Source of the DNA: Balanoglossus misakiensis
Lineage: Eukaryota > Animalia > Hemichordata
DNA: 64,000 nucleotides
Assembly: GCA_040954595.2 (NCBI GenBank)
Contig: CM082579.2
Span: forward strand, 8,235,625 to 8,299,624
Direction of reading: 5' to 3'
Part shown: positions 1-64,000 of the stretch, piece after piece
Layout: every line of letters starts with the position of its first letter
How positions within the stretch are numbered: position 1 is the stretch's first letter
The notes under the pieces: generated by a model
Databases searched by the model: none
What the model was told of the DNA's origin: nothing
The model's input: only the letters and a program-made list of their open reading frames with translations
Made by a program: the position numbers and the translations under genes

Positions 1-302
1 CGGGACTGCGCCATACCTCGCGGGAAAATATTATTGTACATATGTGGCAAAATCACAGACATGGTATTTTGCAAAACGTTTATGATCTTGTTGTCCTCAA
101 AGCCCAGCATCTACCAGGTATGAAAGGTTAGACGTTTCTCTTTTCTGAGACGCTTTCTTGGAGAGATCATCTCAGGTGAATTGATATTCGCATTCTCCTA
201 CAGTACGGTATGCTGGTATGCTGGTCACGGTACTAATGCTTAACCATGAGCGTCATTGCGCAAAATTTCTTGTTTTGGATTTTGGCGCCATATAAACTTT
301 TG

Positions 303-341
<39 letters not shown>
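303..341. repeat. (GATT)n microsatellite
   Basis: About 9 tandem TTGA units are visible directly. Confidence 0.9.
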
Positions 342-342
<1 letters not shown>

Positions 343-657
343 GTACACATTGAAAGTTTATGTGTTTTCAGATTCACGGCCGTGATAGTCTGGCTGTTCA
401 CATCACATTGACACTGTTGGGGTTGTACTTTTATGTTTGATGTCTACAAATACACCGGCATTGACAAAACTATGCAATAATCTTTGCCCCATGGACTGTA
501 GCACACGCATTAGGCCTACACTCCGTATTATAATAAACCCTTTCGTTATCAGCAACAAAGAGACAAACATGACGTACATATAAAAATAAAATTATCTAAT
601 ATACTTGTAGGCTGATATCTGATCGACGTTTGTGTTCTTGACAGCATCCAAGCAGTA

Positions 658-2312
658 ATGGTTACCATGACGTCCCGCCTGTTCGGTGTCTGTATCTTAA
701 TGGCATGTTTGGTCGCCATGGCATCTGCAGTTGATAGGACCGGCTGTGGTAACACTAAGGCCTGCTACTCCGACCCTGAGCACTGTAACCCGTCATCTGG
801 TCAGTGCGACTTCTTCCTGTCGTTCAAGGAGAACGGGGCAGACAACACAAAAATTGACTTTGAACTTGTGGGTAATCGTACTGGATCAAATGGCGTTGGC
901 TGGGTGGGCGTTGCCTTTTCTTACGACAAAGCCATGGTAAGTAAGATCTGTGTTTGTTTGTTTGTTTGTTTGTTTGTTTGTTTTTCTACAGAGTTAATTC
1001 GTCGATTTGTAAGTTCTACTTCCATGATTATGTACGGTATATGAAATTAGAGGTGACCGTATACCTTTAAGGACCCACGGACAATTTTTAAAACAATGCT
1101 TAATTTGATGTCTTGACTAACGCTTCTCGATCAATTTTCTGGATGCAGGGCAATGACAGTGGGGTTATGTGCATCAACGACGGTGGCAGCTTTCTGTACA
1201 GGACATTTTTCAATCACGGTCAAGTCAACGTTGTGGATGCAAACTCGGTAAGTCATTCAATGAGAGTAATGTCGAAAATGAAACTCGGAGACACGAACCG
1301 TGCATGTGTTGCTAGAATATACCTTTCTGTGAAATATGGAACGTAAGTACGTGCACGCATGGACTCGAGTAGTGTGCACACACAGGACACCTCATAGTCA
1401 TGTATGACAGCGGAACATTCAAATTTCTACTCGTTGCAGGTGGGGCTTTCCCACACCAGCAACGGCGTCAGTGACGGAATCATATCGTGCTCCTTCACCC
1501 GTGCAAAATCCGTTGCGAACGAGCCACAATTCTTTGATCTCTCGATGGACTACTACTTGTTGATGGGAACCGGACCCTGCAATAACGGTAAACACCGTCT
1601 CTTGTCACTTTGTTTTACTTTCATGGCGAATCATCTGACCCCTCTGACAGAGGTTTCGCCATTTTGACAGAAGGTACGCCGATCGTTCGCTCCCGAAGCC
1701 CCATGTTCCAGTTCTCGTCAGGAAATGACGTTATCGGTGTTCTTTGAATTGCGGCCTTTTTTTGTGTAACGGTTATCGGTGACGAATTTTAACTTTTGAA
1801 AATTCGAGATTTAGCAAATCACAGATTTTCACTGGGTGGTCACATGTGCGGCACAGATAGTTTCTTGAGAAGCTGTACGATTATTTCCTGAATGGTGCTT
1901 GAATTTCCAACTTTCGTCGTAGGTGTCTGCGCCGAGCACGAAGCACTGCCTGTGGCTTCCTTGGCCAAGGTGAACTTCAACAGCACTGATGACGTCATGG
2001 CAGGTGCACCGGCACACCATTCGTCGGAAGAGGTGCACGACGCCGCCAACGACGTGAGGAGTAAAATGACAGGTGAGAGAAGTGGGGGTCGGTGAGAGAG
2101 GGAGGGGGGGGGGGGCGTTGCCAGTCGATGGAGTGCTGGCCCGGAGTGCTGGCCCTCGCCGAGGAATTGTGACATGACAGAACGTGTGTACAAAGTACAA
2201 ATTGATGAAATAGTCGATATTATTAAATTAAATGCATTGACAGAGATTGTGTTCTTTCACAGCCATGGTAGCCGTCATGGTAATCGCAGCTGTTTTGGGA
2301 CTGTTGCAGTGA
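658..2312 (+). CDS. Secreted, probably GPI-anchored single DOMON-domain protein (SDR2/FRRS1-like DOMON), ~241 aa, 5 exons
   Basis: Exons 658-936, 1149-1247, 1440-1587, 1923-2072 and 2263-2312 have GT-AG introns and total 726 nt in frame. The protein has a signal peptide (RLFGVCILMACLVAMASA), CGNTKACYSDP..C..C.FFLSF, the DOMON motifs GWVGVAFSYDKAMGNDSGVMC, DGIISCSFTR and FFDLSMDYYLLMGTG..EH, and a hydrophobic end AMVAVMVIAAVLGLLQ*. Confidence 0.8.
951..981. repeat. (GTTT)n microsatellite in DOMON intron 1
   Basis: Tandem GTTT units. Confidence 0.85.
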
Positions 2313-3052
2313 TTTCCGTGCGGATCACCAAAATTCATAGCGTCGGTATATTTACGCAGGCAGCGGTGACTTGGCACGTAGGATCCACGGGATGCTATCG
2401 ACGAAATTACGTAGTTAACCAAGTTGAAATGAAATCAAATTAACGCATTGTTTTCATACATTGTATTTTTTACACCAAGTCAAACGATTGTAACTATTTT
2501 CTCAAAGGGGGTCGGGTGTTCAGTTCCCTGAAATTGTTTATTTTCAACGTGGGGGCGCACGTGCTTCAAGCTTTTGAGGGTTTATATTTACTGACCATAT
2601 AGGCAGATTCCAGTGTATCCGTGAAAGGGAACTGTCAATCGTTTCCGAGCTGATACTTGATGACGCCTGACATTTTACTTTCGTTTTAACAAATTAAAAT
2701 TTGTCGCGGTCCGTCGTCGTCGGAATTGCACATTCACGTTGGCAAGTTTTCCTGACCCTCGTCACTCCCGCATTCCGCTTCACCAACTTCCCTTTTCTTT
2801 GCCTTTATTCAATTATATGTAAAACGATCGTCTTTTGATTGAAGTAAACTTTACTGGAGAAATATTGTATGGTTTTTTCTTACACTGGAAATACACACCG
2901 GTACAGATCACTTATCGAGGCCAAGGAAAAATGTGTTTCCGGCAACCCGGCCAAACTTAGTTCAAACCTCCGGTCGAATTTCGAGCGTAAGTTCAATTAA
3001 GTCATACAGTCAAATACGGTTAAATGGAGATCGATTTATCAACCAATCAATA

Positions 3053-6000
3053 CTATAGATATATACAGACCAATTGAATTACGAGGCCCATCATTGTGCA
3101 GAATAGGCCCATGGGAAACGAAGGAGATGAACTGGCAGAGTCCGATGTGAAAGTGAAATGGCCGAGGACGGCGTAGTGGTTCGATAAATCGGTGATTGTC
3201 TTGGTTTCATCGCACTGGTAGGGGTATTCGTGACCGGCAAAGAACTGCACATCTTCCAGACAGATGGTGAAGGGTTCATCGGCCACGTACTTGATGGCTT
3301 CCTGCGTGGCTGTCTCGGGAAGGAGGTGCTCGTGACTGTAGAGGGCGTAGTCGATCCACGAGTCCGTCCCGTTGCTCGGCGCTATGATGTCGTTGTTGTC
3401 CTTGTCGGAGGTGCAGTTGTGGGGCCCGACGATAGGGGGCGTGGTCGCCCGCAGGGTGTCCAACAGGGCCTGCAGCTCGTCGTGGCGCTCGTAGTAGTCT
3501 GTGTTCAGGTCGCCGGCGTAGATGACCGGCTCGCTCTCGGGGATGTCCTGCTTCAGCATCAGTTCGTGCATCTCCGCCGCTTGTTCTTCTCGCACGTCGC
3601 TCCCGCCGTTGTTCCTCTGGCCGGCCTGCAGGTGGGTTCCGAGGACGTGGTAGACCACCGTGCGTCCGTCCACCGTCTTCTCCACGCCGGCGTACATCGC
3701 GCCCTTTCCCGCCCACATGTCGCCCGACCCGGACACGAAGCTCTCGTACACCTTGCCCTCCCACTTCAGCATCGGCCAGCGGGAAGAGATGAAGACGCCG
3801 CCGTTTTCTGGCTGTGGCAGAATCGGCGTGTCCGCCCCAACCGTGTCCGTGTGGTGCGCGAAGCCGTAGTGATCCAGGATCTGCCTGAACGACGCCCCAG
3901 AGTCGTGGAAACAGCCGCCCATGAACGCTTCATTGAAGACGATGGCGTCGATGTCGCCGTGCCTGTTGAACACCTCGGCGAGCATCCTACATGTGCGCTC
4001 GCGCTGTCCGCACTGATAGTACAGATACCTCAGCTCCCAGATGTTGTACACCAGGACCTTGAAGGTGTGGGCTGGTGTTGGGGTCCAGACGCCGAGTTCA
4101 GGTACAGTACACAGAACATTTTGACCGGTTTGCGTCTTGAAATGGCAAACGTCCCAGATTTCATAGTCAGTAGAACAGGCGTATTCCAAGCCAAACATGT
4201 CGCAGTATTCAGGGGTCAAGTCACATTCGGATGTGGCCCTGCCTGTAGAAATATAATCATCGGTACATGTATATGTATACGTACGTACGTATGAACTATT
4301 TCTTGCATGTTTCAATAAGTTGTAGGCCTAAGTGTAGTTTCTGGGGAATCATGTGCATATCAGTAATTATCCGTTAGCTTGAGACTCGGGGGCTGAATTT
4401 ACGTTGGCTGTACTATGACGGTTGAAGACAGCTACTTACCGAGCCAAACACGTGGTATGTCGTCACGACAGTTCTCTGAAAAAAATGATTACAAATTTCA
4501 GTAAGTTATAAATAAGTATTAGATATTTGGTAGACATACAAAGATAAACCAACAGATATACATGTATAGCGGAAGGATAGATTTACGTACGAAATCTTAA
4601 TTCTTTAGTGCAAACTGCGCATTTTATTAAAGTGACTAACCCGGCAATGGTGGCGGCGAAGGGTTGAGAATTGGGGCCGTTGCTTCCGAGAAATCAAATC
4701 TGCCAAGCACTGCATAATGGTCTGAAAGATCTGTGATGTTCCACGACTCCACACACGCGTTTTCATAGGGGTAGGTGTGTCGACGTGCAGGAAGAGTACT
4801 TCTCATGCAAACCTCGAAAGGTTCATCGACGTATTTGATTGACTCCTGACTAACATTGTTCGGTATCAGGTGCTGGTCGCTGTATATGACGTAATCGATC
4901 CACTTGGACCAGCTGGTGTCGTTTGGATGGATGACGTCATTGTTCTGGTTGTCGTCTGTGATGTTGAGTGGTCCCACAATGGGCGGCATTTCGGCTTCTA
5001 AGATCTGGAGAATCTGGTCCCACTGGTCGGGGGACGTGTACATGTCGGTGTTCAAGTCCCCGCCATAAATGACAGGCTCGTCCGCGGGTATGTTTTGTTT
5101 CTTCATCAAAGTGTGCATCTCTTTGGCTTGGAGGGCGCGCTGCTCCGCGTATCGGTCACCCTCGTGCGCCTGGAGGTGAGTACCCAGGATGTGGTAGTGT
5201 CTGGTTTGGCTGTCGACGGTCTTCTCGATTTTGGCGTATGACGCGCCCTTTGACATCAAACTGTCCGGGGACGGCTCGGTTGTGTGCACGTATATCCATT
5301 CGTCTTCCGCCACTATCGGCCACCGGGAGGAGAGAAAGACTCCGCCATTTTCGGGTCTCCTGTACATGTCCCTGGTGCCGTTGGCTAGTAGATCGGTGTG
5401 GTAGGAGAATCCGTACTGATTGAGCATCTGGCGCAGCGATATGCCGTCATCCGGGAAGCAGCCGCCCATGAAGACCTCGTTCCAAATGATCGCGTCGACA
5501 TCGCCGTGGAGCTCGAATATCTTCTGCGGGATTCTGCAGGTGCGTTCCCGTTGGCCACTCTGGGCGTACAAGTACCTCAGTTCCCAGGTGTTGTACGCCA
5601 TCACTTTCAGTGTTGTCGCCGGTGAGGGCGGCGGTAGCTGCATGTCCGGCGAGGCACAGAGGACGTTCCTCCGCCCGGGTCCCGTTGCCCTGTAGCAGTC
5701 GTCACCTTCGACATAGTCTGCCGTGCAGACAAACTCTAGTCCGAACATAGCGCAGTATTCTTCTGTCAGATCGCACTCGGACGTCGCATTGCCTGGCGCG
5801 ACATAAAACAAAACAAACACGTGAGGTACTTTTGGTAAACCAGGGCGTCATCTTTGGCATTTGAAAGAATGCACATGCTGTTATTGGTTGAGACACGTGT
5901 AGTGAACGCGAACGCGACACGAAATCAACTTTGTTGCATAGTACAAGTAACACGGCAAGGAACATCATGATGACACCAATATCAGACACACACATGATAT

Positions 6001-6612
6001 AAGCATTTATAGCATACTGCCTCCAATGAAACTTACCTAACCACACCTGCGGGCGATCATCTGTACATTCATCAGCTGAGATTTCTGGCAAGAGAGCATA
6101 CAAAATATGCACATGGTAGTGTTTGGAATTATCTACATGATGCGTGTCACATTCCCCATCTATTGTGTTAAAAATAATACACAGCCGCAGTGTAACGCAA
6201 TTGGCTTACACACGAAATTAGAATGATGACCAATATTGGCCTGAATTGGCCAGGACCGTACTTTTATGTACATGTACCTGGAATTGGAGTTTGTAAAGGA
6301 TGTGTGAACTATTCAATGCATACGTACCCTTTTCGTGTTCGGCTCTCCGACTGCAAGTTATCATTTTTAGATGACTGGCACAGTTTTAACGCCCTTTGAC
6401 TCAGTGAACTGACGTCTACAATGCCATACAAACATGTAATGTTCTCACTTCCCTGGTTCCCGTAGAGTACCAAACATTTCTATAGTGTAGCAATCTGGTC
6501 ATTCGTCGTGGTTTACTGTTTTGAACGATGGAAAACAGAGTGCACACCACTCACCTCTAAAAATATGCAAAACAACCAACAGACACACCGAAATCACGCG
6601 ATGGCACATCAT
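3053..6612 (-). CDS. Gene A: tandem two-domain bacterial-type sphingomyelinase C-like (EEP) protein, signal peptide + GPI-like tail, ~827 aa
   Basis: Exons: 6612-6555 (MMCHRVISVCLLVVLHIFR), 6084-6037 (EISADECTDDRPQVWLG), 5792-4641 (domain), 4475-4440 (ENCRDDIPRVWLG), 4242-3053 (domain + MGLFCTMMGLVIQLVCIYL*). All introns are phase 1 GT-AG; total 2484 nt. Motifs YN.WEL, NE.F, ENGGVF.SSRWP, GTHLQA, GDLN, WIDY, S(D/N)HY. Minus-strand AATAAA at 2804-2809. Confidence 0.85.
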
Positions 6613-7465
6613 GATGATGCAAAAACAGAACGCAGTCAACTCGCCTCCAGTGTGCAGTTATAGTTGTGGGGGAATTCTGGGACATCAGTAGGTCTTCAGA
6701 AGAATGCGCTGCACTTTGTGACAGCGCAGTGCACCGTGCCATCGTGTGAGGTGTTCGGGTGTTTGACCTGGTTTCAATCTGCGTTGTTCTTTAACCGGAT
6801 TACCTACAGATTATCTGTGCTCATTCGATGGACTTCGTGCTTTTCTTTTCAAAATATCAGCGCCAGTGGAGCAAGAGGGCGGACTGCGGCAATCGTGAGT
6901 TCATCATGATAAATATTTGTTGTGGCAGCAATGATTATACAGCGCTACAAAACAGTAATTGGTGGTACACGTTCATTTCATCATCAAACTTTTATTTCGG
7001 CTGGGCCTGACCCATGCCTCAGTTAGCAAAACATACACGCGAAGTAAAAAATGTTCGATCTCTACAAAGCTCTGCAGGTGTAAGAAGTCTGGAGCACTAC
7101 TTACTTCATTTTTCAAAGATCGGAAACTGCCCTTCAAAACAAGTATTTTTTTAATTCTCATCTTGATAATACGTACATTTCAATGAGACAAATGTCATTT
7201 TACAAGGGACCATGTCACTACATTCACCTAGATCCAACAAGGTTGCTTATTCATTACTAGCTGAGCACGTTCCATTTACGGTAAATACATGGGGATATTT
7301 TCGATACCCTCGAACCTCAGAACATCGAGAAAGACGGTTAATATCATAGCTATGCTATACAACATGGGGGTGATTGTCTGAGTAGTGAACCGATGATGGA
7401 ATCACCGATTTTATTTTTACAAGATATATGCAGCATGTACCTAGTCCTTCAAAGTTATGCTTTAT

Positions 7466-10400
7466 CTACGTAAGCAAAAGTGCGAGGGCGAATACCACAA
7501 CGATGCCGACGACGATCACGTGTTTGACGGGCGCGAGATTTAAAGCTGACGATGTTTGGTCGAGGAAGTTGAAGATGCCGAGAACCGCGTAGTGGTCGGA
7601 CAAATCAGTGATGGTCTTCGTGACGTTGCATTGGTAGGGATACTTGTAGCCACCGAGGAGGTGGACTAAATCCATGCAGACGGTGATCGGTTCGGCTGAC
7701 AGATACTTGACGGCTTCCTGGGTGACCGTGACCGGGAGCGCGTGCACGTGGCTGTAGAGGGCGTAGTCGAGCCACTTGGAGGTGGCATTGCTCGGGGCCA
7801 GGATGTCGTTGTCCTGGTAGTCGGTCGTGTATTTGATGGACCCGGCCACGGGGGGAGTTGTCGCGTTCAGAATATCCAGCAAAATCTCGAGTTCGTCGTA
7901 TCTCGTGTAGTAGTCCACGTTGATGTCTCCCGCGTAGACGACTGGTTCGTGCTTCGGGATTCCCTGCTTCAACATGAGTTCGCCCATCTGGGTGACCTGC
8001 TCCTGCCTGACCGTCCGACTCTGGTCCGTGTCGCCGGCCTGGAGGTGCGTCCCGAGCACGTGGTACACGGCCGCGGTGCCGTCCACGGTCTTCTCGATGC
8101 GGGCGTACATGGCCCCCTTGGCCGACAGCATGTCCGCAGAGCCGAAGACGTAGCTGTCGAACACCGTCTCCTCCCACCCGAGGATCGGCCACCGCGACGA
8201 TATGAAGACCCCGCCGTTCTCCGGGTGGGGGAGTATCGGCGTGTCCTCGCCCACGGTGCCGGTGTGGTGCACAAACCCGTTGTACTCCAGTATCTGCCTG
8301 AAGGACGCGCCGTGCTCGGGAAAGCAACCTCCCATGAACGCCTCGTTGAACACAATGACGTCAACGTCGCCGTGTTCGGCGAAGACTTCCGTCAACACTC
8401 TGCAAGTGCGCTCACGTTGCCCGCTCTGGTAGAACACATATTTCATCTCCCAGACATTGTACGCCAAGACTTTGAAAGTTTTGGCCGGGGTTGGGGCCCA
8501 AGTGCTGAATGTAGGAACCGAACATAGTACGTTGACACCGGTCCTGGTCTTGAAATAACAGACATCCCAGATTTTATACGGGGCGGAGCATGCGTACTCT
8601 AATCCGAATATATCACAGTAATCCGGCGTCAAATCGCATTCTGGAGTAGCTCTCCCTGTAAAAGGGGAAAATAGACACTTTAATAGATAATGACGATAAC
8701 GCAAATACAGTTTTCTTCAGACAAGCGAATAATCACCATGAACATTATGCGTCTACCTGTTTCTTTCCTGTCTCACTCGATAAAAAAACTGCCAAAGGGA
8801 AAAGCGACCGCTGATGCGGGTGTTCCCTGTATTGAAAGCAACGGTTAAAGTCGCTCACTTTTGACATTATTTTGCTTTAGTCTCCAACGATAAAATATTT
8901 GTTTTTCTGCACTTAGAATGTAACTCCTTACCCAGCCACACACGAGGTCGGTCAATGTCGCATTCCTCTACAAAGAAAATAAAAGAGAAAAACGACATCA
9001 AAAAGTATAGACAAAGATTATTTGAACGTAAATGAACCGAGTGAAACACATGGCAACCGACCAGACGAGTATGCGTTAACCTATCTGAATTACATAAAAC
9101 AAAACAACAGCAAACACCCAAAATGACTCTGTTGCATTTGCCAAGAAAGCTAATCTGTTTATATCTTTAACGATGGCCGATCAGTTTTATGTCAAGAAAG
9201 GTGAAGAAAATGAATGAGTTTAATACCAGGTAAAGGTGACGGCGAAGGGTTGAGTATTGGATCTGTCGCTTCCGAGAAATCAAATCTGCCAAGCACTGCA
9301 TAATGGTCTGAAAGATCTGTGATGTTCCACGACTCCACACACGCGTTTTCATAGGGGTAGGTGTGTCGACGTGCAGGAAAAGTACTTCTCATGCAAACCT
9401 CGAAAGGATCATCGACGTATTTGATTGACTCCTGACTAACATTGTTCGGTGTCAGGTGCTGGTCGCTGTATATGACGTAATCGATCCACTTGGACCAGCT
9501 GGTGTCGTTTGGATGGATGACGTCATTGTTCTGGTTGTCGTCCGTGATGTTGAGTGGTCCCACAATCGGCGGCATTTCGGCTTCTAAGATCTGGAGAATC
9601 TGGTCCCACTGGTCGGGGGACGTGTACATGTCGGTGTTCAAGTCCCCGCCATAGATGACAGGCTCGTCCGCGGGTATGTTTTGTTTCTTCATCAAAGTGT
9701 GCATCTCTTTGGCTTGGAGGGCGCGCTGCTCCGCGTATCGGTCACCCTCGTGCGCTTGGAGGTGAGTACCCAGGATGTGGTAGTGTCTGGTTTGGCTGTC
9801 GACTGTCTTCTCGATTTTGGCGTATGACGCGCCTCTTGCGGACAGGTGGTCTGGGGACGGTCGGGTGGTGTGCTTGTAAATCCATTCGTCTTCCTCGACG
9901 ATCGGCCATCGCGAGGAAATGTAGATGCCGCCATTTTCTGGTTGCTTGTACATGTCCCTGGTGCTGTTTCCCACCAAATTTGTGTGGTGGGCGAAACCGT
10001 ACTGGTCGAGGATATGGCGCATCGACAGACCGTCGTCGGGGAAACAGCCGCCCATGAAGATCTCGTTCCAAATGACGGCATCAACATCCCCGTGCCAATC
10101 GAATATCCTCTGAGGAATCCGACAGGTGCGTTCGCGCTGGCCCTGTTGGGCGTACAGGTACCTCAGCTCCCAGATGTTGTACGCTATGACCTTCAACGTT
10201 GTCGCCGGCGAGGGCGGCCAGATTTGTTTCGCCGGAGAGGCACAGAGGACGTTCTTCCGTTCCGGCCCAGAGCTTCTGTAGCATTCGTCACCTTCTACGT
10301 AGTCTGCCATACAGACGAATTCCAGTCCAAACATGGCGTAGTGCTCTTCTGTAAGGTCGCACTCAGATGTCGCATGCCCTGTCAAATGAAATGAAATGAA

Positions 10401-10880
10401 AAAAAAATACATGTCAGGGATAAAGACAGGTGGCGATATATGTACAGATGAGGGAATTAATCACATATACATGTACCTATTCAACTGGTGTTATTGCTCG
10501 ACGTAATCCTTGTTCGATTTTATGATATCTTTTTACTTTCACTTGTCGGGTGAAATTAAACGGGAAAAGAATTAAACAAAGAAATCGACAGACAGACAGA
10601 CAGTGAGACATATAAACAGACAGACAAATAAATAAACCATCGGGGTACTTACCCAACCAGACTTGCGGCCTGTCGTCACCACACTCACCAGCAGAGATTT
10701 CTGAAGTATAGTAACGAAAATGAGATTATACACCCGCAAAATGCAGATAGATTGTTAACCTACTAAATGCAGTGAAGATGGCGTTCACTTACCGGCAACC
10801 ATAAGCATACCAAGCACCAGAACAAGCGCCAACTTTACAGCAAACATTTTGGTGGTCAGGGAAGTTTCACATGTCGCCAT
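7466..10880 (-). CDS. Gene B: tandem two-domain sphingomyelinase C-like protein, ~837 aa
   Basis: Exons: 10880-10793 (MATCETSLTTKMFAVKLALVLVLGMLMVA), 10700-10653, 10378-9227, 8967-8932, 8655-7466 (ends VIVVGIVVVFALALLLT*); total 2514 nt. The four internal/terminal exon sizes equal those of gene A (48/1152/36/1190). Full EEP motifs in both domains. AATAAA at 7410-7415 (minus). Confidence 0.85.
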
Positions 10881-12278
10881 TGTCCACTCAGTGATGCATT
10901 CCCCCGAGGGCGGAATGCACCCAAGTACCATAGACATTGGTGAACTTTGAGACGACTCAATTACCTATAGGTCATTTGTACAATGTTCACAGATATCACC
11001 TGTCCTACATTATTTGGACATCATGCCACTTGTTGTCATTCCGACGGCCTGCGTGTAGGCATGTGCTTTTTTGACGTTATCATATCATTGAGAAACTGGT
11101 GTCCAATGTTGTTTGAAATGTTTAGACATCAGATACGTGTATCGTACTCATATGTAGGGGCTTTGGTGCTAGGGCAGAGTACATGTCACTGTAACACCGT
11201 TTTTATCAGTCTCCTTTAGCTTCTGAACAAATCACAACTTTTCTGACTAAGTGCGATATAGATAAAGGTGCTTAATCTAATAGTGGGGCACGCAATTCAA
11301 CGCTTCTATAAATACCCTACACATCACACGATAATCAAACTGGTTCGATTTGTTTTGAAGCCGCAATGGATTTTTTTTATAAAAACGAAAAAATGGGGCG
11401 AATAGGGTGAGTGGGCCGCTTGAGAACGACCTTTGTCACACCCTATGTTCAGTTTTCACAAAACGTTACATCTGTGGAGATACCCGATGATACACTGAGA
11501 TGAGGATGTCTCGCACTCTTAACCTAACCTGTCATGCTATCTGATATGGTGAATACTAAATTATCCCATAAAACACTTAGATACCCGCACTTGAACAGTT
11601 CGGGTTGTACTAAACAGCGCAGTTTATCGACATTATGAGATAAACCTTGCTCATCCATTCTTAGGTATTCGGTCCAGCACCGTGGTAACCGGGACTGCAG
11701 AGATGTCTCGCTGCCTGGAGGGGCGTTGTCTAACCGTGATAACGTGACGTAAATCATTAGATGAGGGCACCACGGTCCAGTGGCGAAGGTAGAGAACTCA
11801 CTGTTTGAGGATTGTGCAGACATGGCCGTGATGTTGTGACGCGTGCGCTTTACTTCTTATTGCTTATCCCTTTCCCAGTACATGTAGTGGTGCGTACCCC
11901 ATCGTTGGGCGCTCGCCTGTTGGATGACGGAAATAATAAAAATAGGTCGTCCGAGTGGAAAATGCTAATAGATGCTTTATTGAATATGCCGTGTTTCTGT
12001 GCTGGTGTGGTGACCCAAAGTGACACTTTTGTAGACGAAGATACATGTAGGTCTTTTTAACTGAACACCTTTGTACCCCGGCCTGTTAAAAACTAGTTTA
12101 CAATATGACTTGAATGAGTGGCAATTTTATTTAAACATGTCGTACGTAATTTTTTGAAAAGCAGAGATTAAGCGAGAGCGAAAAAGGACCATTTTGCAGA
12201 AATGTTAAAAAGTCAAGGCGTAAAAACTATGAGGAACTCTGACAGTTCAGCTCACGTGACTGTAGACTATCAAAAGAT

Positions 12279-15200
12279 TCATGGCATACACTGTGTAAAG
12301 AGAAGCGCGACGATTATCAGAAGAAGAGGTGAAAATAAAACATTGGCAGACGACACTTCTTCGGAAGGGTATTCAAATCGCCCGATAACAGCGTAGTGGT
12401 CGGACAGATCGGTGATAGTTATATTGTTTCCACATCTTTCGTCGTACGGGTACAGATGGCCGATGAACAGTTTGATTCCATCGAAACAGATGTCAAAGGG
12501 TTCGTCGTCGACGTATTTGATCGCCTCCAGCGAAGACGATGTCGGCAGCAGGTGGTCGTAGCTGTAGACGACGTAATCGACCCATTCGCCGGGTATCCAG
12601 CCGCGACTCTCGGCGCAATCTTGCGGGTTCCCAGCGTTGAAGTTTATGTCGTTGTAGCAGTTGTCGTAGGTGACGTTGAAGGAGCCCACGACCTCGGGCA
12701 CGGTCGCCCGGAGTGCCTCCAGCATGGTTTCTAGCTGTTCCGGGCGGGAGTGCGCGTCGTTGTTCAGGTCGCCGCCGTAGAGAACTGCTTCGCCCTTCGT
12801 GATGTTCTGTCTCAGCATCAGCTGGTGCATCTCTTTGGTTTGGTTCAGTCTGGCCTCGTCTCCGCCGCGGTCGTGGTCACCCGACTGCATGTGGGTTCCC
12901 AGCACGTGGTAGTTCCTCGTCTTGCCGTCCACCGACTTCTCGATCTCCGCGTAGACAGCCCCCTTCGCTGCCATGGCGTCGTCGGAAGGGACAATCTTGC
13001 TTTCGTAGACGGTCTCATCCCACCTGACTATCGGCCACCGCGACGCGATGAAGACGCCGCCATTTTCCGGTGGCCACCGTTGATTTTCGCCGACGGTCCC
13101 CGTGTAATACCGAAAGTCATAGTACTCCAGCATCTGGCGGAAAGAAGCCCCGTCCATGGGGAAACAGCCGCCCGCGAAAGTTTCGTCAAAGATGATCGCA
13201 TCAATGTCGCCGTGCCTTCTGAAGGCCTCGGGGAGGATTCTGCACGTGCGCTCGTGCTGGCCATTCTGCCAGTACATATCCCGAAGTTCGTACACATTGT
13301 ACGCCAGTAACTTGAACGTGGTTGCCGGAGTCGGCTCGGAAAGCGTGACTTCCGGTACGGCGCACAAAGCATTCTGGCCCGGGAAGACGTAGCAGTAGTC
13401 CCAAGTGTTGTAGCGAGCGCTGCAGACGTATTCCAATCCGAACATCGCGCAATGGTCGGGTGTCAAGTCGCACTCTTTGGTTGCGTATCCTGTTGGTAAA
13501 GAAATACCTACTTTAGTATAACTCACGGCAAGGAACGGCCCGAATACAGACCATTCTTCGAAACAATAAACTAATAAACTTCCCAGAGAAAGTTGTTCTG
13601 TACTGTCTGAAAACGAGCTCAAATACCACGATTGCATAAAATAAAAATGTCAAGAAAACTTACCGAGCCAAACCTGTGGTCTGGTATCGGTACACTCAGC
13701 TACAGAGAAAAAGAAAGGAATTTTCATTAAATAATAGTATGCATTACAACATTATGAACATAAACGACATGGATACTATGCTAAAACTATCGCAGTTCGG
13801 ACAGTTTTGACAGTGTCAGTCGATTAACTTGGCCCTACCGTGTTGTGATTTGTTTAGTTCGTGTACGTACACGTTCCTCTTTTCTCCAGTTGTACTGTAT
13901 ATTGGAACTTACCGGGAATTGGTTCTTGAGTTGGGTTCGGCACGGGATCAAATGGGCTGCTGAAGTCGAAAACGCCCATGACTGCGTAGTGATCGGACAG
14001 ATCCGTGATGTTCCAGGAATCTCGACAACGTTCTTGGTAAGGGTACTGGTGCTTGCCAAGCTCTATGGGTACGGTTATTTCAATCGGTCCGATCTTAATT
14101 GGTTCGTCGCTTTGTGCAATTGGGAAAGACTGCATACACGGGGCAAATGGCTCCGACTCCACGAACTTGATGGCTTCCTGCGTTGCGTCATTGGGCATTT
14201 GGTGTTGATTGCTGTAAATGACGTAATCGATCCACTTGCCACCAGTTCCTGGATCCTTTTAGTCTCGGTTACCCAGACGCCTTTGCTTCTTCCGATGCTC
14301 TCCAGAAAAAGGGTCTGGGGAAATGCTATTGAAAGCTTTGTAAAACAAAATGGCCGATGTCAGGATTTTGATCATCGCCTGATTGGCTGAGCTGTCAGTA
14401 TGACCCGGGTCACTGACTCTCGACAATGTGTGATTATTTGTCGTATCTTCATATCAAGAGACCGGTACTTGTTGGTTGATGCGAAAGGCAAAAGGCGTCC
14501 TCTGTTAGCATTGTTGGAGAAATTATATGAAATATCTTTGGTAGACGATTGTCAAAACTATTGCAGTGACCCGGGTCATACAGACAGCTCAGCCAATCAG
14601 GCGATGATCAAAATCCTGACATCGGCCATTTTGTTTTACAAAGCTTTCAATAGCATTTCCCCAGACCCTTTTTCTGGAGAGCATCGGAAGAAGCAAAGGC
14701 GTCTGGGTAACCGAGACTAGGATCCTTTCTGATGTCGTTGTTTTCGTAGTCGTATGTGACGTTGAGGTCGCCGATGATTTCAGGCATATTGGCTTCAAGG
14801 ACAAGAAGCGTTTGATCCCATCGGCCATCGGGATCATCCAGCCTGGTGTTCAGGTCGCCGGCATAGATAACAGGCTCCGTGGACGGTATATTCTGTTCTT
14901 CCATGAGTGTGTGCATCTCTTTGCACTGAGCAACTCTGACACCATCTCCCTGGCCGCCGTCACCCTGACCAGACTGTAAGTGAGTTCCCAGAACGTGGTA
15001 GATTCTTTTCGTAGAACCGTCATCTTTCTCGATCTTGGCGTACATGGCGCCCTTGTTTGACAAGGCATCAATCGATGGCCGAGCGGAATTGTCATAGATG
15101 GTTTGTGCTTCTTTGAGAATAGGCCAGCGAGAAGCGATGAAGACGCCTCCATTTTCAATCGCGGTGACGTCAGGCGGGGCGATCGGTGGGAAGGAGCCTT

Positions 15201-17003
15201 CCCCGGGTGGGAATGGTAAGAGCGATTTGTCCTGGCCGACTGTCTTTGTATGATGGACGAAACCGTATTGCGAGAGAATGTCACGAAGCGACAGGCCATC
15301 AGACGGGAAACAACCACCCATGAACACTTCGTTGAATACGATGACGTCAACATCGCCGTAGAGATCAAAGATTTTCTGGGGAATCCGACACGTACGTTCG
15401 TACTGCCCCCTTTGGTAGTAGACGTAATTCAGTTCCAAGACGTTGTACATCAAGACTTTCAAAGTCGTAGCTGGGGTGGCTGGCGGCAAAGTCTTGTCGG
15501 GTAATGCGCACAAGACGTTTTGGTCAGTGACGGCCGCTCCACTACAAGGATGTAGGAAGTCATAGTCAGCTGAACATACATACTCTAAGCCAAACATAGC
15601 ACAGTAGGAGCTATCGAGATTGCATTCCGAAGTGGCGTCACCTGCAAACGAAAAGAAATATTTTTTGAGATAATCCAAAATAAACCCCAGTGAAACTCAT
15701 GATAAATTTAAAATTCGAAAGTGGTCACTGGCGAAGTTGCGAAATCTTCAGAAATAAGTTTCATTCTTTCACGACCGGTATATTTTTTGCGATTTGTAGT
15801 AATCTGGTGCGTATTATCAAGTTTGGTAATAAATTTGACAGTTATTTTTAGAGTGTGTGATACCGTAATGAACAAACGGTGTAAATTCTCTGAATCCGTT
15901 TTGACGCATAATATTTCCAAACTTTTTTTTCGCCGTCGAATCAAACGGGTTTGTTTTGAGCTGTACCATGGTAGCTAGTCATGCAATGAGAACCATCATC
16001 ACCAGCGAGATTGTAGTCTCCGATAAGACAATGTACTATACACGCACTACCTAATGTACGAAACGTTGACATTTTCTGATGCTTACCAAGCCAGACCTGT
16101 GGTCTTGTGTCAATGCAAGATTCTGGAATGGAAGAACATGAATGAAAATTAACTTTCATAAAGTAAAGAAGAAGGGTTATAAGTGTCACGGTATAGCTGA
16201 CATTGACTCTGGACGCCATTTTGAATTGAAACTTTCGTCACTCAGCTCGTGTTGCTAAGTGACGTTGTTGGAAATGTGCGCTCGAGCTGTTAGTTCTATG
16301 ACAGTAAATGTGGAAGTCTAAAACCTAAATACTAAATGAAGAACATCTTACCTATGTTAGACATAACGTCCTGTTCCTGAACACTGCTTTTGGCATCTGC
16401 ATAAAATATTAAACCCACATTACGTTTCTCGAAGTATCTACACCATATGTTGAGTAAAAGTGATGACCTGTCTTGATTCACTTAGCATCCGAACATTTTA
16501 GCCCGCCTTAATTCTCAACAGGCTGTACGCCGTACAGAGATAAGGTGCACGAAATCATTGTTATAGCACTACGTGATAAATTGTCAGCATGTTGATCTGG
16601 AGTAGATCATTAACACGAGGGATGCGCTGATATGTAGTGGAGAATCACTGCGTGGACGCTGGCAGTTTTTTTGCATTTACAGTGATGCCATGTTTAACTG
16701 GTCACCCCGATGACGCGTTCCGAAAAGCCCCCGACTACAAATTTTAGTACAGTTTCGTAAAATGTGCATAACGTGTTTGCGTAACGATGCAACATGAAAA
16801 TAACATATTTAATATGTGCATAACTGTGAAAGGTGGACCTAAAAGACTGGTGCATCTTTCCAACGCGAAGGCGGACAAACCTGAGCAAGTCTCAACCGAT
16901 ATATGCTATGTATATGAAATATGTACCTACCGTTGAAACTTCCACCAACAAGCACTAAAATCAGCGCCGCTATTACCACATTTGGTCGCCTGTGGAGAGA
17001 CAT
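12279..17003 (-). pseudogene. Gene C: two-domain sphingomyelinase C-like gene with its first domain disrupted by a MITE (disrupted allele or pseudogene)
   Basis: Exons: 17003-16931 (MSLHRRPNVVIAALILVLVGGSFN), probable 16396-16352, 16122-16087, 15641-13913 (1260 nt + 469 nt insertion), 13699-13664, 13489-12279 (ends LLLIIVALLFTQCMP*). Read-through into the insertion stops at 14647, before WIDY and SDH. The rest of the gene is intact. Confidence 0.75.
14260..14719. mobile_element. 460-bp non-autonomous DNA transposon (MITE) with ~156-bp TIRs and a 9-bp TSD
   Basis: Termini TAGTCTCGGTTACCCAGACGC...GCGTCTGGGTAACCGAGACTA. TIRs 14260-14415 and 14564-14719, one mismatch seen. TSD GGATCCTTT at 14251-14259 and 14720-14728. 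The empty site is present in the paralogue at ~19943-19951. Confidence 0.95.
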
Positions 17004-17570
17004 CGTGCGCTGGTGCTGTGCAGTGCTTCGTCTTTGTTAGCGCCGGTTCCTTCTGCAACTCGACGGATCAACGCTGGCTGTTGTGTACTCTGACAATGGT
17101 AGGCCGAATAAATGCGTGTGGCAACAATATATTTTTCACCTTGTTAATATTTAAAAACGCATAGGTTAATAATACGCTTGTTTACACCCACCAGCAAGCT
17201 TATGGACCAATCTCAGTCTTCCAAATAGTCAAATAACGTGAAGTAATTTGTTAACCCAGTCTGACCCGTTCAACCATTTATATGGTAAGCTATGTAATGT
17301 ACATGTATCCGTCCGTCGAGATTAAATGATAGGTCCAATTTTCGGTATGATTTCTGCAGCAAACTGAGCTGCAACCCATTAATAGTATAGGCAGATAGGC
17401 GAGTATTAATAAAGCACACAGAGACAAATTTAAACACGTGGTGTATATTAATGTTTGTTATTATCATACTTTATTTTGGACAAATCGAAAAAACTTTATG
17501 GCGGCTAGGTATAGTTGAAGTTATCCGCATGGAAGAGCATAGAACTATCACACGAATCTTTACAAGAAAT

Positions 17571-20500
17571 TTATGGCAAGCAATATGCAAAGATGGCGGA
17601 AATGATTATCGGTAGGATGGAAGAGTATAAAACACGAGCAGACGACACATCTTTATCTCCGTATTCAAATCGTCCAAGGACGGCATAGTGGTCGGCCAGG
17701 TCGGCGATGGTTCTGTTCTCCCTGCAGTTGTCGTCATACGGGTACAAATGGTCGCTGAAGAGCCTGATGCCGTCGTAGCAGATGGTGAAGGGGTCGTCGT
17801 CGACGTACTTGATCGACTCCTGCGATGCAGACGTCGGCAGCAGGTGCGCGTAGCTGTAGAGGACGTAATCGATCCAGGAGCCCGGCAGCCAATCGCGGTT
17901 TTCTGCGCACTCCAGCGGGTCGCCGGAACCGTGGTTCAGGTCGTTGTAGCACTTGTCGCTGGTGACGTTGATGGAGCCGATGATCTCGGGCAGGGTGGAT
18001 TCGAGCGCCAACAGCATGGCGTCGAGATTGTCCGGCTCGTCGTACATGTTGGTATTCAGGTCACCCCCGTAGATGACCGCCTCGTCCTTCGGGACGTCCT
18101 GCCTCAGCATCAGCTCGTGCATTTCTATGGTTTGGTTCAGTCTGGCCTCGTCCCCGCCACGGCTGGTGTCGCCGGCCTGCAGGTGGGTTCCGAGTACGTG
18201 GTATTTTCTCGTCTCGCCGTCGACCGACTTTTCTATCTCCGCGTAGATTGACCCCTTCGCTGCCATGGCGTCGTCAGAGGGGGCTATCTTGCTTTCGTAG
18301 ACGGTTTCGTCCCACCGGACAATTGGCCATCTTGAGGCGATGAAGACGCCGCCGTTTTCCGGCGGCAACAGAAGATCTTCGCCGACGGTTCCTGTGTAAT
18401 ACTTGAAGTCGTAGTACTCCAGCATCTGGCGGAAAGACGCGCCATCCATGGGGAAACAGCCGCCCATGAAAGCCTCGTTGAAAATAATTGCATCCAGATC
18501 CCCGTGTCGCCTGAAGATCTCAGGGAGGATTCTGCACGTGCGTTCGTGCTGGCCACTTTGGTAGTAGACGTAGCGCAGTTCGTACACGTTGTAGGCCAGA
18601 ACTTTGAAAGTGGTCGCAGCTGTCGGGCTGGGTAGTGTAACCTCCGGTATGGCGCACAAAGCATTCTGACCGGGAAAGACATAGCAGTAGTCCCAGGTGT
18701 TGTAGGGAGCGCTGCAGACATAATCCAATCCAAACATAGCACAGTGCTCCGGCGTCAGGTCACACTCCTTGGTTGTATACCCTAAAGTGTCGAAGACACA
18801 AACGAACCAGAAACGTCAATGACAGTATATTAATCATGCATGCTTTTATGAATAATAAACCTTTTTACGGGTAATTTAGATGTTGGCAGATCACAGCCAG
18901 CTCTGTGAACCCTCGTACACGTTTGAAAGATACTCCAACTGAGCTTTCTGGTCGTAAAGGAAACATGGAAATATATTGCCGATAATGTGACCTTTGCTTC
19001 GACAACAAAGTGTTCAATTCTAAGAGAAAGAGAACTCAAAGTGTTTTACGACGTTTATTCTGAGAACTTACCAAGCCAAACCTGTGGTCTGTTATCTGTA
19101 CACTCAGCTGTGGATAGGAAACAGAAAACCAAACACAAATTCAATGGAAATGTTGTTATTTATTCGAGTTTACTGGTCCTTTTCAACAGTAATCCGGGTC
19201 CTCTCTTTAAGTATAATCTGAGATCTAGAAGTTTTAAAGGTTGACAATCGTCTTATGCGCATGTGCGTAATTGGGTGCGTACAAACAATATGTCCATTCC
19301 AAATGTTCTGGAAATATTTCATTCAAAACATTCGAATAGTGGACTGCTTTCGCTTCCTTCTATATTTCATGCGCACCATATAAGTAGACTTTAGTTTTGT
19401 CCCTTCTTTTCACCAAATTCCCGATCTCCGACACAGACTGTGCTCGCCGCCATCTTGTCTGTTGTTTAGGTCCGCACACTGCCTTATGGCATTGACTGTA
19501 TACAATTTTTGTAATCAGAATCTCTGGTTTGGCACATGCGCATTTAAGACATGTCTGACTCTCTATTTGCACCACAATTTTGTCGAAGTTTTATTGGAAC
19601 TTACCGGGAAGTGGTTCTTGAGTTGGGTTCGGCACGGGATCAATTGGGCTGCTGAAGTCGAAAACGCCCATGACTGCGTAGTGATCAGACAGATCCGTGA
19701 TGTTCCAGGAATCTCGACAACGTTCTTGGTAAGGGTACTGGTGCTTGCCAAGCTCTATGGGTACGGGTATTTCAATTGGTCCGATCTTAATTGGTTCGTC
19801 GCTTTGTGCAATTGGGAAAGACTGCATACACGGGGCAAATGGCTCCGACTCCACGAACTTGATGGCTTCCTGCGTTGCATCATTGGGCATTAGGTGTTGA
19901 TTGCTGTAAATGACGTAATCGATCCACTTGCCACCAGTTCCTGGATCCTTTCTGATGTCGTTGTTTTCGTAGTCGAATGTGACGTTGAGGTCGCCGATGA
20001 TTTCAGGCATGTTAGCTTCAAGGACAAGAAGCGTTTGATCCCATCGGCCATCGGGGTCATCCAGCCTGGTGTTCAGGTCACCGGCATAGATAACAGGCTC
20101 CGTGGACGGTATATTCTGTTCTTCCATGAGTGTGTGCATCTCTTTGCACTGAGCAACTCTGACACCATCTCCCTGGCCGCCGTCACCCTGACCAGACTGT
20201 AAGTGAGTTCCCAGAACGTGGTAGATTCTTTTCGTAGAACCGTCATCTTTCTCGATCTTGGCGTACATGGCGCCCTTGTTTGACAAGGAATCAATCGATG
20301 GCTGAGCAGAAGTTTCATAGATGGTTTGTGCTTCCATAAGAATAGGCCAGCGAGAAGCGATGAAGACGCCTCCATTTTCAATCGCGGTGATGTCAGGCGG
20401 GGCGGTGGGTGGGAATGTGCCTTCCCCGGGCGGGAATGGTAAGAGCGATTTGTCCTGGCCGACTGTCTTTGTATGATGGACGAAACCGTATTGCGAGAGA

Positions 20501-22453
20501 ATATCACGAAGCGACAGGCCATCAGACGGGAAACAACCACCCATGAACACTTCGTTGAAAACGATGACGTCAACATCGCCGTAGAGGTCAAAGATTTTCT
20601 GGGGAATCCGACAGGTACGCTCGATTTGTCCTCTTTGGTAGTAGACGTAATTCAGTTCTAAGACGTTGTACATCAAGACTTTCAAAGTCGTAGCTGGGGT
20701 GGCTGGCGGCAAAGTCTTGTCGGGTAATGCGCACAAGACGTTTTGGTCAGTGACACCCACTCCACCACAACGATGTGTGTTGGCATAGTCCTCTGAACAA
20801 ACATAATCTAAGCCAAACATGGCACAGTAGGAGCTATCGAGATTGCATTCCGAGGTAGCGTCGCCTGAAAAAGTACAACAATTATTGCTACTACAACATA
20901 ACATTTTTCTTAAATAGATGCGAGGGGCATGTTCTATTCTTCATCTGAAGCGAAATCTCGTGACAGTATAAAATCCGACCAATAACTTTCTTTCAAGTGA
21001 AAACACATTAAAATGTGTAAATGTGTAATAGGAGGATACATACATACATACATACATACATACATACATACATACATACATACATACATACATACATACA
21101 TACATACATACATACATACATACATACATACATACATACATACACACATACATACATACACACATACACACATACATACATACATACATACATACATACA
21201 TACATACATACATACATACATACATACATACATACATACATACATACATACATACATACATACATACATACATACATACATACAATGTGTCTATTTGTAG
21301 TTAACAACCACTTACCAAGCCAAACCTGTGGTCTTGGGTCAATACAAGATTCTGAAATTAGAAGCAAAATTTAATGATAAGAAAATAGGAGTTGAGGAGA
21401 ATGGACGGAATGACTGAATATGCGGTTCTTATCTTGTTACGAGATAGCAACACGTTTCCTTATCAGCGTACAGGTGATGGAATGGTCTGTTATCAGCACA
21501 AAATGAGATTGATGGTACGGTGTCAGTGGTCGGCAACAATATAAAACAATCAATCGGGGGTAATTAAGTTTAGAGTGACAACCACGTCATTCCAACGAAG
21601 AAATAGATCATTCTGTGTATATCGATCAGTGATATGGAGACCGGCTTTCTTTGGCATCTGAATAACTCACCTCAGCGCACACCACCTAGGACACCAAACT
21701 ATGATACATTGACAGAGACAGACGAGACTCTGAGTTTGGAACAGGCATGGAAGATGAATTTCCGTTGACCCTTGTCCTTGATTTCGCATCGGCCTACTTT
21801 GGAATTGTATACCTTATCACATTTTATCGGCCCAGATACGGACTGGCCATCAGATTACTGGAAATATGCACTGCGATTTGGTTATTTGCTGACATCGGAT
21901 CAGTAGACAAGCGCTCGATCACGGGCAGAATGGTCACTGCCGCGGGATGATGGGCCCGATGGCCGGCAGACATTAAAACGCTGGCGAAAAAACCTCCGCA
22001 TATAGTACTGTATCTGCCTTTTCAGAGTTTCCTGGGATTTTAGATTCGTACTAAGGTGACTTTCAATCATAGTGCGGCACAGCAAGATCGTAGACCGCGC
22101 ACGTCATACACAAAAACCTGAAACTTAACTTCTTCGCGGGCAAACACTCAGCTTTAAATCAGTCGGCACTTCTGGTTAGATTATGGAGGAGTGATGCTTA
22201 TGTTACTTATCAGCCCGATGTGCACTGCATGAAGTTCTGATAGTAGAAATATGAATCGCGCCCGCGCGTGTGTGTGTGGAGGGGGGACGTGGTCATTCAA
22301 ACCTTGAAAATACGAACCCATCATTTTGCAAAACATATTGATTTCTACGTATAATAAATGTACATTGTGTAAATCACTCTTACCTATGGAACCCGAGGAG
22401 ACCAGAGCGATCAATGATGACAAGAGAACAATCGCAGCATTGTAACGAGACAT
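17571..22453 (-). CDS. Gene D: tandem two-domain sphingomyelinase C-like protein, ~870 aa
   Basis: Exons: 22453-22384 (MSRYNAAIVLLSSLIALVSSGSI), 21351-21316 (ESCIDPRPQVWLG), 20864-19605, 19107-19072, 18781-17571 (ends ILPIIISAIFAYCLP*); total 2613 nt, phase-1 GT-AG introns. AATAAA at 17470-17475 (minus). Confidence 0.82.
21036..21283. repeat. (CATA)n microsatellite, ~248 bp, intronic
   Basis: Long tandem CATA array with a few CACA variants. Confidence 0.97.
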
Positions 22454-22731
22454 CTTGTGGCGCAAGCTATATCCCGAAGGCTGCGCAGCGCAACTTTGAT
22501 CTCCGATGTTTGGAGATGTGAGTGTCTGTTCCTAGGTTTTGTCGGTATTGCTACTTATATCTTGGAGGCCATAAACATTTCATTGGCGTTAGATGGTCAC
22601 GTGTCTCTTGGGGGGTGTAGGCACTTCAGCTTGCAACACGTGCGTGATTCGACATCGAAAACTTCATGTGTGTATACGCCATCAATCAATTAAGCTTAGT
22701 GTTTCCACAAGTATCCAAGCATGGAAAATCC

Positions 22732-22844
22732 TAGTCTCGGTTACCCAGAGCCCTCCGCTTTTTCCGTTGGGCACTCCAGAAAGAGGGTCCCTCTTTCTGG
22801 AGTGCCCAACGGAAGAAGCAGGGGGGTCTGGGTAACCGAGACTA
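22732..22844. mobile_element. 113-bp palindromic MITE of the same terminal family as 14260-14719
   Basis: Same termini TAGTCTCGGTTACCCAGA / TCTGGGTAACCGAGACTA; nearly the whole element is a hairpin. Flanked by GGAAAATCC at 22723-22731 and 22847-22855, with 2 extra nt (TA) on the right. Confidence 0.88.
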
Positions 22845-23331
22845 TAGGAAAATCCAAAACGGCTATATATAACATTGTAACAAGGGATGACTATTTTTTG
22901 TGCAATTATCCGCAAGAATTTGTTTCAATTCATGAACGGATTACGAAATCAAATATTGTTGAGCTTAACACAAGGTATGTATCGCACATTTATTAAATGC
23001 ACTGTTCTTTATTACGAGCAGACCTAAAGATTAGAGCATTTTTTGACCTTTCACACACCCACCACAAACTGCAAACAACCATGTGCGTAGTATTTCATTG
23101 TATCTGATTGGGTTTTTATAAACATTAAAATCATAATTATGTATCCCATTCTATCTCACATTTCAACGTATTGTTACAGAAGTTAATAACACGATAATTA
23201 CAGAAAATATTGTAATTGTACAATCATGACTCAAGTTATACCTCTGGGGCATTCATTTTGTTGGTATTTGTAACAGTGTTGAAAATGAGAAACGTTAAAA
23301 TTTCCAACTGTGGATCCAGTTGTATTTCGAT

Positions 23332-29431
<6,100 letters not shown>

Positions 29432-30954
29432 CACCGTCAATACGTACATGTACTATGTTGCAAGCGACAACAGAGTGCGGGATAGCAACAGTAGAGGTAC
29501 AATCATTAATAGTAAACGGGGTGAGTTTTGTCAGGCGCTAGAAGCAGGCTTGATTCGCTTTAATTCAACACGTGATGGTCTGAAGGAGGTGTCTCCACCG
29601 CAGTTGGCATTTATAAATGTGAAGTGTACTTTGGTCCACATCGCGTGTTTTCATTTCCCTACTTTGCGTATATCATGTGTTTCTTGTCGTGTATTATAGG
29701 TTAGTTAAAGCTCCATTAATCGTAACTTTCCGCTAGGTTTTCAGTATTTATGTTATGTGTTTCTACTAGAATTTCTTGTTCAAATTCCTGAAACATGATC
29801 AAATGTACTGGTATACGTGTACAGTCAGCATTGTTATCATACAAAATTTGAATTCAAGTGCGGACTAGAATTCATTTGTCAACAATAACAATGGAGTTTA
29901 CAGGTTATGTTGACAAGTGGAGTGCTTGTATATTACACATCTTCGTAAAAAAACAACTAGATCGGTCAAGCAGACCCGTTTTATTCAACGCACATGGCAT
30001 GTCAAATTGAAGTTGTTGGTGCCTTTGTTGTGCAAATTAGCATTCTTTTTAAGGAATTTTACTGGCCAATACACACATTATGGTCATCTACACGTATTGG
30101 TGTTAATTGTGTTGCACATACTGGATCATGGCTGCGAAAAACCTTTGTGCCGTGTATAGTCTATCACACCCATGTAAGATCAACAGGGGAGCCCACGGCA
30201 GACAGACGGTAATTAATCTCTTAATTTTTATTTCAACCACTTGAAAATTTAAGTGTGTTAAAGTTGGATCACGCAGTGGGCTATAGATAATCTTCCATCA
30301 TGCCACTTCGCTGATCAAAGACCACGGTATCACATCAGATTGGACGAGATACGTGCATTGTCAGACTGCAGACCTGCTTGCAGATTGTGGCAACCCCGTC
30401 TGCGTCTATCATGGGTCCGATGACCAGTCCTACGTACATTTTGGAAGGTTAAATATTCAAGCTTTGTTTACGAGGTCCTCTTGTTGCATGGGCAATGTTA
30501 TCGAACATGCCGAACATTATATACACACGAGAATCACAGGACCGTAGTTATTACTGTATTTCGGATGTGGCGAAACTTGCCAAAAGGAATGATTGGGTGT
30601 GTTAACGTTGTTCGTCTGTTGGTAATGGCGAGGACAGCAGCTGCAGACCAATCACAATTGGTGCTACAGAAAAATATCTCACTATATAAATGGCCAATCA
30701 CTCACGAGCCAGCTGCTATATACATGCAGTCATTACAATAATTAGCGCATATGTATTACATACAAAGTATAGGTAGTGCAAAAGTGGAGTATGAAGAAGT
30801 ACTAAGTATAACCGAAATCAAGAAGTAAAAAGTTGCAATGAAATGGGGGGGATTAGAATGGGTAAGTTATACTAGGGTTTCTAATTTTGCAAACATTTGG
30901 ATGGGTAATAATGCTGAAGGGAAGTATATACGGATATTTGCATAATGCGGTACG

Positions 30955-33900
30955 CTAGTGCATGACGTGCGTCAAGACGACGGAAATGATCAGGAGAATT
31001 GTAGACGCGCACGTGATACACGAAGAGGATACGTCTTCAGACGGATATTCGAATCGCCCTAGGACCGCGTAATGGTCGGCGAGATCGGTGATGGTTTGGT
31101 TTCGTCTGCACCTGCTGTCGTACGGGTACAGGTGTCCACTGAAGACCCTGATGCCGTCGTAGCAGATGGTGAAGGGATCGTCGTCGGCGTATTTGACCGA
31201 CTCCTGCGATGCAGACGTCGGCAGCAGGTGCGCGTAGCTGTAGAGGACGTAATCGATCCAGGAGCCCGGCAGCCAATCGCGGTTTTCTGCGCAGCCTTGC
31301 GGGTCGTCGCCCTCGTAGTGCATGTCGTTGTAGCACTTGTCGCTGGTGACGTTGATGGAGCCGATGATCTCGGGCAGAGTCGATTCGAGTGCCAGCAGCA
31401 TGGCTTCTAGATTTTCCGGCTCGTCGTATATGTTGGTATTCAGGTCACCCCCGTAGATGACCGCCTCGCCCTTCGGGACGTCCTGCCTCAGCATCAGCTC
31501 GTGCATTTCTATGGTTTGGTTCAGTCTGGCCTCGTCCCCGCCGCGGCTCGTGTCGCCGGCCTGTAGGTGAGTTCCCAGTACGTGGTATTTTCTCGTTTTG
31601 CCGTCGACCGACTTTTCTATCTCCGCGTAGGTAGACCCCTTCGCTGCCATGGCGTCGTCGGAAGGGGCTATCTTGCTTTCGTAGACGGTTTCGTCCCATC
31701 GGACAATCGGCCATCTTGAGGCGATGAAGACGCCGCCATTTTCCAGCGGCCACAGAAGATCTTCGCCAACGGTTCCGGTGTAATACTTGAAGCCATAGTA
31801 TTCCATAATCTGGCGGAAAGATGCGCCGTCGCGGGCGAAACATCCTCCCATGAAGGCTTCGTTGAAGATGATGGCGTCGAGGTCGCCGTGGCGAGTGAAA
31901 ATCTCAGGGAGGATTCTGCACGTGCGCTCGCTCTGACCACTCTGGTAGTACATGTAGCGGAGCTCGTACACGTTGTACGCCAACACTTTGAAGGTGGTCG
32001 CCGGTGTTGGATCGGGTAGCGTAATCTCTGGTACGGCACACAGAACGTTCTGACCGGGATAGACGTAGCAGTAGTCCCACGTATTATAGCTAGCACTGCA
32101 GACGTATTCAAGTCCAAACATAGCGCAGTAATCTTCTGTTAAATCACACTCATTGGTCGTATATCCTATGAACAGAAAAATTGACGTTTTCGTACGTTTA
32201 TTACAAATAGCTTTCATTACAATCACGGACTCTCTCGGACAATGTTCATCGCTTCTCCTGACCACAACGATTACATTTCTTTATTGATATATGACAGGAA
32301 ATAATAGGAATAGTTTTATCAAATTTAATTCGATTATTGAAAATGTACGTAGATATTGTAGGATTTTACACTGTTAATTACTCGTTAGGAAATAATAATT
32401 GCTTACCAAGCCAAACTTTAGGTCTGGCATCGTTACACTCAGCTGAAAAAGTAAGAAGAAGAACATGAGGATATTAATTTGGGTTTCGAACTATTGTACA
32501 GGCTTTAAAATGTAACTTATGGTGCTTAAGTTGTTATATCCCAAATTCATATCTCGTCCATCCCGATAGAGGTCACTACGCAAAAATGAACTTAGCATTA
32601 TATTTCAGCACATTGGTAATTTTTGGTTTCTATAATGTATTAGTGATTTCTAACAAGATACAATTACACGGATTGTTATTTTTCATATTGGTCGCGACTT
32701 ACCAGGAATTGGTTCTTGGGTTGGGTTTGGCACGGGGTCAATTGTGCTACTGAAATCGAAAACGCCCAGCACTGCGTAGTGATCGGCTAAATCCGTGATG
32801 TTCCAGGAGTCTCGACACCCTTCTTGGTAAGCGTAATAGTGCTCGCCTAATTTGATGGGCGGGTTAATCGGTCCGACAGGCTCATCGGACCGCGATATCG
32901 GAACGGCAGACATGCAAGGCTCGAAAGGCTCGGAGGCCACGTACTTGATCGACTCCTGGGTGGCGCTGCTCGGCATGGAGTGTTGGTTGCTGTACAGGAC
33001 GTAGTCGATCCACTTTCCTCCCGTGCCCGGCGTGCTTCTGACGTCATTGTTTTCGTAGTCGTACGTCACATTCAAGTCTCCCACGATATCAGGCAGGTTG
33101 GACTCAAGGACCAGCAGCATTTGGTCCATTCGGCCGTTGGGGTCGTCGAGTGCAGTGTTCAGGTCACCGGCGAAGATGACGGGCTCGTTCGCGGGTATGT
33201 TCTGCTCCTTCATGAGGGTGTGCATCTCTTTGGCCTGCGCCGGCCTGACCTCCTCTCCCCTCTCGCCGGCGCTGGCTTGCAGATGGGTACCTAGGACGTG
33301 ATAAACTCTCGTCTGGGAATCAACTGTCTTTTCTATCTTCACGTACACGGCGCCCTTGTTGGAAAGATTATCGGGAGATGGTTCGACCGCGTGCTCGTAC
33401 ACAGTCTCGGCTTCGGCCAGTATTGGCCAACGGGACGCGATGAAGACGCCGCCATTTTCGAAAGCAGTGATATTCAGAGACGGATTTGGTGGCATTGGAA
33501 GGAGGGACTGATCTTCCCCGACCGTCTTCGTGTAGTGACTGAAGCCGTACTGAGTCAGCATGTCTCGGAGAGAAATGCCGTCAAACGGGAAACAGCCGCC
33601 CATGAAAACTTCGTTGAAAACGATGACGTCGACATCACCATGACGATCGAATAGCACCTGTGGAATTCGACAAGTTCTCTCATATTGCCCCTTCTGGTAG
33701 TAAGAGTACCGCAGCTCCCAGACGTTGTAAGCCAAGACTTTCAGCGTCGTGGCCGGGGTGGGGTCGGCCAAGGTTACATTCGGGGATGCGCAGATCACGT
33801 TGACCCCCTTACCTAAACATTCGTGCCTATTACCATACTCTTCCTCGCACAGATAGTCCAACCCGAACAAGGAACAGTAAGAAGGGTCAAGATCACATTC

Positions 33901-35161
33901 TGAAGTTGCGTCACCTGAAAATGAATAGAATAAATTTATGAATGAATGAATGAATGAATGAATGAATGAATGAATGAATGAATGAATGAATGAATGAATG
34001 AATACCCTGTTCGCAAACGTTAACTTGTACGTACGTTGAAAAAAATGCGCTAAAACTTGTGGTATACTTGGCGGGAGGCCATTGCTTATACACTCACCTA
34101 ATTTAACTTGAGGTCTTGGGTCATCAGGACATGTCGTACCTATAAATTAAACACAATTGAATATGATGTGCAGTGTATAAGATGTAACTCCTGTTGCTAC
34201 CGACATCTTGTATTCTCTGATTACATTTGAAGGATTTCAAAGTCTCTTACACCTTTCAGGTATCAGTTGTGAGGAGAATACGTGATTGACATAAAAATGC
34301 CATTCGTAGAAATCGCATAACTTTTTTGGATAACATACTTTGCAACAGTGTGACATTGCTTCATTTTGCGCTCGCGACGTTGGCAAGAAAATAATATCGT
34401 GACATTCATTTTCATTCGACAGAATAGCTTACGTTTAGTTTCTATTCTTTTATATTATCGACAGGTAGACGTGTGCAATCTGCTGGACGTTACATAAACC
34501 TCAAGGGAGATATGATGAGAGTGTTGCCGACTATTGTACGTTGACCCTAGCCAGATTTTAGCATGGTCTGATCCGACTGTACCTCCTATCAGTAAGGGCA
34601 AGGTGCGATATACATTGAAGCTATATAGTGTCTATGTAGTGTCGTGAATATGAAGTTTTAAAGTTTAATTGGTACTCTACAAAAACGCTGTAAATCGGGT
34701 GGGCACTATTGGAGATATCGCCCACATTGACCCACTTTAAAAGAGCATCGTCTGTGTTTAACAACTGATGGTGTCCTGTGATATGGATGAGAATGCACAA
34801 CTTCAATTAAACTGTCTTTCTCCCACATAGTACGCTAACTGATTTTTTGTTCGAACCCAGAGACTTTCACAGTACAAAAAACGTATTCATGGCTTACAAA
34901 ACGCGCTGGAGTCAAAATAAGTCAGGTCTGCTGAGTCGATATAAAGATCGCTTCTTATATCCCAGGTACACCATCAGTAGCAAGCTGCGTCTCTTACACT
35001 CAAACTTCCCGTACCCCTTTCTTACAGTTACCGGTTTCCTCAGTGTAGCAACCCCAATGGCATGGGACAGACGGTTCAGGAAAATACTCACCTCCTAATG
35101 ACAGGACTTGGAAACAAACCAAAGCGAAGAGCAGAGCTGATGAAGTCCTTGAGAGCGACAT
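30955..35161 (-). CDS. Gene F: tandem two-domain sphingomyelinase C-like protein, ~856 aa
   Basis: Exons: 35161-35092 (MSLSRTSSALLFALVCFQVLSLG), 34139-34098 (GTTCPDDPRPQVKLG), 33914-32703, 32442-32407, 32165-30955 (ends TILLIISVVLTHVMH*); total 2571 nt. Its 70/42-nt first exons match gene E. Confidence 0.85.
33938..34003. repeat. (TGAA)n microsatellite, intronic
   Basis: Visible directly. Confidence 0.93.
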
Positions 35162-35441
35162 CTCACCCACCGTGCTGCACTTCACGTCCGTCGAAGCCAC
35201 AGCCTTAGTCCAAGCAAGGTAATTAACCGTATATGTACGAGTGTCAGAGGGTGTTATCAGGGCAGCTGCGATTCGCAGTGATGCGGCATGTGATAGGCAG
35301 TGGTGGGTATCAGTAAAATATTGATGATCTAACAATGCAGTGGCCCTGCACTTTGGTATCTGTTGTGTAAAATAAAAGTGGCTGCCGTGTATTACCTTTA
35401 CGCAAGAGGGGGAGACATCGACTTTCGTGCACCCATTTAAA

Positions 35442-35893
35442 TTAAAGGGGAGGGTCGTCTGAACTGCGCGTGCGCGACTTCTCTAATTATAAAAAATACC
35501 ATCGCCATTGTTCCTATTGTTCATGGAGACCCTGCCAACCAATGTACATGTTATATCAAAGTAACTTGGAAATGTGATAAAAAGTAACGATGCATTTATA
35601 AACAACTTTGCACTGCTTTGTGTGCTATGATGTACATTGTTGTTGGTGTTACGAGTTGCGCCTACTTTGTCTTTTTAACCGAACATGAACTACATTTACT
35701 CCCGCGATTCGAGAAAGATTGGAAAATACAAATTAGCAATACATAGTCGTGAAACTCGTTGAGAATAATATGTTCACACAACATTACATACCACAGCACT
35801 TCAATTTGGACTGAGTGGAGGCACTCGTAGGATCTATCAGTTAACGAGCATGTCATTCAGATAGACAAGTGCGATGACCCTCTTCTGCTTTAG
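35442..35893. mobile_element. Possible degenerate TTAA-flanked (Kolobok-like) non-autonomous element
   Basis: Left TTAA-AGGGGAGGGTCGTC and right GATGACCCTCTTCTGCT-TTAG form imperfect inverted ends. Confidence 0.3.
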
Positions 35894-36574
35894 GTATGGA
35901 AACTTTGCGTGGAAAAAAGTGTGCTAAAGTTCAATGCGTCCGACAAAGTCAAAGTCCGCAACGAGCCAGATATATATTTATTAGAAAGGTTCCATTGTAC
36001 AGAGATCACGATTGTTATTATTTGCTAAAGGGGGAGGTTACATAATCGACGACATTGGTTGATATGTAGTGTCATCTGCGAAATGGGTTACCCAGTAATC
36101 GGTCATACATTTGAAGGGCACATTCTTTTGATTAATAAACCACAAGGACGATGCTATCAAATGTTAATTGAAAATGTACCAGTGACTACTTCTACTTGGG
36201 ATGCTATTGTGTCCGTTGTTTTTTTCAATACGCACCCGTAGATATGGGCGGAATAGTACTAGTATTTCATTTGCACACAGCAAACTGCATGCGTAAGCAT
36301 TTGTGAAGCTTAAATTTTGCAATCCTTTTAGAATCATTTGCTCATATAGCTTTCATTATACGGACGCTGATAATTTATTGACTACATCTGTAGAGGTTTT
36401 AGTCAATCCGATGGATTCTTACCACCGGAAGTACGGGGATGTAAGGTCATGTAGGGGTCACGAAAATGGCCTATTGAAATAACTATGTATTACGATGAAA
36501 AACAATATGTTGTTTTCAACTCATGATCAGATTATACGCGTAAATAACTAGCTACAGCACAACGAAATTAATTG

Positions 36575-39500
36575 TTACTCATATACTGTTCCCGCATATA
36601 CAATTGCCACAGCAACGGACAATATAAACGCAACAAAGGACGACGTTGTCTTTGCAGACTTCGATACGTCCCCGTCGACACTATACTGAAAACGTCCGAT
36701 GACAGCATAGTGCTCGGCCAAGTCGGTGATGGTTCGCGGCGAATTGCAATCGTCCTCGTATGGATAAATGTGTCCCCTCAGCAATTTGAGGCGATCCAGA
36801 CACACATCGAACGAGTCGTCGACGAACTTGACGGATTCCTGCGTTGCAGTTATTGGCTTCTGGTGGGCGTGGCTGTAGACCAGGTAGTCAACCCAAGCAC
36901 CGGGCAACCAGTTGAGCTCTTTAGCGCAGGCTTCTGGGTCGGCGGCGCCTTCGTAGGTGATGTCGTTGTAGCAGTCGTCTGTGGTGACGTTGATGTTTCC
37001 TTCGCGGAGAGGGAGGTGCGCCTCCAGGGCCTCGAGCATGGCGTCCAGTTGGTCTCTCTTGTCGTATATGTCGTTGTTGAAGTTCCCCCCGTAGACAACC
37101 GCCTCGCTGGCGGGGATGTCCTGTTCAATCATCAGCTGGTGCATTTCTTTGGTCTGGTTCAGCCTGGCCTCGTCGCCGCCGCGGGCATCGTCACCCGCGT
37201 GCAGATGAGTGCCCAGCACGTGGTACTTTCTTGTCATCCCGCTGACCGATTTCTGAATCTCCGCGTAGACCGCTCCCCTGGCCGCGAAGGCATCGTCGGA
37301 GGGGGTCACCTTGCTCTCGTAGACCGTCTCGGCCCAGCTGAGTATGGGCCACCGAGAGGCGACGAAGACCCCGCCGCTCTCCGGCGGCAGCAGGGTTCTC
37401 TCTCCGACCGTGCCGGTGAAATAGTTAAAGCCGTAGTAATCCATGATTTGACGGAACGAGGCGCCGTCGCCCGCGAAACAACCGCCCATGAAGGCTTCGT
37501 TGAAAATAATTGCGTCGAGGTCCCCATGTCTCCTGAAGATCTCAGGCAGAATTCGGCACGTGCGTTCGTGTTGTCCGTTTTGATAGTAGAGGTATCGCAG
37601 TTCCCAGACGTCGTACGTTAATATCTTGAAGGTAGACGCCGGTGTCGGGTCGGACAGCGCAATCTCCGGTACTGAACACAGCACGTTCTCGCCGGAGAAA
37701 ACGTAGCAGCGGTCTACCGTGTCGTAGCGTGCGCTGCAAATGTACTCCAGTCCAAACATCTCACAGTGTTCCGGCGTCAGGTCACACTCGTTTGTTGCAT
37801 AACCTGAGAGAAATCAAAGAACAAAAATGTCTGATATATTTCTATAATTGCAGGATGAAAGTTATGCTTATTACATGATGACATAATTAACGGTAATAAT
37901 TCAATCATACGCATAAGAATATTTACCAACATAGAACGGTAAAAACAGTGGTAAACATTTAAAACATTAAAAAATACCTTAATTATACTTACCGAGCCAT
38001 ACTTGAGGCCTTTTGTTTATCGTACACTCCTCTGTGAAGAGAGGCATTAAAGTCATTGTGTTAGAAAGAATCGCATTCTTAGAAATGTCTATAATATGCA
38101 GTCTGTCACGAAATATCCTATTCATTTAGATCTTTGCTCGGTCGTCTATTAATGTGTGAGAAATTCCCAAGGTAACTTTGCAGTGGTTTTAATAACTTAT
38201 ATTTTGTAAATGTCAACTTTTTTTTCATGGGGTTTGTTGTTCTTTGGTGTCACTTCTGCGTCTTCACTGATAAATTTCTACCTACCTGGAATGGACGGAA
38301 GGGTCGGCAGCGGTAATGGATCGCTGATGGGATCGCTGAAGTCGAATACACCCAACACCGCATAGTGGTCGGATAGATCAGTCAGGTTCCAGGAGTCTCG
38401 ACAGCGTTCCTGGTAGGCGTAGTAGTGCTCGCCGAGCTGAATGGGAATCGGTATCGTGATGGGACCTATCTGGATGGGCTCTTCCCTGGAGGATATCGGT
38501 ATGGCTGCCATGCACGGCTCGAACGGTTCTGCAGCGACGTACTTGATCGACTCCTGGCTGGCGGCGTTGGGCATCAGGTGCTGGTTGCTGTAGATGACGT
38601 AATCGAGCCACGTGCCTCCCGGCGCGGGGTCGCGGTGGACGTCGTTGTCCTCGTAGTCGTACGTGTAGTTCAGCCGGCCGACGACGCCGGGCATGCTGGC
38701 CTGCAGGACCTCCAGCATCTGGTCCCACCTGCCGTACGCGTCGTACAGATCGGTGTTCAAGTCGCCGGCATAGATGACAGGCTCGCCGGTGGGGATGTTT
38801 TGTTCCTCCATCAGCAGACGCATCTCCTGCGCTTGCAGGGCGCGCACCTCATCTCCCACGAAGTTGGCCGCCTCTCTGAACCCAGCCTGGAGGTGAGTCC
38901 CCAGGATGTGGTACACCCTCTTCTCAGAGCCGTCGTCTTTCTCAATTTTCGCGTAGACGGCCCCCTTGTTCGCCAGAGCGTCCGGGGACGGCCGCACGGC
39001 GTTGTCGTACACTTTCTCGGCTTCTGCGAGAATGGGCCAGCGGGAGGCGATGAAGACGCCGCCGTTCTCAATGGCCGTGAAGTCCGGGGGAAAGTTCGGA
39101 GGAAGCGCGATGTCTTCGGGGTCCAGCGGCAGGAGGGACGTGTCCTCCCCGACCGTCTTGGTGAAGTAGCCGAAACCGTACTGTTTCAAAACATCGCGGA
39201 GGGACAGGCCATTGGCGGCGAAGCAGCCACCCATGAAGACTTCGTTGAACACGATCACGTCCACATCGCCGTGAGCGTCAAAAATCGCCTGCGGAATCCG
39301 ACAGGTGCGTTCGTACTGCCCCCTCTGGTAGTAGACGTAGCTGAGCTCCCAGACGTTGTACGCCAGGACTTTCAGCGTGGTTGCCGGTGTCGCTGGCGGC
39401 AGCGTCCGGTCCGGGGATGCACACAGCACGTTGTGGTCGGTTACGCCAACGCCGCCACAGCTGTGGCTGTTGGCATAGGCTTGTGAGCACACGTAGTCCA

Positions 39501-42500
39501 AGCCAAACATGGCGCAGTAAGAAGCATCGAGGTTGCACTCGGATGTCGCATCTCCTGTAAAATGCAACAGAGACAATTAACAGGAAAACCGACATAATCG
39601 ACAATTTAATGGTAACTGACGAATTGAATAAAAAAATTGTCATGTATTTCTTAAAATATTGTGCCTTACCCAACCATACTTGTGGTCTGGAGTCTTCACA
39701 AGGGATGTCTGGAAAATAGAAATACAAAATAAATCACCAAACGTAAAATACACAAATCATAACATCTTGCATCTGTGGCCAAAAGTGACACAAGCATTCT
39801 TGCACATATAAAATTCAGTGTAATAAAGTAACCCTACTACTATACTGAAACTTTATCTCGAATCCAAAAATCAAAACATTCTACGAATGCTCGTGTAGGG
39901 GTATTGGGGCCCGATACTCTGTTCCATGCCTACACTTCTGAACGTCTACATTGTCGCTTGTCAAATTATAGGTAAATGCAAAACCACGGTCGACTGACCG
40001 TGGCCAATCATACCAAAATCGAAACGACCAAGAACGGCGTAATGGTCCGATAGATCGCTGATCTCTCTCGATGAGTTACACCTGCCATCGTACGGATAGA
40101 TGTGACCACCAAAGAGTTTGATGTCGTCCATGCACACGGCGAACGGGACATCACCGACGTATTTGACCGACTCTTGGCTGGCGTACACCGGCTGGAGGTG
40201 GGAGTAGCTGTAGAGGACATAGTCTATCCAGGAGCCGGTCAGCCAGTTGCGATCCCGGGCGCATCCCACCGGGTCATCGCCCTCGTAGTTGATGTCGTTG
40301 TAGCACTTGTCGCTGGTGACGTTGATGCTCCCTTCCGTCGGCGGAAGATTGGCCTCCAGAGAGTCTAGCATCTCCTGCAAGTATTCGGGCTTGGTGTAGA
40401 AGTCGTTGTTGAGGTCTCCCCCGTAGATGACCGCCTCGTTGCTGGGGATGTTCTGGTCCAGCATCAGCTGGTGCATCTCTTTGGTCTGGTTCACCCTGGC
40501 CTCGTTCCCGCCGCGGTCGCTGTCGCCCGCCTGCAGGTGAGTGCCCAGGACGTGGTATTTCCTGGTCAGCCCGCCGACCGACTTGTGGATCTCGGCGTAG
40601 ATCGCTCCCTTGGCCGCCATGGCGTCGTCGGACGGGGCGATGACGCTCTCGTACACGGTCTCGTCCCACCTGACGATGGGCCACCGCGAGGCGACAAAGA
40701 CTCCGCCGTTCTCCGGGGGCAGGACGAGGTTTTCGCCCACAGTTCCCGTGTAGTATTTGAAATCGTAGTACTCCAGAATCTGTCGGAAAGACGCGCCGTC
40801 CTCGGCGAAGCAGCCGCCCATGAAGGCTTCGTTGAAGATGATGGCGTCGAGGTCGCCGTGTCGAGTAAAGATTTCGGGAAGGATTCTGCACGTTCGTTCG
40901 TACTGACCACTTTGGTAGTACAGGTAGCGGAGCTCGTACACGTTGTACGACAGCACCTTGAAGATCGTTGCCGGCGTCGGGTCGGGCAGGGTGACCTCGG
41001 GTACCGCGCATAAAACGTTCTGACCGGTTTTCACGTAGCAGTTGTCCCAGGTGTTGTAGGCAGCGCTGCAGACGTACTCCAATCCGAACATGGCGCAGTG
41101 GTCTCGTGTCAAATCACACTCATCGGTAGCGTACCCTAGGCACAGAAATAGAAAGTAGTCCTATTTTGTCAGTTTCTTTTAGTCTATATTTGAACTTATT
41201 TATTTGCACCTCCAAGATAGATAATCGATATAAACAAATAATTTCACATCCTACTTACCAAGCCATACTTGAGGTCTCTCGTCATTGCACTCCTCTACAT
41301 TCAAAAGACAGAAGAAAAAACAATCAATTATCAACCTGAAGGTCAAAACGTTACATGCAATTTCTTGTGGTTATAGTCTCTCAAAGTTATAGGTAACCTG
41401 TCCCCCTGTTCAGGCCATTTAATTTATGCCTGCACATCATTAAAACTTTGCCTTTGTAAATAATTGTGTTTGCAATTAAATGTGTTAAATGACAACCTGG
41501 GTAATACAGTTCTATACGTGGATTGATTACCTGGAATGGGTGCTGGAGTAGGATTGGGAACAGGTTCGATGGGTTTACTGAAATCAAAGACGCCAAGTAC
41601 CGCATAGTGGTCTGATAGGTCGGTCACGTTCCAAGAATCTAGACATTTCGCGTCATAAGGGTAGCGGTAGCTGCCGAACTCTATAGGGATTGGCAGCTCG
41701 ATGGGACCGATTTTAATCGGTTCATCGCGTTGTGATATCGGCGAGGCTCGCATGCACGGCACAAACGGCTCCGCTGAGACGTACTTCACCGACTCCAGGC
41801 TGGCGTCGTTTGGCATCAGGTGCTGGTTGCTGTAGACGACGTAATCGATCCACGTCCCTCCAGTGCCCGGGTCCGCTCTGACGTCATTGTTCTCGTAGTC
41901 GAAGGTCACGTTCAGCTCGCCTATAATTTCGGGCATGTTGGCTTCTAGGACGTCTAGCATCTGCTCCCAGCGACCGTTCGTGCCGTACAGGTTGGTGTTC
42001 AGGTCGCCGGCATAAACGACAGGTTCGTCCATTGGTATGTTCTGTTCCTCCATGAACAGCTGCATTTCTCGCGCTTGCAGTGTGCGTATCTCATCGCCCC
42101 GTCCGTCGTCCAATCCAGCCTGAAGATGCGTGCCAAAGACGTGGTACACTTTCTTGAGAGAACCGTCGTCTTTTTCTATTTTTGCGTAGGCAACGCCCTT
42201 GTTGGACACCACACTCACGAGGTGGTTGTCGAACACCTTCTCTGCCTCGGCGAGGATTGGCCAACGAGAGGCGATGAAAATGCCGCCGTTCTCTACACCG
42301 GAGACGTCGGGTCCCGCCGTGGGCGGCAGGTTCTCCGGGTCCGGAGGGAGTGGGAGGGGGAGGAGGGATTTGTCTTCGCCGACGGTTTTTGTGAAGTGCC
42401 CGAAGCCGTACTGCGCCAGCATGTCGCGGAGCGATATGCCGTCAAACGGGAAACAGCCGCCCATGAACACTTCGTTGAAAACGATGACGTCCACGTCGGC

Positions 42501-44803
42501 GTGCTGATCGAAGATTTTCTGGGGGATTCGGCACGTTCGCTCGTGCTGTCCGCTCTGGTAGTACGTGTATCTCAGCTCCCAGACGTTGTAGGCCAGGACT
42601 TTCAAGGTCGTCGCCGAGGTTGGAGCTGGCAGGTCCTTATTCGGCGATGCGCATAAGACGTTATGGTCGCCCTCTCCCCGACACGAATCGCCGAGTCTGT
42701 AATCCGAAGTGCAGACGAAATCTAACCCGAAGAAGTCGCAATACGAACTGTCAACGGCACATTCAGATGTCGCCTCCGCTGAATGGGAAATGGGTATACA
42801 GAAAGTTACATAAAGATATGTTTATATATGCATCCATACCCATGGTACGAGTAACGTTCTCCCAGTTTGTGTACAGAAGGAGACAAATTCTCTCTTTTAG
42901 TAAACAGAGCAATTTTGAAATGAGAGCTGCTTATCACCTATATCAAGCATTGCACTTACCTAGCCATACTTGCGGTCGAGAATCACTGCACTGTGCGTCT
43001 GTAAAATAATATATGTAAGTCAATGACTTAATCATTGTTGATATTTGAATGAAAAAAAAAACAAAACATGCCCGTGCGGATGGGTGGCAGAGGGCCCTGG
43101 AGACATTGTATTGGGTGTAGACGTACTTTATTCTGCCAGAAAACGCCCTCTGACAAATAAGCGCCTTTGTATGTAGCGCAAGTTTTTCTTCTGAAAAGGC
43201 TAGTGTTGTGCCCAAGTTTGTCGTTGTCGCTGAGGGCACACTTGTACAGAGGGATGTACTAGTCCAGTAGTCAGTGCGCAAACCACGGTCATCTTTGTGG
43301 CATGGCCGTGTGCAAGCAAATAAACCCGATGGGTACGTTCATTGTGTTGGCTTCGGGGTTTACTGTTGCCGTGGTTTCATTGACGTCACGCAGTATGTTA
43401 CTCTATCCGACTTGTTCAATATTTTGTTCAATATGAAAACAAAATAATTTTAACGTCCCCGTGTTAGCTGTAAATATATCTCGAGGGTCTCGCCGATCTC
43501 TATTGTCGCATATATGGGCAACCAAAATTTAAAGGCAAACCTAGTAGACGAAGAAGACAATGCAATCAAAATTTTACGAGGTCGACGCCACTTCAAAAAC
43601 GATGCTCACACTGATAACCTGGGAGAGGCCCATCCCCTGTTGTGACAAGGCGTTATCACTATGAAATATGCCGTTGTACCATTTTTTGTTTACCTAATCA
43701 GGTCAATGTACAACAAAAATAACTGTGACGTTTTACATTTTTGTTTTTCGCGACTTCGATGTTCTGAAATTTAGCGTTCGTTCCGAGTTGAACATTAATC
43801 TGTTGCCATTTCTCACGCATTAATCCAAACTTTTGTCTTGTACGTCCAAATATCCAATAGATGGGTAAGACACCTCATTGGTCAATAGATAACCCGCCTT
43901 TATACCGGTACAAACTATTCTCGTGCGCCACTTGCCGCATTGGGCCAAACGTACCTTATGTCGGTGAGGGCGTAAGGTCTTTTTGAAAACTGAAGAAAAA
44001 TCTTATTTAAATGACAGACTTAAAACTCGGCAAAGGTGTGTCCTATGTATTGTTTCGTAGGACAAGATACACATCATACGCTCTTAACTTCAAGTAGTCA
44101 ACAAACTCATGTAAGCCGCACGTGACTGAACCGTGGAATGTTGAAAGAAATGCTCTATCTTGTCTTCACAAATAGACACAGCACTGATAACAAATCCAAT
44201 AAATTAGTATGAATCGACACCTCTACCTCGGAGATGCAGATTGCTGAACCAGAGTTTTACTAAAATGGCCTGTCGTTTGATTTAGGGGGCGTTGCCGACT
44301 TGTTTTACGCTGACTTTTGCGCTGCGTTTCAGAATCGTCGACTTCTAGAATCGTGACACGTCCAAAACTCTTCTTCACGACCATCAAACATGCGATCGAA
44401 AATATTCCAATAAGTGTATCCAAGTCTAAAATTCGATAGCAACAAAAGGCACGCAGTGGCATAAACTTTGTGTTTGTTTCTCACCAGAAAACAAAACAGG
44501 CTTCCATGGCTACTCGTGTTAACATGGGTTAGGAATTGTTAGATTTTTCCCTAATACCGGATAGAATGGCAAAAAAGGCTTAAACATATGTCTTAGATGA
44601 TAAAGTCAAACTATTTCGCTCGCTAAACTAGCGCAATTTAGAATTTGCTGGTGTCTCTAGGTTTGTAACGATGTAAATAAGAAGAGGGACTCGGATGTTA
44701 CCATGGAAATTGGCCATAATCCGAATGGTCATCACCTACCACAGAAAACTGGTCCGAGGACACACAGGGACGCCAAGAGAAGCAAATCCGATAACGTCCA
44801 CAT
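36575..44803 (-). CDS. Gene G: four-domain (I-II-I-II) sphingomyelinase C-like protein, ~1694 aa, last domain catalytically altered
   Basis: Exons: 44803-44740 (MWTLSDLLLLASLCVLGPVFC), 42998-42960, 42778-41531, 41294-41259, 41135-40014 (alternative donor at 39999), 39708-39670, 39554-38286, 38031-37993, 37803-36575 (ends FVAFILSVAVAIVYAGTVYE*); total 5085 nt. No signal-peptide exon was seen in the ~250 bp between 39709 and 39960, and the second domain lacks the usual long hydrophobic tail. Confidence 0.72.
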
Positions 44804-47800
44804 GACGAGAGTGACAATCGCGCTTGTGCCGATCGCCGGGTCGAGCTCGAACGCACCGCTTTTGGGATCTGGCGACAGTTATTAAATGGCGATATTGTAT
44901 CTGGTATTTTAATATTTCATCGGTCGTAGTGTCTTTGATTGGCCCTAGCGTCTCAGGTGACTGATATCTGCCTGCAAGGTGGTGACCTCAGGACAATGCG
45001 AGGTGTCATCTTCAAACCGCTGGGGACGACACTGCCTGGTACATTTTTATTTATCATAACCGCGATAAATTATAACCATCAGCTACACGTGTTCATACTC
45101 GCATATTTGTGTGTTTGCGGATTCTGTCCATAATTACGTCATCATGAGAGGCTGCAGCTGTTCAGTTGAACCATCGTACCTGACCTGAGAAAAGAGACCG
45201 TCATAAGTTGCAAACCTTTGCAGGTGATGGTCCCGTACCTCTCCATTAATTAATCAAGTGTACACAGGACATTTTGCCTTGGGGAAACACACCTTAAACG
45301 TGAAATCAAATTGTCTTTTGATGTCAAATTATTGTCGCATGGAGGCGCTGTGACTGATAACAGAAAAGCAGTAATTCAATGTGGAGAAAGCTCCGACAGT
45401 AGATAATTATATCATCAGGGAATATCTATACCAACTATACCAACTCAAAATACACTTTGTTGCAAAATAGTCCCAATCAAGTCAGATACATGTATGTGTG
45501 GCAAGGGGAACGCTGGAATATTCAACTCTGCGAAACCCAAATGCGACTACTACACGGTCGTTTATTTTTAGAACATTTATAATAGTGCTTTGCGTTTGGG
45601 ACAAATTACGCACTTGTCTGCGAAATTAATGTCCCGTTTAAATCGATTATATACATGTCGCAAAGGAGGAAAATACAATATAGCTGATTACATTAGGTTG
45701 TAATACATTTCACGTGGTTCGATATTTTGCGAATTGTGAAAAGGCTGTCTGTGTGTCCACCTTTTGACATTTATTACAGACCGTTTTCTGTATTTCATCT
45801 GCCAAGTGCAACACCATCTAAATACACTGAAAATGCAATCAACACTAAACTGCGCAGAGTTTGAGCAAACTCACAGGAGTCAACCACAGGAATTTATAGT
45901 TCCCATGTTCGTTCTAGCGCTAAAAAAACCACCTAAATTATTCATCATGTTAACTCAATTAATGATGTAATTCGAATTGTCACAGATTACGTGGTGTTAA
46001 CGGTGCCTCTAACACAACCGGAGCACTGTTTACATGTACATGGCATGTATATTGTATAAAGGTGAAGCCTTTTTCCAAGAAAATTAGCCCAGTTATCGCA
46101 CTTCATTGGAACAAGGTGCTTGCAAGTCATGGTTCATGTATTTGTGACGCATTCCTATGGGTTCGAGACTTCAGGTGTGTCTGGTCGCGTTTTGCGCCGT
46201 TTATTCAAATCACATCGCTGCACTCATGTGTGCATCGGGCACAAGGACAGTTGTCAGTCGAGACATCATTTGATTACTGACGTTTTTTAATAGAAAACAT
46301 AAGCGGTCAGGGCATGGTCTCCTTGTTGCACCAAACATGCCAATTAACCGTAGGCATGTATTGGAATGACGCAAATAACGCGCGGGGCATATTAGTTTGG
46401 ATATAACGCAGAAAATTATGAATATCGAGATGTGCGCACGCAAATGTTTGACATGGCAGTGCACGTAATTTTATCTAGAACTCTTACGCACTCAGTGTTA
46501 TCAATACGGCGACAGTGCCTGTAGGATGCAAGGGGAAATAGAGTTTCTCAGACCATGTTGTTACAGCCGCATAATGAAACCCGAGGTCATTCGATAACAT
46601 CATATAGCTAGTGTTTTTTCTGCTATGCTGGCAACGTCAGATTGATGGTTGACAGATTTAAAGATATACGCGTGAAATTATCGCGTTGTTCAATTTACTC
46701 GCGTGCGTATCAACGTAACGTGGCTTTTTTCATTAAATCTCTGTGTTTTTTCTATCATCGCGCATGCTCGTTGGCGAGCCATCGTTAACGTTGCCGTTTG
46801 TTTTGCCAGTCAAACGTCCATGCAGTGCACTGCCAAGGGTAATTTCTTACTCATTCCACATGGACGAGAATTTAACAATCTCGATCAACGCGAGAAATTG
46901 GGTCTTGACAAGTTTAAGTGGATTTAATGAAACACTCGGATCATACCTTTTACCCGTCGACCAGAATGCAAAATAGACGTATTAATATCCAAGCCGTCGA
47001 GACTGCAGAATTTATCAGCATTCCAGTCGTGCATGACAATTTGATAACTTACTCGTGACAACGCATAATCGTACGAATGTTATACAAGCGACCCAGCTTA
47101 GCGACTGCAAACACGACGACACATCAAAAAGAGTGAGCGATTTCATGTTTTTGTGTGTGTGCGTCATTATGTATACAGGTTGATCAAAGTGTGACCGCGG
47201 AATAAAAAAACTTTAATCTTAGCACTTTACAGGCATGCCGTTGAGACTCGTCACAGCTAAATGTTATTGTGTTGCTTGCTTTCAAATATTGATTCACGGA
47301 AAACAGACGTGAAATATATAGCTCTATGAACGTTGTTCAAATAATTCCGCCTTCTTGAAACCTAAAGTAAGATGTCCGCCGTACGCCGGAATGTAGTGGC
47401 AGGGACCGATTTGTTTTTGGTGGGTGGGATAGTGAGAATCGTAGAGCGGAGTGCCAGTACAAAGGGCCGTGCAGATTCAATTAATGCACTCAATGCCGTC
47501 ACTTTTTGTTCGTGATCTTGTGGCGCCAACTCTCTGCGCGAGGATGCGCTAACATCTCAGAACTCTCGGCTAGTCAGGTTACCATCTTCACTTCAGCCGC
47601 GATTCTTCCAAATTAAATTACCAATTTCCTCACTGTCTCACGCCCTGTGATATTGCGCGACCTCAAACCGAATGTTCGTGTCTCGGCAAATTGTAAGGAA
47701 GATGTCTTCACATTGGGTTTACATGTACATGTACATGTACATACACATTCAAAGCGAATTTAGATCGCAAGCGGCCCGGATGTTGCAACAAACGCACAGC

Positions 47801-48683
47801 GAAAATCGAACTCAACGACGTTTCAACCAGGGAACCGCCGGAAAAAAAACGAGGAGACTTTTCCTCTGGAGCTATTCTCCTATCAAAAGCAAACAGTCCC
47901 TCCAGATATGCAGACTTTATCGATTACCTGCCCCAGGTCTGTTCGCTTAGTGGAACGTGTTCAGACGAAACAAGAACAATATCGATTTAAGTCTTGGAAA
48001 TCGGAATCGAGAACGCAACACAAGAATCCTCTGAATGAAAGCAAGAAAATTATCAACAAACCGAAAAGAATCAGCTCTCAGTAATAGTTTGCTTTCGTAA
48101 TATAGGCCAACAGCCTGCTGATACACATACAAGTGCCATCAGTATATTTTCTGGGGTAAAAGGTAACCGCTACAACGGTTACACCAATAAGCAAAAGTCA
48201 CCAATAAATTTAAGGAGAACAAGAAAAACTATACAATTCGAAATATTGCTGCGAGAGATTGTTGTTTGTGACATTCAAATTAGACAACTCGCCAGATCGA
48301 CTACCTTTTTGTTCTTAATCATTGTCAAGGCACATCCATAATTTATTTCCTCCAATTAGCCAGTTAATCTTATAAGTAGGTTAGAGGAACCTGTGTCCTG
48401 GATTATGGAAAGATTTACATGGAAGTCACGTCAGCACATCAAATGAAGTTCAAGGTGATTTACAGCCTTTTAGTACAGGATTAAAAATGTAATGTTACCA
48501 GCGGATGTAAACTGTGTTTCTTCCTCAAAGTTTCACTCCAAATAAATCTCCAGGTTGTTTGATGAGTGGTCAATGCAAAATTAAAGATGCACTCCTTGGA
48601 GTTGGGTTGGATGCTGACGTACACTTAATAGACACGTAGGGAATATGAACAATCATCTGTTATTTACGCATGCCACTGTATAC

Positions 48684-49470
48684 TGTTATGTAGGTTAGGT
48701 TTGCTGTTGTTTTGTGACCAGGTGTGTTTTCGCTTACTTTCGCAATTTGAATATTTGCGTGACCAGGTGTGGTGCATTCATTATTTTCCCCATATAAAAA
48801 GCCCGCACGTTGTGTTGCGGCGTAGCTACTAATTTGGACTTGCCCGTGTGAGCTGTTCTGTTCCTCGCAGGCTTGGAAGCTGTACCGTATTTCATGCTGC
48901 ACTGGTCTGGAAACCGCGCCTAGAAGCCGTGTTGTTTCATGCTGCCCTGGTCTGGAAACCGCGCCTAGAAGCCGTGTTGTTTCATGCTGCCCTGGTCTGG
49001 AAACCGCGCCTAGAAGCCGTGTTGTTTCATGCTGCCCTGGTCTGGAAACCGCGCCCAGAAGCCGTGCTACCATGAGGAATTCGTCTGAAAGCCGTGCCGT
49101 CGACCGGGGAATTGTGCCAGAACGCTATACTCGGACTGAACGTCACTGTTGGGACTGCCGTGGTGCTGGTCGCGTTCGTCGTGCGCTACGAAGCTTGGAC
49201 TTTAGTCTTTCATTTCCCACACCTGGTCACATTTAAGGTAGCCACTTATTTTTTGTGCGTTTTTTTCAGTGTATAACCATTTTATATTTACCCACGTTTA
49301 TTTGTAATAATTAAAAAGTTTCCATAAGCAAGGAAATAACGTGTGGTGTGCCTATTGTTGACCGTCTTTGTTGCGTGCTGCGCTGGTTGGTTCACCAAAG
49401 CGAGCCATTCAGTAAGTCTATTTCTGCTCACTGCCCTGTTTCGGAGCTGAACGGCCAGCGTGCCGTAACA
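48684..49470 (+). mobile_element. Solo LTR (787 bp), probably Ty3/Gypsy type
   Basis: Starts TGTTATG and ends CGTAACA (TG...CA, inverted 7-mer with one mismatch). 4-bp TSD ATAC at 48680-48683 and 49471-49474. Internal TATAAAA near 48793 and ATTAAA near 49310. Confidence 0.75.
48890..49066. repeat. 45-bp minisatellite, ~4 copies, inside the solo LTR
   Basis: Unit TTTCATGCTGCCCTGGTCTGGAAACCGCGCCTAGAAGCCGTGTTG in head-to-tail tandem, no spacers. Confidence 0.92.
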
Positions 49471-52400
49471 ATACAGTTAAAGAAGTCTTGTAGTGACCAT
49501 GTGGTGGCGCACCTCTTTTTCCGTGGCCACCCAATGTAATTTTGTGATTGGCTACATTCCAAGTTTGCATAGGCGACCGCATATTATTAAGCGGCACGAT
49601 TCATTTAAACCGAATTTGATGGACAGGATAATCGTTGTACCATCTGAACCCAACCTTTGCAAGATGGACTGGGGTCAAGACGGTAACAGTATAATTTTCA
49701 TATAAAAGTTAATTTAATTCGAAAAGGAATACTTTATTTCGTCTGGTATCATTTGCAGATTGCTTCCAGCCGACCTGGTCATAACCTTTAATAATACTTA
49801 CCTAATCTGAAGGACAAGCGATGATATCAATTTCAAAATTCACATTTTTGGTTTCCTTTTCGTAAGTGTATTTATAACTCCAACGGTCCATTATTTTAAT
49901 AAACCATTATGCAATTGCTGAGTTTTATTTACATGTATTTTTTGGAAAAGTAAGCCTGTGATGACGTAATCTGTCTAGTCGACCAAGTTATTTCAAGTTG
50001 GCTAATGAAAGATCATGTATTGTCCTACAGGAGACGAGGCAGAGGACGACGCACACATGGACGTATATTTTACCTATGTGTGCAGATGAAAGTGTCTGCA
50101 GCTGTAGATGTGTGTTTTCTAGCAATTCTTCATGTAATCCCAAGGGAAGAGAGAGTTTCACCACTCTCATAGTGTGTGAACACCTCTAACTTATTTACCT
50201 GATTGTATACCCTTCCACTCTAAGTGCATTTTCGGAGTTAGTATATCACTGCATTTACCTATTTAATCTGTGCCGCAATTTCTGTGGGATGATCTCTCCT
50301 GAGTAACTTGAGCCTTAATTAGTGGAATTCAGCTCAGCCAAATTGCATCAAATGTTTTCAGCCCCTTGCAGTTCTTCAGTCGGTGATAAAATTTCCCCGT
50401 AATTTGAAAACGTCCTGGTTATCAGAATTACGCAAGGCGATGGACATTATCCACTATGATGAAACGCGCTAATTTCGCCGCTGTGTGTTCAAAGGTAACA
50501 GGCGCGTGTTTACTTGAGCCATAAATCTCGACTCACTACACTAAAATGTAGTGAATTTAATGTATTGATAAGCGAACATTTACACATCCTTCCTGTCAAC
50601 ACTGCTGATAGCACACCACTGCGTCATTACCCTCTTTTTAAAGGTTCGTTTGGTGAACTCATTATACGTTTTTTTTTTCAATCATCCCTTTGTTTTCGTC
50701 TAAGAAAAACAACATCTCCCCACTTCTCGTGCGATATCACGTTCAATATCTCTAAATTAGCGATACACCTCAGTTTACATTTTGTACGTTGAGTTTGATT
50801 GCTTGTTATTGTCGCCTTAGCGTCTCCTATCAAATCCACGTTCGCTTCCACTAGAGAAACACCGTATAGATATTACCTGTCCGCTGGGGGTAAACAACGT
50901 TTTCCATCTGTGTGCGGGTTTGTGCCCCGGGGAATTTTCTCAATGAATTATTGAAGCAAACGAAACAAAGATGATATCTCTGAGCTACAAGCAACCGAGA
51001 CCGGATATAACAAAATATTTACCTATCCCTACTGTCCCAGGTGGAAAGCTCCACCTTTGTCGGCAGTTGAAATGTAAATAACAAAATGTAAATTTAACTC
51101 GGGTGAGATTGATAGGGTTTTTGGCGTAAATGCATGCATGCTCACACGGCAGTTATGTGTTGGCCATGTAGGTAGCTCCATGTGTTGGCGTGAACACGTG
51201 ACCCAATCCAACGTTACACTGTGAACGCACCAGCCAAGATACTTTTTTCTACTATCCTTCCATATGTGTTCTCAATAAAAAAATGTGTTTCTCACATCTT
51301 GTTAAAAGACACCACATAGCAAACTTGAAATACTAAGGAAATAATGGGGCTGAGATCACAGGGAACATTGTTGTTGTTTGTTTGTTTTAATAAGATTTAG
51401 TAAGTATATTCTTGACGAGATACTAAAAGGCACGAACATCAAGGACGAAAAGTACAGTGCATTCCAACATAACCTCTCAGAGCATTACAGTAAAATTTAA
51501 CCCGCTGTGATCGACGAGAATGTCTCTCCCCATAAATAAACAAACGACCGACTATAAGGGATGGAGTGAAACTCACTGTTCATTTATTGCACGAATTGCG
51601 AAGTAAGTACATGGAGATAAATGGAAGAAAACAGATGATGAGGCTGTGATACCCATTTGAGATTTCTTTGTCGCTTCGAATAAGCCCAATGCAATTGTCT
51701 ATGTCGTGGACATAACCTTTTAAAGGAACATTAGTAGCCTCATATAGATGGTCCGTGTCAATGGGTGGTAAATGCACACTGATGAAGATTTATATTTCTG
51801 GTTTGTACGTTCTGCAGTTTTATTTTCGAAACGTTGTTCCGTTTTAGATAAAACGCTGTGCGATAAAAGTTCACAGTACAATGCAGATCGAAAGCGTGTT
51901 AATTATCATGTGACTGACACGTGTGTGTGCACCATCTGATAGTAAGTGAGTGCACCTTTTTATAACCGGCCACGTACACCCATCGACGACTAAATAACGC
52001 ATATAGAACACAAGTAATCCTAGTTTATGACGCGAAGCTTCCCTGAAACTTGAAGACATTCGTGAAATGGCTACGAATCGATTTTGTTGAATCTATTGGA
52101 GAGAATGTAGAATATAACCTCAAAGCCAGTCAAATGTTATGTCACCCCGTGGGAAAAAATAGCGAGCTTCTTAAAATTAAAATAAGTGGTATACGAGATA
52201 CTCTTGTTTCCCCTGGTTGTGAATAAGAAGTGATAGACAATAACTGCGAGGCAGTAAATGTTCGTGGATGCTTCAGCGAACCCATCAGGCGGTTCAGCTG
52301 TCTTCCTAAATACCATATACAAGGTATTTTAAAGTAAATGCGTTTTGGGGAATATGCAATTTGAGTTAACTTGCTGAATGTACATGTACATGTAAAGACT

Positions 52401-55400
52401 TCCCATCTACACTAGCCACATGACTGTGGCGTACATTGTACATACGCGACAATGCATACTCTTCTGTTCTATATAATTAGGTGTTAATTCCTCAGCCGAT
52501 GTCAAATCACAGTGGTGAACGTTTCTTGGGAGCGTAATCAGAAAAAAGTCTATTACGTAAACTTAACACGAACGCGGGTGATATCCAGCAATGCCATACT
52601 AAAATTTAAGTATTCGAATATATGCAGAAAACGTATTTAGCAAGACGTTAGATAAATTGAACTTAGAAGTGATTACAGATAGGGCAAAGATACTGAGATG
52701 AGAGTGTACATTTATTGGGTGTAAGTTAACAACCCGCCTTCTTAGGAGATAGCCTGCATTAATTTACGACAGCGTTCATTATCCGCTGTTGTTGCCATAT
52801 ATATTGACGGGATTCTTTCCAAATGATGGGTCCTTCTGAACGACCTACAGCAACGTTCCATTGCTAATTCGGCAATCTCACAAGTTACCAATGATAGATA
52901 TGTAGCAGTGTGTGTGCAATGTATATATTTTATTTATATCTGTGGGCGTCTTGCTTTTCAAGTTAATAAACCAATTTCTTTTATTGTATCTATCGCTCGT
53001 TTCCAGGTAATAAAATTATGACATTGTCGGATCAAATGTAAATCATATGATGGCCTGTAGCAGAGTTGTAAAAACAAGGTCCAATTGCATGCCAAACTGA
53101 AAGTTTGAAGTCGTAACTACCGATCCGTGAAATTTGTCTGCGTGTTGTTTCACATCTAATAAACGCAAACCAATGATTCGTTGATATACGTTCGTGCGCA
53201 CGCCGCATAACATAACTAATAATCATAAAGATTTAGTTTGTCAAGCCAGCCTTGTTGTAGTTATGCCTGAAGCGATTAGAGTTGAGTGTGTGTTGCGTTA
53301 GTATATTGTATGAGACGTTCTGTTCACTGTTCACCATAATGGCGGCCACTTGCTTAACTGTATTTGCGAACTTTCTTGCTCCAGGCTCTATAGTCGAATG
53401 GACCAGAATGTAGACTGATATAAGACTGAAACCGACAAAATCCGCCTATACATACAAACACCAACTTGTTCTGCAGTAACTTTGTATTGCGCCATGCTTT
53501 TTGGTGGGCATAATATAGAGTCATTCCACTTACAGAGGTAATACTCAGCGTTCCAGACACGGAAATAGATGTAACACAGTCACGTATATGTTTTTCGAGA
53601 AACACAAATTAAATCGATATTTTGTGACCGCTATGGGATGTTTTCATTGCATCCATTAAGTATGAAACTTTATATCTGCCAGTACCCCCGTCGACAATTT
53701 AATTAAATCAAATATGTGTATAATGCGTACATAATTTAGAGCACGTGGTTCGCAGCACAGGACAATATATCTACAACGTGAAATTGCTACCGGGTGACTG
53801 TTACAAAATTCTTTTAAATGCGGTGTGGTGTTCGGAGAAGGGGTATATGTTGTAATCACGTTTGCAGATGTAGAACATCACGTCAAATTTTGTTCGATCG
53901 CGAATACTGGATAAAGGGGTTCAAATGATATTTCATACGAAACGCTCAATGAGGTGTATCGGATGGGTTTCAATAAACCCAAGTCGACAATGTCGTAACA
54001 TCCATATATTCCCCGAATACACGTATCTAGTGAAATTTGACCGATTCTCCCCCAAGGCAGCCGAGGCCAGACACTGCATTGTGCATATATTTTATCTCTC
54101 TCAGAGAGAAGAATTCGACTTTTATCTCAGAATTTGCGAACAATTTGCAACACAGTTAGACTCGCGGAGTGTCTTCTTTCCGTGCCGCTGGTCTTCACAC
54201 GCAACTTCGCATTTCGCTCCGCTGTCGTTCTATGCGGTGCGTATTGTTGCGTTCTAATGAAATAGTCGCACGCCTGCTGCTTTCACTTAATTTTTTTCCT
54301 TTCAAATATCGCGGATATAATAAGCAGGTCGTCGATGAAAAAAGGAGAAAATAAAAGTGGAGAACGTTTTCCAGAGGGTTGATGAAGAATCGCTGTGGTT
54401 AGTATGAGGCAGGGTATCCGCTGTTCTTTTATGCACGGCGAAAAGGCTCACAAAACACGGAAACGTATTGCTTGTAACTTGAAAATACGCTCCGGCATCA
54501 GATTAGGTTTTTATTCCCAGAGTGCTCACCTAGGGGATGTAATGAGTCTTCAAACTGTGGGATAAGAGGAGTGATTTTCATTGCAATCAGGCGATGTCAG
54601 TAATAAGAGATTCTTTACTAGCACAGTTGGCAGCTAACGACTGCCATTTCGACACGACGCTAATTACATCTGACGAGGGGCGATATGAAGCGCGGAAACT
54701 GTCCCCGGACTTGCGTCAATGTAAAAATCGTCCACGAAAATTGTAGTGGTTGAACGGGAATCTATTGAGGCATATGTATAAAAATCACTCTCTTATTGCA
54801 CAACGCACGCTCCTATAAGTTAACGTTCCTGTTTAGTTATGCCTGGATATCTTCGACTCTTAAAACACGAAATGGTCCATACCGCAGATAGGTGGAGACA
54901 ATATATAAACTATTCATACCACGCGGAAGATAAAACGAAGATTCATCGTGCTATCCACAAAATGAGATAATCGAAAATAGGATCTGTTTAATAAAAAAAT
55001 CTCCCAGTCCAGTCTGCGAAATAGAGACATTGGCGTAAGATTTACTAATTCGATGCCACAGTTTTGACGATCGTTGACGAATTTCATAATGAAGTCGGTG
55101 GGCGTGTTAGAAAGAAGCGGCTACACACCAGGTTACACAGGCGTATCGCCTTCAGAAGGCAGCGCTGATTGGTGGGGGTGTTTGGCAGTTCTGCAAGCCG
55201 AGATTGACGTGTGCAGTCAAGATACTTTGTGTTACCTGTGTCGTGATAAATTGCAGAGCGCGAGGGCACTCCGTCCGGTGACTGTGTGTGTGTGTGCGGG
55301 CAAGACGAACCATCGATCGCCAGCGCTGAAATAATCGCCTGCCCCGTCGCAACGGCTACGCCACGCGGTATATAGAAGCAGAGGCATCATGCGTTCTCGT

Positions 55401-58400
55401 TTATCGTGTCTCGCGATCTTCCTATGGTTGCTGTCTTTGCAAGTAGCTGGCGTCAATTCGTATGGGTGAGTAGTACATAATCGCAACAACCAATCGGTCC
55501 CAATCTGTGCGATCATCTTTCCCCACTTCGTCTCGAAGAGGCTTATAGGGGATATCGGTGACATGCACAGTGTTGGGATTGATTGCCAGAGAGTGGCATC
55601 TCACGCTCTTTAGTCAACGCTTCGCATCAGTAATTATTTAGAAATGGTATCGAGCGACCGAGTATCACGGCGGCAAATTGATGACCGCAGGCAAACGTAT
55701 ACAGATGTGCGTTTTCCAATTCCACCCTTCGCGTTCATTTAAGCTGCAAACATATTGCCTCGAAAGACCAGTAACATGTCACGTCTATTATGTTTTGGCC
55801 ATAGGTAAGAACGTACGTACGTTTAAGAAAATCTAAGGTAGACCAGGATTTTAAGAAAGTAATTACATGTATGCCTTGATGGTTGAAGCTGCTACCAGTA
55901 CATTGTAACTCCAATTAACTCCTGCCTTGGAATTTAAAAAAATAATAATTATTATTGTGTTGTTAAAGCTCCTACCAGTAACTCCAACGTTTGGCCATTT
56001 TACCAGTATAGAAGAATGGATACGACTTGGTGTTCATCTCTACTGAAAATCTTGTATATCTTAATGAAAATCATTGAACACCAATTTCATTTGTCGAATT
56101 ATCGATTGCGTTATGTTTCTTGGAAGGTACATTGAATGTACTCTGGTACCCGTGGATAAATTAGAGTGACGTGTCAGTGAAATCAAGAAAGTAAATGGCA
56201 GATTGGATTGGGGGACAATATTGATCTGCTGTCATTCAACAATGACGGGCGCAGGGCATTGAAGTAGCTGTAATGCATGAAGGCATTTTAATAAATAAAA
56301 CACAGTTTTCGGCATTCTGTCATGCCGTGATTCATATTCTAATAATTGCACATTCCGTCACTGTTACTTCTGCCTGTATACAGATTAGAAGGATGTAGAG
56401 TGAATTAACATGAGAGAGAGGGGCGGGGGGGGGGGGGTAGGAGTAGAGAATAAGGGATGAAACTTGCCACAGACGAAAATCTCTAAGAAGCCATTTCATA
56501 AATCAGATCACGTCAATGAATAATGTTTTTTCATCGAGTATGAACGTACAATTTGAACCAATGTAATGTGCGTTCGTTATGCTATCCTGGCAACGCAAAA
56601 ATTCGGACGACGCTGTCGGGGAAACGTGTTATTCCAACAAGGCTGCGGGCATAACAGCTGTCCGTTGCCACGTGAATCGGTAAAAGATTAATGATACCGT
56701 GACATCATAACAAGTCCACTCTCACTTTGCCTTCTCATGGAAGCTTAGATTAGTGCATTGTAGTACATTGTAAATGACAACACTTGAAGTTGTTAACAGA
56801 GGTTGTCACTGGGGATAAAAGGTCATTGTTGATGACATTTATGTATTTATCATTATATGCAATGCATGAAGTCTTTTATCTTTCAATCAGTTACAATGAA
56901 CTCAGTATTTTAAGTATCCTAGTTCTATAATACATGTACATGTAATTCCCTTGGTTCATCTTCGACCGTTGAGGTCATGAAGACGAACCCCACTCGGAAA
57001 TCACCCCTTCTTGGCATTAAACATGTCATTTATGAGTACATTGTAATTCTACTCTGTCATTTCCTTTTTATTCTTCTAGACTAGTGCAATCAACCGTACC
57101 CGTATAAATGATAATGGAAATCACATTTAGGTGGTTTTGTAATCAACTGATAATTTATTGCTAAAGTTCGAACTCATAGAAGAGTCACGGGCATTATTTT
57201 TCCTTCAATGACTGGGCGGTAGCACTTTTGATTTTGTGATGTATATCCCTATAGCCGCTCGAGTTTGTGATCGACAGTGTGAGATCGAGTAGATTTCATA
57301 CCTTCTCCTGTTCAGAACCGTTATATGACAAGAGAACTGATTGGATAATTAACAACCTTTGACTAATACCTCGTCCGAAATGTTATCCAATGACACGACG
57401 TGTCTTACGTGGACAAGCCAACAGTCAATTTTGTAATCATTCACATGTTTGTAGTGCGAACTTAACACACTTTGTGCAGGGCACGTGAGAAAAATAATCT
57501 CAAACCCCAAGGACATTGGATTAAGGATTTCCCGCACGAGTTGGGAATATTTCGTCTCACGCGGTTGTGAGTCAAAATCGAAATCTTATCCTTGGAGTTT
57601 GACATTATGATTGTTGTTCGTGTCACGTAGCAGGAGTTTTGAGTCAGACGACCTTCGGCATTATATCCGACGGGAGCGCGAGCACACGGTTTAGCCACGA
57701 ACGGTTGGCATCAAGTATTCACGGCACTGTCCGTGATCCAACGCAGTCGCTCTTCTCAAACATTCTAGACAAACCACTTGACAATCACCCTGAAAAACCA
57801 ATTAGCGATAGGAATCAAACGCAAGTTGCGTCGAGAGATAGCCTTTTATCTGATGTCCCGGATTTTGTAAAACGATTTAGGTGTCTGTAATTAAATCATT
57901 AGCCGGTGCTTCCGCAGTCAGTGACAGTCACGGCCCGCTGCGTTTGAAGGTTTCGCGCGATTGCGTCTAATTTGCACGCCCCCTTCCTCCGCATCAATAA
58001 GTCATAACGGAAGAGAGACGTTCCTCGTTGCTATTCCTAACAATAGTGTCCAAATCCAGACTTAGCTTCCCTGGTTACTGGCGTCCCTAACATCTGCTGA
58101 AATGACGGCCCTGTCGGCTGCTTGATTTACTGTACAAATCTCTCTTACCGGTGAAATGCCTACGGTGTAATTGCAAGCATCTGCATGAACGGGAACACAC
58201 GTCAATTTTTAGGCCCTGATTTGCGATGGAGGGGATGTTATGAAATTCAGATCAATGGAACCTTTGGCAAGACTGGGCATATGCATTTCCTTAGCAAAGG
58301 ATTATGCATGTCTTTTATCAAGACCCGGTTGTACTAATGGATATAAGGTATTCATTGAATGCACCATCTAGTTAAATTAGGAGGAAAGAGTAACTTTATC

Positions 58401-61400
58401 CCAAGTATTCTGAATTTGAAATACTTTTACTTTACTGAAAGTATTAATCCCGATATGTTGCCCAACCTACAGCTGTTTTTTTTTTTTTGGGGGGGGGGGG
58501 AATCTATTGTCTCGGGAAGTTGTCTTTACATATTACAACTTACAAGTACGAGTAAAGCTACTTTGTCGAAGGAGGGGACAGGGGTGATGTTTACAAAACT
58601 GAGACTCAGTATACAGCCAGTATACGATCAAAAGTAAAAAAATTGTATAGTTAGTGGTTACCGCTCTTACTAACCATGCGTTTACTGGGACAACAAGTAA
58701 TTTGATAGTCTGAGAAAAAGAAACCCACGGTGCTTTGGATAACGAGAAATCTTCAATATTCCTGAAGTAACTACATCCAGTTTACGCTATCGTTTGCGTC
58801 AGCGTATTCTCCACGGCAAGATTAATGCAGCCGCGTAAAGTTTACATTCCAATGAACCCTTATTAGATTAACCATTCAAGAGCACAGTCGTATATCCCCT
58901 TTGCAGTGATCCAGGCGGACATGCTACATTTATTTCTTAGGCTATTGCTTTGTTGCCATTAAACATTCCATTTAATCGGTCTTCCATTCAAATTTTGTGA
59001 CTATTGTGATCGATACGGTACGAGTAATCTACTTTCCCCCCTCGCTTGACGGCGTCTTACGGGCCGAATGAAAGCAGATTATGCTTGGAGTAGGCATGGG
59101 CCGATGAGTTTTATTTTTTCAAGAATATAAAGAATATCAGATTGGAATACATTCAATAATGCGGCTTGCAATACACTAAACGTGATTACCATGGGGTCGA
59201 TAATCTTAACGTCGCCTGTGCAAAACATAATATTCAATACAAGACTTCTAAAGGCTAAGAAATATAGGAAATGATGCAGGATATGGATTTTTTTCCATTA
59301 GGAAGGAATACTTAGATAACGAAGTAGCCGTTGGTCGGATTAATTTACCTTTGCGAAGACTTCGGAGATTTGCTTTACTTCCCAATGCCCCCAAAAGTGC
59401 CAACTAAAATGCAAGAAATGTTTACCCCGTGGTATGGGCCATGTAAACAAGAAACACGTGCGCAAAGCGTGCATCATCTTTATAATGGAATAAATGAAGG
59501 ATACAATTGTTCTTTTGGATGCCGCAAGGACAGTTGAAAACCTTTTAGACCAATGGCGTCACCCCCTCTCCCATTTTTTTTTATACAAAAGTCTCATCTT
59601 ATTGTCTCCGCTGTTGTTCTTCATTTTTCTGCATCAAGCGTGTTAAAACAACATGTTGATTCAGGCAATCTATTGCCTTCGTCTTGTTCCAATCACTTGT
59701 ATACGTGTACTACACACATCTACATGTATAGTGGATTTGTTTTTCTTGTGACATTCTGACATGAGACGCGGTATCAGATGAAACACCATTCTTACCTACG
59801 TGACAGAGTTGCCGATCTTTGCTGTGGAGTATTCGTCATATTGCGATCGCGGTGTTAACATCATTGCTTGCGGCAGTGAATTTATCAAAGAACCGAGAGA
59901 TTAGCATGTTCGTTCACGTATTGAATCTACTCTAGCCGGGGTTGTTCACCCCGGGGTACAAAGCTCAGGAAATGACTCCAAAAAGGCCAGCAATTTACAG
60001 CGCTGAGTTTGTTAAAGTTTGCCCACTCGGAGTGCCGGGCGCAGATAATGGTTTGTCCGGCGATGTAGGGGAGATATTGATTTGCGTTGACGGGGATATG
60101 CGGATATTGGATTATTTCGTCCCGGCCTTCATCAGCGGTATTCCAATAAACGAGGAATGGTATTTCGCGCGTCGCCTACTTTGACATCAAAGGAAAATCA
60201 CGCATAACTATAAAATGAGATGCTTTTATGAAACATTACAAAGCGTATAGAATGGAAGACGCCATTTACTTGGTATGGTCTGGTAGATTAAATATTTCAT
60301 CAACGAAAGTGGCGATGTAAGCGACGGAATGTCTTCACATGTGTCATGTATACCACCAATGGTACGCATGAACTCAATGTCACAGCTTTCATGCGGCATC
60401 TTTTAGAGAAAATTGTCAGAAAATGACGTATAAAAATCAGGCGCGGTGGACAGGAAAGCAAAGGTCCTCTACGTTGTGCCGGGGTCATGCTTCAGTCAAG
60501 CGCAAAGAATTTACCAAATGAACCTTTGCAGATGCGGGGTATGCAGGCGTTACACAGAACTCGGTTACGTGATTCCGTGAGGTCACGAGCTAATACATCG
60601 TCGATCACGCCTTGTTTCGTTTGAAGACGCGTCAAAAATGAATACTGGGATGACAATATCATAAGTGCGGTTGGTTAGATTTTGTTTCTTTGCTTTTCGG
60701 TAATAATTGTGAATGTTAACACTTTTTGGAATAGGTATACAGCGTAGGTACCAAAGTGTGGCGTTTCATCTTCGAATTATTAAAGGCTTGCAGATAATCA
60801 CACACCTTCTGGGCATGATCTTCTGAACCTCGATCTTGCTCCAGAAGCTCATGGAGAAAAACAAGGGGAACACTACCATTAAATAAATAGCTGGGATATT
60901 TGATAGTTGAAGGAACTGTTTTTATTTGTCCGTTGTTATTCCCCCCTCGTGCATAAACTGAACGCGTTATCTTATTCAATATACTGCAGCTGATGTCTAC
61001 ACTTGATTGTAAAACACGACCCTGCCAACAAACGAATCGAAAACATGCGAAACCAGATTTCACATTTTAGTCACACACCGTTGCACTCTCAAGCAAACTA
61101 AGGAATCGCCATGACGTCTCAAAAAGACGATGAGTGATGAGCTAAAATATTAAACCGTTTTAACCCCGCATTCTTCGCTCCGTGAACATTTGTCAATGGT
61201 TCACAAAGTTAATGATAACATGCACATGGACAGCCAAAATGAAGCGGCGTTCTAGCTGATTATTATTAAAGAGAATGCCAAGCTGGATTACTTCTCCGAT
61301 GTAACCGACAGTCAATGAAAGAATTTGCCAAGCTCTCGCCAATGGAAGTTTTTAAAGGGAAGGTGCACCTTTTGGCATATATACGTTTTACTATTTTTGG

Positions 61401-64000
61401 CGATGTTTTTTACGAGTGCGGACATCGGCCTCGCGACAGATCAAAAGTGCAATGTTCCCATATGACGAAAATCAATGAACATTCCCCCGACACAGAAGGA
61501 TTATGTTTACGAGAGACTATCTAGGAAAACATCTGAGATCTATCGAGCAGAAGACATTTCACGGCCACCTTATCTCCCTGCGCTTGTATGGGCAGCAATG
61601 TGTTTTTTTAGTGAAGTCGACTGCTTTTGTGGAACACCCCTTAAAAGTTATTTCGTCCCAATCGCAACATATACAGGATGTTTACATTTTGCAATGTGGA
61701 GGGGAGTTTGCGACCGAGATAAAACTAGATGATGCTTTGGTAAATGCATCGACGTGTTTCGTTCTACGATGATGGAGAACAGGTTTTCGAAGATGATTCT
61801 TCCAGACAGTCCTGGAATTAGAAGTGCGTTGAAAAGGACATAAACCCACGGTGGGAATAGACACATCCGCACAAAATCGGCAATGCTGGCGAATTGGTAT
61901 TAACGATTCGCTCTATAATGTCTGTATTCGTCTCTTGCCATGCGCATGAACGAGCAAATAGATTTATGGGGGAATATGGGATTATGGTTGTCATTCCGAA
62001 TTATGCCAAAAACATAGATGGTAAGATTAAACGATTCGGAGGAATTGTGCTTCGCTTTCTGGAGAACAGCGTACTGAATATCAAAGATGCCGCGAAATGC
62101 CAGAGATGCTGACGGACTAGTTTCTATTTTGAGTCCGTTTGCATTTGGCCAAATGATTCCTACATGTACCGCATAATTTGATGAGGTCATATTTTAAGCA
62201 ATGTTAGTGGTCAAACATCGGTGGAAATCGCACAAACTAAAGATGGATATTGAATTAACTTATGTAAAGTTATTTTCACAGCGAAAGATTCAATTGAAAA
62301 ATCCAATAGTCACTCGCTAGCCAAAAAATCACCCGTTGGCGAGCTTTTGGTGGACCCATTATCAGAAAGGCTGGGATTAAGTATCAAAACGGAGTTGGGC
62401 GTGGTCAGGAAAACTGAGAACGAGGCTATTATCTGTAGCCTGGGATTTCACCCCAGTTTAAGTGCTGACCCCATCCAACGAGGACGCGCCACAAACTTCG
62501 CGTCCGCGCCATCAACTACTAAAGTCCGTCATAAAATATTTACTACCGGAACACCTGCGAAAGTGGAAGGTTCTAATCCAGCAGTAGCCCCAAGTATTAA
62601 TATTGTAATGGAGAAATTAATAACAGCATCATAGAATAAATTTGATACCACTGAAGGGAAACTTTGAGGCAAGAGTATAAACAAATGCATATTGAATTAC
62701 CGCTTTTCATACCTATATATTTAATCATTTTATGAAGCTATTTCTGACAGTATTAATCAGCGGAGTTAGTTCTTTTCGGGAGTCAGTAGTCTAAATTTAA
62801 TTTTTTAGAATAACGGAAATGGCAAAGCAATGATTTCTATCAGATTAGGGCATAGCACTTCCTTTCAACCAATACCTGTTTGTCAAATATTTGCATTCAT
62901 TCTGTGAAGGCATTGCGTTAATTAGAAATACGATATATCTGTTTGTCTCACTCTTAAAAGTGCTAACTCAAGGTGCGGGATATTTTCATTCAACGGGGTA
63001 ACGTTATTGCAATAGCAAATTCATATTTTGATTGGACAGCGTGACAACCCTTCGATATGAATGGTCGGTGGTATATTTCGTTTGTCTAATCATGTTCTAA
63101 TATAGAGACACGGAGTTGGCGCATTCCAAAGGCCAGAATACCACGTTTAAACAATTTTGCCTCTCTAATACATGGATGGGTTTGGTTTTCTGGATACTAT
63201 AGTATCTTATTTCAGTTTGATAATTGCACGTTTATCGTTATTAAATTAGTTGACATATTAATGGCATTCCCGGCAATGAACACTGCTACGCAAAACTTTG
63301 TGATTCTTCATGCGCGTATGTGCACTGTAAACCGGCGGGTCATATTCATCTGGATTTGAAAGAAATGTCGGAGGATCTCAGATTCCAGGCATAAGGATTT
63401 ATTGCCGAGGTTTCAGATTAATGCTAGCATGTCATTCCCGCAGTCTATAAAAAGGGAGAAATCAGCGCTGCCGTAATTGAATGTCCGCGCTGTAAAAAAT
63501 ATTAATGGTTCCACTTCATCATGATGCAACGATTTGACGTAGACAGAGTACAAGACCTACCCATAAATTGATATATTATTCTATTTTTGACAATCCTGGC
63601 AAATGCGCCTGCTGGACTAAACTTGTACATTAACCCGAATCTCACGCTGTTTTTCGGTTCTCAATTATTTATCACGGATATGTTGTGCGAAAACAGTAAT
63701 GAAAAAAACTATACTTACACGTTTCCTATAAATAAATATGCTCGTGTACGCTATCCGTATAACAGACCAAGAACTCCTAAACGAGGTCGCGCGTCACAAT
63801 TATTGCGTACTCATTTTGTTTCAGATGTAAACAAGTAAACGTTAAGATGTATTTTATTGTGTTTTAATGTAGCAAGTGCAAAATCCGCCAATCTATCTTA
63901 ATCATAATTTGGCCGACGTCAGAATATACAGTTCGTTCGAATTTTTAATTTCACGAGTTTTAGGGTTATTACATTCCAAATGTGTTTGATCTTTTCCTGG

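Follow-up and report, generated by a model that had tools for sequence, protein, structure and literature searches.

The window analysed here, a 64-kb stretch of Balanoglossus misakiensis DNA, carries a cluster of seven spliced genes on the minus strand, one of which encodes four sphingomyelinase C (SMase C)-type domains and six of which encode two (one of the latter is broken). A six-frame profile scan of the whole window detected 17 matching frames, which correspond to 16 domains, all on the minus strand; no further frames were found. The profile TIGR03395 matched 16 of the 17 domain pieces with E-values of 1e-21 to 1e-36, which indicates that the domains are not chance similarities. Every gene of the cluster begins with a signal exon, ends with a GPI-type tail and has a micro-exon in front of each domain. 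An earlier note on this DNA had proposed 16 same-strand paralogous domains, embedded in spliced genes between positions 3053 and 44803. All of this was borne out: six of the seven gene models are intact reading frames in which every intron is GT-AG, and the two positions are exactly the stop codon of the last gene and the ATG of the first.

The first gene, G1 (36575..44803, minus strand), encodes a 1694-aa protein with four domains in the order B-A-B-A. Its exons (44803-44740, signal; 42998-42960; 42778-41531; 41294-41259; 41135-40014; 39708-39670; 39554-38286; 38031-37993; 37803-36575, GPI-type tail) are joined across GT-AG introns without an internal stop, and the product is 75% identical (1687 columns) to the four-domain Ptychodera flava protein P0114. 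Three two-domain genes on the same strand are related to P. flava P0115: G2 (30955..35161; exons 35161-35092, 34139-34098, 33914-32703, 32442-32407 and 32165-30955; 856 aa, 74% identity), G3 (23332..29431; exons 29431-29362, 26696-26655, 26428-25214, 24936-24901 and 24545-23332; 858 aa, 73%) and G4 (17571..22453; exons 22453-22384, 21351-21316, 20864-19605, 19107-19072 and 18781-17571; 870 aa, 73%). The remaining two-domain genes, also on the minus strand, are G5 (12279..17003; exons 17003-16931, 16122-16087, 15641-13913, 13699-13664 and 13489-12279), whose first domain is broken within the third exon, G6 (7466..10847; exons 10847-10793, 10700-10653, 10378-9227, 8967-8932 and 8655-7466; 826 aa, 78% to P0116) and G7 (3053..6612; exons 6612-6555, 6084-6037, 5792-4641, 4475-4440 and 4242-3053; 827 aa, 82% to P0117). 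G6 has a further in-frame ATG at 10880. A small intron-rich gene for a secreted, DOMON-like protein, read from the sequence at 667..2310 (plus strand, end approximate), converges on the cluster and lies outside the family; its exon 1 matches Pfam DOMON weakly (E 0.049).

The 11th domain (the first of G5) is split by a 460-bp palindromic foldback (MITE-like) insertion (14260..14719, unstranded) with a 9-bp target duplication, whose 156-nt arms are 99% complementary and enclose a 148-nt spacer. The G5 frame ends at a stop at about 14649, within the insertion, and no acceptor-donor pair was seen near the insertion ends. The 5' part of G5 and the first domain of G4 share 94% identity. We infer that local amplification of the cluster is still turning over. 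The claim that each domain occupies a single intronless exon applies to the catalytic cores of 15 domains; the core of the 11th is interrupted, and the cysteine-rich N-terminal module of each domain starts in a micro-exon of 36-48 nt; taken as a whole, the unit (module plus core) therefore contains an intron.

The cluster genes are spliced host genes under purifying selection. The 15 intact domains share 47-88% identity in pairwise comparisons (mean 59%), dN/dS was 0.08-0.26 in all 13 pairs (with dS saturated in several), and database proteins of P. flava are end-to-end counterparts with 72-82% identity. Long open frames with a high GC3 (0.56-0.80) might suggest bacterial contamination or an assembly artefact. 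This explanation, to which we give practically no weight, is refuted by the spliceosomal introns, the microsatellites, the spliced neighbour gene, the paralogues diverged by 12-53% and the location of the orthologues on a P. flava chromosome of 50 Mb.

The domains are confidently predicted to adopt the SMase C variant of the DNase I/EEP fold. The best structural match of the domain 14 model (pLDDT 92) was Bacillus SMase 2uyr (Z 35.9, rmsd 1.9, 278 aligned positions), with a Z score about 9 above that of human nSMase1 (SMPD2, 8j2f; Z 27.0) and about 11 above that of TDP2; nSMase2 (SMPD3, 5uvg) reached 22.9. Profile comparison gave E-values of 6e-48 for bacterial SMase C versus 2e-6 and 0.004 for the two human enzymes. 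These results support the bacterial affinity proposed in the earlier note: the domains resemble bacterial SMase C much more closely than they do SMPD2 or SMPD3, with which they share the EEP fold and catalytic residues at 17-18% identity. SMPD2 and SMPD3 are membrane enzymes and are not known to have signal peptides. A model of the two-domain P0116, built with 6 sequences, was too poor for domain packing (pLDDT 64, pTM 0.54).

The likeness to bacterial SMase C (B. cereus 2ddr/2uyr, S. aureus beta-toxin 3i5v, L. ivanovii SmcL 1zwx and S. griseocarneus 7cne; TIGR03395) extends to the predicted fold (Z 34-36, rmsd about 2), the catalytic centre and predicted secretion. However, the acorn-worm domains are only about 30% identical to these enzymes, and 16 of the 17 pieces score 76-125 bits against TIGR03395 (no match was obtained with the short 3' fragment of domain 11), all below the curated cut-off of 248.2 bits, which four of four actinobacterial control proteins passed (300-339 bits). 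Moreover, the acorn-worm proteins add the cysteine-rich N-terminal module and extra cysteines, and their chains have two or four domains, a GPI-type tail and introns. Of the motif order described previously, the PDNLSNKG element is present in just 2 of the 15 aligned domains.

All eight residues of the catalytic centre (N16, E53, H151, D195, N197, D253, D295 and H296, Bacillus numbering) are found in 13 of the 15 intact domains. The exceptions are domain 4, the last of G1, with three active-site changes (N16D, D195N and D295E), and domain 16, the second of G7, with D295N, a change also present in P. flava P0117 and Saccoglossus P0119. The catalytic roles of N16, E53, H151, N197 and H296 in bacterial SMase are described in PMC9710629, according to which the edge metal site varies among bacterial enzymes too. 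At this site F55 and E99 are retained, and N57 is replaced by Gly and D100 by Asn (Ser in domain 4). Both strands of the aromatic, membrane-binding beta-hairpin (W284, F285) were modelled, and in place of a direct Trp-Phe apex they carry a longer, cysteine-flanked loop with hydrophobic residues.

With the edge site half lost and the hairpin replaced, the substrate may differ from that of SMase C. The main substrate could be another phosphodiester (ceramide phosphoethanolamine/aminoethylphosphonate, a glycerophospholipid or phosphocholine-capped glycans), the origin of the genes being the same. The sub-threshold scores of all domains in the SMase C equivalog profile are in line with this, as is a neighbouring EEP family which, according to PMC10704324, releases phosphocholine from GlcNAc; furthermore, no characterised member of the bacterial sister clade described below was found in the material searched. 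The top structural and profile matches were nevertheless all sphingomyelinases, in a comparison set without GlcNAc-PDase sequences, and we regard a different main substrate as rather unlikely.

Hydropathy and inspection by eye indicated a signal peptide, a small-residue spacer and a terminal hydrophobic stretch in all seven genes (tail hydropathy 2.2-3.4 over 15 residues); the chains also have 5-9 N-glycosylation sequons. It is the final part of the last domain exon, rather than a separate anchoring exon as proposed earlier, that provides the hydrophobic anchor. Judged from these features, the chain would enter the ER, form disulfides and become N-glycosylated, and the tail would hold it on the outer cell surface. 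In each intact domain, Glu53 would bind Mg2+, and His151 and His296 would cut the phosphocholine-type head off sphingomyelin or a related sphingophospholipid, thereby freeing ceramide. We consider the cutting of membrane lipids at the cell surface the likely activity of these enzymes; as to their role, our committed guess is that in the gut and pharynx they digest, at the surface, membrane lipid of dietary or microbial origin.

The family is not confined to hemichordates. Proteins automatically named "sphingomyelinase C-like" from echinoderms, hemichordates, annelids, flatworms and Priapulus belong to it (35-69% identity per single domain) and share the module and motifs with the cluster domains; the non-deuterostome members come from Owenia, Dimorphilus, Macrostomum, Cichlidogyrus and Priapulus. 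Saccoglossus APU50761.1, "sphingomyelin phosphodiesterase-like protein 170", is part of the same animal family. Chordate, arthropod, nematode, mollusc, cnidarian and sponge names were absent from the named matches, which are a minority of all matches. Among 12 long matches, the 7 two-domain forms all came from Ptychodera, Glandiceps and Saccoglossus, the members outside acorn worms being single-domain; the doubling and the cluster appear to be acorn-worm-specific traits. The hydrophobic tail is common to many ambulacrarian members and is absent from those of annelids, flatworms and the priapulid. The literature searches yielded no functional or evolutionary study of this animal family, which databases label automatically.

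The presence of the family in deuterostomes, spiralians and a priapulid shows that its acquisition was not special to the acorn-worm lineage, contrary to the earlier proposal. Simakov et al. (2015; PMC4729200) made the same kind of claim for the same animals, using as a criterion for deuterostome genes of putative microbial origin the lack of homologues in non-deuterostome animals, which the SMase C-type family does have; "sphingomyelin" was not found in the main text or two spreadsheets of that paper (the supplementary PDF lay outside the search).

The closest bacterial relatives (35-40% identity) are EEP proteins of Mariprofundus and other Zetaproteobacteria, Ca. Tectomicrobia, Nitrospinota and Gammaproteobacteria, which form a sister clade. 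They have one catalytic domain, no anchor and, as judged by eye, hydrophobic leaders, so a secretion signal need not have been a eukaryotic addition, as the earlier note had assumed. A scan of viral contigs (37 pattern matches) gave no relatives, and a plasmid search gave 36 records, all below 60% identity (about 30% among the 10 matches listed).

The sister-bacterial proteins carry the same module and cysteine pattern as the animal ones; in some of them the module is repeated up to five times. A profile based on 13 repeats of the module from non-animal sequences, a region excluded from the trees, matched 10 of 10 domains of G1-G4 and 16 of 18 named animal proteins (two of them weakly); the other two lack the module. 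It matched none of six named oomycete proteins and none of nine neighbours of these, but two of the six begin at the catalytic domain and could not have shown it. No Pfam family was assigned to the module in the seven proteins scanned. A cysteine following GQxER is present in 15 of 15 animal, 3 of 3 sister-bacterial and 0 of 6 oomycete proteins. The host intron lies inside the module, and in a genomic relative from the annelid branch the splice acceptor is at the same glycine and in the same phase.

Trees were calculated from 44 and 54 hand-picked rows, without SMPD2, SMPD3 or SMPD5 sequences; five short or split proteins were excluded, and 10 of 128 new representatives were looked up for names (five had one). 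In the 54-row tree, the animal clade (100/97) joins the Zetaproteobacteria, Tectomicrobia and Gammaproteobacteria (100/97) within a 95/81 clade containing more bacteria, with oomycetes outside; oomycete and eukaryote-looking proteins are included in a larger 100/99 clade. The nesting branches of the 44-row tree had support of just 85/86 and 86/77. With 44 rows the AU test did not reject a grouping of the animals with the oomycete group (p 0.087), and with 54 rows it rejected it only marginally (p 0.048), both constrained groups having been picked after viewing a tree. Of the bacterial acquisition proposed earlier, the nesting of animals among bacteria is supported, and the direction of transfer, from bacteria to animals, is probable.

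An old eukaryotic gene, inherited vertically with heavy loss, could also have led to this pattern if the sister bacteria acquired it from eukaryotes or if the nesting is a tree artefact. The eukaryotic proteins within the 100/99 clade and the AU values suit such a history, as do the nearest ESM Atlas clusters (Zoopagomycota and Ciliophora, outside the trees) and intron-rich relatives in metagenomes (L140, L143-L145). We nevertheless consider it improbable, because the sister group and the branches next outside it are both bacterial, the module and extra cysteine join animals with bacteria and are missing in the oomycete proteins, the catalytic cores in the window are single exons, and the sister genes sit, by eye, among ordinary bacterial genes (ribosomal protein L17-like, G6PDH-like and signal peptidase-like).

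The designation "toxin-type" is not supported. Bacillus and Staphylococcus toxins are the best solved-structure matches, which might point to a recent, lineage-specific capture of such a gene as a haemolytic weapon. The low identity to the Bacillus, Staphylococcus and Listeria enzymes, the sub-threshold scores and the position of TIGR03395-passing enzymes outside the animal plus sister clade argue against this; the spread across bilaterians largely refutes it, and a membrane tether would be more in keeping with an enzyme resident at the surface than with a toxin that is released. We consider such a capture highly improbable.

The best reading of the data is a transfer from bacteria to animals that predates the bilaterian radiation. 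We assign a probability of about 0.55 to the view that the seven tandem acorn-worm genes code for phospholipase C enzymes that are secreted, GPI-anchored and metal-dependent and have two or four SMase C-type domains each, and descend from a gene taken from bacteria before the protostome-deuterostome split. This view is based on the observed gene structure, orthology, purifying selection, catalytic residues and tree position, and on the predicted fold. The bacterial gene would have carried the cysteine-rich module, within which an intron was gained in an early bilaterian; the GPI tail would have arisen in one ambulacrarian branch, and the domains would have doubled in acorn worms before local amplification. 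More tentatively, a single transfer of this age may have founded an unrecognised extracellular SMase C-type family that marine worms and echinoderms retained and chordates lost, the acorn-worm members being GPI-tethered two- or four-headed surface lipases with specialised heads, one of which, with the conserved Asp-to-Asn change, would act on another substrate or serve in binding.

The novelty is limited in that databases already name these proteins automatically and tandem amplification is a common event. To our knowledge, few well-supported transfers from bacteria date back as far as the ancestor of bilaterians; in the present case, the bacterial sister group can be named, and an intron marks the domestication. 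The catalytic cores are single exons, and Ptychodera, Saccoglossus and sea urchins are used as laboratory animals, which makes the proposal directly testable. The sphingomyelinases usually credited to animals are acid, alkaline and membrane-bound neutral enzymes, to which an outward-facing, tethered family of bacterial type would add a further kind.

The cluster of sphingomyelinase C (SMase C)-type domains is real. Six-frame translation revealed long minus-strand frames from 3056 to 42821, and a profile scan of all window frames of at least 25 residues gave 17 minus-strand matches and no others. Because domain 11 is split in two pieces, these correspond to 16 domains (numbered from the first gene, G1), which bears out the 16 same-strand paralogues counted in the earlier note. 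Pairwise identity among the 15 intact domains is 47-88% in the alignment. The sole NCBIfam match of 16 of the 17 pieces was the bacterial SMase C family TIGR03395, at 76-125 bits, all below its cut-off of 248 bits.

Odd-numbered domains (type B) carry a C-terminal proline-rich linker followed by a splice donor. Even-numbered ones (type A) finish with a hydrophobic tail and stop codon; the exception is domain 2, which has a splice donor and continues into domain 3. The cluster therefore comprises four domains in G1 (36575..44803) and two in each of G2-G7 (G7, 3053..6612), and contains seven hydrophobic signal exons. A shorter product ending at domain 2's own stop (39961) could also be made. A micro-exon of 36-48 nt, of the form C..D.RPQVWLG, precedes every domain (14 found by pattern search, two by direct reading). 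Six gene models have end-to-end open frames and GT-AG introns, and the frame of G5 (12279..17003) is broken by an inserted palindromic element, accompanied by a 9-bp target duplication. The earlier reading, single intronless exons embedded in spliced genes, holds for the 15 intact catalytic cores, but a cysteine-rich module ahead of each catalytic core begins in the micro-exon, and domain 11 is interrupted.

Compared with Ptychodera flava database proteins, themselves predictions, G1 is 75% identical to a four-domain protein, G2-G4 73-74%, G6 78% and G7 82%. The source organism would be an acorn worm closely related to, though distinct from, that species. The dN/dS ratio is 0.08-0.26 in all 13 pairs, and identical tracts of 96-208 nt in some gene pairs suggest recent duplication or conversion. 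At 22732-22844, about 280 bp upstream of the start of G4 (17571..22453), a short palindrome shows 83-86% similarity to the outermost 55 bases of the arms of the G5 insertion. G3 (23332..29431) carries a tRNA-Ser(TGA) gene (28895-28976) on the opposite (plus) strand of its first intron, and a small spliced, secreted DOMON-like gene (667-2310, plus strand) converges on the cluster. No convincing coding frames of at least 85 aa were found at 44900-64000; a 45-bp tandem repeat lies at 48890-49066.

The bacterial SMase C-type identity proposed earlier is partly upheld, by the predicted fold and catalytic centre. The structure model of domain 14 (pLDDT 92) had a bacterial SMase C as its best match (Z 35.9, rmsd 1.9, 278 residues). 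Human nSMase1 and nSMase2 reached Z 27.0 and 22.9, respectively. The animal-family profile matched Bacillus SMase at E 6e-48 and the two human enzymes at 2e-6 and 0.004. Eight catalytic-centre residues (Bacillus numbering N16, E53, H151, N197, H296 and the aspartates D195, D253 and D295) are complete in 13 of the 15 intact domains. Three of these residues differ in domain 4, though not in its Ptychodera flava counterpart. Domain 16 has D295N in common with the Ptychodera flava protein P0117 and the Saccoglossus protein P0119, so that this change looks old and kept. The roles of N16, E53, H151, N197 and H296 follow PMC9710629. Two of the four residues of the edge metal site are retained. Where bacterial SMase C has an aromatic hairpin, the acorn worm domains have a longer cysteine-flanked loop; five of the seven intact type B domains carry an additional Pro/Ile-rich insert. 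The enzyme is predicted to work like bacterial SMase C, yet fails the TIGR03395 cut-off.

Two trees, both built without SMPD2, SMPD3 and SMPD5, bear on its origin. The 54-row tree, based on catalytic cores only, unites the animal rows in a single clade (100/97), whose sister is a large group of bacterial proteins that share the cysteine-rich module (together 100/97). More bacteria lie next to this branch (95/81), oomycetes and eukaryote-looking rows fall outside, and classic SMase C lies further out. The 44-row tree has a compatible shape with weaker nesting. The horizontal transfer from bacteria put forward earlier is favoured by these groupings, but forcing the animals to join the oomycete group yielded AU p values of 0.087 (44 rows) and 0.048 (54 rows), short of a firm rejection. 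The nearest ESM Atlas clusters, which are not among the tree rows, are fungal and ciliate and would count against bacterial origin. A distinct clade of bacterial-type SMase C-like proteins, marked by a CPCC insert, occurs in oomycetes (P0221-P0229); the proteins P0047 and P0048 group with it. The genomic records L140, L143, L144 and L145 are intron-rich eukaryotic family members, with introns within the catalytic core.

Members of the module-bearing bacterial group are named Ca. Tectomicrobia and Gammaproteobacteria. Among GTDB genomes it occurs in Mariprofundus, another zetaproteobacterium, a Nitrospinota genome and Thioalkalispiraceae, flanked by bacterial genes; the Nitrospinota copy (L003:2890-4054) appears split between two frames. 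A module profile built from 13 non-animal repeats, a region outside the tree columns, matched all 10 domains of G1-G4, as well as 16 of the 18 named animal proteins, and none of six oomycete and nine neighbouring proteins. This distribution lends the animal-bacterial grouping independent support. Since the module starts in the micro-exon, the host intron falls within sequence that the bacterial proteins also have. One genomic fragment grouping with annelid proteins has a splice acceptor at the same glycine and in the same phase; this single record hints that the intron is older than the protostome-deuterostome split. The module (45 residues, cysteine-rich, W.G.AP.C) matched no Pfam family in any protein scanned and is present in up to five copies in bacterial and three in animal proteins (database proteins P0209, P0030 and P0282, genomic records L125 and L126). 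It is an unnamed domain that deserves separate study.

The first search returned 113 proteins, the named matches including Ptychodera, Saccoglossus, all five echinoderm classes and the annelid Dimorphilus. An exhaustive profile search gave at least 150 representatives (128 new); of 10 new ones checked, five were identified, from Macrostomum, Owenia (twice), Priapulus and Cichlidogyrus. The family is therefore present in deuterostomes, spiralians and one ecdysozoan. In the Owenia protein P0121 a Ras-family domain is fused to the enzyme, possibly a gene model merge. Many ambulacrarian members have the hydrophobic tail, which was absent from all seven annelid, flatworm and priapulid proteins checked. 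A search for longer proteins found 12, of which seven, all from acorn worms, had two or four domains.

The family carries the database label 'sphingomyelinase C-like', and one Saccoglossus record is titled 'sphingomyelin phosphodiesterase-like protein 170', so one member has already been looked at by someone. No descriptive paper on the family was found in the literature searched, a scope largely outside subscription journals, nor does it appear in the passages, sections 8 and 21 and two spreadsheets of PMC4729200 that were consulted.

With its signal peptide, 5-9 N-glycosylation sequons, abundant cysteines and C-terminal hydrophobic tail, the product looks like a disulfide-bonded glycoprotein, which would be GPI-tethered outside the cell. 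A Mg2+-dependent phospholipase C activity towards sphingomyelin or a similar lipid is predicted for every intact domain. Vertebrate intestinal alkaline sphingomyelinase is digestive, and by analogy our guess is that these enzymes may serve digestion at the surfaces of gut and pharynx. They represent an old bilaterian family, patchily kept and probably bacterial in origin, whose multi-domain amplified form has so far been found only in acorn worms.

What the first reader, a model, noticed from the sequence alone, without database searches (positions are those of the whole stretch)
3053..44803. Strict type I + type II pairing: single-chain heterodimeric enzymes with signal peptide and GPI-like tail
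Seen: the domains alternate strictly. Type I domains (CRIPQ, NE[VI]F, end in a Pro-rich linker such as PNPTQEPIPG followed by a splice donor) always precede type II domains (CR[ILMV]L.E, NEAF, GASFRQ, end in small residues S-S/S-A plus 15-20 hydrophobic residues and a stop). Each gene has its own signal-peptide exon, and minus-strand AATAAA motifs follow several stops (2804, 7410, 12126, 17470, 23008, 36375). Established: characterised bacterial SMase C enzymes have one catalytic domain and are soluble. Inference: the I-II pair is the conserved duplication unit, suggesting divided labour (different substrates, or cis versus trans membrane attack) in a surface-tethered enzyme.
Basis: partly seen in the sequence, partly recalled or inferred. 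Interest (0 to 1): 0.75.

Follow-up and report, generated by a model that had tools for sequence, protein, structure and literature searches.

The report
Acorn-worm multi-headed sphingomyelinase gene array
A likely acorn worm carries seven side-by-side genes whose exons are predicted to splice into cell-surface, likely GPI-anchored proteins with two (one gene: four) sphingomyelinase-C-like enzyme domains in a fixed order, likely for digesting membrane lipids, and sea cucumbers appear to have built similar chains independently.

Summary
Sixteen sphingomyelinase-C-like (EEP fold) domain exons on the minus strand alternate strictly I, II. Each gene has a signal exon and a GPI-like tail; every domain has its own small exon; all introns are phase 1. 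Database models from three acorn worms show the same joins, including the four-domain one. Type II domains form one clade (100/99) and 16 of 17 type I another. Both types are under purifying selection, and 13 of 15 intact domains keep all eight core residues. Signal peptide and tail are ancestral: single-domain echinoderm and hemichordate relatives have them too. Pairs are mosaic, because same-type exons exchange sequence by likely gene conversion. In five genes the type differences fall in the loops bacterial enzymes use to bind membranes; in two they do not. Sea cucumbers have separately derived two- and five-domain chains. Best reading: a tandem surface phospholipase, likely digestive, built like sucrase-isomaltase. 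Divided labour, GPI anchoring, substrate and tissue are untested.

The parts
44740..44803 (-). Gene 1 signal-peptide exon (phase-1 donor)
42960..42998 (-). Gene 1 small exon before domain 1
41531..42778 (-). Gene 1 domain 1, type I, with Pro-rich linker and donor
   Evidence: sister to P0001 domain 1
41259..41294 (-). Gene 1 small exon before domain 2
40014..41135 (-). Gene 1 domain 2, type II without tail, ends in a phase-1 donor
   Evidence: same junction in P0001 and P0202
39670..39708 (-). Gene 1 small exon before domain 3
38286..39554 (-). Gene 1 domain 3, type I
37993..38031 (-). Gene 1 small exon before domain 4
36575..37803 (-). Gene 1 domain 4, type II with GPI-like tail and stop; three of eight core residues differ
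35092..35161 (-). Gene 2 signal-peptide exon
34098..34139 (-). Gene 2 small exon 1
32703..33914 (-). Gene 2 type I domain exon (modelled: pLDDT 88.6, best fold matches bacterial SMase C)
32407..32442 (-). Gene 2 small exon 2
30955..32165 (-). Gene 2 type II domain exon with GPI-like tail
29362..29431 (-). Gene 3 signal-peptide exon
26655..26696 (-). Gene 3 small exon 1 (alternative acceptor at 26690)
25214..26428 (-). Gene 3 type I domain exon
24901..24936 (-). Gene 3 small exon 2
23332..24545 (-). Gene 3 type II domain exon with GPI-like tail
22384..22453 (-). Gene 4 signal-peptide exon
21316..21351 (-). Gene 4 small exon 1
19605..20864 (-). Gene 4 type I domain exon (94-98% DNA identity to gene 5 type I)
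19072..19107 (-). Gene 4 small exon 2
17571..18781 (-). Gene 4 type II domain exon with GPI-like tail
16931..17003 (-). Gene 5 signal-peptide exon
16087..16122 (-). Gene 5 small exon 1
13913..15641 (-). Gene 5 type I domain exon, interrupted by an inserted element that brings a stop
14260..14719 (.). 460-nt non-autonomous element with terminal inverted repeats and a 9-nt target duplication, inside gene 5
13664..13699 (-). Gene 5 small exon 2
12279..13489 (-). Gene 5 type II domain exon with GPI-like tail
10793..10880 (-). Gene 6 signal-peptide exon (start at 10880 or 10847)
10653..10700 (-). Gene 6 small exon 1
9227..10378 (-). Gene 6 type I domain exon (second subfamily; about 500 nt 98-99% identical to gene 7)
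8932..8967 (-). Gene 6 small exon 2
7466..8655 (-). Gene 6 type II domain exon with hydrophobic tail
6555..6612 (-). Gene 7 signal-peptide exon
6037..6084 (-). Gene 7 small exon 1 (alternative acceptor at 6075)
4641..5792 (-). Gene 7 type I domain exon
4440..4475 (-). Gene 7 small exon 2
3053..4242 (-). Gene 7 type II domain exon with GPI-like tail; SNH in place of SDH, as in P0005 and P0006

Best explanation
The window holds seven tandem genes of a likely acorn worm whose exons are predicted to splice into secreted, likely GPI-anchored chains of two (gene 1: four) sphingomyelinase-C-like domains in the fixed order I-II, which likely cut the head group off sphingomyelin-type lipids at a cell surface, most likely the gut lining, with the two domains likely differing in how they grip substrate or membrane. 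Steps: (1) shown: exon layout, phase-1 splice signals, core residues, two domain lineages, purifying selection; (2) inferred: splicing as drawn, ER entry and GPI transfer, which would put type II next to the membrane and type I outward; (3) inferred from fold and residues: Mg-dependent phosphodiester cleavage to ceramide plus phospho-head group at both sites; (4) inferred: because each domain is a phase-1/phase-1 module of one small and one large exon, one internal duplication in the acorn-worm ancestor made the I-II chain, whole-gene duplications made the array, and conversion between same-type exons reshuffles partners; (5) least sure: gut digestion and divided labour, by analogy with sucrase-isomaltase and maltase-glucoamylase.
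For: Joins: 7 of 7 longer hits (789-1697 aa; Ptychodera, Glandiceps, Saccoglossus) read signal, I, Pro linker, small-exon peptide, II, hydrophobic tail; the four-domain junction matches P0001 and P0202. Inter-domain introns are short and 0 of 9 hold a signal exon. Tails: 7 of 7 are 29-35 residues, best 15-residue hydropathy 2.2-3.4, at most one charge in the last 15, small-residue omega candidates 18-32 from the end; the 9 read-through ends of internal exons score at most 1.05. Enzyme type: 7 of 7 PDB sequence hits are bacterial SMase C; profile E 1e-45; model matches at E 1e-26 and Z 34.8, rmsd 2.4, 279 aligned, ahead of human nSMase at Z 27.0. 13 of 15 intact domains keep all eight core positions. 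dN/dS 0.07-0.26 in all unsaturated pairs of both types. Tree: all 34 acorn-worm tandem domains one clade 100/100; II 100/99; 16 of 17 type I 96/88. In genes 1-4 (and the readable part of gene 5), type I carries Pro/aliphatic insertions (21-30 vs 9 residues; 32-36 vs 17) in the two segments that align with the Bacillus membrane-binding loop and beta-hairpin (roles from PMC9710629 Introduction), while type II of genes 1-5 has an extra Cys-containing loop. Sea cucumbers have multi-domain chains too: P0201 (five domains) and P0205, an unbroken two-domain frame on a 2741-nt contig that is identical to a genomic model for 430 residues and then continues past its donor, as a spliced transcript would. 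Both groups feed on sediment (PMC11470021 abstract for sea cucumbers; acorn worms recalled).
Against: The joins in this species rest on splice signals and on other species' gene models, and such models can fuse neighbours wrongly (old Saccoglossus model P0204 joined two genes through a tail). All 4 domains tested score far below the curated cut-off of the bacterial SMase family TIGR03395 (85-118 bits against 248). The aromatic hairpin apex and half of the edge metal site of bacterial enzymes are not conserved, so the substrate is open. GPI was judged by my own heuristic only. In genes 6-7 the type-specific loop insertions are absent (12 vs 11 and 17 vs 15 residues), so loop-based divided labour cannot be general. 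One Saccoglossus type I domain falls outside the type I clade. Two type II domains have changed core residues. No evidence on tissue was obtained; gut function is analogy.
Confidence: 0.5

Rival explanations
1. Same chains, but the two sites do the same job: tandem domains give more activity per anchor or avidity, and type I and II differ only because of their position and packing in the chain.
For: Core residues are the same in both types. Genes 6-7 lack the type-specific loops. Domain number varies freely (1, 2, 4, 5). The pTM of 0.77 for the full chain hints at fixed packing that could by itself keep two types apart.
Against: 16 alignment columns separate the types without overlap, and in genes 1-5 large insertions sit at the membrane-contact loops. 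Conversion tracts were seen only between same-type exons, and I-II identity never exceeds 57%.
Confidence: 0.3
2. The chains are surface or mucus enzymes of skin or gill used in defence or in ceramide signalling on the animal's own cells, not in digestion.
For: Tandem expansion, conversion and a recently broken copy are also typical of defence gene families (established knowledge). Bacterial relatives attack membranes of other organisms (PMC9710629 Introduction). GPI proteins can be shed (recalled).
Against: dN/dS is low in every unsaturated pair (0.07-0.26), with no sign of rapid change at whole-domain level. Most bacteria lack sphingomyelin (recalled). Tandem catalytic domains on a membrane anchor are a known design of brush-border enzymes (PMC13111337 passages).
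Confidence: 0.2
3. The domains are phosphodiesterases of another substrate (for example glycerophospholipids, phosphonolipids or phosphocholine-bearing glycans) that only keep the SMase C fold.
For: Below the TIGR03395 cut-off in 4 of 4 tested; 24-28% identity to solved SMase C in the structure matches; altered hairpin apex and edge site. The EEP fold serves many substrates.
Against: SMase C stands well above all other EEP proteins by sequence (7 of 8 profile hits, the eighth human nSMase2) and by structure (Z 34.8 against 24.7 for TDP2).
Confidence: 0.15
4. Type I and type II exons are made as separate products: type I as a soluble enzyme by reading through its donor to an intronic poly(A) site, type II from its own start.
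For: AATAAA lies just past the type I read-through stop in genes 4 and 7 (19595, 4628) and in the intron of gene 3; two type I donors are weak.
Against: 4 motifs in about 2.4 kb of intron is near the background rate of 1.1 per kb. No signal exon precedes any type II exon. The donor position is conserved in 8 of 8. Joined models exist in three other genera.
Confidence: 0.07

Closest known systems
Bacterial sphingomyelinase C (Bacillus cereus SMase, Staphylococcus aureus beta-toxin, Listeria ivanovii SmcL, Streptomyces SMase; TIGR03395)
   Same: EEP/DNase I-like fold; central-site residues E53, H151, H296, N16, N197 and the three Asp positions kept in 13 of 15 intact domains; secreted.
   Different: Two or four domains per chain, Cys-rich N-terminal extension, GPI-like tail, introns; hairpin apex and edge site changed; below the family cut-off; about 25% identity.
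Single-domain 'sphingomyelinase C-like' proteins of echinoderms, hemichordates, Owenia and Priapulus (automatic database names)
   Same: Direct relatives at 35-48% identity, with the same small-exon peptide; 27 of 54 near-length hits end in a hydrophobic tail; all 30 named animal rows fall on one side of a 98-supported branch.
   Different: One domain; the acorn-worm tandem domains form their own clade (100/100).
Uncharacterised multi-domain models XP_070553296-299 and XP_070554661 (Ptychodera flava), XP_077984202 (Glandiceps), XP_006818959.2, XP_006818960, XP_077867045 (Saccoglossus)
   Same: Orthologues with the same I-II and I-II-I-II layout.
   Different: Database models with no stated function; I found no paper on them.
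Brush-border tandem hydrolases: sucrase-isomaltase and maltase-glucoamylase (lactase-phlorizin hydrolase, phospholipase B1 and ACE recalled)
   Same: Membrane-tethered chain of duplicated catalytic domains with different preferences (PMC13111337 passages): a working analogy.
   Different: Unrelated folds and substrates; transmembrane rather than GPI anchors; their divided labour is measured, here it is inferred.
Vertebrate neutral sphingomyelinases (SMPD2, SMPD3) and intestinal alkaline SMase (ENPP7)
   Same: nSMases share the fold (Z 27.0 and 23.7); alkaline SMase digests dietary sphingomyelin at the gut mucosa (PMC9626766 passages).
   Different: nSMases are single-domain, not GPI-linked and more distant than the bacterial enzymes; ENPP7 has another fold (recalled).

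Membership tests
EEP / DNase I-like superfamily | Four-layer alpha/beta sandwich and Pfam PF03372 | tested here: met
   PF03372 at E<=0.001 in 8 of 9 domain frames scanned, 5 of them above the curated cut-off; model matches EEP structures
Bacterial sphingomyelinase C | Central metal and catalytic residues (N16, E53, H151, D195, N197, D253, D295, H296 in Bacillus numbering; the Asp numbers are recalled) | tested here: met
   All eight in 13 of 15 intact domains; gene 1 domain 4 differs at three, gene 7 domain 2 at one (alignments)
Bacterial sphingomyelinase C | Curated family score (TIGR03395, 248 bits) | tested here: not met
   85-118 bits in 4 of 4 domains
Bacterial sphingomyelinase C | Aromatic beta-hairpin apex (W284, F285) for membrane binding | tested here: not met
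   The segment aligns, but the apex is a Cys-flanked 15-36 residue loop without the WF pair (feature from PMC9710629)
Bacterial sphingomyelinase C | Edge metal site F55, N57, E99, D100 | tested here: not met
   F and E kept; N57 is G, and D100 is N (S in one) in all 15 intact window domains
Bacterial sphingomyelinase C | Mg-dependent hydrolysis of sphingomyelin to ceramide and phosphocholine | not testable with these tools
   Needs an assay
Bacterial sphingomyelinase C | Single soluble domain | tested here: not met
   Two or four domains and a hydrophobic tail
Animal SMase-C-like family (echinoderms, hemichordates, annelid, priapulid) | Falls inside the animal clade in a tree | tested here: met
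   Nested among echinoderm and hemichordate single-domain proteins
GPI-anchored proteins | N-terminal signal peptide | tested here: met
   7 of 7 genes, best 9-residue hydropathy 2.3-3.6; heuristic, SignalP was not available
GPI-anchored proteins | Small-residue omega site, spacer, terminal hydrophobic stretch, no cytoplasmic tail | tested here: met
   7 of 7 by heuristic; no GPI predictor was available
GPI-anchored proteins | Anchor attached in cells (PI-PLC release) | not testable with these tools
   Needs an experiment
Tandem catalytic-domain ectoenzymes (sucrase-isomaltase type) | Two homologous domains from one internal duplication in a single chain | tested here: met
Tandem catalytic-domain ectoenzymes (sucrase-isomaltase type) | Different specificity of the two domains | tested here: inconclusive
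   Type-specific loops in genes 1-5, not in genes 6-7
Tandem catalytic-domain ectoenzymes (sucrase-isomaltase type) | Location on the gut brush border | not testable with these tools
   No expression data were reached

The most novel reading that the evidence does not exclude
Acorn worms and sea cucumbers, two sediment-eating lineages, each independently turned an ancient GPI-anchored SMase-C-like enzyme into a multi-headed gut-surface phospholipase. Its domains split the work on different head groups (such as phosphocholine against the phosphoethanolamine and phosphonate sphingolipids of marine food): a lipid counterpart of sucrase-isomaltase, and a sphingolipid digestion route not described in animals.
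Probability: 0.25. Interest if true: 0.7.

Novelty: new variant of a known kind. Interest (0 to 1): 0.45.

Why it matters
Characterised SMase C enzymes are single soluble bacterial domains. Here an animal family seems to hold the same chemistry on a cell-surface anchor and has multiplied the domain in one chain at least twice, in acorn worms and in sea cucumbers. If the two types differ in substrate, this is a clean natural pair for learning how membrane-contact loops set phospholipase specificity. It would also give a candidate for how marine deposit feeders digest sphingolipids. The array shows how phase-1 exon modules and type-restricted conversion keep a domain order while reshuffling partners. 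The weight is limited: orthologous chains already stand in RefSeq as uncharacterised models, and tandem-domain ectoenzymes are a known design.

Tried and rejected
Transcripts: the one run search (window 33000-42999) gave 'no RNA holder listed', so no reads could be laid; this says nothing about expression. Whole genome: none held. The protein atlas gave no answer. Earlier scan notes: nothing shown in 3 look-ups. Literature: no paper held all of 'sphingomyelinase + horizontal gene transfer + hemichordate' or 'sphingomyelin phosphodiesterase + Saccoglossus'. 'sphingomyelinase C + echinoderm' gave 3 papers, 2 listed and off-topic by title and abstract. One search listed 25 of 2,684 papers, none with the term 'sphingomyelinase C'. 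Searches listed nothing on this family. No mention in the main text or held supplements of PMC4729200, PMC12768270 or PMC11470021; large expression tables or picture tables not held may still bear on tissue. Three papers on bacterial SMase were not held. Rejected: recent horizontal transfer into acorn worms, since relatives occur in echinoderms, Owenia, Priapulus, Macrostomum and Amoebidium and the named animal rows group together; the deeper origin is open because 126 of 159 rows in that tree carry no group label. Rejected: 'active domain plus dead domain' as the general rule. Rejected: one shared origin of the acorn-worm and sea-cucumber chains, at least for type II plus the sea-cucumber terminal domains (AU p 0.0006, on a quick tree that was not the best tree; the careful tree also keeps them apart). 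Rejected: assembly duplication as the source of the near-identical type I exons, since identity drops to 40-60% in the flanking introns. Rows left out: the interrupted gene 5 type I exon was left out of the trees and entered only with its part before the insertion; searches used 77 chosen rows, not all proteins held.

Full report
What is in the window. The minus strand holds 16 long open frames of about 360-410 codons between 3053 and 42778. Eight of the nine scanned match the EEP family PF03372 at E up to 0.001. Each begins at an AG acceptor and is preceded, 115-451 nt upstream, by a 36-48 nt exon coding C..D.RPQVWL with a GT donor; all these introns are phase 1. Seven phase-1 signal-peptide exons start at 44803, 35161, 29431, 22453, 17003, 10880 (or 10847) and 6612. 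The same scan found one such locus in each of 6 gene-to-gene intervals and none in the 9 introns between domains. So there are seven genes.

The alternation is strict, and the type motifs hold with one exception (DETF for NEAF in gene 5). All 8 type I exons end in a Pro-rich linker with a donor at the same place. Seven of 8 type II exons end in a 29-35 residue tail with small residues, a hydrophobic end and a stop. The eighth (40014-41135) stops right after GRFDF at a donor, 305 nt from the next small exon. Gene 1 is therefore I-II-I-II. AATAAA follows 6 of 7 stops within 350 nt (rough p 0.005). Gene 5 carries a 460-nt inverted-repeat element with a 9-nt target duplication inside its type I exon, which brings a stop.

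Are the joins real? A search of longer proteins gave 7 hits among 2,792 candidates, all from acorn worms: Ptychodera flava, Glandiceps talaboti and Saccoglossus kowalevskii. All read signal, type I, linker, small-exon peptide, type II, hydrophobic tail (P0007 lacks part of its first domain). Two Ptychodera proteins of about 1,700 residues have four domains with the same short junction as gene 1. These are gene models, and one older Saccoglossus model wrongly fused two neighbours through a tail remnant (P0204). The gene 1 junction differs from that case, as no tail is present in the DNA. Identity of 55-74% and gene-by-gene sister pairing with Ptychodera suggest that the window comes from a related acorn worm (inference).

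What the domains are. Sequence search of solved structures gave 7 hits, all bacterial SMase C; a profile gave the same seven at E 1e-45 to 4e-29 and human nSMase2 at 2e-5. A model of the gene 2 type I domain (pLDDT 88.6, pTM 0.90) matches bacterial SMase C best by Foldseek (E 1e-26) and by VIA-align (Z 34.8, rmsd 2.4, 279 aligned). Thirteen of 15 intact domains keep all eight core positions; gene 1 domain 4 differs at three, and gene 7 domain 2 has SNH for SDH, shared with one Ptychodera and one Saccoglossus protein. The roles of E53, H296, N16, N197, the edge site and the hairpin are from PMC9710629 (Introduction read whole, plus passages); H151 is from a reference title there; the Asp numbers are recalled. 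The domains fail three membership features of the bacterial family: the curated score, the aromatic hairpin apex and the edge metal site. They work like SMase C by fold and chemistry, but are not members in the strict sense, and the substrate is inferred.

Two types. Protein identity is 55-94% within type I (28 pairs), 54-88% within type II (28 pairs) and 46-57% between types (64 pairs); dN/dS is 0.07-0.26 wherever dS is not saturated. In the careful tree of 77 rows, all 34 acorn-worm tandem domains form one clade (100/100), type II is a clade (100/99), and 16 of 17 type I form a clade (96/88); one Saccoglossus type I falls at the base. A tree with all type I held together was not rejected (p 0.75, on a quick tree). 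Both types split in parallel into a subfamily of genes 1-5 and a subfamily of genes 6-7, each with Saccoglossus and Ptychodera members. One internal duplication before these lineages parted, then whole-gene copies, explains this (inference). In genes 1-4, type I has Pro- and aliphatic-rich insertions in the two segments that align with the Bacillus solvent-exposed loop and beta-hairpin (21-30 against 9 residues; 32-36 against 17); the readable parts of gene 5 show the same. Type II of genes 1-5 has an extra loop of about 20 residues and two more Cys. In genes 6-7 these loops are nearly equal in both types. This is the only evidence on divided labour, and it covers one subfamily. A full-length model of the Ptychodera chain P0002 gave pLDDT 86 and pTM 0.77, higher than I would expect for two freely moving domains, but most alignment rows covered only the second domain, so this is a hint.

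The pair is ordered but mosaic. Type I exons of genes 4 and 5 are 94-98% identical in DNA, while their type II exons are 68-86% and their introns 22-62%. Genes 6 and 7 share about 500 nt at 98-99% inside type I, against 71-82% in the rest of that exon and 62-79% in type II. Their Ptychodera orthologues show the same pattern at protein level (82-100% in type I, 62-80% in type II), and the type I domains group by species while the type II domains group by gene. Type II of gene 2 is closest to type II of gene 4, while its type I is closest to gene 3. Conversion between same-type exons is the simplest reading; no formal test was run.

What is ancestral and what is new. A near-length search gave 54 relatives among 3,236 candidates, the named ones mostly single-domain 'sphingomyelinase C-like' proteins of echinoderms and hemichordates, with Owenia and Priapulus. 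Twenty-seven of the 54 end in a hydrophobic stretch (12-residue mean of 2.2 or more). The signal and the GPI-like tail thus predate the pairing. A profile search of 1.84 billion representatives found 2,534 proteins at E up to 0.001; of 20 looked up, named ones include Owenia, Priapulus, Macrostomum, Amoebidium and a Saccoglossus entry named 'sphingomyelin phosphodiesterase-like protein 170'. All 30 named animal rows lie on one side of a 98-supported branch in a fast tree, which argues against a recent transfer from bacteria. Among the 200 proteins then held, only the 7 acorn-worm chains had repeated full cores. A last search with an echinoderm-weighted profile (5 hits among 5,778 candidates) found a five-domain Holothuria model of 2,065 residues with signal and tail. 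A cluster look-up gave P0205, an 852-residue two-domain frame on a 2,741-nt contig, identical to a Holothuria genomic model for 430 residues and continuing past that model's donor into the small-exon peptide; I read it as a spliced transcript (inference). These sea-cucumber domains group with echinoderm single-domain proteins, not with types I and II, so chains arose at least twice. The length-limited searches are weak for absence, so other multi-domain forms may exist.

How it most likely works. The signal sends the chain into the ER; the tail is likely swapped for a GPI anchor, leaving type II near the membrane and type I outward on a Pro-rich linker. Each intact site likely binds Mg at the Glu/Asp/His centre and cleaves the phosphodiester of a sphingomyelin-type lipid. 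Membrane-anchored chains of repeated catalytic domains with different preferences are the design of sucrase-isomaltase and maltase-glucoamylase (PMC13111337, passages), and vertebrates digest sphingomyelin at the gut mucosa with another enzyme (PMC9626766, passages). Both groups with chains eat sediment (PMC11470021 abstract and passages; acorn worms recalled). Gut digestion is therefore my best guess. My odds: chains as drawn 0.9, GPI 0.8, sphingolipid phospholipase C 0.65, different preferences 0.45, gut 0.45.

Novelty and score. I found no paper on these chains in ten searches of the held library (listings only, except the six papers opened: PMC9710629, PMC12768270, PMC4729200, PMC11470021, PMC13111337, PMC9626766). 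Most subscription papers are not held, and supplements I could not see may hold expression data. The layout already stands in RefSeq as uncharacterised models. It is a new variant of a known kind: a real, conserved and undescribed architecture with a convergent second origin, but with untested function. Interest 0.45.

Noticed in passing
window 28895-28976 (+): A tRNA-Ser(TGA) gene lies in the first intron of gene 3, on the opposite strand.
   Followed up: no
window 14260-14719 and 22732-22844: Two copies of a small element with the same 18-nt terminal inverted repeats: one breaks gene 5, the other (113 nt) sits about 280 nt upstream of the gene 4 start codon.
   Followed up: partly
window about 658-1590 (+): A convergent neighbour gene with a signal peptide, a Cys-rich start and several short exons; it looks like a DOMON-domain protein (recalled; no Pfam or NCBIfam hit for the first exon).
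   Followed up: partly
window 4725-5225 and about 9310-9810: About 500 nt at 98-99% identity between the type I exons of genes 6 and 7; the Ptychodera orthologues P0004 and P0005 are also homogenised in type I only.
   Followed up: yes
window 3053-4242; P0005, P0006: SNH in place of the SDH motif is shared by type II domains of three genera, and also occurs in some sea-cucumber domains: possibly a conserved change of activity.
   Followed up: partly
P0201, P0205, P0012 (sea cucumbers): Five-domain and two-domain chains of separate origin; several database models (P0008, P0013, P0019, P0020) seem to be cut at the linker donor.
   Followed up: partly
P0062 (Glandiceps): A model that joins a C-type-lectin-like and an LDL-receptor-like stretch (recalled motifs) to one SMase-C-like domain with a hydrophobic tail.
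   Followed up: no
window about 21030-21290, 24640-24750, 48890-49066: Simple repeats (TACA, GA/GACA) in introns of genes 4 and 3, and a short tandem repeat of about 45-nt units upstream of the array.
   Followed up: no
window 9227-10378: Gene 6 type I has Tyr in place of a Cys that the other 14 aligned domains keep near the N-terminus.
   Followed up: no
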